Source: a virus
DNA: 38,625 bases
Reading direction: 5' to 3' (one strand)
Virus genome (UHGV): UHGV-1545242
Shown: positions 1 to 38,625 of the stretch, piece by piece
Position numbering within the stretch: the stretch's first letter is position 1
How the letters are laid out: each line of letters starts with the position of its first letter
Position numbers and translations under genes: made by a program
The notes under the pieces: generated by a model
Seen by the model: only the letters and a program-made list of their open reading frames with translations
What the model was told of the DNA's origin: nothing
The model's database searches: none

Positions 1-46
1 TTAACAGCTAACTCATAGCAACTCATTCCTATTCAGATACTAATTT

Positions 47-74
47 AACCCTCTGTTTTTACAGAGGGTTTTTG
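47..74 (+). repeat. Left copy of boundary direct repeat (attL candidate); forms hairpin CCCTCTGT-tttt-ACAGAGGG followed by T-run
   Basis: aaccctctgtttttacagagggtttttg; matches 38328-38355 except 2 loop positions. Confidence 0.65.
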
Positions 75-125
75 TTTTTATGTATTCATTTCTATTCACT
101 CTACACCATATTTTTCGTCGGTACA

Positions 126-136
126 GGTGACGGTAT
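126..136. promoter_or_regulatory. GGTGACGGTAT 11-mer, candidate integrase arm-type site (left)
   Basis: Identical 11-mer recurs at 38201-38211 near the other prophage end. Confidence 0.35.
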
Positions 137-150
137 TACCTTAAAGGTAT
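136..150. promoter_or_regulatory. TTACC-N5-GGTAT near-palindrome upstream of integrase
   Basis: ttaccttaaaggtat; one mismatch from the TTACC-N5-GGTAA motif. Confidence 0.4.
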
Positions 151-192
151 ACTCTCATACCGTCATGAAAATGGTTTCTATACGGGTGAATT

Positions 193-1449
193 GTGCTTAC
201 CGATACAAAATTAAAAAACCTCAAGCCGCAGGACAAACTGTACAAGGTCTCCGATCGTGACGGGCTGTATGTAGCTGTGCTTACGTCAGGCACGGTCTCG
301 TTTCGCTATGACTACCGTATCAACGGTCGCCGCGAAACACTGGTAATCGGGCAGTATGGGCGTGACGGTATCAGCCTGGCAGAAGCGCGAGAAGAACTGA
401 TTGCTGCAAAGAAGCTGCTTAAAGCAGGCCAGTCACCGGCTGCGGCTAAACGTGACGGTATCAAAAAGATTCGTGGTGCCGAGACGTTTGCGGTACATAC
501 CGACAGTTATATGAAACACGTCATCCTGGCTGACAGTACCCGCGCAATGAAGCAGGCGGTGATCGACCGTGACATACTTCCTGTTCTTGGTAACAAAATG
601 ATGGCTGAAATTACCACATCGATGGTTCGTGATTTGTGTGACCGGATTGTCGAACGCGGTGGTCGGGCAACAGCAGTACAGGCCAGGGAGATCATCAGCA
701 GCGTATACCGTCACGCCAATGACCGTGGTCATGGTTTGTTTAATCCTGCGGCTGACATTAAACCTTCGTCTATCGCCATATTTAAACCACGAGAGCGAAC
801 ACTGACACCAGAAGAAATTGGCCTGTTCTTCCGCACGCTGGATGCCATTGGTGCTATGGGCACTATGAAAATGGCTTTAAAACTGGTGCTTATCACTATG
901 GTTCGTAAGGGCGAATTCACCAATGCAACGTGGGATGAAATAGATTTTAAAAAATGGACATGGACAATTCCTTCAGACCGCATGAAGGGAAGCCGGGCGC
1001 ATGTTATTTACCTGCCTAAACAGGCTCAGGATATATTGGTCGGGTTGCAGATGTGCGCTGGTGGAAGTGAATATCTGGTTCCTGGTCGTTACAATTTCCG
1101 GAAGCCATTATCTAATGCCGCGCTGAACTCTCTGATCGACAGAACGGTGAAAATAATAAATGAAGATGGTGAGCATATTCAGGGCTTCACCGTACACGAT
1201 ATGCGCCGTACAGCCAGTACGTTGTTGCATGAGGCTGGTTATCCTTCAGACTGGATTGAAAAGGCTCTGGCACATGAGCAGAAAGGTGTGCGCGCCGTAT
1301 ATAACAAAGCGGAATACGCCAGACAGCGCGCCTACATGTTGCAGCAGTGGGCCGATATGATTGATTCCTGGATTAACGGGGAGCATACAGATCTGATTCC
1401 GTTCTCCCCGTCGAAGTTTGAGAGGTGGATGGAAGACAGTAATAAATAA
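193..1449 (+). CDS. int: Tyrosine recombinase, P4-type phage integrase
   Basis: 418-aa ORF; N-terminus LTDTKLKNLKPQDKLYKVSDRDGLYVAV typical of P4-family integrases; C-terminal HxxR..Y region (HDMRRTASTLL...VYNKAEY); GTG start at 193. Confidence 0.9.
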   Translation: MLTDTKLKNLKPQDKLYKVSDRDGLYVAVLTSGTVSFRYDYRINGRRETLVIGQYGRDGISLAEAREELIAAKKLLKAGQSPAAAKRDGIKKIRGAETFAVHTDSYMKHVILADSTRAMKQAVIDRDILPVLGNKMMAEITTSMVRDLCDRIVERGGRATAVQAREIISSVYRHANDRGHGLFNPAADIKPSSIAIFKPRERTLTPEEIGLFFRTLDAIGAMGTMKMALKLVLITMVRKGEFTNATWDEIDFKKWTWTIPSDRMKGSRAHVIYLPKQAQDILVGLQMCAGGSEYLVPGRYNFRKPLSNAALNSLIDRTVKIINEDGEHIQGFTVHDMRRTASTLLHEAGYPSDWIEKALAHEQKGVRAVYNKAEYARQRAYMLQQWADMIDSWINGEHTDLIPFSPSKFERWMEDSNK

Positions 1450-1451
1450 TT

Positions 1452-2111
1452 CTATCCTTCCTGGACTTTGGTAAGCGTCAGATTTCCGCAGAACACTGCG
1501 CCGGTGTCGATGTACATTTGGTTTGCATACACCAGTGGGTGATGTGCTGGCGTATGACCGAAGATGAACAAATCGGCACCGGTTATCTCCGAGACAATAC
1601 CGTCCTGCGCGTCGCTAACCCGCTCACGATTCCATATCACCATTTCTTCCGGTACTGGCTTATCGAATGCGTATTCGTTGTGCGGGTAGTCTGCGTGGCA
1701 GATGACGACCTTCTTATTGCCGGTAACCAGTTCGATAATCATCGGGAGGTTGGTAACCTTTGGCAGAAGGTATTTGAGTTGCACATCCTGCTCAGAATCA
1801 AGTTGGTGCCACCATCCACCGCCGTTTGACATCCAATGTCCGAAACTTCCGCCGTTGACCAGTGCATCCAGCATCATCTGCTCATGGTTGCCACGAACAG
1901 CTCGGAACCACGGCATAGTAATCAAATCCAGGCATTCGACGTTTTCAGCGCCGCGGTCAACAAGGTCACCAACGGAAATAAGCAAATCGCGCGCCGGGTC
2001 GAATGAAACTTTGTCGAGTTCGTTCATCAGCAGTGTGTAGCACCCATGCAGATCGCCGACGACGAAGATATTGCACCAGTCAGCGCCATTGATGCGTTGA
2101 TATAGGTTCAT
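1452..2111 (-). CDS. Ser/Thr protein phosphatase, lambda PPase-like metallophosphoesterase
   Basis: Motifs GDLHG, GDLVDRG, GNHE in translated ORF; start taken at MNLYQ, 4-bp overlap with upstream gene stop. Confidence 0.85.
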
Positions 2112-2758
2112 GCTGCACGCTCCCGCCCCTGGTTGTCTGTTGGTGACAGCGGAGCATTGCTGAATGCATTTGTTAATCCGCCAATATCCAACGCGTATCC
2201 AGGATGTAGTTGCACTGCCGGGTCTTCGCACTGATTACCCCAAACATCGAAACCATGAGACGTCTGGCGGGCGAACAGTTCAATGCGAGAAACATCGCCT
2301 AATAATTGCACAAGTTTTTCACGAACGATATCTGGCTTTCTTGAATGCTCAAGCCGCGGTGCGGTAAATGACTGAACGATCCCTGCATTAATGCGCGTAG
2401 GTAGTTTTCCCTTTACCGCAAACAGGCAATCTTCACTATTGGCGCGAGTCATGTGTCCCATACCCATAACCAGTTTATCTGGTTGTCGACTACCACATTT
2501 TATCCACGTGAAGCCCTTCATCGTCATCAGACGGAATCCCCAGGCTTCAACAACTTTTAGTGCTTCGAGTGGTTGTGTTGGCACCCACCACATGGCCAAC
2601 AGACAGTTTTCATCGGCCAAATCCCACACAGGAAGGCGGTAGATATCCAGCACACTCATAACCGGATATTTAAAACCGGCACCGCGATTACCACCTGCGG
2701 CTTTGTCCCGGTATACCCAGGGTGGATCTGCATAGATTAGTGTGTATTTCTTAGTCAT
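2108..2758 (-). CDS. MT-A70 family DNA N6-adenine methyltransferase
   Basis: Catalytic DPPW motif ([10 protein letters not shown]) near N-terminus; start taken at MTKKYT. Confidence 0.75.
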
Positions 2759-3050
2759 AAACCACCCCACAACATCCTATGCCGCTATAGTCGCCACGGC
2801 GAAGGCCGTTAACTTTTGTGATACATTGGTCCCTGCGAACCGCGATCCTTGCACGTTCAACATCACCAGAAGCAACATCCATACACTGAAGCCAAAGGTG
2901 AGCGGCAATGCGGAATTGCCCTTTTTTCTCTCTTTCAATCGCGCGTTTTTCGATCTCTATCGCCGCAGGAGTAACGGCGACAATCTTTGACGGACTGCGC
3001 ATTGAAACCTTATTCATGTGATATTTTTCAAGTCGGCTTAACTTTCTCAC
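2751..3050 (-). CDS. Hypothetical protein, first gene of the hypothetical-methyltransferase-phosphatase operon
   Basis: 99-aa ORF whose stop overlaps the methyltransferase start; no recognisable motif; start uncertain. Confidence 0.4.
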   Translation of the reverse strand: MRKLSRLEKYHMNKVSMRSPSKIVAVTPAAIEIEKRAIEREKKGQFRIAAHLWLQCMDVASGDVERARIAVRRDQCITKVNGLRRGDYSGIGCCGVVYD

Positions 3051-3159
3051 TTAATCCAACCCTCTCTGAAAATTAATGCCAGCAGATAAAGCCATGCTGA
3101 AACAGAGGCCAGGAATAAGTACCATCCTGACCATTTGCTCCAGTGCCTTAGCAGCGCAC

Positions 3160-3408
3160 TCATGCAGCGTTGCTCACGGGACGATATACACGTTGCTGAA
3201 CAGGAGGCTTTTTACCCTGGAACTCTGCCGGGCTTGCTGCCTGACGTTCATCAAGCCAACGCTCAACTTCATCACGGTTCCATGCGCAGCGTTTATCGGT
3301 GATATACCAGCGTTTAGGAAATTCCCCTGCGCGCTCCATACGGTCGATAGTGCTCCATGACAGTGGCACCACCGCCAGGAGTTCTTTCTTACCTAATGCA
3401 CCTTTCAT
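3160..3408 (-). CDS. AlpA-family DNA-binding protein, probable excisionase/regulator
   Basis: Pattern LLAVVPLSWSTIDRMERAGEFPK...WNRDEVERWL matches AlpA/Xis-type winged helix proteins; position between int side and recombination genes. Confidence 0.7.
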   Translation of the reverse strand: MKGALGKKELLAVVPLSWSTIDRMERAGEFPKRWYITDKRCAWNRDEVERWLDERQAASPAEFQGKKPPVQQRVYRPVSNAA

Positions 3409-3457
3409 GAATACCTCTCTTGGTTGCAGTGCGGCGCACGTGGCGCCGCGGTGGTGG

Positions 3458-4480
3458 TTACTCGAATTCTGGACGCATATCGTTAAGCGTCATCATGAAT
3501 TTTTGGTGATATTCATCACCGAGCTTTTCAGCCATGGTGTTAATTTCATTTTCAGCGCGCTTGAACATCGTTTTTGCATCTTCAGCAGATGGATCCAGGC
3601 TATTAAGTATCGCGATGATATATTCTCGAGCTTCTTCTCGTTCTGAATCTGAAATTGGCGACAGGTGTTGACGCTCATCGTCAACTACGGAATATTCACC
3701 AGTGATAACAGCTGCGTTATCTTGGCTAAGTCCAGCTTCAGCGCGCTCATCCATAACAACAGCCTTCTGCATTTCAATAGAAACAGGAAGATATTTGAAC
3801 AGTCGGCGAATTACTGTTTTTTTAGCCATCTCATCGAAGTGATCAACCCATGGGCCACTGCTACCGGCTTTGCTCAGTGCACGAACTTTCTCAACGTCTG
3901 CCCGGCTCATAACTTCAAATTGGACTCCGCCATCTTTCAGTCGTGCAACGGCGTAAACGTGCGTTAATTCTCCGCGGTCACCTGTTTCGCAAGGTAAATG
4001 CTCGAGCGTTTCTTCCAGGCCGTATGAGTAGCTGAATTTGTCGTTTGTATGTACGGTACGAGCCGAGATACTCAGGATCTGCCCAGAGCGGCGGGCAAGG
4101 TCAATCATTCCGCGATAGCCGATAATCAGCTGTGCTTCTGTAGATACGGTTTCCCATCTTCCATTTACTTTCTGGCGTTTGTCGAACGGTATCAGGTAAG
4201 CGTGTCCAAGAGCTCCGCCTGGTTCAAGACCCAATTGGGCACATTGCATAATTGCCCCCAGGAAGCTGGCTTGGTCGCATGATGCAAGTTTTGGAACCTT
4301 TCTGATCTCTGTGGTTGCTATGCGCGCCAGACGGTCTGCTGTCATGTGCTTTGGAAGTGCCAAAGCCATCTGAGCTTTAATTTTTGGGTCTGCCAGAAGT
4401 CCGGCCAGAGTTGTTGGTTTCTCATTATGATGTGCAACTTGGTTACCGGTAGCCGCTGCCTTAAGTGCATTGATAGACAT
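3458..4480 (-). CDS. recT: RecT-family single-strand annealing recombinase
   Basis: LIIGYRGMIDLARRSGQI and VYAVARLKDGG blocks characteristic of RecT (Rac prophage type). Confidence 0.9.
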   Translation of the reverse strand: MSINALKAAATGNQVAHHNEKPTTLAGLLADPKIKAQMALALPKHMTADRLARIATTEIRKVPKLASCDQASFLGAIMQCAQLGLEPGGALGHAYLIPFDKRQKVNGRWETVSTEAQLIIGYRGMIDLARRSGQILSISARTVHTNDKFSYSYGLEETLEHLPCETGDRGELTHVYAVARLKDGGVQFEVMSRADVEKVRALSKAGSSGPWVDHFDEMAKKTVIRRLFKYLPVSIEMQKAVVMDERAEAGLSQDNAAVITGEYSVVDDERQHLSPISDSEREEAREYIIAILNSLDPSAEDAKTMFKRAENEINTMAEKLGDEYHQKFMMTLNDMRPEFE

Positions 4481-4489
4481 TTTTTCTCC

Positions 4490-5368
4490 TTACTTCATTC
4501 TGAAGACGCGTTGTGTCGTTGTTGTTTTGAATTTTTCGAATAACTCAGGGTGTACTGACTGGAATAGCTTCTGGTCGAATCTGTTGCTGATCTGAGATTT
4601 CCATGTGCAGAGCGGCTTTCCGTCCAGGGTCAGGACTGAGTGCTCTTGCATGTACATCTTCAGCTTCTCTTCTGATATAGCTATTTCTTCTTCCAGTGAT
4701 TTTCTGCGTGATTTCATGTCTCGTAGATCGTTGAATAGTGCGAGTGCCTTTCCGTCAGCCTCGATACTTGTCCCGGCATCTTTCTCAAACATCAGCGATA
4801 CATCGCTTACGCTGGTAGCTTCCGGCGGGTTAAGATTTTTCACTCGGTCCCAGAAAGCGATTTCTTTTTCTAAGATCGCCTGGATAGTTTCTTCATCACG
4901 CTCAACCCGATAGATTCGGAAGTCGTCGCCACCGATAAGCACACCGAAAACGCATACCTGTTTGTTTGTAACCATCAACCCGTGCATGGCCTGGGCCGTG
5001 TAATGCACAGGAATTGCATCTGTCTGGATTTCTCCCCATTCTTTGGCTTTGAACGGACTAACTGTTTTGATCTCAATATTCTCGCCTGACGCTGCTTCTG
5101 CATCGATCTCAGCTGCAATAAAATCGTAATCACGGTGGATATAGCGGTTTCCGCGATGAACGATTTCCATCCCTGTTTCCTCAGAAAGCAGGTCTATTAC
5201 GTATGGCTCCATACGCTGGCCACGCGTGAAAACTTTCTGCTTGCTTGGGTCTACTGGTTTGACACGTGGCTGGACCTTATCCAGATAAACCTCAAGCGGG
5301 GTGCGCCATGGGCTAATTCCAAGAATCCCTGCAACATCGCTTCCTCCGATGTATTTTGTTCTATCCAT
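4490..5368 (-). CDS. YqaJ-type (lambda Exo-like) recombination exonuclease
   Basis: N-terminal GGSDVAGILGISPWRTPLEVY motif of YqaJ viral recombinase domain; immediately upstream of recT; start taken at MDRTKY (ORF extends to 5389). Confidence 0.85.
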   Translation of the reverse strand: MDRTKYIGGSDVAGILGISPWRTPLEVYLDKVQPRVKPVDPSKQKVFTRGQRMEPYVIDLLSEETGMEIVHRGNRYIHRDYDFIAAEIDAEAASGENIEIKTVSPFKAKEWGEIQTDAIPVHYTAQAMHGLMVTNKQVCVFGVLIGGDDFRIYRVERDEETIQAILEKEIAFWDRVKNLNPPEATSVSDVSLMFEKDAGTSIEADGKALALFNDLRDMKSRRKSLEEEIAISEEKLKMYMQEHSVLTLDGKPLCTWKSQISNRFDQKLFQSVHPELFEKFKTTTTQRVFRMK

Positions 5369-5385
5369 GATTCCAGCGTTCCGCA

Positions 5386-5685
5386 TCATGCCGCGTCCCT
5401 CTGCCCATCAAGCTGATCCGCCAGATCCCAGCGCGCTATAATTGCCATTGCCTCGCGCCGGTAGGCATCCATCAGTTCTTCGAACTCAGGGCTGTCTTTA
5501 GCAGCCTCCAGCACTTCCTGACGAACGCCTTTGCCTGTTACAACGTCGAAAGTTGAGGACAGTTGATGAAGTCGGATGCTCTCAATCAGTTCAACTTGTC
5601 GGTCATATAGCTGTTCTGACAGGCGGTAGTCCTTGTCGAATGCCAGCATGATTTTTTGAAGATTTTTCTGCTGATTAACGTTCAT
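5386..5685 (-). CDS. Hypothetical early protein
   Basis: ORF with GGGAGGG Shine-Dalgarno 7 nt upstream of MNVNQQ start; no recognised motif. Confidence 0.55.
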   Translation of the reverse strand: MNVNQQKNLQKIMLAFDKDYRLSEQLYDRQVELIESIRLHQLSSTFDVVTGKGVRQEVLEAAKDSPEFEELMDAYRREAMAIIARWDLADQLDGQRDAA

Positions 5686-5687
5686 TA

Positions 5688-5840
5688 TCAGCCCTCCCAT
5701 ATCTCGTTATCGTTGGCTACATCGCGAGCTTCTTTGCTGACGAAAGCCCACTTAATGCCTTCCTGTAAGGTGCGGAACTTCCAGCTCATGAATCCGCATG
5801 CAGTAACGCAGTACCAACCGTTGATGATTTTCCACTGCAT
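5688..5840 (-). CDS. Small Trp-rich protein (49 aa), first gene of leftward early operon
   Basis: Manual translation MQWKIINGWYCVTACGFMSWKFRTLQEGIKWAFVSKEARDVANDNEIWEG; GAGGT SD 8 nt upstream; below 60-aa track cutoff. Confidence 0.45.
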   Translation of the reverse strand: MQWKIINGWYCVTACGFMSWKFRTLQEGIKWAFVSKEARDVANDNEIWEG

Positions 5841-5921
5841 AACTTGTTACCTCGGTCTGTTACTGTTGGGGTAATAATTATGCTTATTTGGTTTGGTGTC
5901 AATAGATATGAGTTAAAAAAA

Positions 5922-5936
5922 TTACCCGTAAGGTAA
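5922..5936. promoter_or_regulatory. Operator-like palindrome TTACC-N5-GGTAA (leftward early promoter region)
   Basis: ttacccgtaaggtaa between repressor terminator and first leftward gene. Confidence 0.6.
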
Positions 5937-5946
5937 TCTATCTGGC

Positions 5947-5971
5947 AATAAAAAAGCCGCCATGAGGCGGC
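5947..5971 (-). terminator. Rho-independent terminator downstream of repressor gene
   Basis: GCCGCC-tcat-GGCGGC followed by T-run on minus strand. Confidence 0.6.
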
Positions 5972-5993
5972 TTACTTACTGAAAACTATAGTT

Positions 5994-6578
5994 TTATTGT
6001 TTGCTTTTTTCGTTCTGGTTGATGACAAATTCAATGTAACTTTCGATCTTTGCTTTCTCGGTTTCGGGTAACAATGCGTAGCGTGAGCGGTCATAGTTGA
6101 TAGTCGCAGGGTCGTGCGGGTGAATCAGTAGTTCATATCCGTGACGCCCGAATGCGGATGCAACATTCTCCAGGGTGGAAATGGAAACGCTGACCTCATT
6201 GTTTAACAGGCGGCTGATTGTCACCTGGGCGACGCCGGATGCGCGGTGAAGTTTTCCCTGCGTTGAAAGGTCGCGGCTTTCGCTCATCCAGCGTTCCAGG
6301 TTGTGAGCCGCCAGCTGACCAATGTCGCTTGGGCCGACAGGCTGAAAACCTTCCTGAGAAAGCGAGCGATCGATATCAAGCCAGTTACGGGGTTTATTGG
6401 CGGCAGCTTCAATTTTTCGCGCAACCTGGTCGCCGATAACCTTCTTGCCAAGAGCCCAGCGGTTTACCAGATTTGCCTGAGTTCCAAGTTTTTCTGCCAT
6501 CCGCGTCTGAACACCATTGAATTCACGGTCGATCAAGTCGTTGAGATTTTGCCTGCGGACGTCCTGGATACTTTTCAT
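5994..6578 (-). CDS. Prophage repressor (CI-like position), HTH DNA-binding protein without S24 peptidase domain
   Basis: Divergent from Cro-like gene; two HTH-like segments (MAEKLGTQANLVNRW; GVAQVTISRLLNNE); no Ala-Gly/Ser-Lys LexA-like autocleavage motifs seen. Confidence 0.7.
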   Translation of the reverse strand: MKSIQDVRRQNLNDLIDREFNGVQTRMAEKLGTQANLVNRWALGKKVIGDQVARKIEAAANKPRNWLDIDRSLSQEGFQPVGPSDIGQLAAHNLERWMSESRDLSTQGKLHRASGVAQVTISRLLNNEVSVSISTLENVASAFGRHGYELLIHPHDPATINYDRSRYALLPETEKAKIESYIEFVINQNEKSKQ

Positions 6579-6633
6579 TTTCTGGAAAATCGCCTCATAT
6601 ATGAATCAGTAGATGATTCAATTTAAAGCAATA

Positions 6634-6648
6634 TTACCCAACAGGTAA
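6634..6648. promoter_or_regulatory. Operator-like palindrome TTACC-N5-GGTAA (repressor/cro intergenic)
   Basis: ttacccaacaggtaa. Confidence 0.6.
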
Positions 6649-6681
6649 ATGCACCTCATAGGTAACCATCCTTGATTTTTG

Positions 6682-6696
6682 TTACCTTATGGGTGA
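6682..6696. promoter_or_regulatory. Operator-like near-palindrome TTACC-N5-GGTGA (repressor/cro intergenic)
   Basis: ttaccttatgggtga, 48 bp from previous site. Confidence 0.5.
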
Positions 6697-6732
6697 ATAT
6701 TTATTATCTGAAATAAATATCAGGCAATAGCT

Positions 6733-6963
6733 ATGAGCGATAACGGACATTTCGATTTCAAAAAGCACTGGCTTGCACTTACTCCGGATGAGCGTGAAGC
6801 CTTCGCACAGGAAGCCGGAACGACGAGTCACTATATCCAGACTCACTTAACAGGTAAGCGCAAAATGCCAGGTAAAGTATTGATGAATGGGCTTTTTAAA
6901 GCCTGTAAAACAAGACAATGGCTGCGCTCAAAAGCAGAACTGGCATACTTCTTCTACTCATGA
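6733..6963 (+). CDS. Cro-like small DNA-binding regulator
   Basis: 76-aa ORF divergent from repressor across operator-containing intergenic region. Confidence 0.6.
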   Translation: MSDNGHFDFKKHWLALTPDEREAFAQEAGTTSHYIQTHLTGKRKMPGKVLMNGLFKACKTRQWLRSKAELAYFFYS

Positions 6964-6985
6964 TATCCAGCTACAACCCTCTGTA

Positions 6986-7010
6986 GACCGCCACCCGGCG
7001 GTCTTTTCAT
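6986..7010 (+). terminator. Rho-independent terminator after cro-like gene (tR1-like)
   Basis: GACCGCC-accc-GGCGGTC followed by TTTTC. Confidence 0.6.
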
Positions 7011-7018
7011 ATCTATTC

Positions 7019-7033
7019 GTACCTCAAAGGTAA
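7019..7033. promoter_or_regulatory. Operator-like near-palindrome GTACC-N5-GGTAA after cro terminator
   Basis: gtacctcaaaggtaa, preceded by atctattcgt. Confidence 0.45.
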
Positions 7034-7113
7034 TAAATAACCAAATCTGGTTGATCTTTTTTTTGTGTCAGCACAAAATGACCGTAATCCCAATACTAAT
7101 AACAGGGCTTACC

Positions 7114-7314
7114 ATGGAAATCATTACACGTATTGATGCCGCAAAGCGCGGACTTAAACGCTACTACACCGGAAAACCATGTAAGCACGGACATGACAGT
7201 GAACGCTGGGTTTACAACGGACACTGTGTTGAGTGCACCATGGAATCAAACCGTCGCATCAGGGCAGAGATTAAGCAGATCATGATTAATTCCTCCCCAC
7301 AACACTCAAGCTGA
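7114..7314 (+). CDS. Small Cys/His-rich protein (possible zinc-binding regulator)
   Basis: CKHGH...HCVEC spacing; start uncertain (ORF opens at 7051). Confidence 0.45.
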   Translation: MEIITRIDAAKRGLKRYYTGKPCKHGHDSERWVYNGHCVECTMESNRRIRAEIKQIMINSSPQHSS

Positions 7315-7329
7315 TAGCGGAGATTAATC

Positions 7330-8163
7330 ATGAGCAGACATGCAACAGATTGGGCCTGGGAGACAGATCCAGGTAGCTCATCATTAAAGCTCATACTGCT
7401 CTCGATGGCTGACAGAGCCGATGAATATAACCTCTGCTACCCCAGCATAGAACGCCTCGTTAAAGACACTTGCCTGAATAAAAAAACCGTGCAGGCCGGG
7501 CTTATATCGCTCATGAAAATGGGGCTTATTTCAGATACCGGAGAGAGAAAGGGAGCGACAAAAAGAGTGCGGGTTTTCTCTCTTAATATAACCAAAAACG
7601 GGAACATTAAAGGCAACCGGGAGGGGGGCAATGAACCCGAAAACGGTAATGTTACCGAAAACGGGAATATACCCAAAAACGGGATGTTGAATGATCCCAA
7701 AAACGGGATGTTGAATGATCCCAAAAACGGGATCCAGAACCAGTCATATAACCAGTCATTTAACCAAGAGAGGGAGAGCAGGACAAAAACCGGGGATTCT
7801 GTGCCTCATGACCCCGGCGCAAACAACGCCGTGATGAATAACTTTGTTCCTCCTGGTGGGCCAGGGCAATTAGGTAAATTTGTCATGCATGAACAATGGC
7901 AGCCATCAGATGACTTTCTTCGGAAAAGCTCATTGCAGGGAATCTACCTGGACAGTCTGCCAACGGCACAGGAACTTGCAGAGTTCAGAATTTACTGGAT
8001 GGCTGAGGGTAAGGCATACCATCAGGCACAGTGGGAGCAGAAGCTGGCAAGGCGCATCCAGTTCTGTAGACAGAAATCAGGTGAAGTCAGAAAGAGCCTT
8101 GACTGGCATAACACTGACTGGATAGATGAGGTGTGGGATGAAATCAACTCCAGAACTTCTTAA
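7330..8163 (+). CDS. Replication initiator (lambda O-like / replisome organiser) with internal origin iterons
   Basis: N-terminal HTH region (WETDPGSSSLKLILLSMADRADEYNLCYPSIERL), followed by iteron-encoded repeats and a C-terminal domain preceding the P-like gene. Confidence 0.75.
   Translation: MSRHATDWAWETDPGSSSLKLILLSMADRADEYNLCYPSIERLVKDTCLNKKTVQAGLISLMKMGLISDTGERKGATKRVRVFSLNITKNGNIKGNREGGNEPENGNVTENGNIPKNGMLNDPKNGMLNDPKNGIQNQSYNQSFNQERESRTKTGDSVPHDPGANNAVMNNFVPPGGPGQLGKFVMHEQWQPSDDFLRKSSLQGIYLDSLPTAQELAEFRIYWMAEGKAYHQAQWEQKLARRIQFCRQKSGEVRKSLDWHNTDWIDEVWDEINSRTS
7592..7732. repeat. Iteron array, candidate replication origin inside the initiator gene
   Basis: Six copies of CC(C/G)AAAACGGGA at 7592, 7636, 7655, 7672, 7696, 7720 including a perfect 24-bp tandem CCCAAAAACGGGATGTTGAATGAT; followed by AT-richer direct repeat cagtcatataacc/cagtcatttaacc. 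Confidence 0.65.
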
Positions 8164-8920
8164 TGAGTACGATCGCTTTCGTGGTGGGCATGACCACTCG
8201 ACGGCGGTTGCTTCTGCTGACGATGAAAGGGCAAAGAAGGAGCAGGTTGCAAGAATTTTCAACGAAATGTTTGTCCAGTTACAGGCTGCATTTCCAGGCA
8301 GCATCGCTGCTATCAGCGAGCAAGGAAAGCTAAACGAATTTCGAAAACAATGGATGCTTGCGTTTCTGGAGAATGGGATCACAACAATGGAACAGGTTAA
8401 CGCTGGTATGCGCCACGCCCGCGCCAGTGAATCTCCGTTCTGGCCGTCGCCAGGGCAATTTATCAAGTGGTGTAAAGACAGCAAGATGGTTCTTGGCGTC
8501 ACCATTGACGATGTGATGGCGGAGTTTCACCGGTACAGCAAGGAAAAAAGTTTATATCCTGGTGGTCCCGAAAGATTCCCGTGGCGACATCCGGTTATGT
8601 ACTGGGTCGTATGTGATACCCGCCGTGCAATGTATCAGCGCCAGCTTAGCGAGATTGAGGTTGAGAAACACGCGCGCAGGCTGCTCGATGATTGGGCGAA
8701 AAAGGTGGCTTCCGGACAGCAGATACCCGATCCGGTGATCAGCATACAGGCAAAGCCAGAACCCATGAGTACACCTCCGGACACAGGGAGAGACGTTTAC
8801 CATCCACCAGGGCGAAGTTTCGGGTGCATGCCTAACGCCGCCACCCTTGGGGGAATAACACCGGCGCAGTGGCTGATGGAGGAATACAGGCGGGGAAAGG
8901 CGGCAGGATTTATCAAGTAA
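8138..8920 (+). CDS. Replication protein P-like (DnaB helicase loader)
   Basis: Block EFRKQWMLAFLENGITTMEQVNAGMRHAR...PFWPSPGQFIKWC closely parallels lambda P central region as I recall it. Confidence 0.85.
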   Translation: MKSTPELLNEYDRFRGGHDHSTAVASADDERAKKEQVARIFNEMFVQLQAAFPGSIAAISEQGKLNEFRKQWMLAFLENGITTMEQVNAGMRHARASESPFWPSPGQFIKWCKDSKMVLGVTIDDVMAEFHRYSKEKSLYPGGPERFPWRHPVMYWVVCDTRRAMYQRQLSEIEVEKHARRLLDDWAKKVASGQQIPDPVISIQAKPEPMSTPPDTGRDVYHPPGRSFGCMPNAATLGGITPAQWLMEEYRRGKAAGFIK

Positions 8921-8957
8921 TACCAGCGCGATAGCGCATTTTTTTACGTCTCGATGA

Positions 8958-8972
8958 TTACCTGCTGGGTAA
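8958..8972. promoter_or_regulatory. Operator-like palindrome TTACC-N5-GGTAA downstream of P-like gene
   Basis: ttacctgctgggtaa. Confidence 0.55.
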
Positions 8973-9019
8973 TAAAATATTCTAAAATCTATTGATTTAG
9001 TGTCTTATGTGGTTTTTAA

Positions 9020-9034
9020 TTACCTCAGGGGTAA
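9020..9034. promoter_or_regulatory. Operator-like palindrome TTACC-N5-GGTAA overlapping RBS of frameshifted gene
   Basis: ttacctcaggggtaa, 62 bp from previous site, AT-rich promoter-like DNA between. Confidence 0.55.
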
Positions 9035-9037
9035 ATC

Positions 9038-9381
9038 ATGAGAAAACAGATACAGGCTCTTGGTCGACTCAAAACAGGCCAGATGAACAAAACAGAATCT
9101 GCGTATTGCCAGCACCTTGAGCAGCGTAAACGTGCAGGGGAAACGCCTGGTATCGGTTCGAGGGTATCAAGCTGCGGTTAGCTGATAACACGTTTTATAC
9201 GCCAGATTTCGCTGTGATGCTCGCCACCGGCGAGATGGAACTGCACGAAGTGAAAGGTTTCTGGACCGACGACGCCAGGGTGAAAACCAAAGTCGCCGCA
9301 GATCAGTATCCGTTCCGAATCATCGGGGTAACGGTTAAGCCAAAGAAAGCAGGTGGTGGCTGGAACATCGAAGAGTTCTGA
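9038..9381 (+). pseudogene. Frameshifted gene (recalled as DUF1064 family); reading frame broken near 9150-9180
   Basis: ATG at 9038 reads 47 codons to TAG at 9179; a second frame is open from ~9146 to TGA 9379 (WYRFEGIKLRLADNTFYTPDF...); total 344 nt, not a multiple of 3. Confidence 0.5.
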
Positions 9382-9442
9382 ATCGACGATCTTTTTAGTT
9401 ATCAATGTAATCAATAAGTTATGTGGATAAGCGAGGGTAAAG

Positions 9443-9880
9443 ATGGAAAGTAATATCAAAGGGTTAGTTTCCGCCGGGCATGAGATGGCTTCGGAACTGA
9501 AAGCAGAATGTGGTGCCGTTGATATGCGCAGTGTGGCAAAGCTGATCAGCGATTTGGCAACGCAACTGGAAGTGCAACTGGTGCGTGCTAATGCGCTGGC
9601 GGCGGAGAATGCGCTGGCTCGTAAAGCAGTTCAGGCATTTTGCGATGTTGTTGGCGACAGCACCGAGGTTATCTGCGAGGAGATTGGGCGAGATGGCGTT
9701 CTGGTTATTTTGGAGGCAATGAAGGCAACAGGAAATATGCCAGCCACCGATGCTTTCCTGTCTGAAGTGCGGGCGCAGGGGGTAGAGATGATGCGCGAAC
9801 ATCCAGCAATCAAACTTTGTTGTTTGACGCACATATGTGATGAGTTAGCCGCCCAGCTTCGCAAAGGAGGCAACCAGTGA
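9443..9880 (+). CDS. Hypothetical nin-region protein
   Basis: 145-aa ORF, stop overlaps next start. Confidence 0.55.
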   Translation: MESNIKGLVSAGHEMASELKAECGAVDMRSVAKLISDLATQLEVQLVRANALAAENALARKAVQAFCDVVGDSTEVICEEIGRDGVLVILEAMKATGNMPATDAFLSEVRAQGVEMMREHPAIKLCCLTHICDELAAQLRKGGNQ

Positions 9881-10563
9881 GCGAAATTAACTATCAGGCA
9901 CTGCGCGAGGTGGCGGAACGTGCAATTCCAGCAATGGAACGCCTGTTAATGTTGCCAGCTGATGATGATTTGTTAAGTGAACAGGAACTTAAAGATTACG
10001 GTGTGGATATTGATGCGCTCAATGCCTTCAAATTTCTGACCGGACCAGAAACCGTGCTGGCACTACTGGATGAACGGGAAAGAAACCAGCAATACATCAA
10101 ACTCCGCGATCAGGAGAATGAGGATATTGCTCTTACGGTAGGGAAGCTGCGCGTTGAGCTGGAAGGCAAAGACAGCAAAATAGCCAATCTTACCGCCGAA
10201 CGCGATGCTCTTCGTGAAGGTGAGATGGGCGACGCTAGGCATAGCAACACACGGGCCGCAGCTGATATCTACTTCCAACTGGTCGAGGAGTGCGAAATTC
10301 CTGCTGGCGGATCTCTGGTCGAGTACGTTGACGATATGCGCGAGAAGCTGGAAGCCGCAGAGAAGCGCATAGCAGAGTTAGAAAGTGATTCTCAGGCACA
10401 AAAGTTAGTTGAAGCAATCATTGTTGCGATAGAAAACGAACAGGAACGTCTTTTTGATGAAGATTACCTAATGGATTCGAAAGAATGCATTGACGTAATT
10501 CGTGAAGAAGTAAAGCGATGGAATGATTCCCGCACCGCTGGCATTCGCATCAAAGGAGAGTGA
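9877..10563 (+). CDS. ead/Ea22-like acidic coiled-coil protein
   Basis: N-terminus MSEINYQALREVAERAI and acidic coiled-coil character resemble ead/Ea22-like prophage proteins. Confidence 0.6.
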   Translation: MSEINYQALREVAERAIPAMERLLMLPADDDLLSEQELKDYGVDIDALNAFKFLTGPETVLALLDERERNQQYIKLRDQENEDIALTVGKLRVELEGKDSKIANLTAERDALREGEMGDARHSNTRAAADIYFQLVEECEIPAGGSLVEYVDDMREKLEAAEKRIAELESDSQAQKLVEAIIVAIENEQERLFDEDYLMDSKECIDVIREEVKRWNDSRTAGIRIKGE

Positions 10564-10564
10564 G

Positions 10565-10933
10565 ATGAACGCTATAACCAAAGAACGTATCAAATTATTC
10601 ATTAAAAATCCGCTTGATAACGGACTTACTCGTGGCGAACAAATGGAACTGGCACGAATTGCACTGGCCTCGCTTGAGGCAGAGCCAGTTGGTGCATTCC
10701 ACATTGCAGAACAGCAAGTTGACGGCACAAGTGACTACCTCAAGGATGGAGAATGGCCTATTGATAATGGAATTATTGAGGTCTACGCCGCTCCACCCGT
10801 TCCAGTAGTACCGGAAGAAAAACCAATGCCTAATCCTCTTAGCATGTACGCGGTTGATGCTGTTGCCGCTATTGCAGAGGTGAGAGGCTGGAATGCCTGC
10901 CGCGCTGCTATGCTTCAGGGAAAAGGAGAGTGA
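10565..10933 (+). CDS. Hypothetical protein
   Basis: AAAGGAGAG SD then ATG (MNAITKE); ORF track start at 10523 is an upstream extension. Confidence 0.55.
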   Translation: MNAITKERIKLFIKNPLDNGLTRGEQMELARIALASLEAEPVGAFHIAEQQVDGTSDYLKDGEWPIDNGIIEVYAAPPVPVVPEEKPMPNPLSMYAVDAVAAIAEVRGWNACRAAMLQGKGE

Positions 10934-10934
10934 T

Positions 10935-11498
10935 ATGACCACTATAACCGATAAGAAACAGTATCCCAGCGAGCAATATCTTAATGAGCTGATCACCAAC
11001 ATAGAGTTTGCTGCAAGGGCACCAGTTGAAGTCGTGAGAGCGATGGCAGCAGAGCTACAGAAGCGGCGCGAAGCTGATAGTGCAGAACCTGCAAGTAATC
11101 ATGAAGAGTTGCCGCTTGATTATCTCCAAGGTCAAAAAGATGGTCTTGAATGGGCTGCGCAGCTTGCAGAAGCAAATCACCCACAAACTGGCGACTGGCT
11201 TTACGATGACCCGCTGGATCTGGCTAAAGCTATCAGAAAAGGTCCTGACATTCCCGAGTTCGCTGGACCCCATCCGGTAACTCCGGATGGTTGGATAAGC
11301 TGTAGTGATCGAATGCCGGAAGACACCAAAATGTTACTGGCATTTAGTCAAGGTGAAATCGTGGCCGCATATTGGAACTGGGTTGTAAATCCAATTGATT
11401 ACAAAAAATATAGAGCTTTCACGTATTTATCAGGATATATCTTGGATGACGTAACCCACTGGATGCCGCTGCCAGAACCGCCGAAGGGGGCGAAATGA
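10935..11498 (+). CDS. Hypothetical protein with DUF551-like C-terminus
   Basis: AAAAGGAGAG SD then ATG (MTTITDKK); C-terminal W..MPLPEPP motif typical of DUF551. Confidence 0.55.
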   Translation: MTTITDKKQYPSEQYLNELITNIEFAARAPVEVVRAMAAELQKRREADSAEPASNHEELPLDYLQGQKDGLEWAAQLAEANHPQTGDWLYDDPLDLAKAIRKGPDIPEFAGPHPVTPDGWISCSDRMPEDTKMLLAFSQGEIVAAYWNWVVNPIDYKKYRAFTYLSGYILDDVTHWMPLPEPPKGAK

Positions 11499-11755
11499 TG
11501 GATGTAAAAGAGAAGGTTTTGCAGGTGATGCGTTCCCGGGCTGCCCTGCAAGATAAAGCTCTCGGCGGGGAATATCCATTCAGGATGGCAACCTGGAATC
11601 TGCGGTTGGCAATGGAGAAGGAATTTCCTGATGAAGAATGGCGTTCGGCAGATTTGCGCAAAATTCTTATGGAGCTGGCTAAAGACGGAGCAGTATCCAA
11701 AGATACCTATGCCAGCCGGATTGGTCAGGCGGTATGGAGACTGGAGGTGCGGTAA
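11495..11755 (+). CDS. Hypothetical protein
   Basis: 86-aa ORF overlapping previous stop. Confidence 0.5.
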   Translation: MMDVKEKVLQVMRSRAALQDKALGGEYPFRMATWNLRLAMEKEFPDEEWRSADLRKILMELAKDGAVSKDTYASRIGQAVWRLEVR

Positions 11756-11792
11756 TGGCTAACCTGCAACTTGCCGTCAAAGGTGAAAAGAT

Positions 11793-11981
11793 TTGAGGAT
11801 TCGCATCATTAATAACACCGACAAGCATCCGGAAGATTATTTGGATTGCTCGTTAGCAGAGTGCGGTATTTCCGTATGGGATGAGTTCGATGTGATGCGT
11901 AAAACCGCTTACGGCTATGTCGTAATTCATAACGGAGAAGAATTATTTGTTCGTCGGTCAGAATGCGTGGAATTGATATAA
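11793..11981 (+). CDS. Hypothetical small protein (TTG start)
   Basis: 62-aa ORF with AGGTGA SD 6 nt upstream of TTG. Confidence 0.35.
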   Translation: MRIRIINNTDKHPEDYLDCSLAECGISVWDEFDVMRKTAYGYVVIHNGEELFVRRSECVELI

Positions 11982-12038
11982 GAGAATCTCCGCACATCGG
12001 CAACACACAGCTAAATATGTTCGCGATAAAGGTAAATA

Positions 12039-12380
12039 TTGATGGCTAAATCAGCAGCAGAGCGCAAAGCCGCTCAGAGAGCCAGACAAGCTGCATCTGG
12101 TGTGCGTAAGCTGGAAATTGTGCTTGATGCTCAGGAAATTGAAATGCTGGAGCGTAGCTGTGCCACGCGTCGCCCCGGGCGTGCGCCTTACGAATTTGGT
12201 GAGTATATAGCGTTACTGATCCGCCAGGATGATGCACGCGTGCGCGGGCGTATAAAATCGATCAGCAGAAAACGTTGCGGTAAGTGCGGAGAGAGAGTTC
12301 CTGTGAATTCATGCCCGTGTAATGGTGACTCGCAATGCTGGGTGACCAAAGGTTGGCATGAAACGAAATTAATAGTGTGA
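12039..12380 (+). CDS. Hypothetical protein with basic N-terminus and C-terminal Cys cluster (candidate late regulator)
   Basis: KAAQRARQAASGVRKLEIVLDAQEIEMLER then CGKCG...CPC; sits where Q-type regulators lie, just before terminase. Confidence 0.5.
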   Translation: MMAKSAAERKAAQRARQAASGVRKLEIVLDAQEIEMLERSCATRRPGRAPYEFGEYIALLIRQDDARVRGRIKSISRKRCGKCGERVPVNSCPCNGDSQCWVTKGWHETKLIV

Positions 12381-12610
12381 CATGTTACGAAGGTGTTATG
12401 CCAAAAATACGCTACGACCTTGAAGATATGAGAGATAACTCAGCAAATTTTCCGAAAGAGGTTAAATTTCTCATGCATAAGTATGGTTGCGCCAGGAGGG
12501 ATATAGTTATCGACAGTCAGCACCCTTGCGGCGAGGATGTAATTTTCATTCGCGGTAAATGGGAAGGGTATCTTGACGAGAGTTTTTACGATGAATTTGA
12601 TGGACTTTGA
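12377..12610 (+). CDS. Hypothetical protein
   Basis: 77-aa ORF, overlapping stop/start with neighbours. Confidence 0.45.
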   Translation: MTCYEGVMPKIRYDLEDMRDNSANFPKEVKFLMHKYGCARRDIVIDSQHPCGEDVIFIRGKWEGYLDESFYDEFDGL

Positions 12611-13281
12611 ATACTGCCGCCAACTATGGTGGCTTTATTTTGCATGGTACTATTACCACAACGGTAACTATTACCACGGTGGTTATGATGCCTGCTGAAC
12701 CTAAAACCTATAAACGCAAATCAACGCAATTTAAGCCACTAACAGCAATGCAGGAGGCTTATTGCCAGTCATACATCAAAACGCCTGAAAACCAGACTCA
12801 GGCAGCGATTAACGCAGGATTCTCCCCAAATACAGCGGCAGTTAAAGCCAGTGTCATGATGCGCGACGAACGCATTCAAAAACGGATTGCCGAGTTGATG
12901 GAGGAGCGCAACAAACGAATGCGCGTCAGTGCTGATTACGTTCTCATGCGCCTGGTGGAGATCGACCAGATGGACGTGATTGATATCCTCAACGACGATG
13001 GGAGCCTTAAGCCAATCCGCGAGTGGCCGAAAATCTGGCGCACTACGCTTAGCGGCTTTGATCTGTCATCGACCATCATGAACATGAACGAGGATTCGAT
13101 AGAGACAATCCTCAAAAAAATTAAATGGCCTGACAAGGTGAAGAACCTCGAACTGATTGGTAAGCACGTCGACGTCAACGCATTCAAAGAACGCCTGGAT
13201 GTTAATGTGAATGTGACAATTGCTGATCGCATAGCAGCAGCCAGGAAGCGACTCAAAGAACGTCAGGATGGTAATCAGTGA
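12607..13281 (+). CDS. Terminase small subunit
   Basis: Segment AMQEAYCQSYIKTPENQTQAAINAGFSPNTAAVKASVMMRDERIQKRIAEL matches the Terminase_2 small-subunit pattern; start may be internal (MMPAEP at ~12685). Confidence 0.75.
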   Translation: MNTAANYGGFILHGTITTTVTITTVVMMPAEPKTYKRKSTQFKPLTAMQEAYCQSYIKTPENQTQAAINAGFSPNTAAVKASVMMRDERIQKRIAELMEERNKRMRVSADYVLMRLVEIDQMDVIDILNDDGSLKPIREWPKIWRTTLSGFDLSSTIMNMNEDSIETILKKIKWPDKVKNLELIGKHVDVNAFKERLDVNVNVTIADRIAAARKRLKERQDGNQ

Positions 13282-14753
13282 CAGATGCAGCGTTATCTCC
13301 TGAAGAGCAGTTAATCGAAGATATTGCAGGGTTCACTCACGATCCGCTTGGCTATGCCCTCTATGCGTTCCCTTGGGGGGAAGAGGGGACTGAACTGGCA
13401 CATGCTACCGGTCCACGTCAGTGGCAGGCCGATGCGTTCCGAGAGATACGTGATCACCTGCAGAATCCAGAGACGCGTTATCAGCCGCTTATGCTGGGAC
13501 GTGCTTCTGGTCACGGTATTGGTAAATCCGCATTCATCTCAATGCTCATCAACTGGGGCATGTCCACTTGCGAGGATTGTAAGGTCGTGGTGACCGCCAA
13601 CACCGACAACCAGCTACGAACGAAGACCTGGCCGGAAATTATCAAGTGGTCGAACCTTGCTATCACGAAAGACTGGTTTACCTGTACCGCTACCGCGATG
13701 TACAGCAATGACCCTGGGCACGACAAGCGGTGGCGGGCTGACGCAATACCCTGGTCTGAGCACAACACTGAGGCATTCGCCGGACTACACAACGAGCGCA
13801 AACGCATCATCGTGGTATTCGATGAAGCGTCGAACATTGCGGATCTGGTGTGGGAAGTTGCTGAGGGTGCGCTTACGGACGAAGACACCGAAATCATCTG
13901 GGTGGCGTTCGGGAACCCGACGCGTAATACCGGGCGTTTCCGCGAATGTTTCCGCAAATATAAACACCGCTGGAAAACTGCGCAGATTGACAGCCGGACG
14001 GTGGAAGGCACTAACAAACAGCAGTTGCAGAAATGGGTTGATGATTACGGGGAAGACAGCGACTTCGTTAAAATCCGTGTGCGTGGCATATTCCCTGATG
14101 CATCTGAATTGCAGTTTATCCCTACCGGTCTTACTGACGAGGCAATGAAACGGGTGGTAACCGCTGCGCAGGTGGCACATGCTCCGGTGATAATCGGCGT
14201 TGACCCGGCATACTCCGGCGTTGATGACGCGGTGATATACCTGCGGCAGGGGCTACACAGTAAGGTGCTGTGGACTGGCAACAAGACTACCGACGATCTG
14301 ATTATGGCGAAGCGTATCGCTGACTTTGAAGACCAGTATCAGGCTGACGCGGTGTTCATCGACTTCGGTTACGGAACCGGTTTGAAGTCAATCGGTGACG
14401 GCTGGGGTCGTACATGGCAACTTGTTCCGTTCGGTGGCGCGTCTACTGACCCGCAGATGCTCAACAAGCGTGGGGAGATGTTCAATTCATGCAAGACATG
14501 GCTGAGGCTGGGCGGCATGCTGGATGACCAGGAAACAGCAGACGACCTGTCGGCGGCAGAGTACAAAGTTCGAGTGGACGGTAAAATCGTTATCGAACCG
14601 AAGGAAGATATCAAGGAGCGGCTTGGGCGTTCACCGGGTAAAGGCGATGCGCTACTGCTGACGTTTGCGTTCCCTGTGTCTAAGCGTCTGCGAATTCCCG
14701 GTCAGCAGAACCAGCAAGGCAAGGCCATCACAGATTACGATCCCTATGCTTAA
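13278..14753 (+). CDS. Terminase large subunit
   Basis: Walker A-like GRASGHGIGKS, Walker B-like IIVVFDEAS, C-terminal nuclease region; GTG start overlapping small-subunit stop. Confidence 0.9.
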   Translation: MTDAALSPEEQLIEDIAGFTHDPLGYALYAFPWGEEGTELAHATGPRQWQADAFREIRDHLQNPETRYQPLMLGRASGHGIGKSAFISMLINWGMSTCEDCKVVVTANTDNQLRTKTWPEIIKWSNLAITKDWFTCTATAMYSNDPGHDKRWRADAIPWSEHNTEAFAGLHNERKRIIVVFDEASNIADLVWEVAEGALTDEDTEIIWVAFGNPTRNTGRFRECFRKYKHRWKTAQIDSRTVEGTNKQQLQKWVDDYGEDSDFVKIRVRGIFPDASELQFIPTGLTDEAMKRVVTAAQVAHAPVIIGVDPAYSGVDDAVIYLRQGLHSKVLWTGNKTTDDLIMAKRIADFEDQYQADAVFIDFGYGTGLKSIGDGWGRTWQLVPFGGASTDPQMLNKRGEMFNSCKTWLRLGGMLDDQETADDLSAAEYKVRVDGKIVIEPKEDIKERLGRSPGKGDALLLTFAFPVSKRLRIPGQQNQQGKAITDYDPYA

Positions 14754-14803
14754 TCCGCTGGTGGGGATAATGTCGTTGATATCCTCTGGTGAGGATAAAA
14801 CAA

Positions 14804-14830
14804 AGCCAGCTCATAGGCTGGCTGTTTGTG
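14804..14830 (+). terminator. Rho-independent terminator after terminase genes
   Basis: AGCCAGC-tcata-GCTGGCT followed by GTTTGTG. Confidence 0.55.
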
Positions 14831-14843
14831 ACATGTCACGGTG

Positions 14844-15176
14844 TTATTTCGGTAGATTGTGTTTGGCATTCGACTCGTCTATCACGTAACGCATTGCAGT
14901 TCGACCGAGATTACCAGGATCTTCATGCAGACTCACTCGTGCCTTTAGGAGCACACATTCAGCCTTGACATAGTTTGCTGGAATTATTCCTACCTCGGCA
15001 TTTTTAAATGCCTCCTTCACCGCCTCACCGTTGTACTGACCGCCAAGCAACTCTGTACATGTCAGGTTGTTATGGATAATTGCAAGGAGATCTTTAATCT
15101 CTTCACGCAGGTTTACAATCGCCATCGCGGCATTGATAGCTGCGGCATAGCGCTCAGCTGCAGTCTTCTCTTTCAT
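14844..15176 (-). CDS. Hypothetical protein, inverted moron between terminase and portal
   Basis: Minus-strand ORF inside an otherwise plus-strand late region; ATG at 15176 preceded by AAGGTGA. Confidence 0.55.
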   Translation of the reverse strand: MKEKTAAERYAAAINAAMAIVNLREEIKDLLAIIHNNLTCTELLGGQYNGEAVKEAFKNAEVGIIPANYVKAECVLLKARVSLHEDPGNLGRTAMRYVIDESNAKHNLPK

Positions 15177-15187
15177 GATTTTCACCT

Positions 15188-15213
15188 TAAAAAAATGCCC
15201 GGCGAACCGGGCG
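15188..15213 (-). terminator. Hairpin plus T-run on minus strand, downstream of tRNA and immediately upstream of the moron RBS
   Basis: GCCCGG-ttcg-CCGGGC followed by TTTTTTT (minus-strand reading). Confidence 0.5.
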
Positions 15214-15375
15214 AACTGGAAGCAATGAGTTATGCCTTCCGTGGCTGTACTGGTTTACAGCATGAAGCCATCGCAATGGCGCCCTGCTGTAAAAAGGGCG
15301 GTGATAGTCCTTCAAGGGAAACCATCACTGCCAAGCCCCTGGAACTTCTGGCATCACGGTCCTTAGGCGTGATTC

Positions 15376-15452
15376 TGGCGTGGCATGCAGGATTCGAACC
15401 TGCGACCAACCGCTTAGAAGGCGGTTGCTCTGTCCAACTGAGCTAATGCCAC
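15376..15452 (-). tRNA. tRNA-Arg (anticodon UCU)
   Basis: Manual fold of minus-strand sequence: 7-bp acceptor stem GTGGCAT/ATGCCAC, D arm GCTC/GAGC, anticodon stem ACCGC/GCGGT with loop CTTCTAA, T arm GCAGG-TTCGAAT-CCTGC, encoded CCA. Confidence 0.85.
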
Positions 15453-15774
15453 AACGCTGAGAGCACTTAGCCTGTTAAGGCGCCACACTTTGTCGCGGCT
15501 CCATAAATGCTCTCATCGTTGTACCCTCGTCTCTTCCGAGGCGTCACACCGAATCGCCGGGATGGTGAATCCCCGTGCGCGGAATAAAACCGCTCGACTT
15601 GCACATTCCGGCTACCTGGTTCGTTTGCCACAGCCAGGGAGGGTGCCCCTTAAACGCATCCAGACCGCTATCGGCGCATGTGCCATACGCCGTACTGCTC
15701 AAAATAAAAGCTCACTCCACCTGTTCAATTTAACGACAAGCCAGTCAGGTTAGTAACCGGAATGAACTCTTTGG

Positions 15775-15789
15775 TTACCTGAAAGGTAA
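15775..15789. promoter_or_regulatory. Operator-like palindrome TTACC-N5-GGTAA upstream of portal/late operon
   Basis: ttacctgaaaggtaa, identical to site at 32822. Confidence 0.55.
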
Positions 15790-15879
15790 TAATTCGCGCG
15801 TTAAATGTCAACTGTCTACGATAAATAAATCATATGTGGTTAAATTGGTAATAATTTAATTGCGTACGGAGTCATTGAT

Positions 15880-16086
15880 ATGTGCATGGGTAGCTCACCA
15901 TCAGTGCCTGCAACACCAGAAGTTCAGGCAGCACCACAGGAGCAGGATGCCGCCGTTGTTGATGCCCGCGACGAAGAAACTCGTCGCCGTCGCGCTGCTG
16001 CTGGTCGTAGTTCTACGCTGCTTACCGGTTCTCAGGGCGACACATCAACTGCTAATACCAGCGGTAAAACGCTGCTTGGTCAGTAA
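15880..16086 (+). CDS. Possible small low-complexity protein upstream of portal
   Basis: 68-aa ORF with GGAG upstream; Ala/Thr/Gln-rich; could be non-coding. Confidence 0.3.
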   Translation: MCMGSSPSVPATPEVQAAPQEQDAAVVDARDEETRRRRAAAGRSSTLLTGSQGDTSTANTSGKTLLGQ

Positions 16087-16100
16087 CCGGAGTCATTGAA

Positions 16101-17780
16101 ATGGCGGAAACAACTAAAGAGCGATTGAACAAACAGTTCGCACAACTTGAAAGCGAGCGTCAGTCGTTCGAGCCGCACTGGCGCGAGTTGAGTGATTACA
16201 TCAACCCGCGTGGTTCCCGCTTTCTGACTTCTGAGGTCAACCGTAACGATCGACGCAATACACGCATTATTGATTCGACCGGGACTATGGCAGCGCGCAC
16301 TCTCGCCAGCGGCATGATGTCAGGCATCACAAGCCCCGCGCGTCCGTGGTTTCGCCTGGCTACGCCAGATCCTGAAATGATGGATTATGGCCCTGTTAAG
16401 TTGTGGCTTGAGGCGGTGCAGAACCGCATGAACGATATGTTCAATAAGTCGAATCTCTACCAGTCTCTTCCGCAGTTATACGGAAGCCTCGGCACATACA
16501 GCACTGGTGCAATGGCGGTGCTGGAGGATGACGAGGACATCATTCGCACAATGCCATTCCCGATAGGCAGTTACTACCTGGCTAACTCACCTCGTGGCAG
16601 TGTGGACACCTGTTTTCGCAAGTTCTCTATGACTGTTCGTCAGCTTGTTCAGGAGTTCGGGCTAAATAACGTCAGCGAATCCGTAAAAAGCATGTGGGAA
16701 AGCGGCACCTACGAGAAGTGGATTGAAGTGATGCATTCGGTTTACCCGAACATTGACCGCGATACATCGAAGCTGGATAGCAAGAACAAGCCATTCAAAT
16801 CGGTTTATTACGAGGTTGGCGGTGATAACGACAAGTTGTTGCGTGAGTCCGGATTCGATGAGTTTCCAATTATGGCTCCGCGCTGGGAAGTTAACGGCGA
16901 AGATGTTTATGGATCATCATGCCCGGGTATGCTGGCGCTTGGACCTGTTAAGGCATTGCAGCTTCTCCAGAAGCGCAAGTCGCAGTTGATTGATAAAGCC
17001 ACCAATCCGCCGATGGTTGCTCCGACTTCCCTCAAGAATCAGCGCGCCTCCCTTCTTCCTGGCGACATCACGTATATCGATCAGATTACTGGTCAGGATG
17101 GTTTCAGGCCTGCTTATCTGGTTAACCCCAGTACAGCAGATCTGGTAGCAGACATTCAGGACACTCGTCAAATCATTAACAGCGCCTACTTTGTCGATCT
17201 GTTCATGATGTTGCAGAACATCAATACCCGCTCGATGCCTGTTGAAGCGGTGATCGAAATGAAAGAAGAAAAACTTCTGATGTTGGGTCCGGTTCTGGAG
17301 CGTCTGAACGACGAATGTCTTAATCCTCTCATTGACCGCGCTTTCTCGATGATGGTGCGTAAAAACATGCTGCCGCCACCGCCAGACGTGATGGAAGGTA
17401 TGCCCCTGAAGGTCGAATACATTTCCGTCATGGCTCAGGCGCAGAAGTCTATCGGCCTGTCCAGTCTGGCGTCCACGGTTAACTTCATTGGTCAACTTGC
17501 GCAAGCGAAACCAGAAGCTCTCGACAAACTCAACGTTGATCAGGCGATCGATGCATTCGCTGATATGTCCGGAGTGTCTCCAACCGTCATTGTTCCGCAG
17601 GAACAGGTTGAGCAGGCTCGCCAGCAACGGGCACAGCAACAACAGCAGCAACAAATGATGGCGATGGGGATGGCGGCGGCACAGGGTGCCAAGACGCTAA
17701 GCGAAGCTAAAACTTCGGATCCGAGTGTTTTGTCAGCTATGGCGAATGCAGTTAGTGGTCAGGGTGGGCAATCACAATGA
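16101..17780 (+). CDS. Portal protein, T7-like head-to-tail connector family
   Basis: 559 aa; position after terminase; poly-Gln C-terminal tail; overall resemblance to podovirus connector proteins. Confidence 0.85.
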   Translation: MAETTKERLNKQFAQLESERQSFEPHWRELSDYINPRGSRFLTSEVNRNDRRNTRIIDSTGTMAARTLASGMMSGITSPARPWFRLATPDPEMMDYGPVKLWLEAVQNRMNDMFNKSNLYQSLPQLYGSLGTYSTGAMAVLEDDEDIIRTMPFPIGSYYLANSPRGSVDTCFRKFSMTVRQLVQEFGLNNVSESVKSMWESGTYEKWIEVMHSVYPNIDRDTSKLDSKNKPFKSVYYEVGGDNDKLLRESGFDEFPIMAPRWEVNGEDVYGSSCPGMLALGPVKALQLLQKRKSQLIDKATNPPMVAPTSLKNQRASLLPGDITYIDQITGQDGFRPAYLVNPSTADLVADIQDTRQIINSAYFVDLFMMLQNINTRSMPVEAVIEMKEEKLLMLGPVLERLNDECLNPLIDRAFSMMVRKNMLPPPPDVMEGMPLKVEYISVMAQAQKSIGLSSLASTVNFIGQLAQAKPEALDKLNVDQAIDAFADMSGVSPTVIVPQEQVEQARQQRAQQQQQQQMMAMGMAAAQGAKTLSEAKTSDPSVLSAMANAVSGQGGQSQ

Positions 17781-18073
17781 CAGATTACGAAGACGATCAA
17801 CTGAAAGAAGAAAACGCCCGTAAGCAACGTGACATGGCGCAGCGTGAAATTGATGACATTCGCTTTGTCATGAGCAGTGAACAGGGGCGTCGCGTTGTCT
17901 GGTCGGTGCTGGAGAAAGGCCGTGTGTTTTCCGCTATCTCACCGATGGACGCTATGGCAATGGCATTTAATGAGGGGCAACGCAATCTGGCGCTGGAACT
18001 GTTTCAGCGCGTTATGGCGCATTGCCCTGAACAGTATTTGAAGATGGCCAAAGAGGCCAGTGAACAGGAGTGA
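17777..18073 (+). CDS. Hypothetical head-assembly protein
   Basis: 98-aa ORF translationally coupled to portal. Confidence 0.5.
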   Translation: MTDYEDDQLKEENARKQRDMAQREIDDIRFVMSSEQGRRVVWSVLEKGRVFSAISPMDAMAMAFNEGQRNLALELFQRVMAHCPEQYLKMAKEASEQE

Positions 18074-18075
18074 TC

Positions 18076-18771
18076 ATGAATTTATTTGAGCGTTTGCTGT
18101 ATCGCCGTCTTTGCAATGAGCAACCAGTCGATGGTGGAGCAGCTCCGGCTGCGTCAGAACCGTCAGCGCCTGCAGGTGATAACCCTGCTCCAGTTGGTGA
18201 TCCATCACAACCGGAAGGTGATAAGCCACAACCTGTTGCTGATGGCGATAAACCTGCTGATGACAAAAAGCCTGAAAACGATAAGCAGGGTGAAAAAAAG
18301 GACGGCGATAAACCAGAGGGTGCGCCTGAGAAGTACGAGTTTCAGGCTGCCGAAGGCGTAGAGCTGGATACAGAAGCGTTGAAGGAATTCGAGCCGGTGG
18401 CGCGAGAACTTAACCTGACCAACGAGCAAGCGCAAAAGCTGGTTGATGCTTATCCGAAGATTCTGGCAGGTGTTCAGCAGCGCCAGGCAGAAGCCTGGCA
18501 GAAAACAACCGAGCAGTGGGCTGCGGATGTAAAAGCTGACAAAGAAATCGGTGGCGACAAGTTGATTTCTAACCTTAGCGCCGCACAGCGTGCGCTTGAC
18601 CAGTTCGGGACACCTGAACTCAAAGAATATCTGAACACCACCGGGCTGGGTAATCACCCTGATCTGGTCAAAACGTTCGTGAAAATCGGAAAGGCGATGT
18701 CTGAAGATGGCATGGTCACCGGTGGTAATGAAGGCCAGCGTAGTGCGGCCGAAGTGCTCTATGGAAAATAA
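18076..18771 (+). CDS. Scaffolding protein (probable)
   Basis: Acidic, Pro/Ala/Asp/Lys-rich low-complexity N-half, located between portal and major capsid. Confidence 0.6.
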   Translation: MNLFERLLYRRLCNEQPVDGGAAPAASEPSAPAGDNPAPVGDPSQPEGDKPQPVADGDKPADDKKPENDKQGEKKDGDKPEGAPEKYEFQAAEGVELDTEALKEFEPVARELNLTNEQAQKLVDAYPKILAGVQQRQAEAWQKTTEQWAADVKADKEIGGDKLISNLSAAQRALDQFGTPELKEYLNTTGLGNHPDLVKTFVKIGKAMSEDGMVTGGNEGQRSAAEVLYGK

Positions 18772-18779
18772 GAGAGGAA

Positions 18780-19772
18780 ATGACAATGGCTGTTAAAGGC
18801 TTAACTGCGCTAACGCTGGCTGACTGGGGTAAGCGCGTCGATCCAAACGGGAAAGTCGATAAGATTATCGAGCTTCTCAGTCAAACTAACCCAATCCTTC
18901 AGGATATGCCTTTTGTTGAAGGAAACCTTCCTACCGGACACCGAACCACCATTCGTTCTGGTTTGCCTTCCGCTACTTGGCGTTTGCTGAACTATGGCGT
19001 ACAACCGAGCAAATCAACAACGGTGCAGGTCACTGATTCCATTGGCATGCTGGAAACCTATGCTGAAGTCGATAAGTCTCTGGCTGATCTGAACGGTAAT
19101 ACTGCCGAATTCCGCCTGTCTGAAGACCGAGCATTTATTGAAGCGATGAATCAGGCGATGGCGCAGACGCTGTTTTACGGTGATTCCAGCGTTAACCCTC
19201 AGCAGTTTATGGGACTGTCCTCCCGCTATTCCAGCCTGTCTGCGGGTAATGCTCAGAACATCATTGATGCTGGTGGCACGGGTACAGATAACACTTCAAT
19301 CTGGTTAGTGGTGTGGGGCGAAAACACCGTGCATGGCATCTTCCCGAAAGGGCAGAAGGCTGGCATCCAGATGGAAGATAAAGGCCAGGTGACACTGGAA
19401 GATGCTAATGGCGGCAAGTACGAAGGTTATCGTACCCATTATAAGTGGGACAACGGGCTGACATTGCGTGACTGGCGCTATGTTGTTCGCATTGCAAACA
19501 TCGATGTCAGCAATCTTGACGCTCCTTCTACTGCTGCGAATATCGCAAAACTGATGATTCGTGCCCTTCATCGAATCCCAAATCGTGGGATGGGACGTCC
19601 TATTTTCTACATGAACAGAACCATTAACGAAGTGCTTGACCTGCAATCTCTGGAGAAGAGTTCTCTGGCGATCAGCGTGAAAGAGACAGAAGGCGAATGG
19701 TGGACAGAAATTCGTGGTGTGCCGATTCGCGAAACTGACGCACTTCTGGAAACAGAAGCCCGCGTGGTGTAA
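18780..19772 (+). CDS. Major capsid protein
   Basis: 330-aa ORF after scaffold, strong SD (AGAGGAAATGACAATG), followed by terminator at 20624. Confidence 0.8.
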   Translation: MTMAVKGLTALTLADWGKRVDPNGKVDKIIELLSQTNPILQDMPFVEGNLPTGHRTTIRSGLPSATWRLLNYGVQPSKSTTVQVTDSIGMLETYAEVDKSLADLNGNTAEFRLSEDRAFIEAMNQAMAQTLFYGDSSVNPQQFMGLSSRYSSLSAGNAQNIIDAGGTGTDNTSIWLVVWGENTVHGIFPKGQKAGIQMEDKGQVTLEDANGGKYEGYRTHYKWDNGLTLRDWRYVVRIANIDVSNLDAPSTAANIAKLMIRALHRIPNRGMGRPIFYMNRTINEVLDLQSLEKSSLAISVKETEGEWWTEIRGVPIRETDALLETEARVV

Positions 19773-19823
19773 CGCCTGTTATTAACCTGTGGGCCGCAAC
19801 AGGCCCACTAATGGAGAAAGAAG

Positions 19824-20261
19824 ATGATCACCGACAAACTGTTGATGTTCTCCGAAGCTCAGGCGGTTACGAATACCGCGGCTTCTACTGACGTAATCGA
19901 TCTCGGTCCAATTGATGGAAACCGTCGCGATATCGGCGTGGGTTATCCGCTTGAGTTTTGGGGGCTGGTTAACGAAGCCGCCACGGCAAGTGGTGAGGCA
20001 ACTGTAAACATCCAGTTGCAGACGAGTGAGAATAACAGCTCATGGTCCACTATTTATGATAGTGGCGCACTGGCAAAGGCCACCCTGACAGCAGGTAAGC
20101 GAGTTGTTTCTGCAAAGGTGCCAGCCGGTGTTCAGCGATATCTGCGTGTTAACTACTCCGTCGCAACTGGCCCACTAACGGCTGGCAAATTCACTGCGGG
20201 TATCAATCTTGATGTTGATGCCAATACGCCGTATCCGATCCGCTCAAAAGTAACTGGTTAA
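19824..20261 (+). CDS. Virion structural protein (possible capsid decoration)
   Basis: 145-aa ORF immediately after capsid gene. Confidence 0.5.
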   Translation: MITDKLLMFSEAQAVTNTAASTDVIDLGPIDGNRRDIGVGYPLEFWGLVNEAATASGEATVNIQLQTSENNSSWSTIYDSGALAKATLTAGKRVVSAKVPAGVQRYLRVNYSVATGPLTAGKFTAGINLDVDANTPYPIRSKVTG

Positions 20262-20262
20262 G

Positions 20263-20607
20263 GTGATATTGATGTCAGGTGAGAAACCAAGATACCGCGT
20301 TCTGCGCCTCTCTCATATCCATAACACTCTGTGGCCGGAGGGGGCAGAAATCGAATACGAAGGTGAGCCTGGTAGCGCACTGGAACCTGTTAACGATGCA
20401 GCCAGACAGGCAAAAGCAAAAGTTGCAGGAAAGGTGTCAATGGCAGCAACCAGCACCAAAATCATCAACGATGTGTCAGATGATGGTGAACTGGATAAGC
20501 TCCGTGAAGAGTACGAATTGCTCTTTAACGAGAAGCCACACCATAACGCCAAAGCCGAAACGCTCCGCGAGAAGATCGCAGATAAGCGTAAAGAACTGGG
20601 CGTGTAA
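20263..20607 (+). CDS. Hypothetical structural-module protein
   Basis: 114-aa ORF, charged C-terminus. Confidence 0.5.
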   Translation: MILMSGEKPRYRVLRLSHIHNTLWPEGAEIEYEGEPGSALEPVNDAARQAKAKVAGKVSMAATSTKIINDVSDDGELDKLREEYELLFNEKPHHNAKAETLREKIADKRKELGV

Positions 20608-20623
20608 GCCTCGCGGATCAGAC

Positions 20624-20646
20624 AAGGGGCTTCGGCCCCTTTATTG
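20624..20646 (+). terminator. Rho-independent terminator after capsid module
   Basis: AAGGGGC-ttcg-GCCCCTT followed by TATT. Confidence 0.65.
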
Positions 20647-20657
20647 CAGGAGTGTAT

Positions 20658-20981
20658 ATGGAACTCGTAAACCTCAAAACCGGCACTGACAGCTACCAGG
20701 ATGAGAGCGGAGAAACCAGAACTCGCGATGAATACCCGTGGGGGCTGTGCATCACGCTGAATAACGACACATTGAATAAGCTGAAGGCGCAACCTAAGGG
20801 CGTCGGAACGGAAGTGATGATAACTGCAAAGGCTGTTATTCGAGGCCTGTCTGCCAGAGAAACTGACGATGGCGTTAATCGCAGCGCCGATCTGCAGATC
20901 ACTGATATGGCGATCGCTCCTGTTTCCGGGGATGTAGAAAAATCAGCGGCTGAAACTCTGTACGGTAACGGAGGTGAGTGA
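20658..20981 (+). CDS. Hypothetical virion protein
   Basis: AGGAG SD then ATG at 20658. Confidence 0.5.
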   Translation: MELVNLKTGTDSYQDESGETRTRDEYPWGLCITLNNDTLNKLKAQPKGVGTEVMITAKAVIRGLSARETDDGVNRSADLQITDMAIAPVSGDVEKSAAETLYGNGGE

Positions 20982-21586
20982 TGGCCTCTGTAGTAGAGAT
21001 CTGTAATCGTGCGCTGTCCAATATTGGCAACAGCCGCAGCATTAACAGCCTGACGGAAGCCAGCAAGGAAGCGGGGGAATGTTCGCTGCACTTTGAGGCC
21101 TGCCGTGATACTGTGCTTTCTGATTTTGACTGGAACTTTGCTACCAAACGCGTGGCGCTTGCAGATACGAGCAATCCACCGCCTGACTGGGAATATGCGT
21201 ACCAGTACCCGTCAGATTGTCTGCGCATTACTGAAATTATGCTTCCTGGTGTACGCAATCCAACAGCAGCAATGCGCGTTCAGTACGAAGTTGGTGCAGA
21301 CACCAACGGAACAGGAAAGTTGATCTACACAGACCAGCCTCAGGCATGGCTCAAGTATGTCTCTCGCGTTACAGATGTGAACATGTTTGATGCCATTTTT
21401 ATGGAGGCGTTGGCCTGGCGTCTTGCGGCAGCTATTAACATGGCGCTGACTGGGAATGCAGACCTCGGTACGTTTGCCCTCAATATGTACAATCGCGTGA
21501 TTCTTAGTGCTGGCTCGCATAGCCAGAATGAATCACAGGAACCACAGCCACCGGTTGACGAGTTTACCATTGCGAGGTTGTCCTGA
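20978..21586 (+). CDS. Virion protein, possible head-tail adaptor
   Basis: 202-aa ORF coupled to the following large tail gene. Confidence 0.5.
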   Translation: MMASVVEICNRALSNIGNSRSINSLTEASKEAGECSLHFEACRDTVLSDFDWNFATKRVALADTSNPPPDWEYAYQYPSDCLRITEIMLPGVRNPTAAMRVQYEVGADTNGTGKLIYTDQPQAWLKYVSRVTDVNMFDAIFMEALAWRLAAAINMALTGNADLGTFALNMYNRVILSAGSHSQNESQEPQPPVDEFTIARLS

Positions 21587-24057
21587 TGGCTATCAGTTGG
21601 ATCCAGCCCAGCTTTGCTGGTGGTGAGATTGGACCGTCGTTGTACGGACGTATCGACATGGCGAAGTACCAGGTGGCATTGCGCAAGTGCGATAACTTTA
21701 TCGTGCGGCAGTATGGCGGCGTTGAGAATCGACCTGGTACGCGTTTTGTCGGTGCCGCCAAATATCCAAATCGGAAATGCCGCCTGATCCCGTTCCAGTT
21801 CTCGACGGTTCAGACTTATGCTCTGGAGTTCGGACACCAGTACATGCGCGTTATCAAAGATGGTGCGTTGGTGCTGAACAGCAGCAATGTTATTTATGAA
21901 ATTTCCACGCCATATACTGAAGCCGATCTGTTCCGAATTAAATTCACGCAAAGCGCAGACGTGCTTACGCTGGTTCATCCGGCATACCCGCCGAAAGAGT
22001 TGCGCCGCTATGCGCATGACAACTGGCAACTGGTTGATGTGGTAACGAAGAACGGGCCATTTGAAGATATCAATATTGACGAGTCAGTGACGGTTTATGC
22101 CAGCGCCAGCACCGGGACAATTACGCTAACGGCAAGCGCCTCTATTTTTGGCGCGGAGCAGGTAGGCAAATTGTTCTATCTGGAACAGCCTGCAGTGGAT
22201 TCTGTGCCGGTATGGGAAACCAGTAAGAGTACGTCGATTGGCGATATTCGCCGAGCAGACAGTAACTACTATCGCGCCGTTAAAGCAGGCAAAACAGGTA
22301 CTTTGCGCCCTTCGCATACAGAAGGCACATCATGGGATGGCTGGGGCGGATCCGGTGATGATGATACTGGCATTGAGTGGGAATATCTGCACAGTGGTTT
22401 TGGCATTGCCCGTATCACTGCTGCAAATGGAACTACTGCAACTGCCGAGGTGATTTCCTATATCCCTTCGCAGGTAGTTGGCGAGGATAATGCCAGCTAT
22501 AAATGGGCTAAATATGCCTGGAACAGTGTTAATGGTTATCCTGGCACTGTTGTTTATTATCAACAACGTCTTTACTTCGCCGCATCGACTGCGTTTCCTC
22601 AGACTATCTGGGCCAGCCGTACCGGGGATTATAAGGATTTTGGCAAAAGCAATCCTACGCAGGATGACGACAGAATTATCTACACCTATGCCGGGCGTCA
22701 GGTTAATGAGATCCGTCACCTGATTGATGTTGGTTCGCTGGTGGCGCTGACTTCCGGAGGTGAGTACGTCATCACTGGCGACCAGAACAAAGTGCTTACC
22801 CCATCATCATTTGCATTCAGCTCTCAGGGATCAAATGGCTCGAGCAATGTCCCACCAATTGCCGTGGCGAATATTGCTCTGTTCGTCCAGGAGAAAGGCA
22901 GTGTTGTCCGTGATCTGGCCTACTCATTCGATGTTGACGGCTATCAGGGGAACGACCTGACCATCCTTGCCAATCATCTTTTTCAGAAGCACAGTATTGT
23001 TGACTGGTGCTTCTCTATTGTCCCTTACTCCAGCGCCTTCTGCATTCGTGATGACGGTAAATTACTGGTGATGACCTATTTGCGTGATCAGCAGGTTTTT
23101 GCATGGGCACCACAATCCAGTACCGGAAAATATGAAAGCACATGCAGTATCAGCGAAGGAAATGAAGATGCGGTGTATTTCGTCGTTAACCGAACCGTTA
23201 ACGGGCAAACAGTGAGATACATCGAGCGACTGTCCAGCCGTTTATTTACCAGCGATGAAGATGCTTTCTTTGTTGATTCTGGCCTTAGCTATGATGGAAG
23301 AAATACGTCTGACAGAACGATGACCATCACTGGTGGTTCTGGTGAATGGGATTACCGCGCGGAATATACAATCAGTATTTCTGGTGGTGCGTACTTCACC
23401 AGTAGTGATGTCGGTGCGCAACTACAATTCCCTTATACCGGAACTGATCCTGATACTGGCGATGAAGTGTCAAAAGAATTACGTTGCGACATTATTTCTG
23501 TAACCAGCAATACCGCTGTAGTGGTTCGTCCTAACAGGAACGTCCCATCATCCCTCAGGAATGTGGCCACCACGAACTGGCAGATGGCGCGCCGGACATT
23601 TGGAGGCCTGTCTCATCTTGAAGGCCAGACCGTAAACATTCTCTCTGATGCGAACGTGGAACCACAGAAAGTTGTTTCCGGAGGTGCCGTCACGCTGGAA
23701 TCTCCGGGGGCTGTAGTGCACATCGGCCTGCCAATAACTGCTGAATTCGAAACACTGGATATCAACATTAGCGGACAGGAAACGCTGCTGGACAAAAAAC
23801 AGGTGATCCCGTCCGTTACTCTGGTTGTGAATGCCAGTCGCGGCATCTGGGCGACTACGCCCGGCGGTAAATGGTACGAATATCCACAGCGTGAATTCGA
23901 GTTCTACGATGATCCTGTTGATGATGCTACCGGAAAAGTAGAAGTGAAACTGGACAGTAACTGGGGCAAAAACGGACGTGTAAAAATCCGTCAGCTTGAC
24001 CCGTTGCCGCTGTCTGTTCTTGCCGTTATTCCTCGCCTTACTGTTGGGGGATTCTGA
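21586..24057 (+). CDS. Large tail protein, probable tail tube/nozzle (T7 gp12-like position)
   Basis: 823 aa, beta-rich composition, located after adaptor-like gene. Confidence 0.55.
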   Translation: MAISWIQPSFAGGEIGPSLYGRIDMAKYQVALRKCDNFIVRQYGGVENRPGTRFVGAAKYPNRKCRLIPFQFSTVQTYALEFGHQYMRVIKDGALVLNSSNVIYEISTPYTEADLFRIKFTQSADVLTLVHPAYPPKELRRYAHDNWQLVDVVTKNGPFEDINIDESVTVYASASTGTITLTASASIFGAEQVGKLFYLEQPAVDSVPVWETSKSTSIGDIRRADSNYYRAVKAGKTGTLRPSHTEGTSWDGWGGSGDDDTGIEWEYLHSGFGIARITAANGTTATAEVISYIPSQVVGEDNASYKWAKYAWNSVNGYPGTVVYYQQRLYFAASTAFPQTIWASRTGDYKDFGKSNPTQDDDRIIYTYAGRQVNEIRHLIDVGSLVALTSGGEYVITGDQNKVLTPSSFAFSSQGSNGSSNVPPIAVANIALFVQEKGSVVRDLAYSFDVDGYQGNDLTILANHLFQKHSIVDWCFSIVPYSSAFCIRDDGKLLVMTYLRDQQVFAWAPQSSTGKYESTCSISEGNEDAVYFVVNRTVNGQTVRYIERLSSRLFTSDEDAFFVDSGLSYDGRNTSDRTMTITGGSGEWDYRAEYTISISGGAYFTSSDVGAQLQFPYTGTDPDTGDEVSKELRCDIISVTSNTAVVVRPNRNVPSSLRNVATTNWQMARRTFGGLSHLEGQTVNILSDANVEPQKVVSGGAVTLESPGAVVHIGLPITAEFETLDINISGQETLLDKKQVIPSVTLVVNASRGIWATTPGGKWYEYPQREFEFYDDPVDDATGKVEVKLDSNWGKNGRVKIRQLDPLPLSVLAVIPRLTVGGF

Positions 24058-24521
24058 TGATCGATGTTCAAATTATTCCCGCTACCGAAGAGCATCTTCA
24101 GATGATTTTGCCGGATGTTCGTCAGGCTGATATTGACGAACTGTATGCGGTATCGCTGATGACTACCGAAGATGCGCTGCGTGTTGGTCTTCGCACTGCG
24201 ACTATGGCCTGGTCAGGATTTGCGAACGGAGAACTGGTAACCATGTTTGGCGTATCTCCGGCGTCAATGATCGGTGGCAATGGTACGCCCTGGCTGGTAG
24301 GAACCAGCCGTATTGAAAAATATCAGAAGACATTTCTTCGCCACTGCCGCCCTGTATTGCAGCAGATGCTGGCAGTTTATCCGCGCCTGGAAAACTACGT
24401 CGACGAGCGAAACCATGTTGCCAAAGCATGGCTGCACTGGCTTGGATTCAGGCTTGAAGAAGCCGCGCCTTATGGTGCTCTTGGTCTTAATTTCCACAGA
24501 TTTCACATGGAGAGAAAATAA
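24057..24521 (+). CDS. Virion-associated protein
   Basis: 154-aa ORF translationally coupled in tail/ejection module. Confidence 0.5.
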   Translation: MIDVQIIPATEEHLQMILPDVRQADIDELYAVSLMTTEDALRVGLRTATMAWSGFANGELVTMFGVSPASMIGGNGTPWLVGTSRIEKYQKTFLRHCRPVLQQMLAVYPRLENYVDERNHVAKAWLHWLGFRLEEAAPYGALGLNFHRFHMERK

Positions 24522-25060
24522 TGTGTAACCCAGCCATCGCTTTGGTTGCCGTCACAGTGGCATCCACAGCCGCGTCAATGTACAGCCAGAGCAAGCAGGC
24601 AAAATACCAGTCAGCCATAGCTGATCGGAATGCTGAAATTGCTGAAGCTCAGGCACAGGATTCAATCAATCGTGGGAATATTGAAGCGGATCAGCGTCGT
24701 CGTGAAATGCGTCAACGCTCAGGCACTGCGGCGGCCACTATGGGGGCTACCGGTGCGGAATTAAGTAGCGGAACAGCTCTTGACGTTTTTGCGGATAATG
24801 CTCAGTTCGGCACTCTTGATGCGTTAACGACAGTGAATAATGCTCAGCGTGAGGCATATGGGTATCAGGTTCAGGGAATGAATGCTCAGGCACAGGGGGC
24901 TGCTGCTCAGTCGGCTGCTAAATCATCGATGACCAGCACTTTGTTAACGGCACCACTAAAAGCATACGGTGCATACCAGATGGGCGGCGGAACGTGGAGC
25001 CCGTTCTCTCAGAAGGCTGCGCCGATTTCTGCTGCTGTTGGCACTCCAACCGGTCGATAA
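24521..25060 (+). CDS. Internal virion/ejection protein (small, N-terminal hydrophobic segment)
   Basis: N-terminal PAIALVAVTVASTAASM hydrophobic stretch; Ala/Gln-rich. Confidence 0.5.
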   Translation: MCNPAIALVAVTVASTAASMYSQSKQAKYQSAIADRNAEIAEAQAQDSINRGNIEADQRRREMRQRSGTAAATMGATGAELSSGTALDVFADNAQFGTLDALTTVNNAQREAYGYQVQGMNAQAQGAAAQSAAKSSMTSTLLTAPLKAYGAYQMGGGTWSPFSQKAAPISAAVGTPTGR

Positions 25061-25072
25061 GGGGATAATAAG

Positions 25073-27586
25073 ATGCCAGTTGTACCAACAACATCGGGCC
25101 GTCAGGTTCAGAGCAGAGGGATTTCGACGCAGGGATTCTCATCGTTTCAGACACCAAATGTCGGTGATGTACTTGGCGATGTTGCAGAGCAATATGCAGG
25201 TATTATTGCGCAGGCAAAACAGCGTGCGAATGTTGCTATGGCTCAGGATGCTTCTCTTAGCTTAAGCCAGATAAGCAGCGATCTGCTGAATAACCCTGAA
25301 ACAGGTTTGTTTAACCTGAAAGGGAAAAATGCTATTGGAAAGGGTCAGGAGTATACGCAGCAGTTTGATGCTCAGGTCGAACAACTGGCTATGTCGCTGC
25401 CGGATGAACAGGCTCGTAATGCTTTCATGCAGCAGGCGCAGCAGCAGCGCATTCAGTTCACTACGCAGGCCGGGCGGCACGAGATAGGGCAAATAAATGC
25501 CTACGAAGAAGGCCAGTTTCAGGCTACGCTGCTGAACAATGGTAAAAATGCCGCAGCATTGTATGGCGACAACGCCGCATACGTATTGGCTAATAAGCAA
25601 ACTTTCCAGCAAATTGAGGATTACGGCATTGCACATGGCTGGAGTGACGAGCAAATCCAGGCCAAGAAAATCGAGTTTAAAGAAGCAACAGCAAAAGCAA
25701 CTGCTCAAAATGCTATTGGAGCAAACTATCTTCAGGTAAGACAGCAAAATGGCGAGTTAAGCGATACTGCTGCTGGATCTCGCCGTGCTGTAGCAGATAG
25801 TGGCTCTTCCGATCGTACCCGCGGTATACGCAACAATAACCCCGGCAATCTTGAATACAGCAAAACTAATCCGTGGGTTGGGCAGACTGGTGATGATGGT
25901 CGCTTTGCCAAATTCGAAACCCCTGAACACGGTATTCGTGCATTAGGGCGGAACCTGATGTCGTATCAGCGGCAGGGTATTGATACCGTCAGCGAGATAA
26001 TTAATCGCTGGGCACCGCCTACTGATAAAAATGACACTATGTCGTATATCAAAGCAGTGTGCGAACAACTTGGCGTTTCTGCTGATGAGCCTCTCGATGC
26101 ATCAAATCCTGATACCCTGAAGGCGCTTTGTGCAGCCATTATCCATCATGAAAACGGTAGCCAGCCATACAGTGATCAGCAGTTAACTGCAGGTATTAGT
26201 GCTGCGCTGGGGCTTTCTCAGCTACCGACAAAAAATAAACGTTATACCGGTGTAGCTTGGTTCGATGCTTTAAGTGAATCAGATCAGGCCAGCGTGTTGC
26301 GACAGACTGATGCACTAGCCAGACAACAGCAGGCTGAATATAAAACGATGCTCGACAGCCGGGTTCGCGATGCGACGGCTGCGTATATGCGTGGCATTGA
26401 ATTTCCTAACCCACCTGGTGAGGATGATTTTATTGCAGCTTATGGAGTCAGAGAAGGAAACCTGCGATATACCGAGTTTAAGAATACGCAGATCGCTGGA
26501 CAGTATATAGGCTCTTTCCGCAACATGCCGACAAGCAGCATTACAGCATATGTTGAGCAATTACGCCCGGATACTGGTGATACAGGGGAGGGGTATGCGG
26601 CACGCGCAGCTCTTTATGACAACGTTGTTTCGGCTGCAAATCAGGTGATAAAGCAGCGGCAGTCGGATCCTGTGCAGTTCTCTCTTTCCTCCGGACAGGC
26701 AAAGCCTATCGACATGAGCAATAAGGATAACTTTGGACAGAGCGTTGCCTTGCGTGCCGCTCAGGTCAGTGACCTTGCTAAGTCATATGGCACTCCACTG
26801 ACGTTCTTTTCCAAAGACGAGGCCAATCAGATCGGTGTTTTCTTTCGTGATGCTCCAGTTTCCCAACAGGCAGCATATCTCGATACCATCAGGCAGAGCA
26901 CTGGTGGTGGGCAGGTGTATATGTCAGCACTACAGCAGATCAGTGCCAACGCTCCATCTGCTGCCGTTGCCGGGATACTGATGGATAAGCCTGGTGGTAT
27001 TTTGGCAGAAAAAAACTGGTTTAATCCGGATGTTTCCGTGTCTCCTGAAACTGCTGCGCAGACAATTCTTGCTGGCGCGGCGGCTCGTAAAGGTACTGAT
27101 GATGCGAAAGGTATTCCGATGCCTAAAGATGCTGATCTTCGCCTTGAGTTTTCTGACATGGTGAAGGATGCATTTGCTGGTGACGCTCAGGGGGCATCAA
27201 TGGCATACGAGATCGCAAAGGATTATTACGCTGGTGTGATGGCGAAAAAAGGCGTGGTATCAGGCGAAATTGACAATGATGTCTGGAAACAGGCTGTTAA
27301 CGTAGCTACAGGTGGCGTGCATGACTATAACGGAATGGGGAATGTCCTTTTGCCGTGGGGAATGTCTGCAGAGCAATTCGATAAGCAGGTTAATCAGGCT
27401 TGGAATGAACAAGTTGTCGGCTCCGGGATAAAAACACCGCCTGGTCAGTATGGTTTGCAAAGTTACGGCGATAGTCAGTACCTGGTGAAACTTGGTACTG
27501 GTTATCTGCTGAAAGATGATGGTTCTCCCGTTGTTCTTAATCTGACACAGAAACGTCAGAGATTCTCCGGAGATATTCCGCAATGA
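25073..27586 (+). CDS. Internal virion/ejection protein with conserved central domain
   Basis: 837 aa; central block GIRNNNPGNLEYS...WVGQ...RFAKFETPEHGIRALGRNLMSYQRQGIDTVSEIINRWAP. Confidence 0.6.
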   Translation: MPVVPTTSGRQVQSRGISTQGFSSFQTPNVGDVLGDVAEQYAGIIAQAKQRANVAMAQDASLSLSQISSDLLNNPETGLFNLKGKNAIGKGQEYTQQFDAQVEQLAMSLPDEQARNAFMQQAQQQRIQFTTQAGRHEIGQINAYEEGQFQATLLNNGKNAAALYGDNAAYVLANKQTFQQIEDYGIAHGWSDEQIQAKKIEFKEATAKATAQNAIGANYLQVRQQNGELSDTAAGSRRAVADSGSSDRTRGIRNNNPGNLEYSKTNPWVGQTGDDGRFAKFETPEHGIRALGRNLMSYQRQGIDTVSEIINRWAPPTDKNDTMSYIKAVCEQLGVSADEPLDASNPDTLKALCAAIIHHENGSQPYSDQQLTAGISAALGLSQLPTKNKRYTGVAWFDALSESDQASVLRQTDALARQQQAEYKTMLDSRVRDATAAYMRGIEFPNPPGEDDFIAAYGVREGNLRYTEFKNTQIAGQYIGSFRNMPTSSITAYVEQLRPDTGDTGEGYAARAALYDNVVSAANQVIKQRQSDPVQFSLSSGQAKPIDMSNKDNFGQSVALRAAQVSDLAKSYGTPLTFFSKDEANQIGVFFRDAPVSQQAAYLDTIRQSTGGGQVYMSALQQISANAPSAAVAGILMDKPGGILAEKNWFNPDVSVSPETAAQTILAGAAARKGTDDAKGIPMPKDADLRLEFSDMVKDAFAGDAQGASMAYEIAKDYYAGVMAKKGVVSGEIDNDVWKQAVNVATGGVHDYNGMGNVLLPWGMSAEQFDKQVNQAWNEQVVGSGIKTPPGQYGLQSYGDSQYLVKLGTGYLLKDDGSPVVLNLTQKRQRFSGDIPQ

Positions 27587-29385
27587 GTTACTTTGGCCTT
27601 AATCCAGTAAACCAGAATCAGCAGCTTGACGAAGCAGCATCAAATCCAGCTGGCTTTAACAGCGATGTTGGTTTTTTCGACAATGCTGTAGGAGTGGCAT
27701 TGTCTGGTTTGTACTCCGGGCTGGTGGCAAAGCCAGATCAGTTGCTATGGGCAGGGATGGATAAAATCGTATCCCCGATTGCTCAGTTTGTTAACGAAAA
27801 CACCTCGCTCAATGACACTTCAGTTTCATACATTGCTGAGCAGAGAAAACTAGCAGAGCAGCAGGTTAAGCGGCTGACGCCTGATGCCGCGACAACCGGA
27901 ACCGCCGGGCAGGTTCTTTATGGGTTGTTCGATATGGGCGGGCAGGCTGTTGTCGGTACAACGCTCGGTGGTCCTGTCGGAGGTGCAGCGGCGGTAACTT
28001 CGCTACAGGGTTTTTCTGAGTTTGAACGGCTGATAGCACAGGGTGTTGATTTCAGGACGGCGCAGGAAGCGGGATTAGTGCAGGGCATTACTGCTGGTGC
28101 CGGAACACTGATCCCTATGAGCCTCGGGTTACGTGCTGGTGGTGCGCTGGCGGAAGGTGTGGCGGCTCAGCTTGCGCGGACGGGTGAGAGTTCAGTGCGA
28201 CGCGCCGCAGCAACAGCAGTACGTGCAACGCCAGATATTGCCTATGCCGCAGGTACAAATATTGCGTTCGGTATGGCACAGCGTGGGCTTACTGCAAAAA
28301 CGCTTCGTGATGGTGGCTATAGCGAAATGGCTAACCAGTATGATGTGTTGGATCGACAGGCAATTGCTATTGATGCTGTTCTTGGGGTGGCGTTTGGTGG
28401 TGTCGGCAGATTTATTAACTCTCGCGGCGAGTCTACAAGCGCACCAAATTTTTCACCAGTTGATATCGATGCTGCACTGGCGGCGAATGCCGCTCATCAT
28501 GCTGAAATTGATATTGCTCCTGGCGTGCCGATCAACGTGCTTTCGCGTAATTCTCACATTCAGGCTCTGCGAAAAGCCATGTCTGATGTTAGCCAGGGGA
28601 GACCTGTAGACGTTGCCAGCATTGTTGAGTCTGCATCTTTCAGTGAAATCCCTGGGCACAAGAGTCTGCTTTCTCAGGCAGTTAATGAGGCTCTGTCATC
28701 TGTAGATGATGGAAAAACGGCGCGCGCTATAGAAAATCGGTTGCTTGAAGAACAGGCCGCGCAGCTTTTGTCGCGTGGCGATAGACAGGTTTACCAGTCT
28801 GAAATCGCTAATAGCCAACGAATTATCGACAATCTCACTGAACAGCGCGCACAAATTCTTGCAGAAGAGCCAACTGGTAGCGGTAAAGCTTTGTCTCGTG
28901 CTCGATCAGATAAACAGGCCAGAATTCGCGATATTGACCAACGAATCCGGCAGGCACAAGAACGCCTGGAATTTTCCCGTAACGCGTTGGCGCCGCACGA
29001 GCCTGGAGGTCAGTTTTTTGAAGCTCGAGCAGAACTGGCACGACGACAGCAGGCAGAAAGTGAACTTAATGCTCAGGCTGTTTCATTCTATAAAACAGCA
29101 GAGGTCAGGACGCCAGACGAAGTAGCTCCTTTTGAGCCCGGTAAGATATTGCAACAGACAGAACAAAAAATGATGGCAGATCCGGCAGGAGATATTGATC
29201 TGCGTATAGCTGAAGACTCGCTGCTTGAATCTCCGGACATGATAATCACCGTGCTGGATGATGATGGTAATCCACAATCGCGCAGTGCGCGTGAAGTACT
29301 GGATGAAGCGAACAGGGAAAGTGAGCAGGCAATACAGGATTCCAGCCTGTTTGATGTTGCTGTGGCGTGTTTCTTGAGAGGTTAA
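27583..29385 (+). CDS. Internal virion/ejection protein
   Basis: 600-aa ORF, Gly/Ala-rich N-half, coiled-coil C-half. Confidence 0.55.
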   Translation: MSYFGLNPVNQNQQLDEAASNPAGFNSDVGFFDNAVGVALSGLYSGLVAKPDQLLWAGMDKIVSPIAQFVNENTSLNDTSVSYIAEQRKLAEQQVKRLTPDAATTGTAGQVLYGLFDMGGQAVVGTTLGGPVGGAAAVTSLQGFSEFERLIAQGVDFRTAQEAGLVQGITAGAGTLIPMSLGLRAGGALAEGVAAQLARTGESSVRRAAATAVRATPDIAYAAGTNIAFGMAQRGLTAKTLRDGGYSEMANQYDVLDRQAIAIDAVLGVAFGGVGRFINSRGESTSAPNFSPVDIDAALAANAAHHAEIDIAPGVPINVLSRNSHIQALRKAMSDVSQGRPVDVASIVESASFSEIPGHKSLLSQAVNEALSSVDDGKTARAIENRLLEEQAAQLLSRGDRQVYQSEIANSQRIIDNLTEQRAQILAEEPTGSGKALSRARSDKQARIRDIDQRIRQAQERLEFSRNALAPHEPGGQFFEARAELARRQQAESELNAQAVSFYKTAEVRTPDEVAPFEPGKILQQTEQKMMADPAGDIDLRIAEDSLLESPDMIITVLDDDGNPQSRSAREVLDEANRESEQAIQDSSLFDVAVACFLRG

Positions 29386-29390
29386 ATTAA

Positions 29391-31865
29391 ATGAGACAGG
29401 AATGTATACAAGCGGTCCAGCAGGCGGCGCAGCGCACGTTAACGGCGCGAGAAATACAGAACATTGAAGACCGCATTTATCGAAATATGCGCTCCATTGC
29501 TCGTGATGACCCGATGTCGTGGCGACAACTTTCCGAATCAGAACGGTTGTATCGTGCAGCACAATTGGCATCTGAAGAATTACAGCGAGAAGCGACATTA
29601 AAGAAACGTCGTGTGGCTCTCACTATAGCCGCACGTCAGAGATTGGATAAATTTATCAATAGCTATCAAGGGGCTGATGGGAAACTTGGCGCTCTTAACC
29701 GTACTATTGCTTTTAATGCAGACGGTAAATCGAATTTCCTCTCTGTTGAATCCAGAACAAAAGCCACTCGTGATTATGCATTGAGTCAATTGCAGGAGGC
29801 ATTTGAAGCAGTTGATCCTCGCTTTTTTGGCCTGTTTGAAGATGAAGCGGGCGTGCGTGATCTGGTATATGAAATGCGAGGGCAAAATACTGGCAATGCT
29901 AAAGCAAGAAAAGGTGCTAAGGCGTGGAGAGAAGTGACAGAGCTACTGCGCCGCCGGTTTAATGATGCTGGTGGTGACATTGGCTATCTCGAAAACTGGG
30001 GGATCCCTCAACATCATTCTATGGAAAAGGTTGGGGCGGTATCAAAGGATAAGTGGGTTAGCGATATTATAGGTAAGCTGGATCGCAAATATTATACTCG
30101 AGCCGATGGACAACTGATGAACGATGCCGAGTTGTCTGCATTTCTTGGAGAATCTTATAACACAATCGCCACTGGTGGGCTGAATAAGCTTACTGATACC
30201 GGCATGCGAATTTCCGGCGCACGTGCTAATCGTGGTAATGCATCACGACAGATACATTTCAAAGATGCAGATTCCTATCTGCAATATCAGCAACTTTATG
30301 GCGATCGCTCTCTATGGGAAGTCATGGTCGGTCACCTGGAAGGTATCAGTAAAGATATTGCACTGGTGGAAACATATGGCCCAAACCCCGATCATGTTTT
30401 CCGCTCCCTTCTTGATCAGGTGAAGGCAGAAACGGCAACAGCTAACCCGAGTAAAACCGGTAGCGTCGAGCGCCTGGCGAACAACACAGAGAATCTGTAC
30501 AACTTTATTTCAGGAAAGACACAGCCTGTAGCGAATCCGCACATCGCGCGCTGGTCTGACAATATCCGCAATTGGCTGGTTGCCAGCCGACTCGGATCCG
30601 CGTTGCTGTCATCGTTCTCTGATCTTGGAACCATGTATCTGTCTGCGAAGGTGACCAACCTTCCAATGAACCAGTTATTCCGCAACCAGCTTGAAGCTAT
30701 GGACCCAACGAACCGGACTGAGCTTGCGCGGGCGCGCCGCGCTGGTCTGGCGATGGAATCTCTACTTGGCAGCGTTAACCGCTGGGCGATGGATAATATG
30801 GGGCCGTCAGTGTCTCGTTGGGCGGCAACGGCGGTAATGCGTGCCAGTGGGCTTACAGCATGGTCAGATGCGCACAAGCGCGCCTATGGCGTAACCATGA
30901 TGGGAAGCCTGGGAGAAGTAGTGTCACGGACACCAGACCTTCGTAGCCTCGATGACTCTGATTTTCGTATCCTGAAAAGCAAAGGGATTACTGACACAGA
31001 CTGGAGCGTATGGAAGCTGGCGCAACAGGAGGACTGGGGGAACGGTAATAATACGATGCTGACACCGGAAAGCATTATGCGTATCCCTGATTCAGCAGTT
31101 AAACATCTTGGTGAGCCTGAACGCGTGAAATTTGAGGCAATGCGTAAACTGCTCGGTGCCGTAACTGAAGAAGTTGATATGGCTGTTATTACACCGGGAG
31201 CACGTGAGCAACTGATAACCGGTTCTGGTATTCAGCGTGGAACATGGAAAGGTGAATTAACGAGAAGTGTTTTCCTGTTTAAATCGTTCCCTATCTCGGT
31301 TGTTATGCGTCACTGGTCACGCGCTATGGGTATGCCGTCTGCTGGTGGGCGTGCGGCATATATTGCGACGTTTATTGCCAGTACGACCATTCTTGGCGCT
31401 TTGTCGCAGCAACTTAACGACCTTGCGTCTGGTCGTAATCCTCGAGAGATGACAGGAGAAGATGCCGCAAAATTCTGGCTTGGTGCTCTACTGAAAGGTG
31501 GTGGTCTTGGCCTTTACGGTGACTTTTTATTGTCAGATCACACTAGGTACGGAAGCGGCGCGCTGGCGTCGATGCTTGGCCCGGTAGCTGGTCTGGTTGA
31601 TGACGTAGTGAAGATTGCTCAGGGCATACCGTTAAATGCTGTGGAAGGGAAGAGTGAGCAGACTGGTGGTGATCTGGTGAAGCTGGGGAAAGGTTTGATG
31701 CCAGGTGCGAATCTCTGGTACTTGAAGGCGGCTCTCGATCACATGATCTTTAACCAGATGCAGGAGTATTTTTCACCTGGCTATTTGCGTAAAATGGAGC
31801 AACGTTCGAAGAAAGAGTTTAACCAGACATACTGGTGGCGACCACAGGATGTCACTCCGCAATAA
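29391..31865 (+). CDS. Internal virion/ejection protein (largest)
   Basis: 824-aa ORF, last of three consecutive large genes before tailspike. Confidence 0.55.
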   Translation: MRQECIQAVQQAAQRTLTAREIQNIEDRIYRNMRSIARDDPMSWRQLSESERLYRAAQLASEELQREATLKKRRVALTIAARQRLDKFINSYQGADGKLGALNRTIAFNADGKSNFLSVESRTKATRDYALSQLQEAFEAVDPRFFGLFEDEAGVRDLVYEMRGQNTGNAKARKGAKAWREVTELLRRRFNDAGGDIGYLENWGIPQHHSMEKVGAVSKDKWVSDIIGKLDRKYYTRADGQLMNDAELSAFLGESYNTIATGGLNKLTDTGMRISGARANRGNASRQIHFKDADSYLQYQQLYGDRSLWEVMVGHLEGISKDIALVETYGPNPDHVFRSLLDQVKAETATANPSKTGSVERLANNTENLYNFISGKTQPVANPHIARWSDNIRNWLVASRLGSALLSSFSDLGTMYLSAKVTNLPMNQLFRNQLEAMDPTNRTELARARRAGLAMESLLGSVNRWAMDNMGPSVSRWAATAVMRASGLTAWSDAHKRAYGVTMMGSLGEVVSRTPDLRSLDDSDFRILKSKGITDTDWSVWKLAQQEDWGNGNNTMLTPESIMRIPDSAVKHLGEPERVKFEAMRKLLGAVTEEVDMAVITPGAREQLITGSGIQRGTWKGELTRSVFLFKSFPISVVMRHWSRAMGMPSAGGRAAYIATFIASTTILGALSQQLNDLASGRNPREMTGEDAAKFWLGALLKGGGLGLYGDFLLSDHTRYGSGALASMLGPVAGLVDDVVKIAQGIPLNAVEGKSEQTGGDLVKLGKGLMPGANLWYLKAALDHMIFNQMQEYFSPGYLRKMEQRSKKEFNQTYWWRPQDVTPQ

Positions 31866-31873
31866 AAGGAGAT

Positions 31874-31999
31874 ATGATGGTTCAAATAACTTTTATTGTA
31901 CTAATATGTGCAGCGTTTTTATGCTATTCATACATTTTGATAAAAATGGGTTTCAATTGGAACCTCTGTTGCGTGCAGCGGCATGGTTCGGCTTTGTAG
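31874..31999 (+). CDS. Small hydrophobic membrane peptide (41 aa), moron
   Basis: AAGGAG SD then ATGATG; manual translation MMVQITFIVLICAAFLCYSYILIKMGFNWNLCCVQRHGSAL; AT-rich context. Confidence 0.35.
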   Translation: MMVQITFIVLICAAFLCYSYILIKMGFNWNLCCVQRHGSAL

Positions 32000-32084
32000 T
32001 ATTCGGAATTGTATTGTTCGGAAGAATAATAAAATAACTAGTTAATTTGTGGATTGGTGCTGTTTTTCCATGATAGGGGTAATT

Positions 32085-32465
32085 ATGAGAAAAGTATTTT
32101 TGATTTTTGGATTTATGCTTCTCGTTGGATGCCAGTCAGCTGCACAGTTTGAAAGAAATATGCTTACGTGGCGCGGGCAGAGTATAGACGCAATGGTTCA
32201 GCAGTGGGGGTATCCTCAGGGAGAGCTTACATCTCCAGATGGAAACAGAGTGTATGTTTACTCAAGCTCTGGTAGTTATAACGTACCACAAACCACAACG
32301 TATAATACTACGTCTAATCTAATTGGTAATACTATATATTCAAACACATACGCAACAACTGATGGCGGTTATACACTCCATTTCAGTTGCTCTGTTTACG
32401 TTGAGTTTGGTGCTGATAAGATTATTAAAAATGTTACATGGCGCGGTAATAATTGCGTTGCGTGA
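32085..32465 (+). CDS. Outer-membrane lipoprotein (moron), candidate superinfection-exclusion factor
   Basis: Signal peptide with lipobox MRKVFLIFGFMLLVGC, +2 residue Gln; Thr/Ser/Tyr/Asn-rich mature part with two C-terminal Cys; AT-rich. Confidence 0.65.
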   Translation: MRKVFLIFGFMLLVGCQSAAQFERNMLTWRGQSIDAMVQQWGYPQGELTSPDGNRVYVYSSSGSYNVPQTTTYNTTSNLIGNTIYSNTYATTDGGYTLHFSCSVYVEFGADKIIKNVTWRGNNCVA

Positions 32466-32473
32466 CATGTCAC

Positions 32474-32496
32474 AGGCCGCTTTCGCGGCCTTTAAA
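32474..32496 (+). terminator. Terminator hairpin between convergent moron genes
   Basis: AGGCCGC-tttc-GCGGCCT followed by TTTAAATTT. Confidence 0.55.
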
Positions 32497-32497
32497 T

Positions 32498-32755
32498 TTA
32501 CCGGGTTTGTTTTCGTAATTGTTCGGCACAATAGTCGAGATGTGTTTGCAGATCCTGCATAGACATCTGTGAGCTGGTGACGTAGTTAATCAATGCAGTC
32601 AGTTCGGCAAGTGGGCCATCGACATTAAATCCATCCTTATCGAGATCCCGGAGTAATTTCATCAAGTGCGATCCCTCCACCAGTGACCTGACGCCTCCCG
32701 GCGTGTGAATCCTTTCGGTAAATCCGTCTTCCAGTGGATAGTGATACTGCTGCAT
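32498..32755 (-). CDS. Hypothetical 85-aa protein, convergent to lipoprotein and divergent from tailspike
   Basis: Minus-strand ORF open in AT-rich DNA; ATG at 32755 preceded by GGAGAAG; ORF track shows a longer 126-aa extension. Confidence 0.5.
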   Translation of the reverse strand: MQQYHYPLEDGFTERIHTPGGVRSLVEGSHLMKLLRDLDKDGFNVDGPLAELTALINYVTSSQMSMQDLQTHLDYCAEQLRKQTR

Positions 32756-32821
32756 CTTATCTTCTCCATGCAATAACTGTATATTTATACAGTAGCAAAT
32801 AATTTGTTTGCTATCCAGCAC

Positions 32822-32836
32822 GTTTTGCAAATTACC
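32822..32836. promoter_or_regulatory. Operator-like palindrome TTACC-N5-GGTAA in divergent region upstream of tailspike
   Basis: ttacctgaaaggtaa; followed by atctattcgta, also seen at 7011-7021. Confidence 0.55.
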
Positions 32837-32950
32837 TGAAAGGTAATATCTATTCGTATTTACAGTCTTTCTATCCATATGTGGTTTTCCAGGTAATAGA
32901 ATAACCAGATATGCGGCGCAACGGGTGCTGCGACTATCTGGAGATTTAAC

Positions 32951-35900
32951 ATGACGGTCTCAACCGAAGTTGACCACAACGAATACACCGGTAACGGCGT
33001 TACGACATCGTTTCCGTATACTTTTCGAATTTTCAGAAAATCAGACCTGGTTGTTCAGGTGTCTGACCTGAACGGAAACGTAACAGAATTGGTTCTGGAT
33101 ACCGGTTATACGGTAACTGGGGCGGGCACTTATAGTGGCGGTTCTGTGGTTCTTCCGTCTCCGCTTGCTACTGGATGGCGAATTACGATAGATCGTGTGC
33201 TTGATGTAGTGCAGGAGACAGACCTTCGCAATCAGGGAAAATTTTTCCCCGAAGTGCATGAAGATGCCTTTGACTACCTGACGATGCTGATCCAGCAATG
33301 TTTTGGGTGGTTCAGACGTGCATTGATGAAACCATCTTTGCTTGCAAAATATTACGATGCAAAGCAAAACAAAATTTCTAACCTTGCAGATCCATCATTT
33401 GAGCAGGACGCTGTAAATAATCGCTCAATGCGTAATTATGTCGATGCTGCAATCGCCGGGGTTGTTGGTGGTTTTGGTTGGTTTATTCAGTATGGTTCTG
33501 GGGCTGTGTACCGAACGTTCCAGGATAAAATGCGTGATGCTATTAGCCCCAAAGATTTTGGAGCTGTTGGTGATGGTATAAATGACGATTCCACTGCAAT
33601 AAGCGCGTGCCTTGAAGCCTCATCTCCAGGTTATAAAATTGACGGATTAGGGCTTACTTTTAAAGTATCAACTCTTCCGGATGTCAGTCGATTTAAAAAT
33701 GCTCGTTTTTTATTTGAGAGAATACCGGGCCAGCCTCTTTTTTATGCTTCTGAAGATTTTATCCAGGGAGAGTTATTTAAAATTACAGATACACCGTGGT
33801 ACAACGCCTGGACGCAGGATAAAACGTTTGTATATGACAATGTCATCTATGCGCCTTTTATGGCTGGAGACCGCCATGGTGTAAATAACCTCCATGTTGC
33901 ATGGGTTCGCTCAGGAGATGACGGGAAGACCTGGACAACGCCGGAATGGCTTACAGATTTACATGAAAACTATCCCACAGTTAACTATCACTGCATGAGT
34001 ATGGGGGTTGTCAGAAATCGCCTTTTTGCTGTAATTGAGACGCGGACCGTGAGAGGAAATAAACTGCAGGTTGCAGAGTTGTGGGATCGCCCAATGAGTC
34101 GCAGCCTTCGCGTTTATGGTGGTATAACGAAAGCAGCAAATCAGCAAGTCGCTTATATTCGCATTACTGATCACGGATTATTTGCTGGTGATTTTGTCAA
34201 CTTCTCAAACTCTGGTGTTACAGGTGTTACCGGGAATATGACGGTGACTACTGTTATTGATAAAAATACCTTTACAGTTACGACGCAAAATACCCAGGAT
34301 GTGGATCAGAATAACGAGGGTAGATACTGGAGTTTTGGCACATCATTTCACTCGTCACCATGGAGAAAAACCAGTCTTGGAACTATTCCTTCTTTTGTTG
34401 ACGGAAGCACTCCTGTTACTGAGATTCACAGTTTTGCGACGATTAGCGATAACAGTTTTGCTGTTGGCTACCATAATGGTGATATTGGTCCACGCGAGCT
34501 TGGGATACTCTATTTCTCTGATGCTTTCGGTTCTCCTGGTAGCTTTGTTCGCAGACGCATACCTGTAGAATATGAGGCGAATGCATCTGAGCCATGTGTA
34601 AAATATTATGATGGCATTCTGTATCTGACGACCAGGGGGACATTAAGTACTCAACCCGGTAGTTCATTGCACAGAAGCTCTGATTTAGGTACATCATGGA
34701 ATTCTCTTCGCTTCCCAAATAATGTTCATCACTCAAACCTTCCTTTTGCCAAAGTTGGCGATGAGCTGATTATTTTTGGCAGTGAGCGCGCATTTGGTGA
34801 GTGGGAAGGAGGAGAACCTGATAACCGTTATGCAGGAAATTATCCAAGAACATTTATGACCAGAGTTAACGTCAATGAGTGGAGTCTGGATAATGTAGAG
34901 TGGGTTAATGTTACTGATCAGATTTATCAGGGCGGAATAGTTAACTCTGCGGTTGGTGTTGGTTCAGTTTGTATCAAAGACAACTGGCTGTACTACATTT
35001 TCGGTGGGGAAGACTTTCTAAACCCATGGAGCATAGGGGATAACAACAGAAAATATCCTTATGTTCACGATGGTCACCCGGCTGATTTGTATTGTTTCAG
35101 GGTGAAAATTAAACAGGAAGAATTTGTTTCAAGGGATTTTGTCTACGGAGCCACTCCTAACAGAACGCTTCCTACTTTTATGTCGACGTCAGGCGTGAGG
35201 ACGGTTCCTGTACCCGTTGATTTCACAGATGATGTTGCCGTCCAGTCACTGACTGTCCATGCAGGTACATCAGGACAAGTTCGCGCGGAAGTCAAACTTG
35301 AGGGTAATTACGCCATTATTGCGAAGAAAGTACCGTCTGATGATGTTACCGCTCAGAGATTAATCGTTAGCGGCGGTGAAACAACGTCTTCAGCAGATGG
35401 TGCAATGATAACGTTGCATGGTTCCGGAAGCAGTACTCCACGTCGCGCGGTATATAACGCACTCGAACATCTTTTTGAGAACGGAGATGTTAAACCTTAT
35501 CTTGATAATGTAAATGCTCTTGGTGGTCCGGGAAACAGGTTCTCGACAGTTTATCTTGGCTCCAATCCTGTGGTTACCAGTGACGGAACATTAAAGACAG
35601 AGCCGGTCTCTCCTGACGAAGCATTGCTGGATGCCTGGGGTGACGTCAGGTATATCGCTTATAAATGGCTGAACGCTGTCGCTATAAAGGGGGAAGAAGG
35701 GGCGAGGATACATCATGGTGTAATCGCGCAGCAACTTCGTGATGTTCTTATTTCTCACGGACTCATGGAAGAAGAAAGCACAACATGCCGCTATGCCTTT
35801 CTTTGCTATGACGATTATCCCGCAGTATATGATGACGTCATTACTGGCCAAAGGGAAATGCCGCTGACTGATAATGACGGGAGCATCATTGTTGATGAGG

Positions 35901-36070
35901 ATGATAATCCAGTGATGGTAATAGAAGACATCATTGAGCGCGTTGAAATAACGCCAGCAGGATCTAGATGGGGGGTCAGACCTGATCTCTTATTCTATAT
36001 CGAGGCAGCATGGCAGCGCAGAGAAATGGATAAGATAAAAGAGCGGGTTCAGTCTCTGGAAGAACGTTAA
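32951..36070 (+). CDS. Tailspike/depolymerase with C-terminal intramolecular chaperone (S74-type) domain
   Basis: 1039 aa; conserved N-terminal virion-attachment region; central DFGAVGDGINDDSTAI beta-helix start motif; C-terminal TSDGTLK...YIAYKW...RIHHGVIAQQL pattern. Confidence 0.85.
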   Translation: MTVSTEVDHNEYTGNGVTTSFPYTFRIFRKSDLVVQVSDLNGNVTELVLDTGYTVTGAGTYSGGSVVLPSPLATGWRITIDRVLDVVQETDLRNQGKFFPEVHEDAFDYLTMLIQQCFGWFRRALMKPSLLAKYYDAKQNKISNLADPSFEQDAVNNRSMRNYVDAAIAGVVGGFGWFIQYGSGAVYRTFQDKMRDAISPKDFGAVGDGINDDSTAISACLEASSPGYKIDGLGLTFKVSTLPDVSRFKNARFLFERIPGQPLFYASEDFIQGELFKITDTPWYNAWTQDKTFVYDNVIYAPFMAGDRHGVNNLHVAWVRSGDDGKTWTTPEWLTDLHENYPTVNYHCMSMGVVRNRLFAVIETRTVRGNKLQVAELWDRPMSRSLRVYGGITKAANQQVAYIRITDHGLFAGDFVNFSNSGVTGVTGNMTVTTVIDKNTFTVTTQNTQDVDQNNEGRYWSFGTSFHSSPWRKTSLGTIPSFVDGSTPVTEIHSFATISDNSFAVGYHNGDIGPRELGILYFSDAFGSPGSFVRRRIPVEYEANASEPCVKYYDGILYLTTRGTLSTQPGSSLHRSSDLGTSWNSLRFPNNVHHSNLPFAKVGDELIIFGSERAFGEWEGGEPDNRYAGNYPRTFMTRVNVNEWSLDNVEWVNVTDQIYQGGIVNSAVGVGSVCIKDNWLYYIFGGEDFLNPWSIGDNNRKYPYVHDGHPADLYCFRVKIKQEEFVSRDFVYGATPNRTLPTFMSTSGVRTVPVPVDFTDDVAVQSLTVHAGTSGQVRAEVKLEGNYAIIAKKVPSDDVTAQRLIVSGGETTSSADGAMITLHGSGSSTPRRAVYNALEHLFENGDVKPYLDNVNALGGPGNRFSTVYLGSNPVVTSDGTLKTEPVSPDEALLDAWGDVRYIAYKWLNAVAIKGEEGARIHHGVIAQQLRDVLISHGLMEEESTTCRYAFLCYDDYPAVYDDVITGQREMPLTDNDGSIIVDEDDNPVMVIEDIIERVEITPAGSRWGVRPDLLFYIEAAWQRREMDKIKERVQSLEER

Positions 36071-36075
36071 AAAAA

Positions 36076-36096
36076 AGCCCGCAAAATATTGCGGGT
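36076..36096. terminator. Hairpin after tailspike (possible terminator)
   Basis: AGCCCGC-aaaatatt-GCGGGT flanked by A-run upstream; lacks strong downstream T-run on plus strand. Confidence 0.35.
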
Positions 36097-36376
36097 ATCA
36101 AAAACGGAGTTGGTGAAAAGTTATCTTTGAATTCTATCATGAATCAGTACGTATTTTAAATACATGTTCAGGTTTATTACACCATAGCATTATTAAATAC
36201 AAAATTAAGTCTATGGTTCCTGTACAACTGCCCCCACTCTGCTGGCTCGTTCTGTAAAATCATTAGTACTTTTATTGAGATATATGATATGGAACAATAA
36301 TGATTCATATATGGTTTACTATGCGGGTTTAGTCATCAATAATTGACTGGCTTATAGATAGTAAACAGGAGAAAGT

Positions 36377-36781
36377 ATGTCTGCTCAAGTAACAAGTGAG
36401 CAATTAAATCAGTTGCTTAGTTTTGGTTCTCTTGCTGCAGTTATTGCAGGTGTCCCTCCGGAGGTTGCTTTAGGGGCTTTGGCTGGGGCGGTAATTTTTG
36501 TTACCTCTGCAGTAGAGTACCCCATCCGTCGCCGGGTGCTCCTGTCGATGCTCAGCTTTCTTTGCGGCCTTCTCTTTTACAAACCAGCAGCATCAATTCT
36601 TATCGGCATAGCCAGCCTGATCCCTACCATCACGCAGGACTCTTTTGAAAAAGGGATTGTTTTCTCTGCAGGCGCATTCGTGTCAGCAATTGTCGCTGTG
36701 CGTATTGGTATATGGCTCTATCACCGTTCCGATAATCCACGCGAGTTAATTCCGGGGAGAAAAGACGATGGTAACGCATGA
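36377..36781 (+). CDS. Holin (multi-TMD)
   Basis: Hydrophobic segments separated by short charged loops, charged C-terminus; SD AACAGGAGAAAGT then ATG; precedes endolysin. Confidence 0.7.
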   Translation: MSAQVTSEQLNQLLSFGSLAAVIAGVPPEVALGALAGAVIFVTSAVEYPIRRRVLLSMLSFLCGLLFYKPAASILIGIASLIPTITQDSFEKGIVFSAGAFVSAIVAVRIGIWLYHRSDNPRELIPGRKDDGNA

Positions 36782-37076
36782 GTTTTTTTTGCTTATCACT
36801 AATGCAGTTATTTGCACTGGCATAGCAATTCGCGTTGTCACATTCCGGCGTAACGGCTCTCAACATCGAAGGTGGGGAGGATGGCTTGCTTATTTCCTGA
36901 TTGTTGCTGCGGCCAGTATTCCTGTTCGAGTCGCCTATGCAATCTGGTTACGTACGCCAATGGCTGTGGATTTATCTGAGGTCATTATCAACGCTGTCAT
37001 GCTGGCTGCGGTTATTAAAACGCGCGGTAACGTCGTTCAAATTTTTAAAGTATCGAGGTCTAAACATGGAGATTAA
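36768..37076 (+). CDS. Second small membrane protein of lysis cassette (holin/antiholin-like)
   Basis: Three hydrophobic stretches; overlaps holin stop and endolysin start. Confidence 0.5.
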
Positions 37077-37695
37077 ACAATTCCAGCGAGCTGCTGGTAT
37101 CAGCGAGGCACTGGCCGCACGCTGGTTCTCGCATATAACTTCTGCGATGAAAGAGTTTGGTATCAGCAAAGCAGAAGATCAGGCAATGTTTATTGCTCAA
37201 GTCGGGCATGAGTCTGGGGGCTTCACCAGGTTGCAGGAGAATTTCAACTACAGTGTCAGCGGACTGGCTAACTTCGTTCGGGCTGGGCGTCTCACTCAGG
37301 GGCAGGCTAATGCACTGGGGCGCCGTGCTGGTGAACCACCATTGCCACTTGAGCGCCAGCGCGCGATCGCAAATCTGGTATACAGCAAACGCATGGGGAA
37401 CAATGCCCCTGGTGATGGCTGGAATTACCGAGGGCGCGGACTTATCCAGATTACCGGTTTGAATAACTATCGTGATTGCGGAAACGGTCTGAAGGTTGAC
37501 CTGCTGGAGAGCCCTGAACTGCTGGCGCAGGACGGATATGCGGCTCGTAGCGCGGCGTGGTTCTTCGCCAGCAAAGGATGCATGAAGTATACCGGCGATA
37601 TTGCACGTGTAACTCTGATTATCAATGGTGGCCGGAACGGCATCGACGACCGGCGAGCGCGGTACATCACTGCCAGTAAGGTGCTGGCGGTATGA
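37066..37695 (+). CDS. Endolysin, glycoside hydrolase family 19 (chitinase-like lysozyme)
   Basis: GH19-type motifs [12 protein letters not shown] and [12 protein letters not shown]; start at MEIKQF (ORF track begins further upstream). Confidence 0.85.
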
Positions 37696-38174
37696 TCTGG
37701 GCATTCGTAAAAGCATACTGGAAACAGTTTCTTATCGTGGCAGTGCTTGCTGTTCTGGTCATATCAGGAGTGGTTGCCTGGAATATACACGGCAGTCGCC
37801 AGTACGATGCCGGGTATGCTCAGGCGGAAGAAGACCGCAAAGCCGAAGAAGACAAAGTTCGTCAGTACTACGAACAGGAGAAAGTGACCAATGAACGTGA
37901 AGCTCAGCAGAGGATCGACCAGGCGCGCAATGATGCTCTTGATGCTGCCGCTAGCGCTGGCCGGTTGCAGCAACAACTCTTTGCCATCCGTGAGCAGCTC
38001 AGGCAGTATAACGCCATTGTCGGCGCTGGGTCGTCAGCCGCAGACACCGGAGTTTTGCTTGCCGACGTGCTCAGCAAATCTCTCGAGAGAAACAGACAAC
38101 TGGCAGAGTATGCTGACCGGGCAGCCGAAGCCGGAAGAGTCTGCGAAAAACAGTACGACACTTTGACCAGATAG
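37692..38174 (+). CDS. Rz: i-spanin (Rz-like)
   Basis: N-terminal TMD ([18 protein letters not shown]) then charged coiled-coil periplasmic domain; follows endolysin. Confidence 0.75.
37891..38166 (+). CDS. Rz1: o-spanin (Rz1-like) embedded in the Rz gene in an alternate frame
   Basis: Lipoprotein signal [13 protein letters not shown] and Pro/Ser-rich mature region, wholly inside Rz coordinates. Confidence 0.6.
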   Translation: MNVKLSRGSTRRAMMLLMLPLALAGCSNNSLPSVSSSGSITPLSALGRQPQTPEFCLPTCSANLSRETDNWQSMLTGQPKPEESAKNSTTL

Positions 38175-38200
38175 CATGGCATTTTTCATGGTACTGATTT

Positions 38201-38211
38201 CCGGTGACGGT
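38201..38211. promoter_or_regulatory. GGTGACGGTAT 11-mer, candidate integrase arm-type site (right)
   Basis: Identical to 126-136; followed by related ACGGTAC. Confidence 0.35.
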
Positions 38212-38327
38212 ATATAAAACGGTACGGGAAAAATTGAGATTTGGAAAAATGTTATCACTCAATTGGTTATGGTTATCGTAAATAATTGAGTGGGAATGAT
38301 TTTGATCCCTGCACTATGAATGAACAA

Positions 38328-38355
38328 AACCCTCTGTTACTACAGAGGGTTTTTT
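38328..38355 (+). repeat. Right copy of boundary direct repeat (attR candidate); hairpin plus T-run, rho-independent terminator-like
   Basis: aaccctctgttactacagagggtttttt; near-identical to 47-74. Confidence 0.65.
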
Positions 38356-38393
38356 ATCTTCAAGAATTATAGGCTTGAAGTTACTTACATCGA

Positions 38394-38625
38394 TTAATTA
38401 AACCAGCTGTCCGATTTGTTCTCTTCTGCTTTGCCCACGCTTTTCATCAGATCGCGACCGCCTTCAGTCATATTTCTGTTTGCGTCAGCTTCAGATTGCA
38501 CCACATCGGTTTGCGCAGCTTTGTGCTTCAGTTCCTGATCGATAAATTCGTTTTCTCGCTTAACGCGGGCTGAACCGCCCCGGGTTTCCTGGAGAGTGTT
38601 TTATCTGTGAACTCAGGCTGCCAGA
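38394..38625 (-). CDS. 3' end of flanking host gene (partial, convergent to prophage end)
   Basis: Minus-strand frame open to window edge, ending ...MTEGGRDLMKSVGKAEENKSDSWFN; lies outside the right boundary repeat. Confidence 0.4.

What the first reader, a model, noticed from the sequence alone, without database searches (positions are those of the whole stretch)
136..32836. One 15-bp palindrome (TTACC-N5-GGTAA) marks nine or more promoter regions spread across the entire prophage
Perfect or one-mismatch copies sit at 136, 5922, 6634, 6682, 7019, 8958, 9020, 15775 and 32822, all intergenic. Lambda- and P22-type repressors classically act only at two clustered operators flanking the immunity gene, but here the same palindrome also sits before the integrase, before the nin-like block (a pair 62 bp apart bracketing an AT-rich promoter), before the portal/late operon and before the tailspike. 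The repressor at 5994-6578 has two HTH-like segments and no LexA-like S24 domain. This suggests a single regulator gating early, middle, late and tailspike promoters directly.
Basis: partly seen in the sequence, partly recalled or inferred. Interest (0 to 1): 0.8.

Follow-up and report, generated by a model that had tools for sequence, protein, structure and literature searches.

The report
Repressor operators scattered across ε15-like prophage
The repeated palindrome is real and is the binding site of this ε15/phiV10-type prophage's repressor, placed at the start of almost every transcription unit, but the same sites are already annotated in the ε15 reference genome, so the finding is a correct rediscovery.

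Summary
TTACC-N5-GGTAA occurs 7 times perfectly (0.01 expected) and 12 times with up to one mismatch (0.58 expected). All 12 copies lie in the 7.7% of the window that is non-coding. One coordinate was wrong (32822 should be 32832) and three copies were missed (5860, 12653, 12671).

The window is a complete phiV10/ε15-like (Uetakevirus) prophage of E. coli. The same palindrome is the most frequent inverted repeat in seven genomes of the genus. In the ε15 RefSeq record it is already annotated as "repressor" binding sites before the terminase, portal and tail-fibre genes and the nin-like block.

The repressor is a full-length homologue of SPC32H Rep (PDB 5D50). It lacks a protease domain because it is inactivated by the antirepressor Ant. 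Ant is encoded at 32498-32755 behind a perfect LexA box.

Two unrelated phages whose cI proteins share only Rep's N-terminal domain carry TACC-N4/5-GGTA only beside cI. So the half-site goes with that domain, and the dispersal is specific to Uetakeviruses.

Direct gating is well supported for PL, PR, the nin promoter and Pint, and is unproven for the portal and tailspike operons.

I also found a second dispersed palindrome (AACCATATATGGTT) next to most operators. Its binding protein is unknown.

Verdict: already known, with modest interest.

The parts
136..150 (.). Rep operator at the integrase promoter (TTACCTTAAAGGTAT). Its variant right arm GGTAT runs into a -10-like TATACT at 147-152. The int start codon is at 193.
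   Evidence: The same one-mismatch variant (GGTAT) is kept upstream of int in all 7 genomes.
5860..5874 (.). OL promoter-proximal operator (TTACTGTTGGGGTAA), abutting the -10 of PL and centred near +1.
   Evidence: alignment A5.
5874..5902 (-). PL, the early-left promoter: TTGACA-17-AATTAT. It is the best sigma-70 match in 1-16200.
   Evidence: 10 of 12 matches. The -35 and -10 are invariant in 7 genomes.
5922..5936 (.). OL distal operator, 62 bp centre to centre from 5860 (about -62). It lies directly downstream of the rep terminator (5954-5973, minus strand).
   Evidence: The spacing is 62 bp in 6 of 7 genomes and 63 bp in the seventh.
5994..6578 (-). Rep, the prophage repressor (194 aa). 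In its SPC32H homologue the layout is an N-terminal DNA-binding domain, a middle dimerisation domain and a C-terminal tetramerisation/Ant-binding domain; the Pfam HTH_3 match at 106-147 falls in the middle region.
   Evidence: PDB 5D50_A, E = 3.5e-42 over residues 1-190. Pfam. Domain roles from PMC9986798. A near-identical protein was shown to block lytic growth in phage ZX5 (PMC9782041).
6634..6648 (.). OR-a operator, perfect. It overlaps the putative leftward rep promoter.
   Evidence: Present in 79 of 79 related loci.
6651..6665 (.). OR-b operator (GCACCTCATAGGTAA, 2 mismatches), 17 bp from OR-a.
   Evidence: It aligns with the perfect site at ε15 33358.
6682..6696 (.). OR-c operator, lying in the spacer of PR. 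The invariant -35 TTGATT is at 6671-6676.
   Evidence: Present in 79 of 79 related loci.
6733..6963 (+). Cro-like protein, the only gene of the PR transcript before the terminator at 6985-7004. It probably shares the Rep operators.
   Evidence: phrog_35. Homologous to the Cro-position protein of phage pOW20-A, whose operators are TACC-N5-GGTA.
7019..7033 (.). Post-cro operator (GTACCTCAAAGGTAA), just after a terminator and upstream of the promoter TTGATC(7051)-17-CAAAAT(7079) for the replication genes.
   Evidence: The module is conserved in 7 genomes.
8958..8972 (.). Upstream operator of the nin-block promoter (about -62), directly after a terminator-like hairpin.
8992..9020 (+). Pnin promoter: TTGATT-17-TTTAAT, sandwiched between two operators.
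   Evidence: Read from the sequence. The hexamers are conserved in 7 genomes.
9020..9034 (.). Downstream operator of Pnin (about +1). It also holds the ribosome-binding site of the gene that starts at 9038. It is 62 bp from 8958.
   Evidence: The spacing is exactly 62 bp in 7 of 7 genomes.
12653..12667 (.). First operator before the small terminase gene, 19 bp after the terminator at 12616-12633.
   Evidence: The equivalent site is annotated in ε15 at 12-27.
12671..12685 (.). Second operator before the small terminase gene (TTACCACGGTGGTTA). It ends 2 nt before the terS start codon at 12688.
15775..15789 (.). Operator in the divergent region between the leftward accessory (moron) genes and the portal operon.
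   Evidence: The equivalent site is annotated in ε15 at 2931-2947.
32498..32755 (-). Ant, the antirepressor (85 aa).
   Evidence: PDB 5D50_E, E = 2.7e-46. Start codon placed.
32777..32792 (.). LexA box CTGTATATTTATACAG, overlapping the -10 of the ant promoter.
   Evidence: Conserved in 7 genomes.
32832..32846 (.). Operator between ant and the tailspike gene, centred about -62 from the ant promoter's -10.
   Evidence: The equivalent site is annotated in ε15 at 19895-19911.
7039..7052 (.). Second palindrome ('pal2'), AACCAAATCTGGTT, overlapping the -35 of the post-cro promoter (centre about -41.5).
9001..9014 (.). pal2 copy in the spacer of Pnin (centre about -19.5).
15828..15841 (.). pal2 copy before the portal operon, inside a 28-nt block that is invariant in 7 genomes. 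An operator half-site GGTAAT follows at 15847-15852.
32873..32886 (.). pal2 copy before the tailspike gene, followed by the invariant GGTAATAGAAT and an inverted copy at 32903-32913.
36303..36316 (.). pal2 copy before the lysis cassette, followed by a -10-like TACTAT. There is no Rep operator here in this prophage.

Best explanation
The 15-bp palindrome (full form A-TTACC-N5-GGTAA-T) is the operator of the prophage repressor Rep (5994-6578), and most likely also of the Cro-like protein (6733-6963). The window is a whole phiV10/ε15-type prophage that uses the SPC32H-type immunity system. In that system Rep is a tetramer with N-terminal DNA-binding domains. It is not cleaved during the SOS response. 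Instead it is pulled off DNA by the antirepressor Ant, whose own promoter is held shut by host LexA. The genome is split into short transcription units, most of them preceded by a terminator, and no Q-type antiterminator is annotated in the relatives' records. Each unit therefore carries its own Rep operators, 13 sites in 8 regulatory regions. At PL and at the nin-block promoter, two operators exactly 62 bp apart (about six helical turns) bracket a sigma-70 promoter, one near -62 and one over +1. At PR an operator fills the promoter spacer. At Pint the operator overlaps the -10. Single operators sit near -62 at the post-cro and ant promoters and in the portal-side divergent region. Shown here: the enrichment, the intergenic placement, the conservation of half-sites and spacing, the homology of Rep and Ant to solved proteins, and the link between the half-site and the Rep N-terminal domain. 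Inferred: that Rep occupies every site, that the 62-bp pairs are bridged by one tetramer, and that single sites repress on their own.
For: Enrichment: 7 perfect against 0.01 expected, 12 against 0.58. All 12 are non-coding, P about 4e-14. The palindrome ranks first among inverted repeats in seven Uetakevirus genomes. ε15 RefSeq annotates the same motif as 'protein_bind: repressor' at seven sites, including those before terS, the portal operon, the tail fibre and the nin-like block. Rep matches SPC32H Rep (PDB 5D50_A, E = 3.5e-42) and Ant matches 5D50_E (E = 2.7e-46). There is a perfect LexA box that is conserved. Independent linkage: phage PseuP_224 has a cI-S24 repressor with a Rep-like N-terminal domain and four TTACC-N4-GGTAA sites, all flanking cI, against 0.29 expected. 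Phage pOW20-A has four TACC-N5-GGTA sites in its whole genome, all flanking cI, against 0.21 expected. The Rep N-terminal motif NLVNRW is invariant even though overall identity is only 43%. Across 157 distinct sites the arms are invariant and the N5 spacer carries 0.04-0.56 bits. The strongest sigma-70 match in 1-16200, PL, lies between two operators. The 62-bp spacing holds in 13 of 14 pairs. Literature: Rep binds DNA as a tetramer and Ant breaks the tetramer (PMC9638917). The domain layout and the Rco looping analogue come from PMC9986798. A near-identical repressor cut lysis-gene transcription by more than 99.9% when overexpressed (PMC9782041).
Against: No binding experiment on these particular sites could be read. 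The primary SPC32H and ε15 papers are not held, so the ε15 annotation has to be treated as a prediction. A protein centred at -62 does not obviously block a promoter on its own. The lysis cassette of this prophage, of PAS61 and of BUCT711 has no operator, so operator-independent silencing of at least one late unit must exist. Promoters before terS, the portal operon and the tailspike gene could not be identified with confidence.
Confidence: 0.8

Rival explanations
1. The portal-side (15775) and tailspike-side (32832) operators do not control the late operons. They control the divergent leftward promoters, ant and the accessory genes. The late operons would then be silent in the lysogen because they need a phage-made positive factor acting at the second palindrome.
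For: Site 32832 is centred about -62 from the -10 (TATAAA, inside the LexA box) of the ant promoter. That is the geometry of the upstream operators at PL and Pnin. A conserved TTGACA on the minus strand (15811-15806) lies 16 nt from operator 15775, and the scan finds a minus-strand promoter that abuts it. The lysis operon has pal2 but no operator in the window, PAS61 and BUCT711. PAS61 was isolated as a phage. The putative late promoters have poor -35 hexamers.
Against: The spacing from each operator to the rightward elements (pal2, GGTAATAGAAT) also shows no insertions or deletions in 7 genomes. An operator half-site GGTAAT lies exactly one 62-bp step downstream of 15775, over the putative portal -10. 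ε15, SPC32H, phiV10 and Tyrion do keep an operator before the lysis genes.
Confidence: 0.35
2. Outside the immunity region, the sites act mainly as roadblocks that stop transcription leaking in from upstream units, in the manner of mycobacteriophage stoperators, and not as promoter-occluding operators.
For: Four sites or pairs lie 12-20 bp downstream of an intrinsic terminator: 5922, 7019, 8958 and 12653. The terS pair leaves no room for a promoter before the start codon. Stoperators are an established precedent (PMC9283540).
Against: The sites are palindromic and lie at unit boundaries, not inside operons. At PL, Pnin, PR and Pint they overlap core promoter elements.
Confidence: 0.25
3. The palindrome is bound mainly by another phage regulator, such as the Cro-like protein or the 12039-12380 protein, and not by Rep.
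For: The Cro-like protein has a homologue in phage pOW20-A, which uses TACC-N5-GGTA operators. The 12039-12380 protein has a predicted strand-helix-helix pattern like a ribbon-helix-helix DNA-binding domain, plus a cysteine cluster.
Against: PseuP_224 shares only the Rep N-terminal domain and still has the TTACC..GGTAA operators; the Cro-like search did not return it. A Yersinia P2-like phage with a homologue of the 12039-12380 protein showed no enrichment of the second palindrome, but it was not scanned for TTACC-N5-GGTAA, so this protein is not excluded by that genome. Shared use by Cro and Rep is the classical arrangement and does not displace Rep.
Confidence: 0.08
4. The repeats are structural hairpins or binding sites for a host factor.
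For: They are inverted repeats that could form a 5-7 bp stem.
Against: Predicted stability is only -1.7 to -4.8 kcal/mol. The arms are invariant while the loop drifts freely. The motif follows the repressor domain into Pseudomonas and Psychrobacter phages.
Confidence: 0.02

Closest known systems
Repressor-binding sites annotated in Salmonella phage ε15 (NC_004775; Kropinski et al. 2007, paper not readable here)
   Same: Same 17-bp palindrome ATTACC-N5-GGTAAT at the same genome positions: before terS, the portal operon, the tail fibre and the nin-like block, and left of the repressor gene.
   Different: The ε15 record lists 7 sites. It omits the OR cluster, the int site, the lysis site and the second member of each pair, all of which the sequence contains. 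The window's Rep is only 43% identical to ε15's.
SPC32H Rep-Ant-LexA lytic switch (PDB 5D50/5D4Z; Kim & Ryu 2013, Kim et al. 2016; read only through PMC9638917 and PMC9986798)
   Same: Full-length Rep homologue, Ant homologue at E = 2.7e-46, a LexA box on the ant promoter, and no S24 domain. SPC32H carries the same dispersed palindrome.
   Different: The region beyond the N-terminal domain (residues 89-190, aligned to the 5D4Z fragment) is clearly more diverged than the N-terminal domain, while Ant aligns closely. Whether the published work mapped the dispersed sites could not be checked.
Mycobacteriophage L5 / Cluster A repressor and its stoperators
   Same: One immunity repressor with many binding sites spread over the phage genome, silencing more than the early promoters (PMC9283540).
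   Different: Stoperators are asymmetric and bound by a monomer (PMC9283540). From memory, they are also orientation-dependent, lie within operons and number about 24-30 or more. Here there are 13 palindromic sites at unit boundaries, and Rep acts as a tetramer.
Phage P1 C1 repressor (from memory; only indirectly seen)
   Same: A single repressor with more than a dozen operators dispersed over the genome, inactivated by an antirepressor (Coi/Ant).
   Different: P1 operators are asymmetric 17-mers. P1 late genes depend on the C1-controlled activator Lpa and not on operators at each late promoter.
Lambda CI at OL/OR, and plasmid pLS20 Rco
   Same: Clustered operators flank the repressor gene (three at OR, two at OL). 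A tetramerisation domain is associated with DNA looping between operators about 75 bp apart in Rco (PMC9986798).
   Different: There is no S24 autocleavage. Additional operators lie far from the immunity region. The pairs have a fixed 62-bp spacing that brackets single promoters.

Membership tests
SPC32H/ε15-type Rep-Ant immunity system | Repressor homologous to SPC32H Rep over its full length | tested here: met
   PDB 5D50_A, E = 3.5e-42, residues 1-190. 43% identity by tblastn.
SPC32H/ε15-type Rep-Ant immunity system | Small antirepressor Ant encoded divergently from the tailspike gene | tested here: met
   Window 32498-32755 (minus strand) matches 5D50_E at E = 2.7e-46.
SPC32H/ε15-type Rep-Ant immunity system | LexA box overlapping the ant promoter | tested here: met
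   CTGTATATTTATACAG at 32777-32792, conserved in 7 genomes.
SPC32H/ε15-type Rep-Ant immunity system | Repressor lacks a RecA-dependent autocleavage (S24) domain | tested here: met
   Pfam finds only HTH families. NCBIfam agrees.
SPC32H/ε15-type Rep-Ant immunity system | ATTACC-N5-GGTAAT operators at the positions annotated in ε15 | tested here: met
   and alignments.
SPC32H/ε15-type Rep-Ant immunity system | Rep physically binds the operators and is released by Ant | not testable with these tools
   Only secondary literature is available. Indirect support comes from co-occurrence of the Rep N-terminal domain with the half-site in PseuP_224 and pOW20-A.
Stoperator-type silencing (mycobacteriophage Cluster A) | Numerous repressor sites distributed across the genome | tested here: met
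   13 sites in 8 regions spanning 136-32846.
Stoperator-type silencing (mycobacteriophage Cluster A) | Asymmetric site read by a monomeric repressor | tested here: not met
   The sites are perfect palindromes. Rep acts as a tetramer (PMC9638917).
Stoperator-type silencing (mycobacteriophage Cluster A) | Sites block elongating RNA polymerase | not testable with these tools
   Four sites follow terminators within 12-20 bp. This is compatible with a roadblock role but does not show it.
Lambda/P22-type CI repressor | C-terminal S24 peptidase domain | tested here: not met
Lambda/P22-type CI repressor | Operators confined to OL and OR | tested here: not met
   Seven of the 13 sites lie outside the immunity region. 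The S24-type relatives PseuP_224 and pOW20-A do meet this feature.

The most novel reading that the evidence does not exclude
The dispersed sites are not lone operators. They are bipartite control cassettes. In all seven genomes a second palindrome (consensus AACCATATATGGTT) lies at fixed distances from the Rep operator that differ by roughly whole helical turns: 23, 44-47 or 56 bp. It is centred about -41.5 at the post-cro promoter and about -19.5 at the nin and lysis promoters. It is present before the lysis genes even where the Rep operator is absent. This would mean that an undescribed second regulator sets middle and late expression genus-wide, with Rep as an overlay. Candidates are the 12039-12380 protein (which sits where Q sits in lambdoid phages and may be a ribbon-helix-helix plus cysteine-cluster protein), the Cro-like protein, and the PerC-like activator. 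I could not check whether the ε15 or SPC32H papers already describe this element. It is not annotated in any of the records I read.
Probability: 0.45. Interest if true: 0.5.

Novelty: already known. Interest (0 to 1): 0.27.

Why it matters
It matters little as a discovery. The motif, its dispersal and the repressor/antirepressor switch are already on public record for ε15 and SPC32H. The analysis is still useful in three ways. First, it carries the ε15 annotation over to the very common phiV10-type E. coli prophages; a scan of viral contigs found at least 324 relatives of the repressor gene. Second, it shows by comparison with S24-type relatives that spreading operators over the genome is a derived trait of a phage group in which no Q-type antiterminator is annotated. 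Third, it gives testable geometry: 62-bp operator pairs bracketing promoters, which suits the tetrameric, looping-type Rep whose repression mechanism is described as not extensively characterised (PMC9986798). The second palindrome is the only part that might be new biology.

Tried and rejected
(1) I tried to read the primary papers (ε15 genome PMC2698709; SPC32H PMC3807360 and PMC4983836 / doi 10.1073/pnas.1602618113). None is held, so statements about them rest on the GenBank annotation and on citing papers.

(2) I looked for distant Rep relatives in viral contigs to test co-variation between the recognition helix and the operator. The scan returned only 99-100% identical loci. I used them only for population-level conservation. 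The co-variation question was partly answered through PseuP_224 and pOW20-A instead.

(3) Hairpin or terminator reading of the palindrome: rejected, because the stems are weak and the loops are not conserved.

(4) The idea that TATGTGGTT is a degenerate Rep operator or a DnaA, IHF or other host-factor site: no convincing match by eye, so I dropped it.

(5) The idea that the AlpA-family protein (3160-3408) is a Q-like antiterminator loading at pal2: the P. aeruginosa AlpA has its helix-turn-helix at residues 128-142 (PMC9371919), whereas the window protein is only 82 aa. I kept only the analogy of position, a DNA element between -35 and -10.

(6) Structure prediction of the 12039-12380 protein gave pLDDT 58.5. 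That is too low for a meaningful fold search, so none was run. PDB, Pfam and NCBIfam gave nothing.

(7) A Yersinia P2-like phage with a homologue of that protein shows no pal2 enrichment. This is uninformative at 42% identity.

(8) Confident sigma-70 promoters for terS, the portal operon and the tailspike gene could not be found.

Full report
OBSERVATION. The pattern TTACC-N5-GGTAA occurs 7 times without mismatch, at 5922, 6634, 8958, 9020, 12653, 15775 and 32832, where 0.01 is expected. It occurs 12 times with at most one mismatch, adding 136, 5860, 6682, 7019 and 12671, where 0.58 is expected. I built a gene map from the ORF list and from the annotation of close relatives. On that map 7.7% of the window is non-coding and all 12 sites are fully non-coding (P about 4e-14). 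Of the 24 two-mismatch matches, 22 are coding, so they behave as background. The exceptions are 6651, which aligns with a perfect operator of ε15, and 12544. In an unbiased count of every inverted repeat with 5-nt arms and a gap of 0-10, this palindrome ranks first in the window.

WHAT THE WINDOW IS. The window is about 97% identical in mosaic blocks to the Uetakeviruses vB_EcoP_PAS61, phiv142-3, TL-2011b and phiV10. The attachment core ATTGAGTGGGAATGATT reported for this phage group (PMC9782041) occurs once, at 38285. The left copy would fall at the window's first bases. The window is therefore one complete prophage. Its order is int, early-left genes, rep, cro-like, replication genes, nin-like block, terminase, accessory genes, portal to tail genes, ant, tailspike, lysis genes.

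THE SAME MOTIF IS ALREADY ANNOTATED. The RefSeq record of phage ε15 carries seven 'protein_bind, repressor, lysogeny' features. Their sequences are ATTACC-N5-GGTAAT. They lie before the small terminase gene, before the gp3/portal operon, before the tail-fibre gene, before the Holliday-junction-resolvase (nin-like) block, and three lie to the left of the repressor gene. The palindrome is the top inverted repeat in all seven genomes examined: window 7 perfect copies, PAS61 8, phiV10 8, Tyrion 9, ε15 11, SPC32H 10 and Klebsiella phage BUCT711 9. The slots are conserved across genomes. Every genome has an int site, always with the same GGTAT variant, and every genome has OL, OR, nin-pair, portal and ant/tailspike sites. 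The terS pair was seen in five genomes; SPC32H shows only the first site at up to one mismatch, and the BUCT711 record is split at that junction, so it could not be scored there. Five genomes have the post-cro site at up to one mismatch. Four have a lysis-cassette site. Three carry an extra site in front of genes inserted downstream of ant.

WHO BINDS IT. The protein at 5994-6578 matches the repressor of Salmonella phage SPC32H over its whole length (PDB 5D50_A, E = 3.5e-42). The ORF at 32498-32878 contains, from its internal Met at 32755, an 85-aa homologue of the SPC32H antirepressor Ant (5D50_E, E = 2.7e-46). A perfect LexA box (32777-32792) lies just upstream of it and is conserved in all seven genomes. 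According to papers that cite the primary work, Rep binds palindromic DNA as a tetramer and the Ant tetramer breaks it into dimers (PMC9638917). Rep consists of an N-terminal DNA-binding domain, a middle dimerisation domain and a C-terminal tetramerisation/Ant-binding domain of a type linked to DNA looping (PMC9986798). The Pfam HTH_3 match at 106-147 falls by position in that middle region, so I infer it corresponds to the dimerisation domain; the cited paper gives the domain order but not residue boundaries. The S24 domain is absent because induction goes through LexA and Ant. A near-identical repressor in phage ZX5 abolished free-phage production and cut holin and endolysin transcripts by more than 99.9% when overexpressed. 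That study mapped no operators (PMC9782041).

INDEPENDENT LINK BETWEEN THE DOMAIN AND THE HALF-SITE. A tblastn search with Rep found Pseudomonas phage PseuP_224, a lambda-like siphovirus whose cI has an S24-type C-terminus and shares only Rep's N-terminal domain. Its 43-kb genome has four TTACC-N4-GGTAA sites at up to one mismatch (0.29 expected). All four flank cI. Psychrobacter phage pOW20-A has a CI-like repressor whose N-terminus resembles Rep's (38% over 71 aa, E = 1e-10). It also has a Cro-position protein resembling the window's 6733-6963 protein (48% over 40 aa, E = 1e-14). Its whole 40.8-kb genome holds four TACC-N5-GGTA sites (0.21 expected), all flanking cI. So the TACC..GGTA half-site travels with this repressor domain across unrelated phage backbones. 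Both of those phages are annotated with Q-like antiterminators and both keep the sites at OL and OR only. No Q-like gene is annotated in the Uetakevirus records I read. Dispersal is therefore a derived Uetakevirus trait. Within the genus, Rep is only 43-45% identical between host groups, yet the N-terminal motif NLVNRW is invariant. That fits the invariant half-site. Across the seven genomes and 79 related viral contigs there are 157 distinct perfect-arm sites. The flanking A and T are favoured, and the N5 spacer carries only 0.04-0.56 bits per position. This is the signature of a protein-binding site. As hairpins the sites are weak, at -1.7 to -4.8 kcal/mol.

ANATOMY AND LIKELY MECHANISM. The strongest sigma-70 match in 1-16200 is PL on the minus strand (TTGACA 5902-5897, 17 nt, AATTAT 5879-5874). 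It lies between operators 5922 and 5860, whose centres are 62 bp apart. That places them at about -62 and +1. The nin-block promoter has the same build: operator 8958, 19 nt, TTGATT, 17 nt, TTTAAT, operator 9020, then the start codon at 9038. Both cassettes are conserved element by element in seven genomes. The spacing is exactly 62 bp in 13 of 14 pairs and 63 bp in the last. Sixty-two base pairs is about six helical turns. This is what one would expect if one Rep tetramer holds both operators and wraps the promoter, as the related Rco does over 75 bp. That step is inferred.

OR has three operators (6634, 6651, 6682). The third lies in the spacer of PR behind an invariant TTGATT. At Pint the operator's variant arm GGTAT runs into a -10-like TATACT. 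That may be why the 'mismatch' is conserved in every genome. Four sites or pairs (5922, 7019, 8958, 12653) sit 12-20 bp after intrinsic terminators. The genome is therefore cut into insulated units, each with its own operator. The terS pair ends 2 nt before the start codon. That leaves no room for a promoter and suggests a roadblock role at that position.

WHERE THE INTERPRETATION OVERREACHES. Sites 15775 and 32832 lie in divergent intergenic regions. Site 32832 is centred about -62 from the -10 (inside the LexA box) of the leftward ant promoter, the same geometry as the upstream operators at PL and Pnin. A conserved minus-strand TTGACA lies 16 nt from 15775, and the scan reports a minus-strand promoter abutting that operator. 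Either site could therefore serve the leftward gene instead of, or in addition to, the late operon. I found no convincing sigma-70 promoter for terS, the portal operon or the tailspike gene. In this prophage, in PAS61 and in BUCT711 the lysis cassette has no operator within two mismatches. PAS61 was isolated as a phage from an E. coli host, so at least one late unit stays silent without Rep at its promoter. 'Direct gating' is well supported for PL, PR, Pnin and Pint. It is plausible for the post-cro promoter. It is open for terS, portal and tailspike.

A SECOND DISPERSED PALINDROME. Downstream of several operators I noticed TATGTGGTT. Its three exact copies are all on the plus strand, 31-43 bp after an operator. 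In its full form it is a 14-bp palindrome, AACCATATATGGTT. It is perfect before the lysis genes of phiV10 and Tyrion. CCATATNTGGTT with up to one mismatch occurs 7 times in the window against 0.78 expected, 10 times in Tyrion against 0.63, and 4 times in ε15 against 0.60. In each case 0 of 100 shuffles reached the observed count. With the looser pattern CATATNTGGTT, 8 of 11 window hits lie in non-coding DNA, and 7 of those 8 lie within 75 bp of a Rep operator; the eighth is the lysis copy at 36306, where the window has no operator. The distance from operator start to the motif core is conserved: 23 bp at OL and post-cro, 44-47 bp at nin, tailspike, lysis and the genes after ant, and 56 bp at portal. 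These steps differ by about one or two helical turns. The element is centred about -41.5 at the post-cro promoter, where it overlaps the -35 TTGATC. It is centred about -19.5 in the spacers of Pnin and, in the E. coli and Enterobacter genomes, of PL, and before the lysis genes, where a -10-like hexamer follows it directly. Before the portal operon it is part of a 28-nt block invariant in seven genomes.

None of the records annotates this element, and its binding protein is unknown. The 12039-12380 protein sits where Q sits in lambdoid phages. It has an invariant cysteine cluster and a predicted strand-helix-helix pattern like a ribbon-helix-helix domain, but the model is of low confidence (pLDDT 58.5). 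The position of the element between -35 and -10 recalls the binding elements of Q and of P. aeruginosa AlpA (PMC7969949, PMC9371919). The window's AlpA-family protein is too small to be of that kind. This is the only part of the locus that may be new.

COMPARISON WITH KNOWN SYSTEMS AND VERDICT. The locus meets every sequence-level criterion of the SPC32H/ε15 Rep-Ant system. It works somewhat like the dispersed-operator systems of mycobacteriophage L5 (stoperators; PMC9283540) and, from memory, phage P1 C1. It fails the defining stoperator features, which are an asymmetric site and a monomeric repressor. It is not a lambda-type CI system, since it has no S24 domain and its operators are not confined to OL and OR. 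Its interpretation is partly supported. The phenomenon is already on record. Interest is modest (0.27), carried mainly by the conserved 62-bp promoter sandwich and by the second palindrome.

Noticed in passing
window 7039-7052, 9001-9014, 15828-15841, 32873-32886, 32903-32913 (minus strand), 36303-36316, and weakly 5883-5893: A second dispersed palindrome (consensus AACCATATATGGTT) lies at fixed distances from the Rep operators, differing by about whole helical turns. It is enriched (7 against 0.78 expected) and conserved in seven genomes. It is not annotated in any record, and its binding protein is unknown.
   Followed up: partly
window 32498-32755 (minus strand) and 32777-32792: A homologue of the SPC32H antirepressor Ant lies behind a perfect LexA box. 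It explains why the repressor has no autocleavage domain.
   Followed up: yes
window 36071-36376: The region before the lysis cassette lacks the Rep operator that ε15, SPC32H, phiV10 and Tyrion have there. Unlike PAS61 and SPC32H, the window has no O-antigen acetylase gene between the tailspike and lysis genes, so this module has been exchanged.
   Followed up: partly
window 9038-9381: The first gene after the nin-block promoter is a DUF1064-family gene by homology with phiV10 and BUCT711. It is split by a frameshift after about 35-47 codons, so it is either a pseudogene or a sequencing error.
   Followed up: partly
window 7584-7736: Six iteron-like direct repeats (core CCCAAAAACGGGA, spaced 18-45 bp, mostly 18-24) lie inside the replication-initiator gene 7330-8163. 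They probably mark the phage replication origin, as in lambda O.
   Followed up: partly
window 47-70 and 38326-38353: Nearly identical terminator-like hairpins (AACCCTCTGT...ACAGAGGGTT plus a T-run) lie at both ends of the prophage. The right one is just outside the attR core at 38285. This suggests the phage carries a copy of the host terminator that it displaces on integration.
   Followed up: no
L087 (Pseudomonas phage PseuP_224) 10906-11820; L090 (Psychrobacter phage pOW20-A) 8762-9706: Two unrelated temperate phages have S24-type or CI-like repressors with a Rep-like N-terminal domain. They use TTACC-N4-GGTAA and ATACC-N5-GGTAT operators, found only beside cI. Together with the Uetakeviruses they define a wider repressor/Cro/operator module family.
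   Followed up: partly
phiV10 (L003) 20497; Tyrion (L005) 21393; BUCT711 (L006) 17377: Accessory genes inserted downstream of ant, such as a Bro-N antirepressor-like gene, each come with their own Rep operator plus a pal2 copy. The operator/pal2 cassette seems to move as a plug-in control unit.
   Followed up: no
window 15847-15852: An operator half-site GGTAAT lies exactly one 62-bp step downstream of operator 15775, over the putative portal -10. It is invariant in seven genomes and may be a weak second operator.
   Followed up: no

Follow-up and report, generated by a model that had tools for sequence, protein, structure and literature searches.

Does the pairing of an adenine methyltransferase with a protein phosphatase beside a phage integrase reflect a dedicated functional unit, or do two independent enzymes merely share an operon? 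The question is raised by virus genome UHGV-1545242, all 38,625 nucleotides of which were analyzed here and are referred to as the window. A preliminary description had seen a coupled three-gene operon next to the integrase and had proposed that the two enzymes act as a two-pronged module against host defenses. The reading that we favor, and consider highly probable, is that this segment is the accessory end of a Uetakevirus pL-type operon, with a backbone of PerC and methyltransferase genes, swappable cargo, and enzymes that act independently of each other.

A prophage at the guaA 3′ end

Flanking DNA and gene content mark the window as a complete phiV10/epsilon15-like (Uetakevirus) prophage of E. 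coli inserted at the 3′ end of guaA. The left neighbor is guaA, the end of which lies directly upstream of the element in genome CP123346. An attL core at 47–73 overlaps the guaA terminator hairpin, with a terminator-like site found at 47–70 by consensus scan, and forms a 27-nt direct repeat of attR at 38328–38354 (93% identical copies, 38,281-nt spacing). The adjacent plus-strand gene (193–1449) encodes a 418-aa P4-type tyrosine integrase with Pfam Arm-DNA-bind_3, Phage_int_M, and Phage_integrase domains; it is convergent with the early-left operon, and its stop codon is 2 nt from that of the phosphatase gene.

Phages PAS61 (OQ921333) and BP9 (PP488543) share 98–99% DNA identity with the window across 1–3461, a similarity that holds over int and the phosphatase, methyltransferase, PerC, 38-aa ORF, and AlpA genes, and in this int-to-AlpA part they differ from the window by nothing more than point differences. 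Gene order in the window is that of PAS61, and order, overlaps, and product names are the same in PAS61, BP9, and RefSeq guaA prophages (e.g., those of APEC O1 and ST131). The same genes are present and annotated in PAS61, BP9, and ~144 complete E. coli genomes; the three-gene segment is an already known, correctly annotated, and common prophage segment. Elsewhere, the tailspike ORF (32951–36070) is longer in the window than in PAS61, and the position of the PAS61 O-antigen acetylase holds no ORF of at least 90 aa in the window. For phiV10 (NC_007804), which represents the Uetakevirus type in E. coli, a DNA comparison gave 80% coverage. This phage has the integrase, AlpA, and 38-aa ORF in common with the window, its PerC and MT-A70 methyltransferase are 98% and 97% identical, respectively, and its methyltransferase stop forms an identical ATGA overlap with the following gene. 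That terminal gene, however, encodes a 64-aa DUF1382 protein in phiV10 and the phosphatase in the window, and the integrase ends in WMAGE in phiV10 but in WMEDSNK in the window.

The leftward operon and its overlapping genes

Coordinates and overlaps in the sequence bear out that three minus-strand genes overlap stop to start beside the integrase: the phosphatase gene at 1452–2111, the methyltransferase gene at 2108–2758, and the gene for a 99-aa protein at 2751–3050. An ATGA at 2108–2111 combines the methyltransferase stop with the phosphatase start, and the 8-nt overlap ATGACTAA at 2751–2758 combines the stop of the 99-aa protein gene with the methyltransferase start. The proposal of a coupled three-gene operon was correct as to the overlaps but too narrow, as the chain comprises five genes. 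The fourth is a 38-aa hydrophobic ORF (3047–3163, minus strand) that overlaps its neighbors at both ends, sharing a GTGA with the 99-aa protein gene; judged by its translation, it corresponds to epsilon15 gp32 and phiV10 p35 (“membrane protein”), and counterparts are annotated in phiV10, PAS61, SPC32N, Tyrion, and epsilon15. The fifth, which overlaps the 38-aa ORF by ATGA, is an AlpA/Xis-like gene (3160–3408, minus strand) for an 82-aa protein that matches PF05930 and phrog_66 (“excisionase and transcriptional regulator”), consistent with the annotation of epsilon15 gp33. From these matches, the AlpA-family protein likely serves the P4-type integrase as its excisionase or as a regulator. Since overlaps are present throughout the operon and in its relatives, they are not special to the three genes first noticed, and the E-values of the HMM matches are so low that chance ORFs are excluded.

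Promoters and terminators were called by consensus scans only. A candidate sigma-70-like early-left promoter (TTGACA-17-AATTAT) lies on the minus strand at 5902–5874, just downstream of a repressor gene (5994–6578) and a terminator (5973–5954), and the scan found no minus-strand terminator-like site between this promoter and 1452. This agrees with the earlier placement of the genes at the distal end of an early-left operon. The order of repressor, terminator, and promoter would resemble the lambda cI-terminator-pL arrangement. Two further minus-strand ORFs belong to the same leftward operon and are named from RefSeq and phage annotations of their equivalents: a RecT-like annealing protein (3458–4480) and an exonuclease (4490–5389). 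On the minus strand, a GC-rich hairpin without a T-run (3431–3449) separates the recT stop from the alpA start, and its predicted fold (−17 kcal/mol, z = −1.6) was not significantly stable; at the matching recT-alpA place, epsilon15 has an annotated “transcriptional pausing” stem-loop. An Rfam search of the region gave no matches.

We propose that the AlpA/Xis-like gene, the 38-aa membrane ORF, PerC, MT-A70, and the terminal cargo gene form the distal accessory part of a leftward pL-type operon. The five tightly packed genes would be read from the promoter beside the repressor gene toward the convergent integrase and, to judge from this position, would be expressed together on infection or induction. 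An internal promoter may in addition be active in lysogens, and a stationary-phase promoter reportedly drives transcription of the Stx-phage homologue of the methyltransferase (PMC10810198).

The methyltransferase and the PerC-family protein

The gene at 2108–2758 (minus strand, ATG at 2758) encodes a 216-aa MT-A70 family (beta-class) adenine-N6 methyltransferase, as the preliminary description had recognized from its DPPW motif. The protein matches Pfam MT-A70 (PF05063) over all 172 profile positions with 79.1 bits (cut-off, 23.9) and phrog_359 with an E-value of 1.8e-118. DPPW occupies residues 11–14 (within YADPPWVY, 9–16), placing catalytic motif IV near the N-terminus, and is invariant in the five homologues compared. 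A core of ~187 aa is followed by a 29-aa variable tail; large inserts, of which a target-recognition domain would be one, are absent. The closest solved relatives are the ciliate MTA1 and METTL3. A PADLOC scan of all five proteins returned only generic MTase_II matches for the methyltransferase and nothing for its neighbors. The enzyme is predicted to be a minimal beta-class m6A methyltransferase without a separate target-recognition domain. Beta-class methyltransferases work as dimers (PMC7544214), and this one would probably be dimeric and of low sequence selectivity, acting shortly after the operon is turned on and with nucleic acid of the phage or the host as its substrate.

Whether such an enzyme serves as a “classic anti-restriction” device, as had been suggested, is less certain. 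That it is an orphan was upheld, as its neighbors are the PerC-family and phosphatase genes, with no adjacent restriction endonuclease gene, but the anti-restriction reading is weakened by the closest studied homologue, that of Stx phage PA8, which by itself is only weakly active on DNA and, when joined by a partner protein, acts on 16S rRNA (PMC10810198). Together with this partner, PNB-2, the PA8 enzyme M.EcoPA8orf6770P shows a preference for 16S rRNA and increases spontaneous induction (PMC10810198). Like the window enzyme, M.EcoPA8orf6770P/M.EcoGV of Stx2 phages has DPPW and lies near the int end of its prophage, and, as in phiV10, the next gene after its own is DUF1382. Identity between the two enzymes is 82% over residues 1–187; beyond residue 187, the tails are unrelated.

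These similarities raise the alternative that the window enzyme is mainly a 16S rRNA m6A methyltransferase that tunes induction, either as a homodimer or with the PerC-like protein in place of PNB-2. In its favor, MT-A70 enzymes generally depend on a partner (PMC10810198, PMC7544214), the methyltransferase start lies in an 8-nt overlap with the PerC-like gene, and the C-terminal tail, the proposed partner-binding region, differs between Stx and phiV10 types while being conserved from phiV10 to Tyrion. However, Tyrion has the same tail even though its PerC gene does not adjoin the methyltransferase gene, and one or two genes separate the two in SPC32N, Tyrion, BUCT711, and epsilon15. Stx2 phages carry PNB-2 and AntA upstream of the methyltransferase, where the window has PerC; tblastn detected no PNB-2, AntA (PNB-1), or SPN1S-type DndB-like protein in the window, the best hit of PNB-2 (phage F004) having an E-value of 7.2. 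The window thus lacks both the adjacent, cotranscribed PNB-2 gene and the C-terminal tail of the Stx2 holoenzyme, and because PNB-2 and AntA are absent and the tail differs, the substrate and partner of the window enzyme are uncertain. The authors of the Stx-phage study also note that PNB-2-less variants exist outside STEC and may behave differently, and the modified rRNA base was never mapped (PMC10810198). Data on substrate and specificity of the homologues are mixed (PMC10810198, PMC6602927), and the prophage methyltransferases in an ST131 methylome paper belong to other families. On balance, we regard a primary role in rRNA methylation as unlikely.

The 99-aa protein (2751–3050, minus strand) had been listed as unknown; it can now be assigned to the PerC family. 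It scores 30.7 bits against Pfam PerC (PF06069; cut-off, 22.6), a match confined to profile positions 5–51 of 90 (47/90 aligned), matches phrog_868 (“transcriptional activator”) over positions 1–99 of 99 with an E-value of 5e-61, and is also named PerC in RefSeq; it does not reach the cut-off for ANR, a related model, and a structure search gave no meaningful match to solved structures. Translation would begin at a GTG that overlaps the preceding stop and is preceded by GAGAGGG; from the ATG at 3017, the product would be 88 aa. Like EPEC PerC and the EHEC prophage Pch proteins (PF06069), the protein is small and prophage encoded and exceeds the Pfam gathering score, but it differs from them in its partial profile alignment and in being a conserved backbone gene of Uetakeviruses, with 63–77% identity in epsilon15, SPN1S, Tyrion, and Klebsiella Uetakeviruses. 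By annotation only, yfdM/yfdN of the E. coli K-12 element CPS-53 is a candidate for another PerC-methyltransferase pair.

The phosphatase and its place in a swap slot

The terminal gene (1452–2111, minus strand) encodes a 219-aa lambda NinI-type Ser/Thr (PPP-family) metallophosphatase, and profile matches and motifs confirm the earlier phosphatase call. Its start codon is the ATG at 2111; a 259-aa ORF from a GTG at 2231 was rejected as an upstream extension inside the methyltransferase gene. The protein matches Pfam Metallophos (E = 1.2e-15, 58.9 bits; cut-off, 21.5), phrog_246 (“NinI-like serine-threonine phosphatase”; E = 9e-108), and the lambda phosphatase structure 1G5B (E = 6.7e-100), the last collinearly from residues 1–217 to 1–217. 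The PPP signature motifs GDLHG, GDLVDRG, and GNHE are all present. Equal in length to lambda NinI (ORF221), the protein is 66.8% identical to it and, in an ungapped alignment, shares all metal ligands and catalytic residues (D20, H22, D49, R53, N75, H76, H139, R162, and H186). These residues make it likely that the enzyme is active and, as lambda PPase is, a Mn-dependent phosphoprotein phosphatase. The nearest phage relatives outside the lineage are the NinI proteins of phi80 and HK225 (79%). In lambda, phi80, and HK225, the gene has ninE, ninG, or ninH as a neighbor and belongs to the rightward nin region, which is flanked by the replication genes and Q; in the window, by contrast, it closes the leftward operon and adjoins int. 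In lambda, ninI is dispensable (PMC10695390).

How the gene came to lie here is suggested by pairwise alignment with phiV10. Homology stops after position 1432 and resumes at 2106 (GTTCATGCTG...), and the DNA between (1433–2105), which replaces the phiV10 DUF1382 cassette, holds the 3′ end of int, the 2-nt spacer, and the phosphatase gene minus its first two codons; as identity resumes at 2106, the common ATGAAC start was kept. The last ~5 codons of int (from about 1433) are thus part of the phosphatase cassette, and among 80 IMG/VR loci, the integrase ends in WMEDSNK in all phosphatase carriers and in WMAGE in the others, with identical cassette junction sequences throughout. The base composition of the cassette shows no anomaly. 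The slot holds the phosphatase in 21 of these 80 loci, DUF1382 in 53, and an 82-aa ORF with AntA in 6, and the gene after the methyltransferase is the phosphatase in 144 E. coli genomes versus DUF1382 in 371. The ATGA junction is shared by DUF1382 and the 82-aa ORF, so the overlap characterizes the slot and not the pair. The order PerC, MT-A70, small variable gene, int, with further genes interspersed, is shared by epsilon15, SPC32N, Tyrion, and BUCT711. By these comparisons, PerC and the methyltransferase are genus backbone, and the last position is a swap slot with at least three alternative cargo genes. DUF1382, which also follows the homologous Stx-phage methyltransferase, would be the ancestral slot gene, and its single replacement, by a cassette with a lambda NinI-type phosphatase, also rewrote the last int codons. 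The allele is 98–100% conserved in about 146 E. coli records, and only 1 of 21 IMG/VR copies is truncated; the phosphatase is therefore maintained and may give a location-dependent benefit.

One such benefit would be lysogenic conversion or host modulation, with the phosphatase acting on host phosphoproteins in the manner of PrpA/PrpB, to the advantage of the lysogen or to prime the cell at induction rather than against host defenses. E. coli PrpA and PrpB influence envelope and heat-stress signaling. The slot is hypervariable, like moron sites, its epsilon15 occupant is annotated as a serotype-conversion gene, and the phosphatase carriers include ExPEC/APEC lineages (ST131, ST95, and APEC O1). 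The protein scores 266.1 bits on the PrpA model (NF008516) and 221.5 bits on the PrpB model (NF007425), but both values fall below the NCBIfam equivalog cut-offs (326 and 332, respectively), and orthology to PrpA or PrpB was rejected in favor of a more general relationship. Furthermore, the scan found no promoter-like site directly upstream of the phosphatase gene, making its expression in a repressed lysogen doubtful. We view this cargo role as possible but improbable.

The alternative that drew attention to the locus is that an orphan methyltransferase directed against restriction and a cotranslated phosphatase directed against kinase-based abortive infection were selected as one anti-defense unit. 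Both genes lie in an early operon and would be made before replication, the methyltransferase is flanked by PerC and the phosphatase without a nuclease, and the ATGA overlap is kept, with the phosphatase conserved in about 144 genomes. Orphan methyltransferases of phages and prophages are frequently protective. Such protection is touched on in a passage of the discussion in PMC4659465, and Ser/Thr phosphorylation plays a part in the conflict between phages and their hosts (PMC13645617, PMC11341870). The genomic distribution, however, argues against a dedicated unit. All copies of the phosphatase allele sampled at ≥95% DNA identity adjoin MT-A70, and the next relatives (79%) are in nin regions. 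Adjacency in independent lineages was not found, and the pairing instead traces to a single origin tied to the int C-terminus and is a minority state. None of 80 loci with phosphatase homologues from other species had an MT-A70 gene within 3.5 kb, and in BUCT711, another Uetakevirus, the phosphatase gene belongs to the early-right operon and is distant from the methyltransferase gene. The ATGA junction accepts DUF1382 and the 82-aa ORF as well, and the nearest studied methyltransferase alone gives only weak DNA methylation (PMC10810198). The phosphatase had no match in PADLOC, which holds defense-system models only; no paper was found that ties NinI-type phosphatases to counter-defense, and in a T7-kinase paper phosphatases appear solely as reagents.

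Given the single entry, the alternative cargo, the lack of linkage at those 80 loci, and the separation in BUCT711, the proposal of a two-pronged module was not supported, and selection of the two genes as one anti-defense unit appears quite unlikely. As far as these genome comparisons go, the methyltransferase and the phosphatase do not make up a conserved module. We consider very unlikely a version in which the phosphatase was captured to reverse Ser/Thr/Tyr phosphorylation by a host kinase immunity system or a rival phage kinase, forming an early counter-defense pair with a promiscuous m6A methyltransferase that shields phage nucleic acid and of which the PerC-like protein is possibly a partner subunit. 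With no conserved linkage between them, the phosphatase and the methyltransferase most likely act independently.

If the reading of an accessory operon end with independent enzymes is right, little changes in how this segment is understood. Its modest value is that of a clear case from nature in which the int-proximal end of an early operon serves as a cargo-swap slot, where one fixed translational-coupling junction (ATGA) takes at least three different genes. PAS61, with the phosphatase, and phiV10, with DUF1382, are matched natural variants for probing the role of lambda-type phage phosphatases. As a PNB-2-less relative of the Stx-phage rRNA methyltransferase, the MT-A70 enzyme could help to settle whether the substrate of this family is DNA, RNA, or both.

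Overlapping genes next to the integrase

The three minus-strand ORFs of the preliminary description lie where it placed them, and its assignment of a methyltransferase and a phosphatase, with their motifs, coupling, and location, was right. The phosphatase gene (1452-2111, minus strand; ATG at 2111) encodes a 219-aa, full-length relative of the bacteriophage lambda protein phosphatase that is collinear with PDB 1G5B over 217 residues (E=6.7e-100), is 66.8% identical to the lambda enzyme with 9/9 metal-binding and catalytic residues kept, and matches phrog_246, "NinI-like" (E=9e-108). The methyltransferase (2108-2758, minus strand; 216 aa) has a match spanning the entire Pfam MT-A70 profile, with DPPW at residues 11-14. 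The 99-aa protein (2751-3050, minus strand), previously described as unknown, belongs to the PerC family: it scores above the Pfam PerC threshold, matches phrog_868 end to end, and is already named "PerC family transcriptional regulator" in RefSeq. Annotation of its start is inconsistent: PAS61, RefSeq genomes, and epsilon15 use a GTG (99 aa), and the phiV10 RefSeq record (L001 3781-4047) uses an ATG (88 aa). The GTG has the better purine-rich site upstream, overlaps the preceding stop, and yields the full-length phrog_868 match.

The overlaps are ATGA at 2108-2111 (methyltransferase/phosphatase) and ATGACTAA at 2751-2758 (PerC/methyltransferase), and Shine-Dalgarno-like purine-rich stretches lie 5' of each start. 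The three-gene chain was thus confirmed, but the overlapping unit is longer, comprising five genes with a conserved hydrophobic 38-aa ORF (3047-3163, minus strand; GTGA overlap with the PerC start) and an AlpA/excisionase-like gene (3160-3408, minus strand; ATGA overlap with the 38-aa ORF). Similar tight packing was seen throughout the operon in every relative examined.

A recT gene and an exonuclease gene lie upstream on the same strand. Consensus scans placed the sole minus-strand promoter-like site of the stretch at 5902-5874, just past the repressor gene (5994-6578) and its terminator (5973-5954), with no minus-strand terminator-like site after it before the inside of int. This layout resembles lambda cI-terminator-pL, and from the scans and the analogy we infer that infection or induction would switch on the operon, the excisionase-like gene included. 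The integrase gene int (193-1449, plus strand) is convergent with the operon, its stop codon 2 nt from that of the phosphatase gene with no terminator (1447-1454), so transcripts running on leftward past the operon would be antisense to int. Together with an RNase III site annotated in the corresponding spacer of epsilon15, which is longer (L010 2798-2836), this arrangement suggests retroregulation of int, possibly altered by the cassette swap described below.

Backbone and cargo among relatives

From PerC to int, phiV10 carries PerC, MT-A70, DUF1382, and int; epsilon15 has PerC, a 35-aa ORF, MT-A70, a 60-aa "serotype conversion" gene, and int; SPC32N has PerC, a 52-aa ORF, a DndB-like gene, MT-A70, a 59-aa ORF, and int; Tyrion has PerC, a 59-aa ORF (DUF1317 in RefSeq), a 75-aa ORF, MT-A70, a 68-aa ORF, and int; and BUCT711 has PerC, DUF1317, MT-A70, a 63-aa ORF, and int. 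Comparison of these gene orders identifies PerC and the methyltransferase as genus backbone and the position between the methyltransferase and int as a variable slot. Unlike the window, BUCT711 carries a 68%-identical phosphatase in its rightward early operon, adjoining a replication gene. An 82%-identical MT-A70 gene is followed by DUF1382 in the unrelated Stx2 phage F004, and MT-A70-DUF1382 seems to be the older combination.

Across the 80 closest IMG/VR loci, the slot holds DUF1382 in 53, the phosphatase in 21 (one truncated), and in 6 a third cargo, in which an AntA-like gene comes after an 82-aa ORF; the ATGA junction is identical for all three cargo types. The methyltransferase-DUF1382 junction was present in 371 of 5,426 complete E. 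coli genomes and the methyltransferase-phosphatase junction in 144. The third cargo (L031 4648-5877; also L053, L063, L089, and L090) begins with the 82-aa ORF (MKQIMVAHNGVR...), its second gene being an AntA-like antirepressor gene; in L053, additional genes follow where int would be.

In alignment with phiV10, near-identity ends within the last int codons (after 1432) and resumes at 2106, the common ATGAAC start overlapping the methyltransferase stop. The int C terminus reads WMEDSNK in every phosphatase carrier with a visible int end and WMAGE or a close variant in all loci lacking the phosphatase, a linkage that indicates entry of the phosphatase by one insertion event. A base-composition check of the cassette showed nothing unusual. 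The phosphatase allele (at least 95% DNA identity) occurs in 146 E. coli records, adjoining the MT-A70 gene in each one sampled. Its next relatives (~79%) are nin-region genes of phi80-/HK225-type phages, adjoining ninE, and within 3.5 kb of 80 homologous phosphatase genes in other bacterial species no MT-A70, PerC, or window-type integrase gene was found.

The methyltransferase and phosphatase had been proposed to form a dedicated two-pronged anti-defense module. Conservation of the phosphatase allele and the predicted early expression are compatible with such a module, but the pairing reflects one cargo swap and is the less common state, the coupling junction belongs to the slot, and the two genes are unlinked in other genomes; we therefore regard the proposal as very unlikely. 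Defense-system profiles and literature searches yielded nothing that ties NinI-type phosphatases to counter-defense.

Predicted activities of the two enzymes

The phosphatase has everything required for its predicted lambda-PPase-type activity. Lambda NinI itself is dispensable (PMC10695390). Assignment as an equivalog of E. coli PrpA/PrpB was rejected, with scores under both cut-offs.

The methyltransferase, an orphan, consists of a catalytic core of ~187 aa and a short variable tail, with no insert big enough to form a target-recognition domain. Among solved structures, those of ciliate MTA1 and human METTL3 are its nearest relatives. Enzymes of the beta class act as dimers, either homo- or heteromeric (PMC7544214). 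Of the homologues that have been studied, the closest is M.EcoPA8orf6770P from Stx phage PA8, which is weakly active alone. It binds the protein encoded by the upstream gene PNB-2 in a 1:1 complex, after which 16S rRNA is its preferred substrate, and it increases spontaneous induction of the prophage (PMC10810198). The related M.EcoGV methylates GATC upon overproduction (PMC10810198) and is listed as a GATC enzyme (PMC6602927). Since PNB-2 was not found in the window and the C-terminal tail differs from that of the Stx-phage enzyme, neither Stx-phage result transfers directly. Our best guess is that the window enzyme works as a dimer and, early on, places m6A with low specificity on phage or host nucleic acid, where it may serve either DNA protection or RNA modification. 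In the Salmonella phage SPC32N, the gene immediately before MT-A70, which overlaps with it, encodes a 355-aa DndB-family (ParB-like) protein (L005 1937-3004). SPN1S-type Uetakeviruses have such a gene before MT-A70; its product differs from PNB-2, the partner in Stx phages, and may be another partner-subunit solution.

The prophage and its cargo-swap slot

The window spans the complete genome of a temperate Uetakevirus of the phiV10/epsilon15 type, inserted directly past guaA: its start is the end of guaA in genome CP123346, and a flanking 27-nt repeat (47-73 and 38328-38354) overlaps the terminator hairpin of guaA. Over the first 3.46 kb, identity is 98-99% both to PAS61 and BP9, which are isolated phages, and to E. 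coli chromosomes numbering in the hundreds; PAS61 has the same gene order along the window. A tRNA-Arg gene (15376-15452, minus strand; anticodon TCT, for the rare AGA codon) separates the terminase region from the portal gene. Four ~24-nt direct repeats (7584-7736; consensus GAATRATCCCAAAAACGGGATGTT) within ORF 7330-8163 look like replication-origin iterons, because the PAS61 counterpart of this ORF is annotated as primosomal protein I. The tailspike ORF (32951-36070) encodes 1039 aa versus about 745 aa in PAS61, and no ORF of at least 90 aa lies between it and 36377 (36070-36377), where PAS61 has an O-antigen acetylase. Receptor specificity is probably different, and the O-antigen acetylase conversion gene is probably missing.

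The arrangement at int is not new: published phage genomes and RefSeq already contain and annotate it, and its families are well known. What remains of value is a neat illustration of a cargo-swap slot, together with natural matched variants for testing the roles of phage phosphatases and of MT-A70 enzymes that lack PNB-2.

Follow-up and report, generated by a model that had tools for sequence, protein, structure and literature searches.

A short open reading frame at the head of a leftward early operon is, as judged from its substitution pattern among relatives, a genuine protein-coding gene under strong purifying selection, which falls most heavily on residues 1–25. Specifically, the gene occupies positions 5688..5840 on the minus strand of the 38,625-nucleotide viral genome analyzed here (UHGV-1545242; hereafter the window), comprises 153 nt from ATG to TGA including the stop codon, encodes 50 amino acids, and is the ortholog of phiV10 p39 and epsilon15 gp37 (PHROG 898); we refer to the family as gp37. 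The gene is already known: GenBank, RefSeq, and PHROGs list its product as hypothetical and give it no function. Of note, it represents no new kind of element; what the present analysis adds is that the frame behaves as a real gene under selection, that a homology to CIII or Kil is wrong, and that the neighboring gene lies in the slot of Gam.

The gene and its relatives

The start codon is the ATG at 5840 and the stop codon the TGA at 5690..5688. A Shine–Dalgarno motif, GAGG, is located at 5850..5853 on the minus strand, 9 nt upstream of the start codon, and in nine out of nine aligned phages GAGGT is kept upstream of the gene. The stop codon is followed by TA and then by the ATG of the next gene at 5685, a start that agrees with the annotated start of phiV10 p38 and with a GTG start in relatives; both the Shine–Dalgarno motif and the 2-nt gap are, therefore, as the original prediction had them. 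The predicted length of 49 residues was one short of the actual 50 codons plus stop. Trp accounts for five of the 50 residues compared to 1.7% of residues in the long ORFs of the window (binomial P = 0.002), bearing out the earlier description of the protein as Trp-rich, and W3, W20, and W31 are nearly invariant across the family. Because the six frames of the window yield 216 ORFs of 50 aa or more, a length of 50 codons is not significant by itself and it is conservation that decides.

The region 5300–6700 of the window is 97–98% identical at the DNA level to Escherichia phages phiV10, ZX5, PAS61, and TL-2011b and to O157 typing phages 9 and 10. Uetakevirus phages of Enterobacter and Salmonella are more distant relatives. 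By sequence similarity, the window is thus a phiV10/epsilon15-like temperate podophage of the Uetakevirus type. The small protein is 100% identical to phiV10 p39 (YP_512294.1), 79% identical to its ortholog epsilon15 gp37 (NP_848245.1), and present with 100% identity in 16 phage records. It matches PHROG 898 over its entire length (E = 1.9e-38; residues 1–50 on profile positions 1–50 of 50), as do 39 of 39 aligned relatives. The gene had been described as unannotated, which holds for the ORF track on which that description was based and not for public records, where it is annotated as hypothetical in phiV10, epsilon15, and, under the RefSeq/PGAP entry WP_001198620.1 ("hypothetical protein"), in E. 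coli genomes. Pfam (E ≤ 10), NCBIfam, and PADLOC gave no match for the protein, and mucolipin-2, the sole sequence-profile match in the PDB (E about 1), was set aside as a chance match. No mention of the protein was found in the literature searched, which included searches by accession and PHROG number.

We gathered 183 loci via the small gene itself or via the repressor and found a gp37 homolog in all of them using the family HMM (183/183; 103 + 80), one homolog being only a truncated ORF of 33 aa. In the 181 loci with both neighbors readable, the homolog lies 150–320 nt downstream of a Rep-type repressor gene; it is the first ORF, on the same strand and ahead of the exonuclease and RecT genes, even at 39–50% identity. 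Of 5426 complete E. coli genomes, 559 carry the locus. The gene is, then, a core part of the Rep-type immunity/early-left region, shared by all relatives examined and by about one-tenth of complete E. coli genomes. A HMMER search over 1.84 billion representatives returned 19 proteins, all of them gp37-family members in Enterobacterales except for a 1929-aa protein matching in five short stretches, which we judged spurious, and a collection of 5.8 billion proteins contains 64 gp37-family clusters at 90% identity. All named members are from Enterobacterales (Escherichia, Salmonella, Klebsiella, Enterobacter, Citrobacter, Kluyvera, Raoultella, Scandinavium, Hafnia, Serratia, and "Ca. Erwinia dacicola").

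The two halves of the protein vary to different extents. Residues 1–25 (MQWKIINGWYCVTACG[FL]MSWKFRTL) are almost invariant in the group formed by Escherichia, Salmonella, Klebsiella, Enterobacter, and Citrobacter, while the C-terminal half is variable and occurs in at least two forms. We also observed that the gp37 DNA of epsilon15 and VB_ST_E15 (loci L005 and L008) is identical through codon 25 (dS = 0), after which dS rises to 0.74; past this codon the sequence switches to the other C-terminal "allele". The gene thus seems to contain a mosaic recombination junction. The C-terminal types assort freely with the type of repressor and with the next gene.

Selection on the reading frame

Each of 17 diverse relatives has an open sense frame, whereas two open antisense frames survive in only 10–11 of the 17. 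The original prediction had named loss of the frame in relatives as a reason to give it up; the frame is kept. Among closer relatives, the variable sites in codons 1–25 number 5, 3, and 17 at codon positions 1, 2, and 3, respectively. By the Nei–Gojobori method, dN/dS is 0.05–0.2 for the whole gene and 0.02–0.12 for codons 1–25, with a dS of 0.6–1.6 in the latter. Because dN/dS is low despite a high dS, the constraint is on the protein and not on the DNA or RNA.

We also considered that the ORF or its leader might harbor an RNA element. There is no Rfam match over the small gene and leader, and the fold of the leader together with the 5′ coding region is nothing unusual (z = –1.0). A candidate 8-bp pairing that sequesters the start codon was rejected as it is broken, and not compensated, in Klebsiella phages. 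Likewise, an antisense ORF of 72 aa on the plus strand (5656..5874) was rejected because it acquires stops in distant relatives and the substitutions fit the minus-strand frame. In the RefSeq record of Enterobacter phage Tyrion (locus L004), it is this antisense ORF, with 70 aa there (2905–3117, minus), that is annotated instead of the gp37 homolog at 3001–3150 (plus), and in VB_ST_E15 nothing is annotated at the homolog. Because the substitution pattern and the stops in relatives support the gp37 frame, these two gaps look like annotation errors.

Promoter, operators, and downstream genes

Directly upstream of the gene is a σ70-type early-left promoter on the minus strand (5874..5902), with TTGACA as the –35 element (5902..5897), a 17-nt spacer, and AATTAT as the –10 element (5879..5874); the two hexamers together match the consensus at 10 of 12 positions, and both elements are conserved in nine phages. 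Transcription would start near 5867, giving a leader of ~27 nt. Two operator-type palindromes flank the promoter: TTACC-N5-GGTAA with one mismatch at 5860..5874, which abuts the –10 element and covers the presumed transcription start, and the exact TTACCCGTAAGGTAA at 5922..5936, 20 nt upstream of the –35 element. Three more (6634–6648, 6651–6665, and 6682–6696) are located between the repressor gene and a divergent cro-like gene, and the GenBank record of epsilon15 labels the equivalent palindromes as repressor binding sites. The placement of the small gene as the first after the leftward promoter/operator, which the original prediction had asserted, is confirmed by this arrangement.

The repressor gene itself (5994..6578, minus strand) encodes a 194-aa protein of the SPC32H/epsilon15 Rep type with two HTH domains, for which the epsilon15 record cites PDB 5d50 as an HHpred match. 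Overexpression of the ZX5 repressor, which is stated to be identical to that of phiV10, blocks the lytic cycle (PMC9782041). The repressor gene ends in an intrinsic terminator at 5954..5973 (minus strand; an 8-bp GC-rich stem and a T run), annotated as a terminator in phiV10, which insulates the early-left promoter against read-through of repressor transcription. The divergent cro-like regulator (6733..6963, plus strand; 76 aa, PHROG 35) marks the rightward arm of the immunity region. Because operator-type palindromes flank a σ70 promoter, the small gene is expected to be repressed in the lysogen; it would be silent there and turned on as soon as the phage infects or is induced.

Palindromes of this type are not confined to the immunity region. 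TTACC-N5-GGTAA occurs in seven exact copies in the 38.6 kb of the window, and in 36 copies with at most two mismatches compared to ~10 expected. Exact or near-exact copies outside the immunity region are located at 136–150, 7019–7033, 8958–8972, 9020–9034, 12653–12667 (plus 12671–12685), 15775–15789, and 32832–32846. Those at 8958 and 9020 bracket a promoter-like "ATCTATTGATT..." in the same layout as in the early-left promoter, and an ATG follows closely at 9039. "Repressor" sites are also annotated scattered across the epsilon15 genome in its GenBank record. These scattered sites suggest that the repressor directly controls several promoters.

The leader differs in length among relatives. 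Salmonella and Klebsiella relatives (L003, L005, L006, L007, and L008) have ~66 nt of extra leader at the equivalent of ~5855–5860 of the window, and this carries a small hairpin and, directly 5′ of the Shine–Dalgarno motif, a third operator palindrome. In these long-leader phages no stop interrupts the frame as far back as the TTG in the –35 hexamer, giving rise to spurious ORF calls of 91–93 aa. We rejected this "long form", which occurs in loci of the Salmonella type and in a number of database entries, as an ORF-calling artifact, since it begins within the –35 hexamer; database entries of 92–93 aa (P0042, P0051, and P0053) may have the same origin.

On the downstream side, the small gene is followed on the minus strand by gp36 (5386..5685; 99 aa, phiV10 p38/epsilon15 gp36, PHROG 856), a YqaJ/RecE-like exonuclease (4490..5389; 299 aa), and the RecT single-strand annealing protein (3458..4480; 340 aa); after RecT come an AlpA-like (AlpA/Xis-like) gene and then a PerC-like gene. 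No terminator-like site was found on the minus strand from 5900 down to ~430, and in all loci the stop of the small gene abuts or overlaps the next start, with the 2-nt gap in the window and an ATGA overlap in most relatives. Because there is no terminator and the stop and start abut, the small gene would be co-transcribed with, and probably translationally coupled to, the genes downstream, i.e. those for the Gam-slot protein, the RecE-like exonuclease, RecT, and the AlpA/Xis-like and PerC-like proteins.

The exonuclease and RecT are 91% and 93% identical, respectively, to those of epsilon15. In phiV10, p37 (L001, 4812–6572) is annotated as a single 586-aa "RecE-RecT fusion", compared to separate genes in the window (3458–5389, minus strand), reflecting either a real fusion/deletion in phiV10 or a module swap. 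Elsewhere in the window, a tRNA-Arg(TCT) gene at 15376–15452 (minus strand; ARAGORN, 73 bits in Rfam) is encoded on the other strand than the structural genes around it.

The gene that follows the gp37 homolog varies among loci and can be gp36, a PHROG 1376 insert, Gam, a gam-like gene, a PHROG 3486 gene, or the exonuclease gene. A Pfam Gam protein follows in locus L014 (3819–4106), a gam-like PHROG 1050 protein holds the pre-exonuclease slot in L016 (4240–4524), a PHROG 3486 protein is next in Serratia loci, and the exonuclease itself is next in L012. In the window, this slot is occupied by gp36, which aligns weakly with the Pfam Gam protein of L014 in BLASTP (28% identity over 65 aa, E = 4e-4), with an hhalign probability of 23%; the hhalign probability against lambda Gam is 2%, and Pfam, including PF06064 (Gam), gave no match. 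gp36 may be a diverged RecBCD inhibitor. The exonuclease downstream is either of the YqaJ type or of the DUF3799 type, and the gp37 N-terminus remains invariant with both. Because the next gene and the exonuclease family are interchangeable, the conserved gp37 N-terminus is unlikely to contact gp36 or the exonuclease.

The PHROG 1376 gene, which is absent from the window, encodes ~325–355 aa and directly follows the gp37 homolog in ~49 of the 181 loci with both neighbors readable; examples between gp37 and gp36 homologs are L009 (6150–7196), L016 (3249–4229), L029, L108, L151, and L160. It has no Pfam, NCBIfam, or PADLOC match, accompanies every type of gp37 and repressor, and is a mobile accessory gene.

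Predicted fold and possible roles

AlphaFold2 (AF2) with 39 sequences gave a model with a β-β-β-α topology (pLDDT 75.7), in which antiparallel strands are predicted at residues 2–6, 9–14, and 18–22 and a C-terminal helix (25–48) is packed against the sheet; this replaced an unreliable helical model from 16 close sequences (pLDDT 54). The predicted fold agrees with the alternating hydrophobic pattern and with conserved Gly at two turns, and corresponds to a predicted soluble mini-domain with an aromatic core of W3, Y10, W20, F22, W31, and F33. The hydropathy profile contains no transmembrane segment (maximum 19-residue Kyte–Doolittle mean, 0.57). The window protein carries a net charge of 0 (–4 to +4 among family members), D or E occurs at positions 6–7 in relatives, and a conserved basic DNA-contact surface was not found, there being no invariant Arg or Lys except for the mostly conserved K21. 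Foldseek searches of the model against PDB and BFVD gave nothing significant. Halves of PH domains, MmoD, release factors, and UPF0339 fit the predicted fold as well as or better than DNA-binding domains, and because many unrelated folds match equally, the β3-α fold is uninformative about function.

A protein that is too small for an enzyme, not basic, and not hydrophobic would most likely act by stoichiometric binding and modulation of a protein partner, and the reading that we favor, giving it an even chance of being correct, is that of a small early protein with a conserved binding partner. The sheet of gp37 is near-invariant, while between the window and epsilon15 Rep is only 43% and gp36 only 51% identical, arguing that the partner is conserved across host genera; it would be a host or phage protein highly conserved across Enterobacterales. 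The favored role is one in early host takeover or as an accessory beside the anti-nuclease and recombination module. Early proteins of small size encoded next to the promoter have frequently proved to be specific inhibitors of host machines. A bolder version, which we put forward tentatively and consider rather less probable, is that gp37 is a new class of small effector, made first after derepression, in which the invariant N-terminal sheet binds an essential and highly conserved Enterobacterales protein. The target would perhaps be the division, DNA-repair/nuclease, or defense machinery, and the protein would prepare the cell for the later Gam-like and RecET functions. If this were true, ~10% of sequenced E. 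coli genomes would hold a silent copy of an uncharacterized host inhibitor.

Known proteins of similar size are encoded at similar positions in lambda and P22. We took two lambda proteins (CIII and Kil) and four P22 proteins (C3, Kil, Arf, and Abc1) from the respective reference genomes and compared each with a profile of 39 gp37 sequences using hhalign. One possibility is a functional analog of Kil that lacks homology to it and transiently blocks host division, e.g. via FtsZ or ZipA, after induction. The size class fits, and so does the position, as the kil genes of lambda and P22 are directly upstream of gam or recombination genes; the positional analogy to the lambda cIII/kil slot that had been drawn for the window holds, as relatives have a Gam or gam-like gene between the gp37 homolog and the exonuclease gene, just as kil is directly upstream of gam in lambda. 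hhalign probabilities are only 0.2% for lambda Kil and 0.3% for P22 Kil. Known phage division inhibitors are unrelated in sequence to one another, so the missing homology is no bar to a Kil-like function. The argument is, however, one from position alone, and many unrelated functions fill such slots. We regard this possibility as unlikely.

Alternatively, gp37 could be an accessory to recombination or anti-nuclease functions in the manner of Arf or Abc1, helping RecE/RecT or the Gam-slot gene, e.g. via RecBCD, SbcCD, or RecT. The gene is always co-oriented and contiguous with those for the exonuclease and RecT and usually with that for a Gam-slot protein of ~95–100 aa; gp37 and gp36 each match 36 records in the phage collection with the same split by host genus, and the abutting stop and start suggest matched stoichiometry. 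However, synteny with the repressor is equally perfect and, therefore, linkage alone cannot place gp37 in the recombination module. Moreover, the next gene is interchangeable and the exonuclease family changes while the gp37 N-terminus is invariant, and the hhalign probabilities are 0.1% for P22 Arf and 0.4% for Abc1. We hold a dedicated recombination accessory to be improbable as well.

Still less probable is a small nucleic-acid-binding regulator with a fold like that of AP2 or an integrase arm, tuning the early-left operon or the immunity switch. Against it are the equal or better matches to PH-domain halves, MmoD, release factors, and UPF0339, the range of charge without conserved basic residues in the family, and the lack of a match to DNA-binding families in Pfam or NCBIfam.

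The original prediction had noted a loose resemblance of the N-terminus, MQWKIINGW, to MQYAIAGW of lambda CIII, and a CIII-type inhibitor of FtsH that raises the frequency of lysogenization would likewise be a short protein of a leftward early operon. In hhalign the probability is 0.7% for lambda CIII, with the sole aligned segment not including the N-terminus, and 0.2% for P22 C3. Pfam, which contains a CIII family, gave no match at E ≤ 10. The residues that match superficially (MQ[WY]xIxxGW) form part of the predicted β-strand core, and MQW becomes MIS, MVW, or MVF in distant members. CIII acts through a central amphipathic helix, while the only helix predicted in gp37 (25–48) is C-terminal and varies more across the family than any other part. 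Given the hhalign negatives, the likeness is due to chance, and we conclude that the small protein is neither a homolog nor a structural analog of lambda CIII; a CIII-type function is, accordingly, highly improbable. The same low standing applies to an ORF of which only the translation matters, by loading ribosomes on the next cistron or keeping Rho off the leader: the promoter-proximal position, the strong Shine–Dalgarno motif, and the stop abutting or overlapping the next start in all loci are what it predicts, but a dN/dS of 0.02–0.12 and 25 invariant residues at a dS of about 1 are unexpected for a peptide-independent ORF, and a coupling role is, in any case, compatible with a function of the protein.

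The small gene is a sensible and inexpensive choice when small phage proteins are screened by toxicity and pull-down assays.

Among known systems, the likeness to the β3-α mini-domains of AP2, UPF0339/YegP, MmoD, T7 gp1.2, and the C-terminal halves of PH domains is one of minimal fold only, with 2–13% sequence identity and no shared functional residues identified. Lambda CIII and P22 C3 resemble the small protein in having about 50 aa and in being encoded in a repressor-controlled leftward early operon upstream of recombination genes; they differ from it in lacking a sequence relationship and in their fold, an amphipathic helix versus the predicted β3-α here, and lambda cIII, unlike the small gene, is not promoter-proximal, as N, ral, and ea10 come before it. 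The Kil proteins of lambda and P22 (47–62 aa) are encoded immediately upstream of gam in lambda and of arf-erf in P22, much as the small gene directly precedes the Gam-slot gene, but have no sequence relationship to it. P22 Arf, a 47-aa cofactor of Erf, and Abc1 are similarly encoded beside a phage recombinase and an anti-RecBCD module, but are also unrelated in sequence, and the recombinase here is RecT rather than Erf. With no differences to set against it, epsilon15 gp37/phiV10 p39 is the same gene, placed as here with the Rep repressor on one side and gp36/recET on the other.

Follow-up and report, generated by a model that had tools for sequence, protein, structure and literature searches.

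A homologue of the SPC32H antirepressor behind a LexA box in a phiV10-like Escherichia coli prophage

The lysis-lysogeny switch of the prophage described here is very probably the Rep/Ant/LexA switch of Salmonella phage SPC32H, present in a phiV10-type prophage of E. coli. The homology of its repressor (Rep) and of an 85-residue protein (Ant) to a crystallised repressor-antirepressor pair, the absence of an S24 domain from Rep, a LexA box upstream of the ant gene and the synteny with SPC32H are established here. Coordinates (Table 1) refer to the window, which is the whole stretch of 38,625 nucleotides analysed (virus genome UHGV-1545242).

A BLAST comparison with phiV10 shows that the window follows the phiV10 genome over its whole length, with the order permuted at the attachment site, such that base 1 of the window corresponds to phiV10 position 26735 and window position 38301 to phiV10 position 26736. 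Judged from this collinearity, the window is therefore a complete phiV10/epsilon15-like prophage of the genus Uetakevirus (epsilon15-like podophages). Over about 1.7 kb around the immunity region, the identity to Escherichia phages phiV10, PAS61 and their relatives is 97-98%. E. coli chromosomes commonly carry related prophages.

A tRNA-Arg gene (anticodon TCT; 15376-15452, minus strand) is situated between the terminase and portal regions, and a tRNA-Arg occupies the corresponding position in SPC32H. An ORF for a calcineurin-like metallophosphoesterase of the lambda Ser/Thr phosphatase type (1452-2111, minus strand; Metallophos E 1.2e-15) adjoins int, in a block that is not collinear with phiV10. 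The tailspike gene (32951-36070, plus strand) encodes a full endosialidase, consisting of the End_N_terminal domain, a beta-propeller (E 1.7e-232), a beta-barrel, the End_tail_spike domain and an S74 chaperone domain. The composition of this tailspike suggests that the phiV10-like prophage is probably specific for the K1 polysialic-acid capsule. The O-acetyltransferase gene of phiV10, located 3' of its tail fibre gene, is inside a phiV10 block (21120-24824) that is unmatched in the window.

Table 1. Features of the switch region, the predicted Rep operators and the block that replaces the phiV10 Bro-N gene
Feature	Position	Strand	Basis or remarks
Intrinsic terminator 3' of rep	5954..5973	-	also annotated in phiV10
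rep, prophage repressor, 194 aa	5994..6578	-	ORF, Pfam, PDB match
Rep domains (approximate): HTH DNA-binding; linker; HTH_3-like middle dimerisation; C-terminal tetramerisation/Ant-binding	residues 1-70; linker; 89-152; 153-194		domain names from PMC9986798
cro-like early regulator, 76 aa	6733..6963	+	divergent from rep; phrog_35 'transcriptional repressor' E 5.6e-13
ant, antirepressor, 85 aa, SPC32H Ant orthologue	32498..32755	-	PDB match, tblastn, synteny
Shine-Dalgarno sequence of ant, GGAGAAG	32761..32767	-	read from sequence; GGAG invariant in upstream alignment
LexA (SOS) box TACTGTATAAATATACAGTT	32775..32794	-	18 of 20 consensus positions matched; ends 21 nt upstream of the ant ATG
15-nt palindromes (predicted Rep operators), start positions	136, 5860, 5922, 6634, 6682, 7019, 8958, 9020, 12653, 12671, 15775, 32832		
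Leftward early promoter region	5860..5936		palindromes 5860-5874 and 5922-5936, 62 bp apart
rep-cro spacer cluster	6634..6696		TTACCCAACAGGTAA (6634-6648); degenerate GCACCTCATAGGTAA (6651-6665); TTACCTTATGGGTGA (6682-6696)
Palindrome pair 3' of the replication genes	8958..9034		two perfect palindromes, 62 bp apart
Palindrome ATTACCTTTCAGGTAAT	32831..32847		in the spacer between ant and the tailspike gene; 36 nt from the LexA box on its upstream side
Block replacing phiV10 Bro-N gene	31849..32465 (replacement also delimited as 31878-32498)	+	62-aa membrane-like ORF; lipoprotein-like ORF, 126-138 aa (phrog_3716, no assigned function)

Rep matches chain A of PDB entry 5D50 ('Repressor') over residues 1-190 (E 3.5e-42), and a profile of the Rep family matches SPC32H Rep with an E value of 2.9e-109. 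The entries 5D50 and 5D4Z contain Rep of SPC32H, which is likewise a Uetakevirus and whose genes rep and ant are named in GenBank. The sequence identity of the present Rep is 99% to phiV10 p40, 78% to Rep of Enterobacter phage Tyrion and 43% overall to Rep of SPC32H and eps15. Within this last comparison it amounts to 54% in the DNA-binding domain (DBD), 34-36% in the middle dimerisation domain (MDD) and 45% in the C-terminal CAD. In PHROGs, Rep is found among transcriptional regulators and repressors. The description of Rep in the first-pass annotation as a 194-residue protein with two HTH-like segments is borne out by Pfam, which finds HTH_3 at residues 106-147 (E 1.2e-9) and weaker Cro/YdaS-type HTH matches at residues 20-61. 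SPC32H Rep is described in PMC9986798 as consisting of an N-terminal DBD, the MDD and the CAD, the last of which has a p53-like tetramerisation fold (TetDloop) and also binds Ant. Upon alignment to these domains, the second HTH-like segment of Rep is therefore assigned as the MDD.

The small cro-like gene that diverges from rep is syntenic with SPC32H_042 and with eps15 gp39. A strong intrinsic terminator (6985-7004, plus strand) lies directly 3' of it and is followed by one of the palindromes listed in Table 1, at 7019. Early transcription to the right may therefore depend on terminator read-through or on a further promoter.

Within the late region, the ant gene is flanked by the last virion gene on one side and by the divergently transcribed tailspike gene on the other. 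Its product matches chain E of 5D50 ('Anti-repressor protein') with an E value of 4.1e-47 and is 88% identical (tblastn) to the protein annotated 'ant: anti-repressor protein' in SPC32H and SPC32N (KC911856/KC911857). It is 97.6% identical to phiV10 p24 and 84% identical to eps15 gp19, both of which are annotated 'hypothetical'. Across phages of E. coli, Salmonella and Enterobacter the identity is 78-88%, and it is 63% in Klebsiella phage BUCT711. The real start of ant is the ATG at 32755. The order of the genes is the same as in SPC32H, with the virion genes followed by ant on the minus strand and the tailspike gene on the plus strand, and with rep and cro divergent. Ant has no family in Pfam; its best PHROG match is phrog_450, which carries no assigned function, and its residues 27-75 weakly resemble the C-terminus of phrog_1760 proteins. 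The first-pass annotation had found no obvious antirepressor in the window and had named a canonical antirepressor as the discovery that would overturn its view. Such a gene is present, and it is preceded by the only LexA box of the window. Its site in the late region, and not in the nin region, explains why it was overlooked in an unaided reading.

When searched with the 20-nt E. coli LexA consensus TACTGTATATATATACAGTA, the window contains one match within three mismatches, the site upstream of ant, with 0 expected from shuffled sequences. At 32777-32792 the match contains an exact CTGT-N8-ACAG whose core is AT-rich. The strict 20-mer alone is informative for such a search; the loose motif CTGT-N8-ACAG at one mismatch gives 17 matches where 13.1 are expected. 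A site with one mismatch at 32850-32865 was considered as a second LexA box and rejected, as it is not conserved in the relatives.

The sequences upstream of ant were aligned for the window, phiV10, SPC32H, eps15, Tyrion and BUCT711. All six retain the LexA box, the GGAG and the ATG. In the five phages the ant box is the only match to the consensus within four mismatches, barring one extra site in BUCT711. This second near-consensus box (TACTGTATATTTAAACAGTA; BUCT711 382-401, two mismatches) is far from ant and sits between two small minus-strand ORFs; no other relative has a second box.

In the ant region the deposited sequences of SPC32H and SPC32N differ at a single base, in the right arm of the box, where SPC32H reads ACAG and SPC32N reads AAAG. 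SPC32N reportedly owes its lytic growth to a point mutation in the LexA site, which overlaps the ant promoter, so that Ant is expressed constitutively. In SPC32H, Rep is said to stay uncleaved during SOS and ant expression to be repressed by LexA. The base change in the deposited sequences agrees with this account, credited to Kim & Ryu (2013). In the window, transcription of ant must begin inside the near-consensus box or further upstream. A sigma-70 consensus scan for promoters called none for ant. A candidate promoter, proposed with low confidence, would consist of TGGATA (32817-32812), a 17-nt spacer and TACTGT (32794-32789) on the minus strand, placing the -10 element inside the LexA box. 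This candidate is conserved and matches 7 of 12 consensus positions.

The switch would thus operate as follows. In the lysogen, LexA would keep ant off and Rep would silence the prophage, most likely in the form of a tetramer occupying ATTACC-N5-GGTAAT palindromes at the two early promoters (leftward and rightward) and at other places. Rep would be incapable of self-cleavage, the sensor of damage being the host LexA on the SOS box that covers the start of the ant transcription unit. DNA damage would generate RecA*, leading to self-cleavage of LexA and to the synthesis of Ant. By binding the C-terminal part of Rep, Ant would split the tetramer into dimers with poor DNA binding, and the early and lytic promoters would open once the tetramer is lost. 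The first-pass annotation had left it unclear how the prophage senses DNA damage. As a LexA-box-controlled homologue of a crystallised antirepressor occupies 32498-32794, sensing would proceed through cleavage of LexA, which answers that question.

Each step has a counterpart in what is described for SPC32H. The review PMC7380047, citing Kim & Ryu 2013, describes a route in which cleavage of LexA gives rise to Ant, a protein that inhibits the repressor through protein-protein contact. According to PMC9638917, Rep binds DNA as a tetramer in which the DNA-binding pairs are drawn from different dimers, and an Ant tetramer binds two Rep dimers, breaking the Rep tetramer. A 2025 preprint cites SPC32H Ant as trapping its repressor in a non-functional conformation. 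Binding of LexA to the box, binding of Ant to Rep and the persistence of uncleaved Rep in the present phage would follow from homology and from this literature. Because Rep is just 43% identical to the characterised Rep of SPC32H, we infer its binding by the 88%-identical Ant.

Most SOS-inducible lambdoid repressors are inactivated by RecA*-driven self-cleavage. If Rep had a cryptic or divergent activity of this kind, it could be inactivated directly by RecA*, in the manner of lambda CI or LexA, and ant would be an accessory. This is extremely unlikely. Domain prediction, which the first-pass annotation had recommended, gave no divergent S24 fold: Rep has no match to peptidase S24 in Pfam at E<=1, and a profile of six Rep-family members finds no peptidase S24 domain among all PDB sequences at E<=10. 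The sole 'LexA'-named match of the profile in the PDB is a 94-residue HTH-only chain that aligns with the N-terminal HTH (E 0.62). Neither an Ala-Gly nor a Cys-Gly dipeptide occurs among the 194 residues of Rep. The C-terminal half of Rep (residues 89-190) aligns to PDB 5D4Z (Rep residues 92-198), a region that PMC9986798 describes as a dimerisation and tetramerisation module and not as a protease. On this alignment the approximately 105 residues that follow the DBD are fully accounted for, leaving no room for a protease fold. AlphaFold2, run on Rep as a single sequence, gave a mean pLDDT of 44.9 and a pTM of 0.22, too low for the model to be of use, and the S24 question was decided by comparing sequences and profiles with the PDB. 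On this point the first-pass annotation holds: it had reported that Rep lacks an S24/LexA-type Ser-Lys dyad and an Ala-Gly site, and had concluded that induction probably does not run through RecA-stimulated self-cleavage, a view to which the full-length homology with SPC32H Rep can now be added.

Induction might instead depend on another antirepressor, encoded by a nin-region ORF or being of the Bro-N type, or on a signal other than SOS, while the 85-residue protein does something else. phiV10 and Tyrion do carry a second, larger 'antirepressor' of the Bro-N type that adjoins ant and has a C-terminus resembling Ant, and the 3' end of phiV10 p23 (Bro-N) together with p22 contains a frameshifted Ant-like segment (19551-20230; tblastn E 1.6e-9). 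Several nin-region ORFs are also without a known function in PHROG. However, p23 is missing from the window, where phiV10 block 19350-20542 has been replaced, and a tblastn search with Ant gives only one significant location there. Bro-N, ANT and KilA-N domains were searched for with Pfam and PHROG in the ORFs of the nin region and of those blocks in which the window departs from phiV10, and none was found; for ORFs with a collinear annotated counterpart in phiV10, the judgement rests on that annotation. With an 85-residue protein that is so similar to one crystallised in complex with Rep, an alternative route of induction is very unlikely. Many E. coli prophages are defective, and the switch could be degenerate, with ant or its control non-functional and the element not SOS-inducible. 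This is very unlikely as well. The ant ORF is intact and its product shares 98-100% identity with the Ant of phages that form plaques, among them ZX5, PAS61 and phiV10, both arms of the LexA box (CTGT and ACAG) are intact, and the rep ORF is intact in an element collinear with the whole of phiV10.

The Rep/Ant/LexA reading places the prophage closest to the SPC32H switch (Kim & Ryu 2013 J Virol; Kim et al. 2016 PNAS; PDB 5D4Z, 5D50). All features that define an SPC32H-type switch and can be tested in a sequence are present, namely Rep, a homologue of the approximately 86-residue Ant, the LexA box and the synteny. The two phages have in common a full-length orthologous Rep without S24, an orthologous Ant, a LexA box directly upstream of ant, the location of ant with virion genes on one side and a divergent tailspike gene on the other, the layout of rep and cro, and TTACC-N5-GGTAA palindromes. 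The prophage differs from SPC32H in that its Rep is of the phiV10/Tyrion sequence type, just 43% identical to that of SPC32H, and its host is E. coli. The arrangement of genes, LexA box and synteny is conserved in phages of four host genera, represented by E. coli, Salmonella, Enterobacter and Klebsiella. The mechanism is already known, this being an orthologous case of a published and structurally solved switch in the same phage genus, and its discovery value is therefore small.

The same regulatory logic, in which a small protein repressed by LexA inactivates a non-cleavable repressor, is that of coliphage 186 Tum and of the Gifsy and Fels-2 antirepressors (Shearwin 1998; Lemire 2011), as outlined in the review PMC7380047. 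The likeness to Ant seen here is one of regulatory logic. SPC32H Ant disassembles the Rep tetramer and, as described in PMC9638917, does not compete for the DNA-binding surface. With repressors of the lambda CI/LexA type, Rep shares an N-terminal HTH DNA-binding domain, divergence from cro and an outcome linked to SOS, but it has neither the S24 domain with its Ser-Lys dyad nor the cleavage site, and RecA* would act on LexA. P22 Ant and the antirepressors of the Bro-N/KilA-N types are likewise encoded away from the immunity region, but they are much larger and have other domains, and P22 ant is under the control of Mnt/Arc and not of LexA. Ant of SPC32H is said to be structurally distinct from the antirepressors of Sipho- and Myoviridae.

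The palindrome TTACC-N5-GGTAA, extended to ATTACC-N5-GGTAAT, occurs 12 times in the window with at most one mismatch, and seven of the copies are perfect. The number expected is 0.58, and none of 100 shuffled sequences reached 12. Almost all copies are intergenic or at the starts of operons. The pair at the leftward early promoter flanks the predicted -35 element TTGACA (5902) and -10 element (5874), and in the rep-cro spacer the site TTACCTTATGGGTGA overlaps the -35 element of the predicted rightward promoter at 6679. The copy at 136 is upstream of int, and those at 12653 and 12671 are at the start of terS. The relatives have 8-10 perfect palindromes each in syntenic places with the same spacings of 62 bp and 17/18 bp, and the 17-bp and approximately 48-bp spacings of the rep-cro cluster are also the same. 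In the RefSeq record of eps15 five of the palindromes (at PL, at ant and downstream of the replication genes) are annotated 'protein_bind: repressor', including the site equivalent to 32831-32847.

The palindrome is probably the operator of Rep and would be used throughout the genome. It is shared by phages whose Reps are 43% identical, and a factor other than Rep was considered as its ligand. That is judged less likely, because the putative recognition helix of the DBD, NLVNRW, is invariant in both Rep lineages, the sites bracket predicted early promoters and the eps15 annotation designates them as repressor sites. The spacing of 62 bp corresponds to roughly six turns of the helix and is consistent with a single tetramer that bridges two palindromes.

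Some wider proposals can be based on this set of sites. The conserved palindrome between ant and the tailspike gene suggests that Rep itself may control ant or the divergent tailspike promoter. Rep repressing ant and Ant inactivating Rep may then form a toggle of mutual inhibition that is gated by LexA. A Rep tetramer may bridge two operators at several promoters and so silence more than PL and PR. The Reps of these phages fall into two lineages, phiV10/Tyrion and SPC32H/eps15/BUCT711, which are about 43% identical to each other and have the same NLVNRW helix and the same operator palindrome. The common helix and operator, together with the 88%-identical Ant, suggest that cross-immunity or cross-induction between these phages is possible in spite of the divergence of Rep. 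The combined proposal, in which Rep co-controls ant and the tailspike gene, bridges paired operators and silences the whole genome, with cross-induction or cross-immunity among relatives, is tentative and rather doubtful. The set of Rep operators and the possible co-regulation of ant are nevertheless the only part of the system with some residual novelty.

Of 5426 complete E. coli genomes, 535 contain the ant region. Among the matches listed, the RefSeq annotation of E. coli has only 'hypothetical protein' over ant, and most phage records use the same label. This is a gap in the annotation of a structurally characterised protein. As ant is labelled 'hypothetical' and has no Pfam family, automated annotation makes these common prophages appear to be without an SOS sensor. 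The link to SOS predicts that these prophages would be induced by DNA-damaging antibiotics.

Follow-up and report, generated by a model that had tools for sequence, protein, structure and literature searches.

The window, i.e. the whole stretch of 38,625 bases analysed here, belongs to a phiV10-like (Uetakevirus) prophage, a temperate phage of E. coli. Its + strand carries, at positions 7330-8163, a replication initiator gene encoding a protein of 277 amino acids, which is composed of an HTH_36 N-terminal domain, a linker encoded by repeats and a DnaT-like C-terminal domain. Pfam matches were obtained for HTH_36 at residues 18-67 (E = 2.3e-10, 40.6 bits, cutoff 25) and for DnaT (PF17948) at residues 184-250 (E = 1.1e-14), and phrog_1032, 'replication initiation protein', was matched over residues 1-266 (E = 1.9e-102). 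The N-terminal DNA-binding domain (residues 1-87; 7330-7590, + strand), the presumed reader of the iterons, shares 28-56 % identity with its homologues from six other phages in the alignment, and residues 1-96 are invariant throughout the 12 E. coli relatives aligned. The C-terminal domain (residues 180-255; 7867-8094, + strand), recognised by phmmer and as Pfam PF17948, matched the E. coli DnaT structures 6AEP, 4OU6, 9ZBT and 2RU8 with phmmer E-values of 3e-19 to 3e-17. An AF2 model based on 12 near-identical sequences was too poor to be used (mean pLDDT 38); at this low confidence, it displays a helix-helix-helix-beta-hairpin topology for the N-domain, and no secondary structure, together with the lowest pLDDT, for residues 86-137.

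The sequence-only reading of this locus had called the initiator O-like, which holds for its architecture and not for its family. In the Pfam scan, HTH_36 and DnaT alone were matched by the window initiator and Phage_rep_O (PF04492) was not, whereas the same kind of scan assigned lambda O and P22 gp18 to PF04492 (E = 6e-36 and 7e-38). A Rep_3-type Pfam match was likewise not obtained for the window initiator. Comparison of the N-domain profile with lambda O by hhalign was not significant (probability 2 %, E = 0.02), the aligned segment being in HTH register, and the lambda O-type C-terminal (P-binding) domain is absent, the C-domain being DnaT-like. As judged from its sequence, the initiator is thus a member of an HTH_36 family, separate from that of lambda O and hitherto uncharacterised. 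The database names 'primosomal protein' and 'DnaT' are misleading, since they describe the C-domain alone; we read the protein as a predicted origin-binding initiator with a DnaT-like tail.

Between the two domain-coding regions, the gene holds six copies of CC(A/G)AAAACGG(G/T)A at 7592-7732. A search for CCVAAAACGGKA with at most one mismatch gave exactly six matches in the window, all on the + strand (starting at 7592, 7637, 7655, 7673, 7697 and 7721) and all confined to 141 bp; shuffled sequence gave 0.85 matches on average, and six were reached in none of 100 shuffles. According to Tandem Repeats Finder, the three top-scoring tandem repeats of the whole window have units of 24 bp (7672-7733, 2.6 copies, 100 % matches, score 124), 18 bp (7635-7684, score 65) and 12 bp (7738-7766, score 51), and this tandem-repeat search revealed no second iteron-like array in the window. 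The six repeat copies and the perfect 24-bp tandem repeat announced by the sequence-only reading are therefore real, as is the repeated peptide PKNGMLND, which is encoded twice within the ORF.

Taken as 16-bp units on the + strand, the repeats start with iteron 1 (TAACCAAAAACGGGAA, 7589-7604), a distal copy located 45 bp upstream of iteron 2 (AACCCGAAAACGGTAA, 7634-7649), itself recovered by the pattern match. Iteron 3 (TTACCGAAAACGGGAA, 7652-7667), part of the 18-bp tandem unit, lies 18 bp from iteron 2, iteron 4 (TACCCAAAAACGGGAT, 7670-7685) 18 bp from iteron 3, and iterons 5 and 6 (both ATCCCAAAAACGGGAT, 7694-7709 and 7718-7733) follow at intervals of 24 bp. A gap of 45-47 bp behind the first copy also occurs in the arrays of locus L092 and of Acinetobacter. 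Iterons 5 and 6 are the best units, i.e. dyads of the form ATCCC-AAAAAC-GGGAT with perfect 5-bp arms, iteron 6 coinciding with the inverted repeat GATCCC/GGGATC (7717-7722 and 7729-7734); iterons 1-4 are partial dyads that retain 2-4 of the 5 arm pairs. All six are translated in one reading frame, as TKNGN, PENGN, TENGN, PKNGM, PKNGM and PKNGI. The start-to-start spacings (45, 18, 18, 24 and 24 bp) had been described as close to the helical repeat, a loose wording because 18 and 24 bp represent 1.7 and 2.3 turns, even if the last four spacings average 21 bp, i.e. two turns. The extent first proposed, 7592-7796, also needs correction: it included a degenerate seventh iteron-like copy (ACAAAAACCGGGGA, 7783-7796, + strand, two mismatches), whose encoded residue differs (T/S/N/I/A) among near-identical relatives while the iteron cores do not, and which is doubtful as a site on account of this variation. 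The six copies end at 7732, and the array really reaches on to a second class of repeats at 7738-7768.

Immediately 3' of the initiator gene lies a lambda P-like helicase loader gene (8138-8920, + strand). Its ORF opens at 8126, and its likely start is the ATG at 8138, which stands behind GAGG and is equivalent to the start annotated in TL-2011b; the last 26 nt of the initiator gene are then shared with the loader gene. The relationship to lambda P put forward earlier was borne out by PF06992 (E = 4.2e-53, 179.9 bits, cutoff 26), by 41 % identity with lambda P over 174 amino acids (E = 1e-47) and by phrog_109, 'P-like helicase loader' (E = 9e-88).

The second repeat class (7738-7768, + strand) has a 12-bp unit and consists of AACCAGTCATAT, AACCAGTCATTT and a partial AACCAAG. 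This AACCAGTCATWT repeat, which comes after the iteron array, recurs within the annotated rep_origin of P22, and AAYCAGTCA has just two matches in the whole window, both within 7738-7768. The motif is strongly enriched directly 3' of the arrays at 25 loci, mostly of the HTH_36 family, where it stands in differing reading frames. We consider 7738-7768 as a candidate unwinding or helicase-entry region, placed where lambda has its AT-rich tract. A strong lambda-style AT-rich tract was not evident downstream of the array when AT bins were compared with those of lambda: the first 30 nt past the array contain 63 % AT and the next 30 nt 43 % (window mean 51 %), against 77 % in the equivalent lambda bin. 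Acinetobacter and Pseudoalteromonas relatives carry tracts of 73-83 % AT at the post-array position. Within the gene, stability is lowest in the 40-mer at 7573-7612 (68 % AT), at iteron 1 and not past iteron 6; within the whole window, it is lowest at 8953-9026, downstream of P. Also downstream of P, a perfect DnaA box is clustered with two perfect IHF consensus sites (9409-9466); DnaA boxes and IHF sites were found neither in nor adjoining the array, which leaves no grounds for assigning a host-factor site to it. Cumulative GC skew reaches its minimum at about 6-7 kb, where transcription changes from the leftward to the rightward early genes, and is for this reason uninformative on the origin either way.

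Taken together, the repeats very probably serve a phage replication origin as its protein-binding sites, located inside the gene of their own binder as in lambda, and the region 7589-7768, within the central stretch of the initiator gene that codes for the linker, is likely to be the replication origin of this phiV10-like temperate phage. We regard it as a lambda-type origin, i.e. an ordinary arrangement in a different initiator family. Initiator binding, an unwinding site, DnaB dependence and a theta mode are what we infer for its functioning. The HTH_36 (winged-helix-type) N-domain would bind the six partly palindromic 16-bp iterons, probably as dimers, and this binding would lead to an O-some-like nucleoprotein complex. 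The DNA adjoining the last iteron would then open, likely at the AACCAGTCATWT repeats (7738-7768), and the DnaT-like C-domain together with the lambda P-like loader would bring in the host DnaB helicase, resulting in bidirectional (theta) replication. The early rightward transcript of both genes would also cross the origin.

One alternative is that the repeats are bound by the initiator or another protein for regulation, with replication starting elsewhere; they might let the O-P operon regulate itself, block transcription or control copy number by pairing. Plasmid iterons do serve autoregulation and handcuffing in addition to their role as initiator sites, no strong AT-rich tract adjoins the array, and both the least stable DNA and the DnaA/IHF cluster are situated downstream of P. 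We nevertheless hold this explanation to be improbable, since the layout fits the experimentally defined origin of lambda and the annotated origin of P22, including the post-iteron motif shared with P22, since the window contains no other iteron-like array, and since the array keeps its position in phages whose downstream regions differ widely.

The reading as a replication origin was further assessed on related loci, i.e. 31 diverse phages and prophages with a homologous N-domain; a 4-sequence alignment was used in searching for related loci. Arrays were scored as copies of one 11-mer family in the 420 nt past the N-domain, along with 159 control zones. At least five copies directly after the N-domain were present in 24 of the 31 diverse loci; among the control zones, 142 had two or three copies, 14 had four and three had at least five (maximum 6). 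At the loci examined, drawn from phages and prophages that span many genera and whose virion modules are unrelated, the array was never found apart from the N-domain. A repeat array directly after the N-domain, as found here, is a feature that we propose for HTH_36-type initiators and is not a curated definition.

Natural domain swaps were particularly informative. Edwardsiella phage GF-2 combines an N-domain of the same family (57 % identity by tblastn, 56 % in the alignment) and an array of ATCCCAAAATTGGGAT with a C-domain 62 % identical to that of lambda O; in AB1, the gene that accompanies the N-domain encodes a DnaB-like helicase; TL-2011b has kept the DnaT-like C-domain and the P gene, and its N-domain and repeats (GTAACGC) are different. 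In these comparisons, the sequence of the array follows changes of the N-domain and not those of the C-domain or of the helicase partner. A correlation, over the loci, between the similarity of iterons and that of N-domains was dropped in favour of these swaps, as shared ancestry yields it under every hypothesis.

Another explanation is that the repeats are merely a slippage-prone, low-complexity peptide linker between two domains, devoid of any function as DNA. It is in line with the single reading frame shared by all window copies, with the lack of secondary structure and lowest pLDDT of residues 86-137 in the low-confidence AF2 model, and with a copy number that is free to change between near-identical phages, 79 of which comprise 43 haplotypes of 5-9 copies; in one protein cluster it goes up to 11. 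Several observations make it very improbable. Periods of 17 and 22 bp occur inside continuous ORFs of Bcep176, about ten Acinetobacter prophages, a Desulfovibrionaceae prophage and a Beijerinckiaceae prophage, and single 17-bp steps are found among the closer relatives GF-2, Providencia and Phaseolibacter. As these periods are not multiples of 3, the same kind of repeat is read in different frames, and the 17- and 22-bp arrays, read in all three, encode no peptide repeat; the window copies being all in one frame, this argument is drawn from the relatives. Core positions C0, A3-A5, G8, G9 and A11 are invariant over 30 distinct units, third positions of the core being fixed although synonymous and first-position changes (T/P, K/E) being tolerated. 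The units are moreover dyad-symmetric and lambda-iteron-like, and the array switches with the N-domain and not with the C-domain. Comparison of these sequences thus indicates that the family-wide constraint acts on the DNA and not on the peptide. An IMG/VR scan retrieved near-identical N-domains only and is informative for copy-number polymorphism, not for deep comparison. Finally, an array used in some other DNA process, for instance as a recombination site or for packaging recognition, has as its sole argument a precedent, intragenic repeat arrays being pac sites in some phages (e.g. in P22 gene 3), with nothing specific in its favour, and is highly improbable given that the array is tied to the initiator N-domain across many genera with unrelated virion modules.

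Returning to the replication origin, we tentatively suggest, as a possibility that we hold with little confidence, that lambdoid origins are built from two separable DNA modules: an iteron array linked to the N-domain, and a short post-iteron element independent of initiator specificity. It is this element, and not AT-richness as such, that would signal unwinding or helicase entry, and here it would correspond to 7738-7768. It is made up of GAAYCNNTCA repeats of 12-13 bp, in many cases with GGGACAC ahead of them, and is common to HTH_36-type origins with unrelated iterons and to the P22 origin, with an altered form in lambda.

An origin is not marked in the annotated regions examined of phiV10, phiv142-3 and TL-2011b, and the accessible literature contained nothing relevant on the origins of phiV10 or epsilon15 or on the iteron string. 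A testable origin is proposed for the temperate podophages of the phiV10/TL-2011b group, which are associated with E. coli O157 and in which the records examined mark none. The arrangement of an origin inside its initiator gene would reach beyond the lambda O family, into a broad HTH_36 family found in Enterobacterales, Vibrio, Acinetobacter, Burkholderia and other prophages. The proposal also points to the cis element and the pair of genes that would be needed for phiV10-based replicons or reporter phages, and it calls for caution in engineering, as the linker of such phages should not be synonymously recoded.

Among known systems, lambda offers the closest parallel in layout. In lambdoid phages, the middle of gene O contains the origin, made up of an AT-rich tract and of iterons that are each an inverted repeat (PMC7466680). 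In lambda, as is proposed for the window, the origin occupies the middle of the initiator gene, just past the DNA-binding domain. In both, the repeats encode an inter-domain linker, the genes belong to the rightward early operon and the next gene encodes a P-family helicase loader. The claim of lambda-like iterons inside the initiator gene was thereby upheld, both by this position and by the repeat sequence: the annotated lambda iterons ATCCCTCAAAACGAGGGA and ATCCCTCAAATTGGGGGA share their outer arms and A-tract with the window repeats, and lambda ATCCCTCAAAACGAGGGA and window ATCCCAAAAACGGGAT are both direct repeats, each a dyad with an A-tract. The two systems differ in the initiator (Phage_rep_O plus the lambda O C-domain in lambda, HTH_36 plus DnaT-like in the window), in the iterons (four of 18-19 bp at 20-24 bp in lambda, six of 16 bp at 18 and 24 bp in the window) and in the AT-rich tract of lambda, no marked counterpart of which is evident in the window.

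In P22, the annotated rep_origin is also in the middle of the initiator gene, gene 18, and an array of (A)TCGGTAAAA repeats is directly followed by GAATCAGTCA, a motif that also follows the window array. P22 differs in that gp18 belongs to the Phage_rep_O family, in the sequence of its iterons, in its partner gp12, a DnaB-like helicase where the window has a P-type loader, and in a clear AT-rich tract past the GAATCAGTCA motif. The Stx phages 933W and P27 have lambda-type origins with six iterons, each added iteron lengthening the initiator linker (PMC7466680). They share with the window the number of six copies and the variation of iteron number between related phages; they are, however, true lambda O/ori variants with lambda iterons, whereas the window has a different initiator family.

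The likeness to iteron plasmids with Rep_3/RepA-type initiators (e.g. F, pSC101 and R6K) would lie in direct-repeat initiator sites, a reader of the winged-helix type and the recruitment of DnaB, but plasmid iterons lie outside the rep gene and those of the window are intragenic. Residues 85-160 of E. coli DnaT (Pfam DnaT DNA-binding domain, PF17948) are homologous to residues 180-255 of the window initiator (E ~1e-19); DnaT differs by having neither a sequence-specific N-terminal HTH nor iterons, and it acts in PriA-dependent restart and not at an origin. The 'DNA replication protein O' of GF-2, a gene known from sequence, differs from the window initiator in its 144 C-terminal residues, which are lambda O-like and not DnaT-like, and carries a near-identical iteron at 24-bp spacing, followed by a P gene.

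The stretch 7589-7768, inside the initiator gene (ORF 7330-8163, plus strand, 277 aa), is likely to be a replication origin or an initiator-binding array. The motif CC(A/G)AAAACGG(G/T)A occurs six times in this ORF (at 7592, 7637, 7655, 7673, 7697 and 7721) and nowhere else in the window, even at one mismatch. Shuffled sequences gave 0.85 on average and never six; the six copies seen in the sequence-only reading are thus non-random. They are 45, 18, 18, 24 and 24 bp apart, so that the helical-repeat spacing proposed there is correct as an average and not for individual spacings. Tandem Repeats Finder ranked the cluster first in the window: its 24-bp unit of 100 % matches, i.e. the perfect tandem repeat already noticed, scored 124, its 18-bp unit 65 and the neighbouring 12-bp unit 51, all else scoring 48 or less. 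The copies share one reading frame and encode (T/P)(K/E)NG(N/M/I), the peptide PKNGMLND, as had been read, being present twice. When the copies are extended to 16 bp (iterons 1-6), the dyad ATCCC-AAAAAC-GGGAT is perfect in copies 5 and 6 and imperfect in copies 1-4. The array had been drawn as 7592-7796; its six copies stand, but a degenerate seventh at 7783-7796 is doubtful as a site.

On the minus strand (7680-7723), the tandem dyads form two terminator-like hairpins (GGGAT...ATCCC then TTTTT), most likely a by-product of iteron symmetry. Just 5' of iteron 1 (7541-7585), the purine run GAGAGAGAAAG and its complement TTTTCTCTCTT make an inverted repeat, which falls in the codons of a highly conserved DTGERKG...RVRV motif and adjoins the least stable 40-mer of the initiator gene (7573-7612).

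The window represents a phiV10/TL-2011b-like temperate podophage (Uetakevirus) of 38.6 kb, integrated or assembled, with the integrase side at its left end and early genes 97-99 % identical to those of phiV10, phiv142-3, PAS61 and others. Upstream of the initiator lie a repressor gene on the opposite strand and, in cro position, a small gene (6733-6963, plus strand) matching phrog_35 'transcriptional repressor', which places the initiator in a rightward early operon. Pfam domains of the initiator are HTH_36 in the N-terminal part (aa 18-67) and DnaT in the C-terminal part (aa 184-250), the latter matching solved E. coli DnaT structures (E ~1e-19). In PHROGs, the protein belongs to phrog_1032 'replication initiation protein' (E 1.9e-102), with weaker matches to families named 'replication initiation O-like', and databases call it 'primosomal protein', 'HTH domain-containing' or 'DnaT-like'. 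Unlike lambda O and P22 gp18, both of them strong matches, it gave no match to Pfam Phage_rep_O, and profile comparison of its N-terminal domain with lambda O was insignificant. The label 'O-like' given earlier therefore suits its architecture but not its family, which is not that of lambda O. The next gene, whose likely start at 8138 overlaps the initiator end (8138-8920, plus strand), is indeed related to lambda P, as had been proposed: it matches PF06992 (E 4.2e-53) and phrog_109 'P-like helicase loader', with 41 % identity to lambda P. In the proposed mechanism, initiator dimers would attach to the six dyads by their N-terminal domains, giving an O-some-like assembly; DNA opening would follow in the flank (7738-7790), and host DnaB would be delivered by the P-like loader together with the DnaT-like domain.

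Otherwise near-identical phages (loci L011-L090 from IMG/VR; window 8050-8163) have two alternative initiator tails, ...RRIQFCRQKSGEVRKSLDWHNTDWIDEVWDEINSRTS in the window and TL-2011b and ...RRLQISRQKQSTLPDNNVPHWNSPEAWEDFL in phiV10, the mosaic joint being the initiator/P gene overlap; lambda O and the O protein of Edwardsiella phage GF-2 also terminate in the NTDWI motif. Further 3', the DUF1064 gene (9038-9381), unbroken in phiV10 (p45, 345 nt), is divided between two ORFs (9038-9181 and 9214-9381) by a 1-nt deletion near 9143 (GGGGAAA-CGCC versus GGGGAAGTCGCC), either a frameshift or a sequencing error.

It is improbable that the repeats are instead binding sites with a regulatory role and that the origin lies elsewhere. 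Two places downstream of P bear on this reading: 8953-9026, immediately 3' of that gene, where the window has its least stable 40-mer (about 75 % AT), and intergenic 9409-9466, where two IHF consensus matches, both perfect (9409-9421 and 9454-9466), flank a DnaA box that is also perfect (9422-9430, minus strand). Neither contains iterons. The former is where phiV10 annotates a terminator. The latter is ~0.5 kb 3' of the P gene end and ~1.7 kb 3' of the iteron array, and DnaA-box-like 9-mers (at most one mismatch) number 18 window-wide versus 9.2 expected. No origin is annotated in the phiV10, phiv142-3 and TL-2011b regions, and in the accessible literature we found no paper describing this site.

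The repeats could also be a pure peptide linker, which their common frame in the window would allow; this was assessed in homologues of the N-terminal domain. These were obtained by tblastn against annotated phages (124 records, from which six regions of 28-58 % identity were fetched) and by scanning one genome per species (27 loci, including Superficieibacter, Phaseolibacter, Providencia, Proteus, Pseudoalteromonas, Acinetobacter, Desulfovibrionaceae, Beijerinckiaceae and others). Within 420 nt 3' of the domain, at least five copies of one 11-mer family were present in 24 of 31 loci and at least six in 20, while control zones of the same loci had 2-3 copies in 142 of 159 cases, four in 14 and five or more in only three (maximum six); the window's own control zones had 2-4. 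A common plan emerged, often a distal copy, then 2-3 copies at 17-18 bp and 2-4 at 22-24 bp. In Bcep176, Acinetobacter prophages and the Desulfovibrionaceae and Beijerinckiaceae loci, periods of 17 and 22 bp, not multiples of three, occur in uninterrupted ORFs, so that the repeat unit is read in all three frames and yields no peptide repeat; single 17-bp steps exist in closer relatives (GF-2, Phaseolibacter, Providencia). Selection on a repeated peptide therefore cannot explain the arrays. The window's clade was sampled through 79 IMG/VR loci with essentially identical N-terminal domains, which show 43 array haplotypes of 5-9 copies (one protein cluster has 11) and only 45-, 18- and 24-bp spacings. 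Core positions, codon third positions included, are (nearly) invariant, and flanks and first positions (T/P, K/E) vary. A linker is contradicted both by arrays that shift frame and by synonymous sites that stay fixed, and is a very unlikely explanation; across the family, the constraint on the array acts at the DNA level. Nothing supports a role in packaging or recombination. Among E. coli prophages with a 100 % identical N-terminal domain (L011-L090; protein cluster P0012), copy number ranges from 5 to 11, in steps always of 18 or 24 bp.

Natural swaps indicate that the array belongs to the N-terminal domain. GF-2 carries this domain (57 % identity, tblastn) with ATCCCAAAATTGGGAT three times at 24-bp spacing, while the last 144 residues of the protein share 62 % identity with the lambda O C-domain (E 2e-67), a P gene coming next. 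Judged from its sequence, this initiator (L004 2001-2843) is a natural chimera, in which the HTH_36 domain and array replace the origin-binding domain and iterons of lambda O, and it suggests that two kinds of origin-binding modules are interchangeable before the same P-binding domain. In Acinetobacter phage AB1, domain and array are paired with a DnaB-like helicase gene. TL-2011b and the window have in common the P gene and a DnaT-like C-domain (58 % identity, aa 181-277), but the N-terminal domain and repeats of TL-2011b (GTAACGC, direct and inverted copies) are unrelated and probably make up another origin cassette at this position. The TL-2011b region (L003 1890-1925 and 2090-2140) holds AGCGTTACAAAAGGAGT(A/T)AC twice with GTAACGC copies, then GATATATATAAAAC. 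Remoter N-terminal domains carry other dyads, GGGGCAGGAGCTGCCCC in Stx2a_F403 (28.7 % identity, tblastn) and GTGCCAAAAGTGGCAC in a Zoogloeaceae locus.

A lambda-style AT-rich tract was sought after iteron 6 and is not evident (63 % AT over 30 nt, then 43 %, versus 77 % in lambda). Instead, 7738-7768 holds a second repeat class, the 12-bp repeats AACCAGTCATAT and AACCAGTCATTT with a partial AACCAAG; in phiV10, the full copies number three. In the 82-nt post-array zones of 25 loci, AAYCNNTCA was counted 28 times, versus 19 times in their other 80.9 kb, a ~60-fold enrichment that is only indicative, the pattern having been picked post hoc on the same, often related, loci. The motif is repeated every 12 or 13 bp, falls in each of the three reading frames (0, 1 and 2) and is also present beside unrelated iterons; in Vibrio phage Her, the repeated DNA is read as NQSL, then EPVI. 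AAYCAGTCA is found in the window only at 7738 and 7750, and the sole P22 copy within 6 kb immediately follows the last iteron, within the annotated rep_origin, which supports the motif independently. These repeats are a candidate unwinding or helicase-entry element, and GAAYCNNTCA may be a shared unwinding element; an origin of two modules, one of them a shared element after the iterons, is a tentative idea. GAAYCNNTCA follows the last iteron at a 12-13 bp period in most family members (window 7738-7768; relatives' loci L001 3409-3450, L005, L092, L096, L009, L101 and L114), and is also present in the annotated rep_origin of P22 (L118 1915-1923). GGGACAC at the post-last-iteron junction is common to several relatives and lambda.

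In lambda, an origin located within the gene of its own initiator is textbook knowledge, and the record of this phage marks four iterons right after the O DNA-binding domain, ATCCCTCAAAACGAGGGA, ATCCCCTAAAACGAGGGA, ATCCCTCAAATTGGGGGA and ATCCCTCAAAACAGGGGGA, with the same outer arms (ATCCC...GGGAT) and A4C centre as the window unit, which is ~3 bp shorter; the AAATT variant of GF-2 mirrors the third lambda iteron. The likeness to lambda drawn in the sequence-only reading extends from position to arms and centre. Lambdoid origins consist of iterons and an AT-rich tract mid-O, each iteron being an inverted repeat with an A-tract, and the six iterons of Stx phages make O longer by 13 residues (PMC7466680). 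The P22 record likewise annotates a rep_origin mid-gene 18. The proposed origin in the window would be a further case of an intragenic origin, in a different, widespread initiator family.

Follow-up and report, generated by a model that had tools for sequence, protein, structure and literature searches.

A single-base deletion splits the gene of a predicted DUF1064 nuclease in a phiV10-like prophage of Escherichia coli

Small endonucleases that act on branched DNA have been described in several phages and in archaea. T7 endonuclease I, encoded by gene 3, and the archaeal Hjc are small junction-resolving enzymes of the PD-(D/E)XK type, and the likeness of the DUF1064 proteins to them lies in the predicted fold. 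Lambda Rap (also known as NinG), RusA and G44P of phage SPP1 are non-essential phage branch or junction endonucleases for which host enzymes can substitute (PMC3485210). The folds and families of these three proteins are unrelated to DUF1064, and their likeness to the role proposed below for this family is functional only; in particular, SPP1 G44P was considered as a possible DUF1064 protein and discarded, given that it is RusA-like according to the same report, which leaves a functional analogy. For DUF1064 itself, the PD-(D/E)XK fold that appears in publications is a prediction made without experiments (PMC1189080, PMC3424549).

In the phiV10-like phages (Uetakevirus) a DUF1064 gene occupies a constant place. 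The genes PhiV10p45 of phiV10 (YP_512300.1), that of ZX5 (QTH80035.1) and SPN1S_0047 are found at the same locus, after the DnaT-like and lambda-P-like genes and before an eae-like gene, and the reference copies are intact ORFs of 114 codons. In this work we analyzed a window of 38,625 nucleotides (UHGV virus genome UHGV-1545242), which is the entire JGI contig 3300045988|Ga0495776_185771, and in which the copy of this gene is split because a T is missing after codon 35. The DNA of the gene is 96-97% identical to that of E. coli phages and 85% identical to that of SPN1S, and its start, its stop and the palindromes upstream of it are shared by the window and the phiV10-like reference phages.

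Rather than the genome of a free phage, the window represents a phiV10-like prophage inserted at the 3' end of the E. coli guaA gene. Positions 38285-38301 correspond to ATTGAGTGGGAATGATT, the att core described for ZX5 (PMC9782041). On its 3' side a remnant of yfgI (DUF5384) and the end of an IS3-family element were found (38285-38625), and E. coli IAI39 and CE10 share this right junction with 100% identity. To the left, the contig ends at the att core on the guaA side (region 1-190); to the right, it breaks off inside the IS. Full-length genes were found for the integrase, the repressor, replication, terminase, portal, capsid, tailspike and lysis, and in this otherwise intact prophage only the DUF1064 gene is divided between two frames.

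This gene is located on the + strand directly 3' of the DnaT-like gene (7330-8163) and the lambda-P-like gene (8126-8920), which agrees with a preliminary description of the sequence that had placed it just downstream of the replication module. When the frames were read again from the window sequence, the one that begins at ATG 9038 was found, as described before, to have 47 codons and to end at the premature stop TAG at 9179-9181. A second frame, in phase with position 9040, is preceded by TAA at 9127-9129 and continues to TGA at 9379-9381; its end coincides with the earlier description, and it is open already from 9130 and not from approximately 9146. The segment 9038-9381 comprises 344 nt, versus the 345 nt (114 codons and the stop) of the intact homologues. 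Since these homologues are single ORFs and the alignments show exactly one base missing, the earlier reading as one gene, of some 114 codons and with 1 nt deleted, holds.

The 5' part of the gene (9038-9143) comprises codons 1-35 and the first base of codon 36, and matches residues 1-35 of the PAS61 protein at 100% identity; the 3' part (9144-9381), in the -1 frame, comprises the remainder of codon 36 up to codon 114 and the TGA, and is 98.7% identical to residues 37-115 of the same protein. Alignment with intact homologues, the check that the preliminary description had suggested, located the indel between positions 9143 and 9144, where the window reads GGGGAAA-CGCC and the homologues carry GGGGAAATCGCC (ZX5, SPN1S and MS 196-1) or GGGGAAGTCGCC (phiV10). 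The missing base is a T that follows the AAA run and is present in all intact homologues, and the length of the G/A homopolymer is unchanged. Two details of the preliminary description had to be amended in consequence: the deletion had been attributed to the inside of the G/A homopolymer, and it had been placed at 9150-9160, whereas the motif caggggaaacg corresponds to 9135-9145 and the indel lies about 10 nt upstream of the place given there. The same single base is missing in comparison with the intact 345-nt genes of phiV10, ZX5, SPN1S, AH20E044, MS 196-1 and IAI39. The nearest allele is that of E. coli MS 196-1, which within the gene differs from the window in that T and in the stop codon (TAA versus TGA) only.

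Both parts are colinear with the intact orthologue, and a single indel of a length not divisible by three explains the break. The DUF1064 copy of the window is an ordinary and probably genuine frameshifted pseudogene of a known gene family, and does not represent a novel type of genetic element. For annotation, the two calls on this contig, of 47 and 54 residues, should be joined into a single entry and marked as a frameshifted DUF1064 pseudogene, and outside the questions of dispensability and of the use of the allele considered below, the lesion has little significance.

The intact form of the gene was analyzed from its relatives. A megablast search with the locus (8950-9450) retrieved 24 phage records, all of them phiV10-like (phiV10, ZX5, PAS61, SPN1S and others), and 534 records of complete E. 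coli genomes, where the annotation is that of one 345-nt gene encoding a 'DUF1064 domain-containing protein'. The translation of 114 residues obtained after repairing the frame matches Pfam DUF1064 (PF06356) with 28.9 bits, above the gathering threshold of 24.7. The downstream-frame fragment alone also exceeds this threshold (25.9 bits), and the 47-residue fragment alone gave no PF06356 match. The family comprises 6,833 clusters at 90% identity and 4,602 representatives at 50% identity, and the close relatives are almost uniformly single ORFs of 114 residues. Given that the homologues are uninterrupted and the window copy departs from the uninterrupted ORF of about 114 residues by its split at codon 36, we conclude that this copy is a pseudogene of DUF1064 and not a functional member of the family.

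An alignment of 61 diverse members showed that E20, D57, G74 and K85 are invariant, and that E71 and K73 are conserved in at least 90% of the sequences. The E...D...E-x-K signature of the PD-(D/E)XK nucleases is thus present, and so is the alpha-beta-beta-beta-alpha-beta core fold of these enzymes; fold and active site together identify the intact protein as a predicted PD-(D/E)XK nuclease. As for its substrate, the repaired translation matches PHROG 190, labelled 'Holliday junction resolvase', with E = 6e-43, and the intact protein is most likely a Holliday-junction or branch-specific endonuclease that would cut branched DNA. The Foldseek matches were modest (best E = 5.8e-3), and a junction resolvase and other small PD-(D/E)XK nucleases are not separated by the fold; TnsA, Bax1 and tRNA-splicing endonucleases are equally among the matches. 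T7 endonuclease I gave a weak sequence match to DUF1064, aligning the TPDF and E-x-K-G motifs, which is not significant (E = 0.21). Such a nuclease might act as a partner of the phage RecT/YqaJ recombination module and of the replication genes, and would remove branches from the DNA before packaging.

In the window the active site is divided between the two frames. The E20 codon (GAA, 9095-9097) belongs to the 5' part, and the codons for D57 (9205-9207), E71 (9247-9249) and K73 (9253-9255), all on the + strand, to the 3' part. The frame shifts at codon 36, and the ribosome would yield a peptide of 47 residues that carries E20 alone and halts at the TAG at 9179; in the conceptual product E20 is retained, and 12 out-of-frame residues precede the stop. 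The part with D57, E71 and K73 is left without a start codon upstream of D57, since the earliest possible restart codons are GTG at 9214 and ATG at 9217, both past D57 and without a Shine-Dalgarno sequence. No active product is expected from a gene in which E20 is parted from the remaining catalytic residues.

By analogy with Rap, RusA and G44P, the DUF1064 enzyme is probably dispensable, with host enzymes taking its place. Dispensability would explain both that the prophage is otherwise intact and that the broken allele persists in several phage genotypes, observations which in turn suggest that the nuclease is not needed for prophage maintenance. The prophage that lacks the T (delta-T) represents a natural knockout, which could be used to probe this uncharacterised and very widespread family of phage proteins.

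The preliminary description had offered a genuine pseudogene or an assembly error as explanations, and the evidence favours the former; we assign a probability of about 85% to a genuine mutation. Most likely, the deletion is a recent, rare and genuine loss-of-function allele in an otherwise intact phiV10-like prophage. The exact 47-residue product and the same missing T were found in three SRA-derived Logan assemblies of separate sequencing projects, ERR13187018 (L007, 3001-3344), SRR11427783 (L009, 1335-1678) and DRR848737 (L010, 1342-1685). One of them belongs to the phage strain of the window (99.94% identity over 3.6 kb), and the other two represent different mosaic genotypes that are 97-98% identical and have other neighbouring genes; it is thus unlikely that a random assembly error produced the same deletion in all of them. 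The surrounding sequence does not show the frame-breaking indels of a poor consensus: in comparison with MS 196-1 the T is the sole gap in 4.2 kb at 99.5% identity; in comparison with the IAI39 prophage (98-99.7% identity) it is the sole unpaired indel, and the final 6.1 kb are free of gaps; no further uncompensated indel occurs in about 38 kb compared with relatives at 98-99.7% identity. When 49 PAS61 proteins were mapped to the window, DUF1064 was the only one to require two frames. The competing explanation, that the organism carries an intact gene and the T was lost through an error in the consensus of the metagenome contig, draws on the rarity of the allele, which was found in none of the 154 complete-genome records of E. 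coli that match a 70-mer, in none of 10 phage records and in no IMG/VR contig, versus 93 IMG/VR loci with the intact k-mer; an exact 27-mer of the delta-T allele likewise had no match in IMG/VR, metagenome contigs or GTDB genome contigs, a result that is informative on contigs other than that of the window, since the window's own contig was missing from the matches too and is evidently not part of these collections. These absences indicate that the allele is rare. Defects of individual records also occur elsewhere in the same gene, as an inserted N in TL-2011b, and YDC107_2, a low-quality record that has a split P gene too, carries an additional A at the GGGGAAA site of the deletion. A Dcm site (CCTGG, 9146-9150) is located 3 nt downstream of the deletion, and methylated motifs may disturb long-read base calling. 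Finally, the deletion is found on two haplotypes, which, if there were two identical events, might mean a systematic artefact or a mutational hotspot. However, the lost base lies outside the homopolymer, and, with thousands of assemblies carrying the gene, a systematic error should have appeared in many more of them; together with the identical deletion in separate projects and different phage genotypes, these observations make an artefact improbable.

A genuine deletion could still leave a functional product if the ribosome or the polymerase restored the frame. Such recoding, by -1 ribosomal frameshifting or by transcriptional slippage at GGGGAAAC, would restore the full-length nuclease, and has in its favour that the shift needed is precisely -1, that GGGAAAC (9138-9144) resembles a known slippery heptamer, and that the downstream frame has no second lesion in the four deletion alleles (4/4); the differences between deletion haplotypes, being also variants of intact alleles, are uninformative on selection after the shift. 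The heptamer, however, is in phase with the outgoing frame, and the codons of the incoming frame are GGG GAA ACG, whose tRNAs are unable to re-pair once they have slipped by -1. Downstream, the 87 nt of 9144-9230 fold with -21.7 kcal/mol (z = +0.55 versus shuffles), which is no stable stimulatory structure. The phase of the heptamer, the tRNA re-pairing and this downstream RNA all speak against programmed frameshifting. As for slippage, runs of three A and four G are far too short. Moreover, the two-frame arrangement was seen in 0 of 154 E. coli records, 0 of 10 phage records and 0 of 93 IMG/VR loci, and nearly all homologues are a single uninterrupted ORF; hence we regard recoding as very improbable. 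Even less credible, to the point of being nearly negligible, is that two separate small genes of 47 and about 54 residues mimic a split gene. The JGI gene caller did annotate both pieces on this contig as separate genes, the second of 54 residues (9217-9381), and the PHROGs family phrog_18669, also of 54 residues, matches residues 61-114, which indicates that gene calling has produced such fragments from other phage genomes as well. An exact look-up of the 55-residue, GTG-initiated version of the C-terminal product found no record of it, the JGI call being the ATG version. Nevertheless, both pieces align end to end with one protein of 114 residues at 99-100% identity, the last 12 residues of the 47-residue product are out of frame, the 54-residue piece has neither a Shine-Dalgarno sequence nor D57, and the two-piece arrangement is seen with this same deletion only. 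Homologues formed by two small genes in the same arrangement had been named in the preliminary description as the observation that would speak against a split gene, and those examined are nearly all single ORFs.

Taking the deletion as a genuine mutation, its distribution among the prophages deserves attention. The delta-T allele is found on two downstream haplotypes, each of which is also known with the intact gene (L046/L056 and L072/L030), which implies that the deletion arose once and was then spread by recombination, or else occurred twice, independently and identically. In all alleles whose SNP patterns were compared, the stretch surrounding it (approximately 8965-9203) is conserved, so that these patterns are compatible with one deletion that spread as well as with two. 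A loss-of-function allele that circulates or recurs among phiV10-like prophages, owing to a hotspot or to an advantage of nuclease loss in lysogens, is a tentative and rather unlikely reading, suggested by the presence of at least two downstream haplotypes, by the three mosaic genotypes and by the additional A in a second record at the same GGGGAAAT site. If nuclease loss were favoured in lysogens, the reason might be, for instance, that leaky expression of a branch-cutting nuclease harms the host.

Other lesions of the gene are known. E. coli 45E (NZ_CM147845.1, AC0BM6_RS04875) carries the same gene in the same type of prophage, also of 344 nt with a 1-nt deletion and labelled 'frameshifted' by PGAP; its lesion is independent, since a C is lost at codon 64 whereas the window lacks a T at codon 36. 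Other variants in the DUF1064 clusters include C-terminal and N-terminal frameshifts, an in-frame deletion that removes the catalytic TPDF segment, and fusions with adjacent genes. Among the 90 IMG/VR loci that cover the gene completely, 87 have an intact ORF of 114-117 residues. These scattered lesions are the ordinary background of decay and error of a small accessory gene. A mosaic allele of 117 residues, in which the C-terminal half is replaced and D-V-K stands for E-V-K, was observed in the IMG/VR loci L019, L055, L090 and L108.

The region upstream of the DUF1064 gene carries several elements that could control its expression. Between the P-like gene and the DUF1064 gene, a terminator-like hairpin, GCGC-GATA-GCGC followed by a run of seven T, is located at 8926-8945 on the + strand (-7.4 kcal/mol, z = -1.87), and the homologous site of phiV10 is annotated as a putative rho-independent terminator; a scan with a consensus terminator did not call the 8926-8945 hairpin, whose stem has only four pairs. 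A candidate sigma-70 promoter, TTGATT-17 nt-TTTAAT, can be read at 8992-9020 on the + strand; a promoter scan that demands A at position 2 of the -10 hexamer did not report it. The palindrome TTACCTCAGGGGTAA at 9020-9034, assigned to neither strand, covers the Shine-Dalgarno sequence AGGGG (9027-9031) and is conserved in phiV10, ZX5 and SPN1S. A second, operator-like copy, TTACCTGCTGGGTAA, lies 62 bp upstream (8958-8972, likewise without strand) and has a homologous copy in PAS61. The DUF1064 gene would thus probably head its own regulated transcription unit, behind a terminator, with the two palindromes and the candidate promoter upstream of its start.

The preliminary description had reported an operator palindrome over the ribosome binding site and had taken it as proof that the gene was once regulated. 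The palindrome is real, whereas regulation is plausible and only partly borne out. Allowing one mismatch, TTACC-N5-GGTAA occurs at 12 sites in the window versus 0.58 expected, and none of 100 shuffles reached 12. The extended consensus is approximately ATTACCT-N3-AGGTAAT, with a core of 15 bp. As an RNA hairpin that hides the ribosome binding site, the palindrome at 9020-9034 was discarded, its fold (-4.2 kcal/mol, z = +0.36) being no stabler than those of shuffles; in view of this weak fold, a DNA-binding site fits better. TTACC-N5-GGTAA is probably the operator of a phage regulator. A literature search gave nothing usable on published operators of phiV10 or epsilon15 phages and no description of these palindromes. 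The 12 sites are located at 136-150, 5860-5874, 5922-5936, 6634-6648, 6682-6696, 7019-7033, 8958-8972, 9020-9034, 12653-12667, 12671-12685, 15775-15789 and 32832-32846. They are found upstream of the integrase gene, at the early operon read leftward, between the gene of the repressor (5994-6578, - strand; 194 residues with two HTH motifs) and the rightward gene at the cro position, ahead of the replication genes, the DUF1064 gene and the portal gene block, just inside terS, and beside the tailspike gene. Most of them stand at the heads of gene blocks, and 11 are at homologous positions in PAS61; the set looks like a genome-wide network of putative operators of one phage regulator.

Other observations concern the prophage and its source. 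The tailspike ORF (32951-36070) encodes 1039 residues and lies in a stretch 99.7% identical to the IAI39 prophage, whose equivalent gene, also of 1039 residues, is annotated as an endosialidase catalytic beta-propeller protein; the window prophage therefore probably targets K1-capsulated E. coli. The PAS61 tailspike shares the first 161 residues only. JGI sample 3300045988, from which the window derives, contains more than 20 different phiV10-like viral contigs with the intact allele (among the IMG/VR loci L016-L108), which indicates a very large or pooled data set with many related E. coli prophages. A tRNA-Arg gene (anticodon TCT) occupies 15376-15452 on the - strand, separating the terminase genes from the portal gene block; the prophages of AH20E044, MS 196-1 and IAI39 have it annotated at the corresponding place.

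Follow-up and report, generated by a model that had tools for sequence, protein, structure and literature searches.

The Q antiterminator is a zinc-containing DNA-binding protein that is encoded directly upstream of its site. The gp71 stoperators of mycobacteriophage L5 comprise about 30 asymmetric sites that are bound by the prophage repressor and have been proposed to stop elongation. Binding by ribbon-helix-helix (RHH) proteins is exemplified by the omega repressor, where adjacent RHH dimers use a 7-bp spacing, and phage lambda Orf73 is counted among the TraR/DksA C4 zinc-finger proteins that bind RNA polymerase. Gram-positive temperate phages possess late activators of the RinA/ArpU type, and RinA is described (PMC3152322) as binding the promoter region upstream of terS, where it activates the late operon. 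Late-gene timing is a question in its own right in the epsilon15-like phages (Uetakevirus), from which N- and Q-type factors are missing. We have analyzed a 38,625-nucleotide stretch of viral DNA (virus genome UHGV-1545242; the whole stretch is referred to as the window) in which the gene at the boundary of early and late functions encodes a 112-residue protein with an RHH domain and a zinc knuckle. The gene travels between unrelated phages together with a palindrome at or near its own stop codon, which is the putative cognate site of the protein.

The window represents a temperate podophage of E. coli of the epsilon15/phiV10 type (genus Uetakevirus), and the region around 12039-12380 has 97% identity with phages ZX5, TL-2011b and phiV10. 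Its gene order begins with the integrase, followed by a leftward early operon (recT, exonuclease, PerC-like, AlpA-like and methylase genes) and the repressor gene on the minus strand. The rightward early operon then contains a Cro-like gene, O-like and P-like replication genes, and accessory genes of the Ead/Ea22, DUF551 and Ea types. It is closed by the gene of the 112-residue protein, after which come terS and terL. Beyond terL there is a minus-strand moron and a tRNA-Arg gene, then the head-tail operon, and 3' of the latter a minus-strand ant gene followed by the tailspike gene and the lysis genes (Table 1). In the window a 70-residue ORF separates the gene from terS. This ORF is missing from TL-2011b and ZX5, which retain a remnant of its 3' end. 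A partnership in which the 112-residue protein would be the antitoxin of this ORF was rejected, since most relatives do not carry the ORF.

Table 1. Features of the window that are discussed in the text (positions are those of the whole stretch).
Feature	Position	Strand	Remarks
Gene of 112-residue RHH and zinc-knuckle protein	12042..12380	+	PHROG 536; epsilon15 gp49 / N15 gp46 family
Site A, GTGACATGTTAC	12377..12388		one mismatch to GTGAC-NN-GTCAC; overlaps stop codon of the gene
70-residue ORF	12398..12610	+	PHROG 1541, function not assigned there; between site A and T1
Terminator T1, intrinsic, GCCGCCAACTATGGTGGC and T-tract	12616..12642	+	closes early operon, before terS; annotated rho-independent in epsilon15
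Two predicted Rep operators, TTACCACAACGGTAA and TTACCACGGTGGTTA	12653..12685 (12653, 12671)		between T1 and terS start codon; epsilon15 equivalent annotated 'repressor'
terS (12688-13281) and terL (13278-14753)	12688..14753	+	Pfam Terminase_2, E 1e-29
Terminator hairpin T2, bidirectional	14804..14823		after terL; T-tract strong on minus strand, weak on plus
Site B, perfect GTGACATGTCAC	14828..14839		4 nt from T2; 4 nt from stop codon of minus-strand moron 14844-15185
Site C, perfect GTGACATGTCAC	32462..32473		overlaps stop codon of ORF 32049-32465, with which the head-tail operon ends; upstream of T3 by 1 nt
Terminator T3	32474..32491	+	closes head-tail operon, convergent with ant
Prophage repressor, SPC32H Rep homologue	5994..6578	-	match to PDB 5D50, E 3.5e-42
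Predicted Rep operator	136		before int
Predicted Rep operators	5860, 5922		flank repressor gene, at PL
Predicted Rep operators	6634, 6682		flank repressor gene, at PR
Predicted Rep operator	7019		early right operon
Predicted Rep operators	8958, 9020		after replication genes
Predicted Rep operator	15775..15789		upstream of head operon; not a site of the 112-residue protein
Predicted Rep operator	32832..32846		upstream of tailspike gene; not a site of the 112-residue protein

The original prediction had proposed a 113-residue ORF at 12039-12380. The plus-strand ORF is real, but its start and length have to be corrected: the homologues begin with MAKS and are 112 residues long, so that translation is assigned to the ATG at 12042 and not to the TTG at 12039, with the stop codon ending at 12380. 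Alignment of 57 homologous sequences bears out the accompanying description of a basic, possibly RHH-like N-terminus and a C-terminal Cys cluster. The protein is arranged as an N-terminal basic helix in which R8 and R13 are almost invariant, an RHH domain composed of a strand-like segment with the consensus x(R/K)(L/I/V)E(I/L/V)xL and two helices, a long helix, and a zinc knuckle with the motif CxKCGxxLPxGC...GDxxCW, where C79 and C82 are invariant and C99 is present in over 90% of the sequences. The strand-helix-helix fold is that of the RHH superfamily (CopG/Arc/MetJ) and places the protein in it. The combination of RHH domain and zinc knuckle supports the view that this is a sequence-specific regulator, with DNA binding as the predicted activity.

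Sequence comparisons give the protein a phage family. It matches the profile of PHROG 536 ('transcriptional regulator') over residues 1-111 (E 6.9e-54), and tblastn relates it to epsilon15 gp49 (76%) and N15 gp46 (35%), a similarity between these two phage proteins that the epsilon15 record itself remarks upon. General resources are less informative. No Pfam model matches at E<=1, RHH models included, the NCBIfam model of the RHH protein YbfE gives a weak match (E 0.054, 13.9 bits with a cut-off of 62), and no usable family was found in Pfam, NCBIfam or PADLOC. A search of the PDB with the single protein sequence returned nothing, Foldseek comparisons with the PDB and with BFVD were uninformative, and the combination of basic helix, RHH domain and zinc knuckle had no counterpart in the PDB searches. 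The best matches in a profile search of PDB sequences were TraR and YbiI, both weak (E ~0.02) and covering residues 49-110. Two natural variants indicate that an intact protein may be dispensable for lytic growth. A frameshift in the gene copy of the isolated phage EC.W1-9 deletes the zinc knuckle, with the reservation that it falls in an A-run where a sequencing error is possible, and the SPN1S/SPC32H group has a short unrelated stretch in place of the N-terminal basic helix.

The position of the gene at the boundary between early and late genes, upstream of the terminase genes, had been recognized correctly and is kept in all epsilon15-like phages examined. The gene lies directly before terS in every enterobacterial database phage whose TerL is at least 78% identical. 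Homologues also occur in very different settings. The lambda-like phage Chlobot has an intact copy encoding an 89% identical protein in the exo-xis region of its pL operon, where it adjoins a DksA-like gene. The homologue is gp46 in N15 and its relatives, follows gpA in P2-like Yersinia phages, stands immediately before gemA in Mu-like transposable phages and is the closing gene of an early operon in Vibrio phages, with another copy in myophage ZF40.

It had further been stated that no Q-type antiterminator is recognizable in this genome, and we agree, as Pfam and PHROGs searches with the early ORFs of the window returned no Q family. The 112-residue protein itself has no match to Phage_antitermQ (PF06530) or Phage_antiter_Q (PF06323) in Pfam at E<=1, is assigned by PHROGs to 536 and not to Q, and does not match the Ogr_Delta zinc-finger profile (PF04606) in Pfam. 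However, treating the protein as the Q equivalent on account of its position goes too far, for a position before terS is not enough. A genuine Q is present alongside the homologue in Chlobot (E 3.5e-53) and in the N15-like phage 48ST307 (E 1.3e-86), N15 has a gp40 annotated as late transcription activator in addition to its family member gp46, a P2-like Yersinia phage with a homologue also has a true Ogr (E 2e-19), and the Mu-like phages with homologues have a GemA(-Mor) module. Because homologues coexist with Q, Ogr or GemA/Mor regulators, the family is not a general substitute for Q. A role of the 112-residue protein in switching on late genes is nevertheless possible.

Most lineages of the family have a palindrome, YGTGAC-NN-GTCACR (12-14 bp), where the gene ends, at or near its stop codon. 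Its core is GTGAC-NN-GTCAC, and the window carries the variant GTGACATGTTAC. Of 79 close relatives, 75 have a perfect 12-mer that overlaps the stop codon; the variant that the window has at 12377, with one mismatch, is present in only two of the 79. The association extends to other species. Among 27 prophages, each of another species (Citrobacter, Pantoea, Klebsiella, Xenorhabdus, Serratia and others), in which the DNA downstream of the gene is unrelated, 21 have an exact GTGAC-NN-GTCAC between -3 and +11 nt of the stop codon, and two more have it with one mismatch. Chance would yield ten fixed bases in a 30-nt window at approximately 3e-5 per locus. Nucleotide homology between the window and Chlobot is confined to approximately the coding sequence (12042-12373, 91% identity) and stops 7 nt before the stop codon, and despite this GTGACATGTCAC is found just after the Chlobot gene too.

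In epsilon15, SPC32H, TL-2011b, ZX5 and ZF40 the same sequence, GTGACATGTCAC, either overlaps the stop codon or comes after it. N15 and 48ST307 have the version GTGACTGGTCAC overlapping the stop codon, the P0208 group has GTGACAGGTCAC in this position, and in the Mu-like phages GTGACCGGTCAC lies within the 3' end of the reading frame and is translated as VTGH. The flanking positions, which lay outside the search pattern, are Y in 92% and R in 92% of 33 non-redundant contexts, extending the motif to 14 bp. The association also holds in the reverse direction, as 19 of 80 stretches of viral contigs that were picked solely because they contain CGTGACATGTCACG code for a family member inside the stretch itself. 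A close relative is present in at least 555 of the 2.9 million contigs of the collection (a lower bound of ~0.02%), and from this we estimate the share of viral contigs with a family member at well under 1%. There are a few loci whose homologue has no site nearby (L128 and Aeromonas L007), and some Mu-like copies lie inside a transposase gene, where coding constraint could contribute to conservation. A role as RNA hairpin or protein-binding RNA site was set aside: the RNA form folds weakly, with a 4-bp stem, which makes a DNA site more plausible than an RNA site. In addition, the GTCAC arms are 7 bp apart, a spacing that, by analogy with omega, could accommodate a pair of adjacent RHH dimers.

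Protein and palindrome are connected by an association between sequences, from which we infer that YGTGAC-NN-GTCACR is the cognate site of the 112-residue protein. The family appears to move between phage types as a two-part module that consists of the gene and the palindrome at or near its stop codon. This module, common to podophages and to lambda-like, N15-like, P2-like, Mu-like and Vibrio phages, has apparently gone undescribed. In the papers that we searched, we found neither the GTGACATGTCAC palindrome nor a characterization of epsilon15 gp49 or N15 gp46. The ZX5 paper tested only the repressor, antirepressor and integrase and does not mention the gene.

Within the epsilon15-like phages the palindrome is not restricted to the end of the gene. 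Epsilon15 and SPC32H have it at the same three places as the window, with site B kept at position 2142 of epsilon15, at 2145 of SPC32H and in many prophages, and site C at 19517 of epsilon15 and 19634 of SPC32H. SPC32H has a fourth copy, with one mismatch, after Rz. The minus-strand morons that adjoin site B in the relatives are unrelated to each other and range from 63 to 201 residues, and all of them end 4 nt from the site. Site A and T1 are separated by 22 nt in epsilon15, and in the window the 70-residue ORF is inserted between them. The order of gene, site, terminator and terS is conserved in every epsilon15-like phage examined. The roughly 45 nt between T1 and terS are filled by Rep operators. 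In Vibrio phage K253 the palindrome lies 19 nt before the terS start codon. At a threshold of >=9 of 12, neither terS nor the head operon nor the tailspike gene was found to have a sigma70-like promoter ahead of it on the plus strand; PL and PR, unlike these units, are recognizable as promoters. When read by eye, the DNA before the head operon contains an extended -10 sequence, TGgTTAAAT, at 15837-15845. Adjacency to a terminator was considered as a rule for the whole family and abandoned. A terminator lies at most 120 nt downstream in 11 of 37 diverse loci, as against 11.7% of control ORF ends, so that the adjacency is limited to certain lineages.

These observations suggest a model in which the 112-residue protein is expressed early, binds YGTGAC-NN-GTCACR as DNA and modulates the passage of RNA polymerase at operon junctions, among them the junction at which the early genes give way to the terminase genes. 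The palindrome marks the 3' ends of three units in this phage, namely the early operon, terS-terL and the head-tail operon, each beside an intrinsic terminator. A role in passage across junctions appears the most likely one because all sites in this phage sit at unit ends beside terminators. That the protein is an early sequence-specific DNA-binding protein, with the GTGAC palindrome as cognate site, which modulates transcription across operon junctions is a reading in which we have confidence and doubt in about equal measure. The effect on transcription could have either sign, consisting of reinforced stops and insulation, or of read-through of T1 into the terminase genes. Since terS is preceded by T1, control of read-through would matter, and such a timer similar to Q is favored by the order of gene, site, terminator and terS and by the small space before terS, which leaves no room for a promoter. 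The opposite sign, with stops reinforced or units insulated, is favored by the co-location with terminators at convergent junctions and by the position of site B, which lies beyond T2 on the plus strand and so also speaks against simple local antitermination. Two further observations count against a junction-binding role as a whole: a site 3' of the gene is unusual for an RHH autoregulator, and site A of the window is itself mismatched. If the protein does bind the palindrome, the control of transcription at the operon boundaries of many temperate phages would become open to direct tests, and a gene whose only present labels are 'transcriptional regulator' or 'hypothetical' would gain a function. 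Otherwise, the palindrome would be an unexplained conserved element at module junctions.

The stronger claim that the protein is a true analogue of Q, which would load on elongating RNA polymerase at the GTGAC palindrome so that T1, and later T2 and T3, are read through and the last early product switches on the terminase and late genes, appears unlikely to us. It would account for the gene order conserved throughout the epsilon15-like phages examined, for the short, operator-filled space before terS with no sigma70-like promoter found in it, and for the placement of the K253 site just ahead of terS. However, most family members have no terminator nearby and coexist with Q, Ogr or a Mor module, nothing comparable to the promoter or pause element of qut is evident, the plus-strand position of site B beyond T2 is awkward for it, and the frameshifted copy of EC.W1-9 speaks against essentiality. 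That the family constitutes a new kind of transcription-junction regulator, a small RHH and zinc protein that would recognize the palindrome at its own gene end and at further operon ends, change the course of elongating RNA polymerase there and set the early-to-late switch of epsilon15-like phages by read-through of the terminator before terS, must be called distinctly doubtful.

It is similarly improbable, in our estimation, that the palindrome marks module boundaries, serves recombination or acts as an RNA element of 3' ends and happens to be carried on mobile cassettes, with the protein being a host-directed accessory early factor such as a binder of RNA polymerase via a TraR/DksA-like zinc finger. 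This explanation draws on the location of palindromes at junctions beside variable morons, exemplified by the constant 4-nt distance to site B, and on the exchange of the gene as a discrete cassette. Additionally, the Chlobot copy lies in the accessory exo-xis region beside a DksA-like gene, and the zinc-knuckle half of the protein is the part that finds TraR and YbiI, weakly, among PDB profiles.

The original prediction had sought the sites of the protein elsewhere, at palindromes placed at 15775 and 32822 before late genes. The first coordinate is right and the second is off by 10, as identical 15-mers, TTACCTGAAAGGTAA, are located at 15775 and 32832. Their consensus, TTACC-N5-GGTAA, has 12 occurrences in the window with up to one mismatch when 0.58 are expected. 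Sites at PL and PR overlap recognizable sigma70 promoters (TTGACA-17-AATTAT and TTGTTA-17-TATTAT). The repressor is 43% identical to epsilon15 gp38, the corresponding sites of epsilon15, among them those ahead of terS, of gp3 and of the tailspike gene, are annotated in RefSeq as 'repressor'-binding, and SPC32H has TTACC-N5-GGTAA in the same places. Chlobot, by contrast, whose immunity region is of the lambda type, does not contain a single such site in 46.5 kb, even with one mismatch allowed. The palindrome therefore follows Rep and not the 112-residue protein, whose Chlobot counterpart is 89% identical, and those at 15775 and 32832 are, on comparative grounds, predicted operators of Rep. A model in which the protein acts as late activator or derepressor at these sites before the head operon and tailspike gene has in its favor the DNA-binding fold, the boundary position and late promoters that lack a sigma70 consensus and could conceivably need an activator, but it is highly improbable given the flanking of the repressor gene at PL and PR, the number of copies, the epsilon15 annotation, the homology to SPC32H Rep and the absence of sites in Chlobot.

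What survives of the proposed control of late genes by activation or derepression is the derepression, because the late units carry operators; the participation of the 112-residue protein at these operators does not. A tie of the protein to the late genes persists in another form, with its probable site located between its own gene and T1, the terminator ahead of terS. Rep would keep the late promoters off via TTACC-N5-GGTAA, and not the 112-residue protein. An Ant homologue (88% identical) is encoded at 32498-32758, and a perfect LexA box is present at 32777-32792. Another motif, CATATGTGGTT-N5-GGTAAT, is shared by the head, tailspike and 9004 units, with conservation in epsilon15 and SPC32H; it was rejected as a site of the 112-residue protein, being unrelated to the gene in Chlobot. 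There are two layers that had been merged into one: predicted direct repression of every transcription unit by Rep, and a separate module of protein and palindrome. The specific model of the original prediction is not supported, and a role of the protein at the early/late boundary is possible.

Comparison with the described systems places this second layer apart from each of them. As with the Q antiterminators of lambda, 82 and 21, the gene is the last regulator gene of the early operon, is directly followed by a probable site and by a terminator ahead of the late genes, and encodes a small, in this case predicted, DNA-binding protein with a Cys cluster. Unlike them, the protein has an RHH fold with no sequence or profile similarity to Q, and the candidate site lies after a stop codon inside an operon, with no promoter or sigma-dependent pause element. 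The RinA/ArpU activators likewise have their gene immediately upstream of terS, but they are unrelated in sequence and fold, and in the window no terS promoter is recognizable and the palindrome precedes a terminator. The 112-residue protein thus resembles Q and RinA in position only. For the SPC32H Rep system and the 'repressor' sites of epsilon15, the sites at 15775 and 32832 agree in consensus and position and the repressor of the window is a homologue of Rep, so that this system explains the palindromes of the original prediction but not the 112-residue protein.

The L5 stoperators share with the GTGAC palindrome the occurrence of several copies of one short site at gene boundaries through a phage genome; here, in contrast, there are three or four symmetric sites, located beside terminators and linked to an early lytic gene. 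The TraR/DksA proteins share the start of the zinc motif, CxxCGxx(I/L)P, after a long helix, and their genes are often found in phage exo-xis or nin regions. They differ in the zf-dskA_traR signature CxxC-N17-CxxC, where the 112-residue protein has CxxC, C and C with no terminal CxxC, and in their acidic-tip coiled coil or helix, which enters the secondary channel of RNA polymerase and in whose place the 112-residue protein has the basic helix and RHH domain. Structure searches with the protein do not recover TraR and Pfam gives no match to DksA/TraR, so kinship based on the profile match at E ~0.02 was not adopted and is kept as a lead. Finally, the RHH repressors Arc, Mnt, CopG, AmrZ, omega of pSM19035 and the TacA antitoxins do not have the additional basic helix and zinc knuckle, and the 112-residue protein differs from them also in having no RHH match in Pfam and a candidate site at the 3' end of its gene and not in a promoter. 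The locus is therefore best described as encoding what is probably an RHH regulator of unusual architecture, whose gene carries at its 3' end a palindrome, not noticed before, that is the putative cognate site.

Analysis of the window indicates that the prophage repressor Rep is likely to have a reach well beyond its early promoters. Rep-type operators (TTACC-N5-GGTAA) occur 12 times versus 0.58 expected, and they precede nearly all transcription units, among them int and terS as well as the head operon and the tailspike gene. Thus, the late units appear to be silenced directly by the prophage repressor, rather than through PL and PR alone.

Release from this repression probably occurs via SOS-controlled antirepression and not via repressor cleavage, since the window encodes a homologue of the SPC32H antirepressor Ant that has a perfect LexA box upstream. 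A second LexA-box-like sequence, CTGTACTGGTTTACAG, is located at 15245-15260, approximately 60 nt upstream of a minus-strand moron that may also be under SOS regulation.

Features of the window and of comparison phages
Feature	Position	Strand	Remarks
Rep-type operators TTACC-N5-GGTAA	136, 5860, 5922, 6634, 6682, 7019, 8958, 9020, 12653, 12671, 15775, 32832		
PerC-family "transcriptional activator"	2751-3050	minus	Pfam PerC, E 3.8e-07; PHROG 868; leftward early operon
70-aa ORF	12398-12610		PHROG 1541; between regulator gene and terminator T1
Moron	14844-15185	minus	PHROG 27507
tRNA-Arg(TCT) gene	15376-15452	minus	
CATATGTGGTT module	15831-15853, 32876-32898, 9004-9034		
Antirepressor gene (ant)	32498-32758	minus	88% identity to SPC32H Ant
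Perfect LexA box CTGTATATTTATACAG	32777-32792		19 nt upstream of antirepressor start codon
CATATGTGGTT module, epsilon15 (L009)	2988, 19940, 35953, 24754		
Additional GTGAC-NN-GTCAC, Mu-like phages	L093 1451 and 1892; L107 1119; L108 719		Within Mu-type transposase gene
Additional GTGAC-NN-GTCAC, N15 (L145)	3238		Within N15 repA

The head and tailspike units additionally carry a module, CATATGTGGTT-N5-GGTAAT, that is situated 28-40 nt 3' of the first Rep operator and that is kept in both epsilon15 and SPC32H. In the copy belonging to the unit 3' of the replication genes, TTACC takes the place of GGTAAT as second element. This module may be a piece of non-consensus late promoters or else an activator site. 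For example, an extended -10 sequence, TGgTTAAAT at 15837-15845, is a candidate element of such a non-consensus late promoter.

The surroundings of the gene for the 112-aa candidate regulator vary among close relatives. The 70-aa ORF that follows this gene is absent from TL-2011b and ZX5, where just its final ~30 nt remain, and its presence or absence is an indel polymorphism between near-identical phages. Accordingly, site B, a copy of the GTGAC-NN-GTCAC palindrome proposed as the target of the 112-aa protein, is found at +2448 or +2262 from the end of the regulator gene in relatives. On the strand opposite to the terminase and head operons, the tRNA-Arg(TCT) gene occupies the interval that separates them. 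In phage EC.W1-9 the regulator homologue (1444-1790) has a frameshift where the long helix meets the zinc knuckle. This phage is presumably viable, as it was deposited as an isolate and not as a prophage, and the frameshift either hints that the phage can do without the regulator gene or reflects a sequencing error within a run of A residues.

Several features of the early region and right end were also noted. The PerC-family gene is a further candidate regulator. Six direct repeats of 18-24 nt with the core CCCAAAAACGGGA, located at 7584-7736 within the O-like replication gene (7330-8163), are probably origin iterons. A DUF1064-type gene 3' of the replication genes (9037-9381) appears to be frameshifted, with an ORF from the ATG at 9037 that ends after ~50 aa and the remainder of the protein carried on by an ORF at 9214-9381; the ZX5 annotation has an intact DUF1064 gene of 345 nt at the equivalent position. 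The attP core of ZX5, reported as ATTGAGTGGGAATGATT (PMC9782041), has a single occurrence in the window at 38285-38301, close to the right end.

Finally, the GTGAC-NN-GTCAC palindrome is also present in other phages, where the intragenic copies in the Mu-type transposase gene and N15 repA are kept among relatives with a variable centre dinucleotide.
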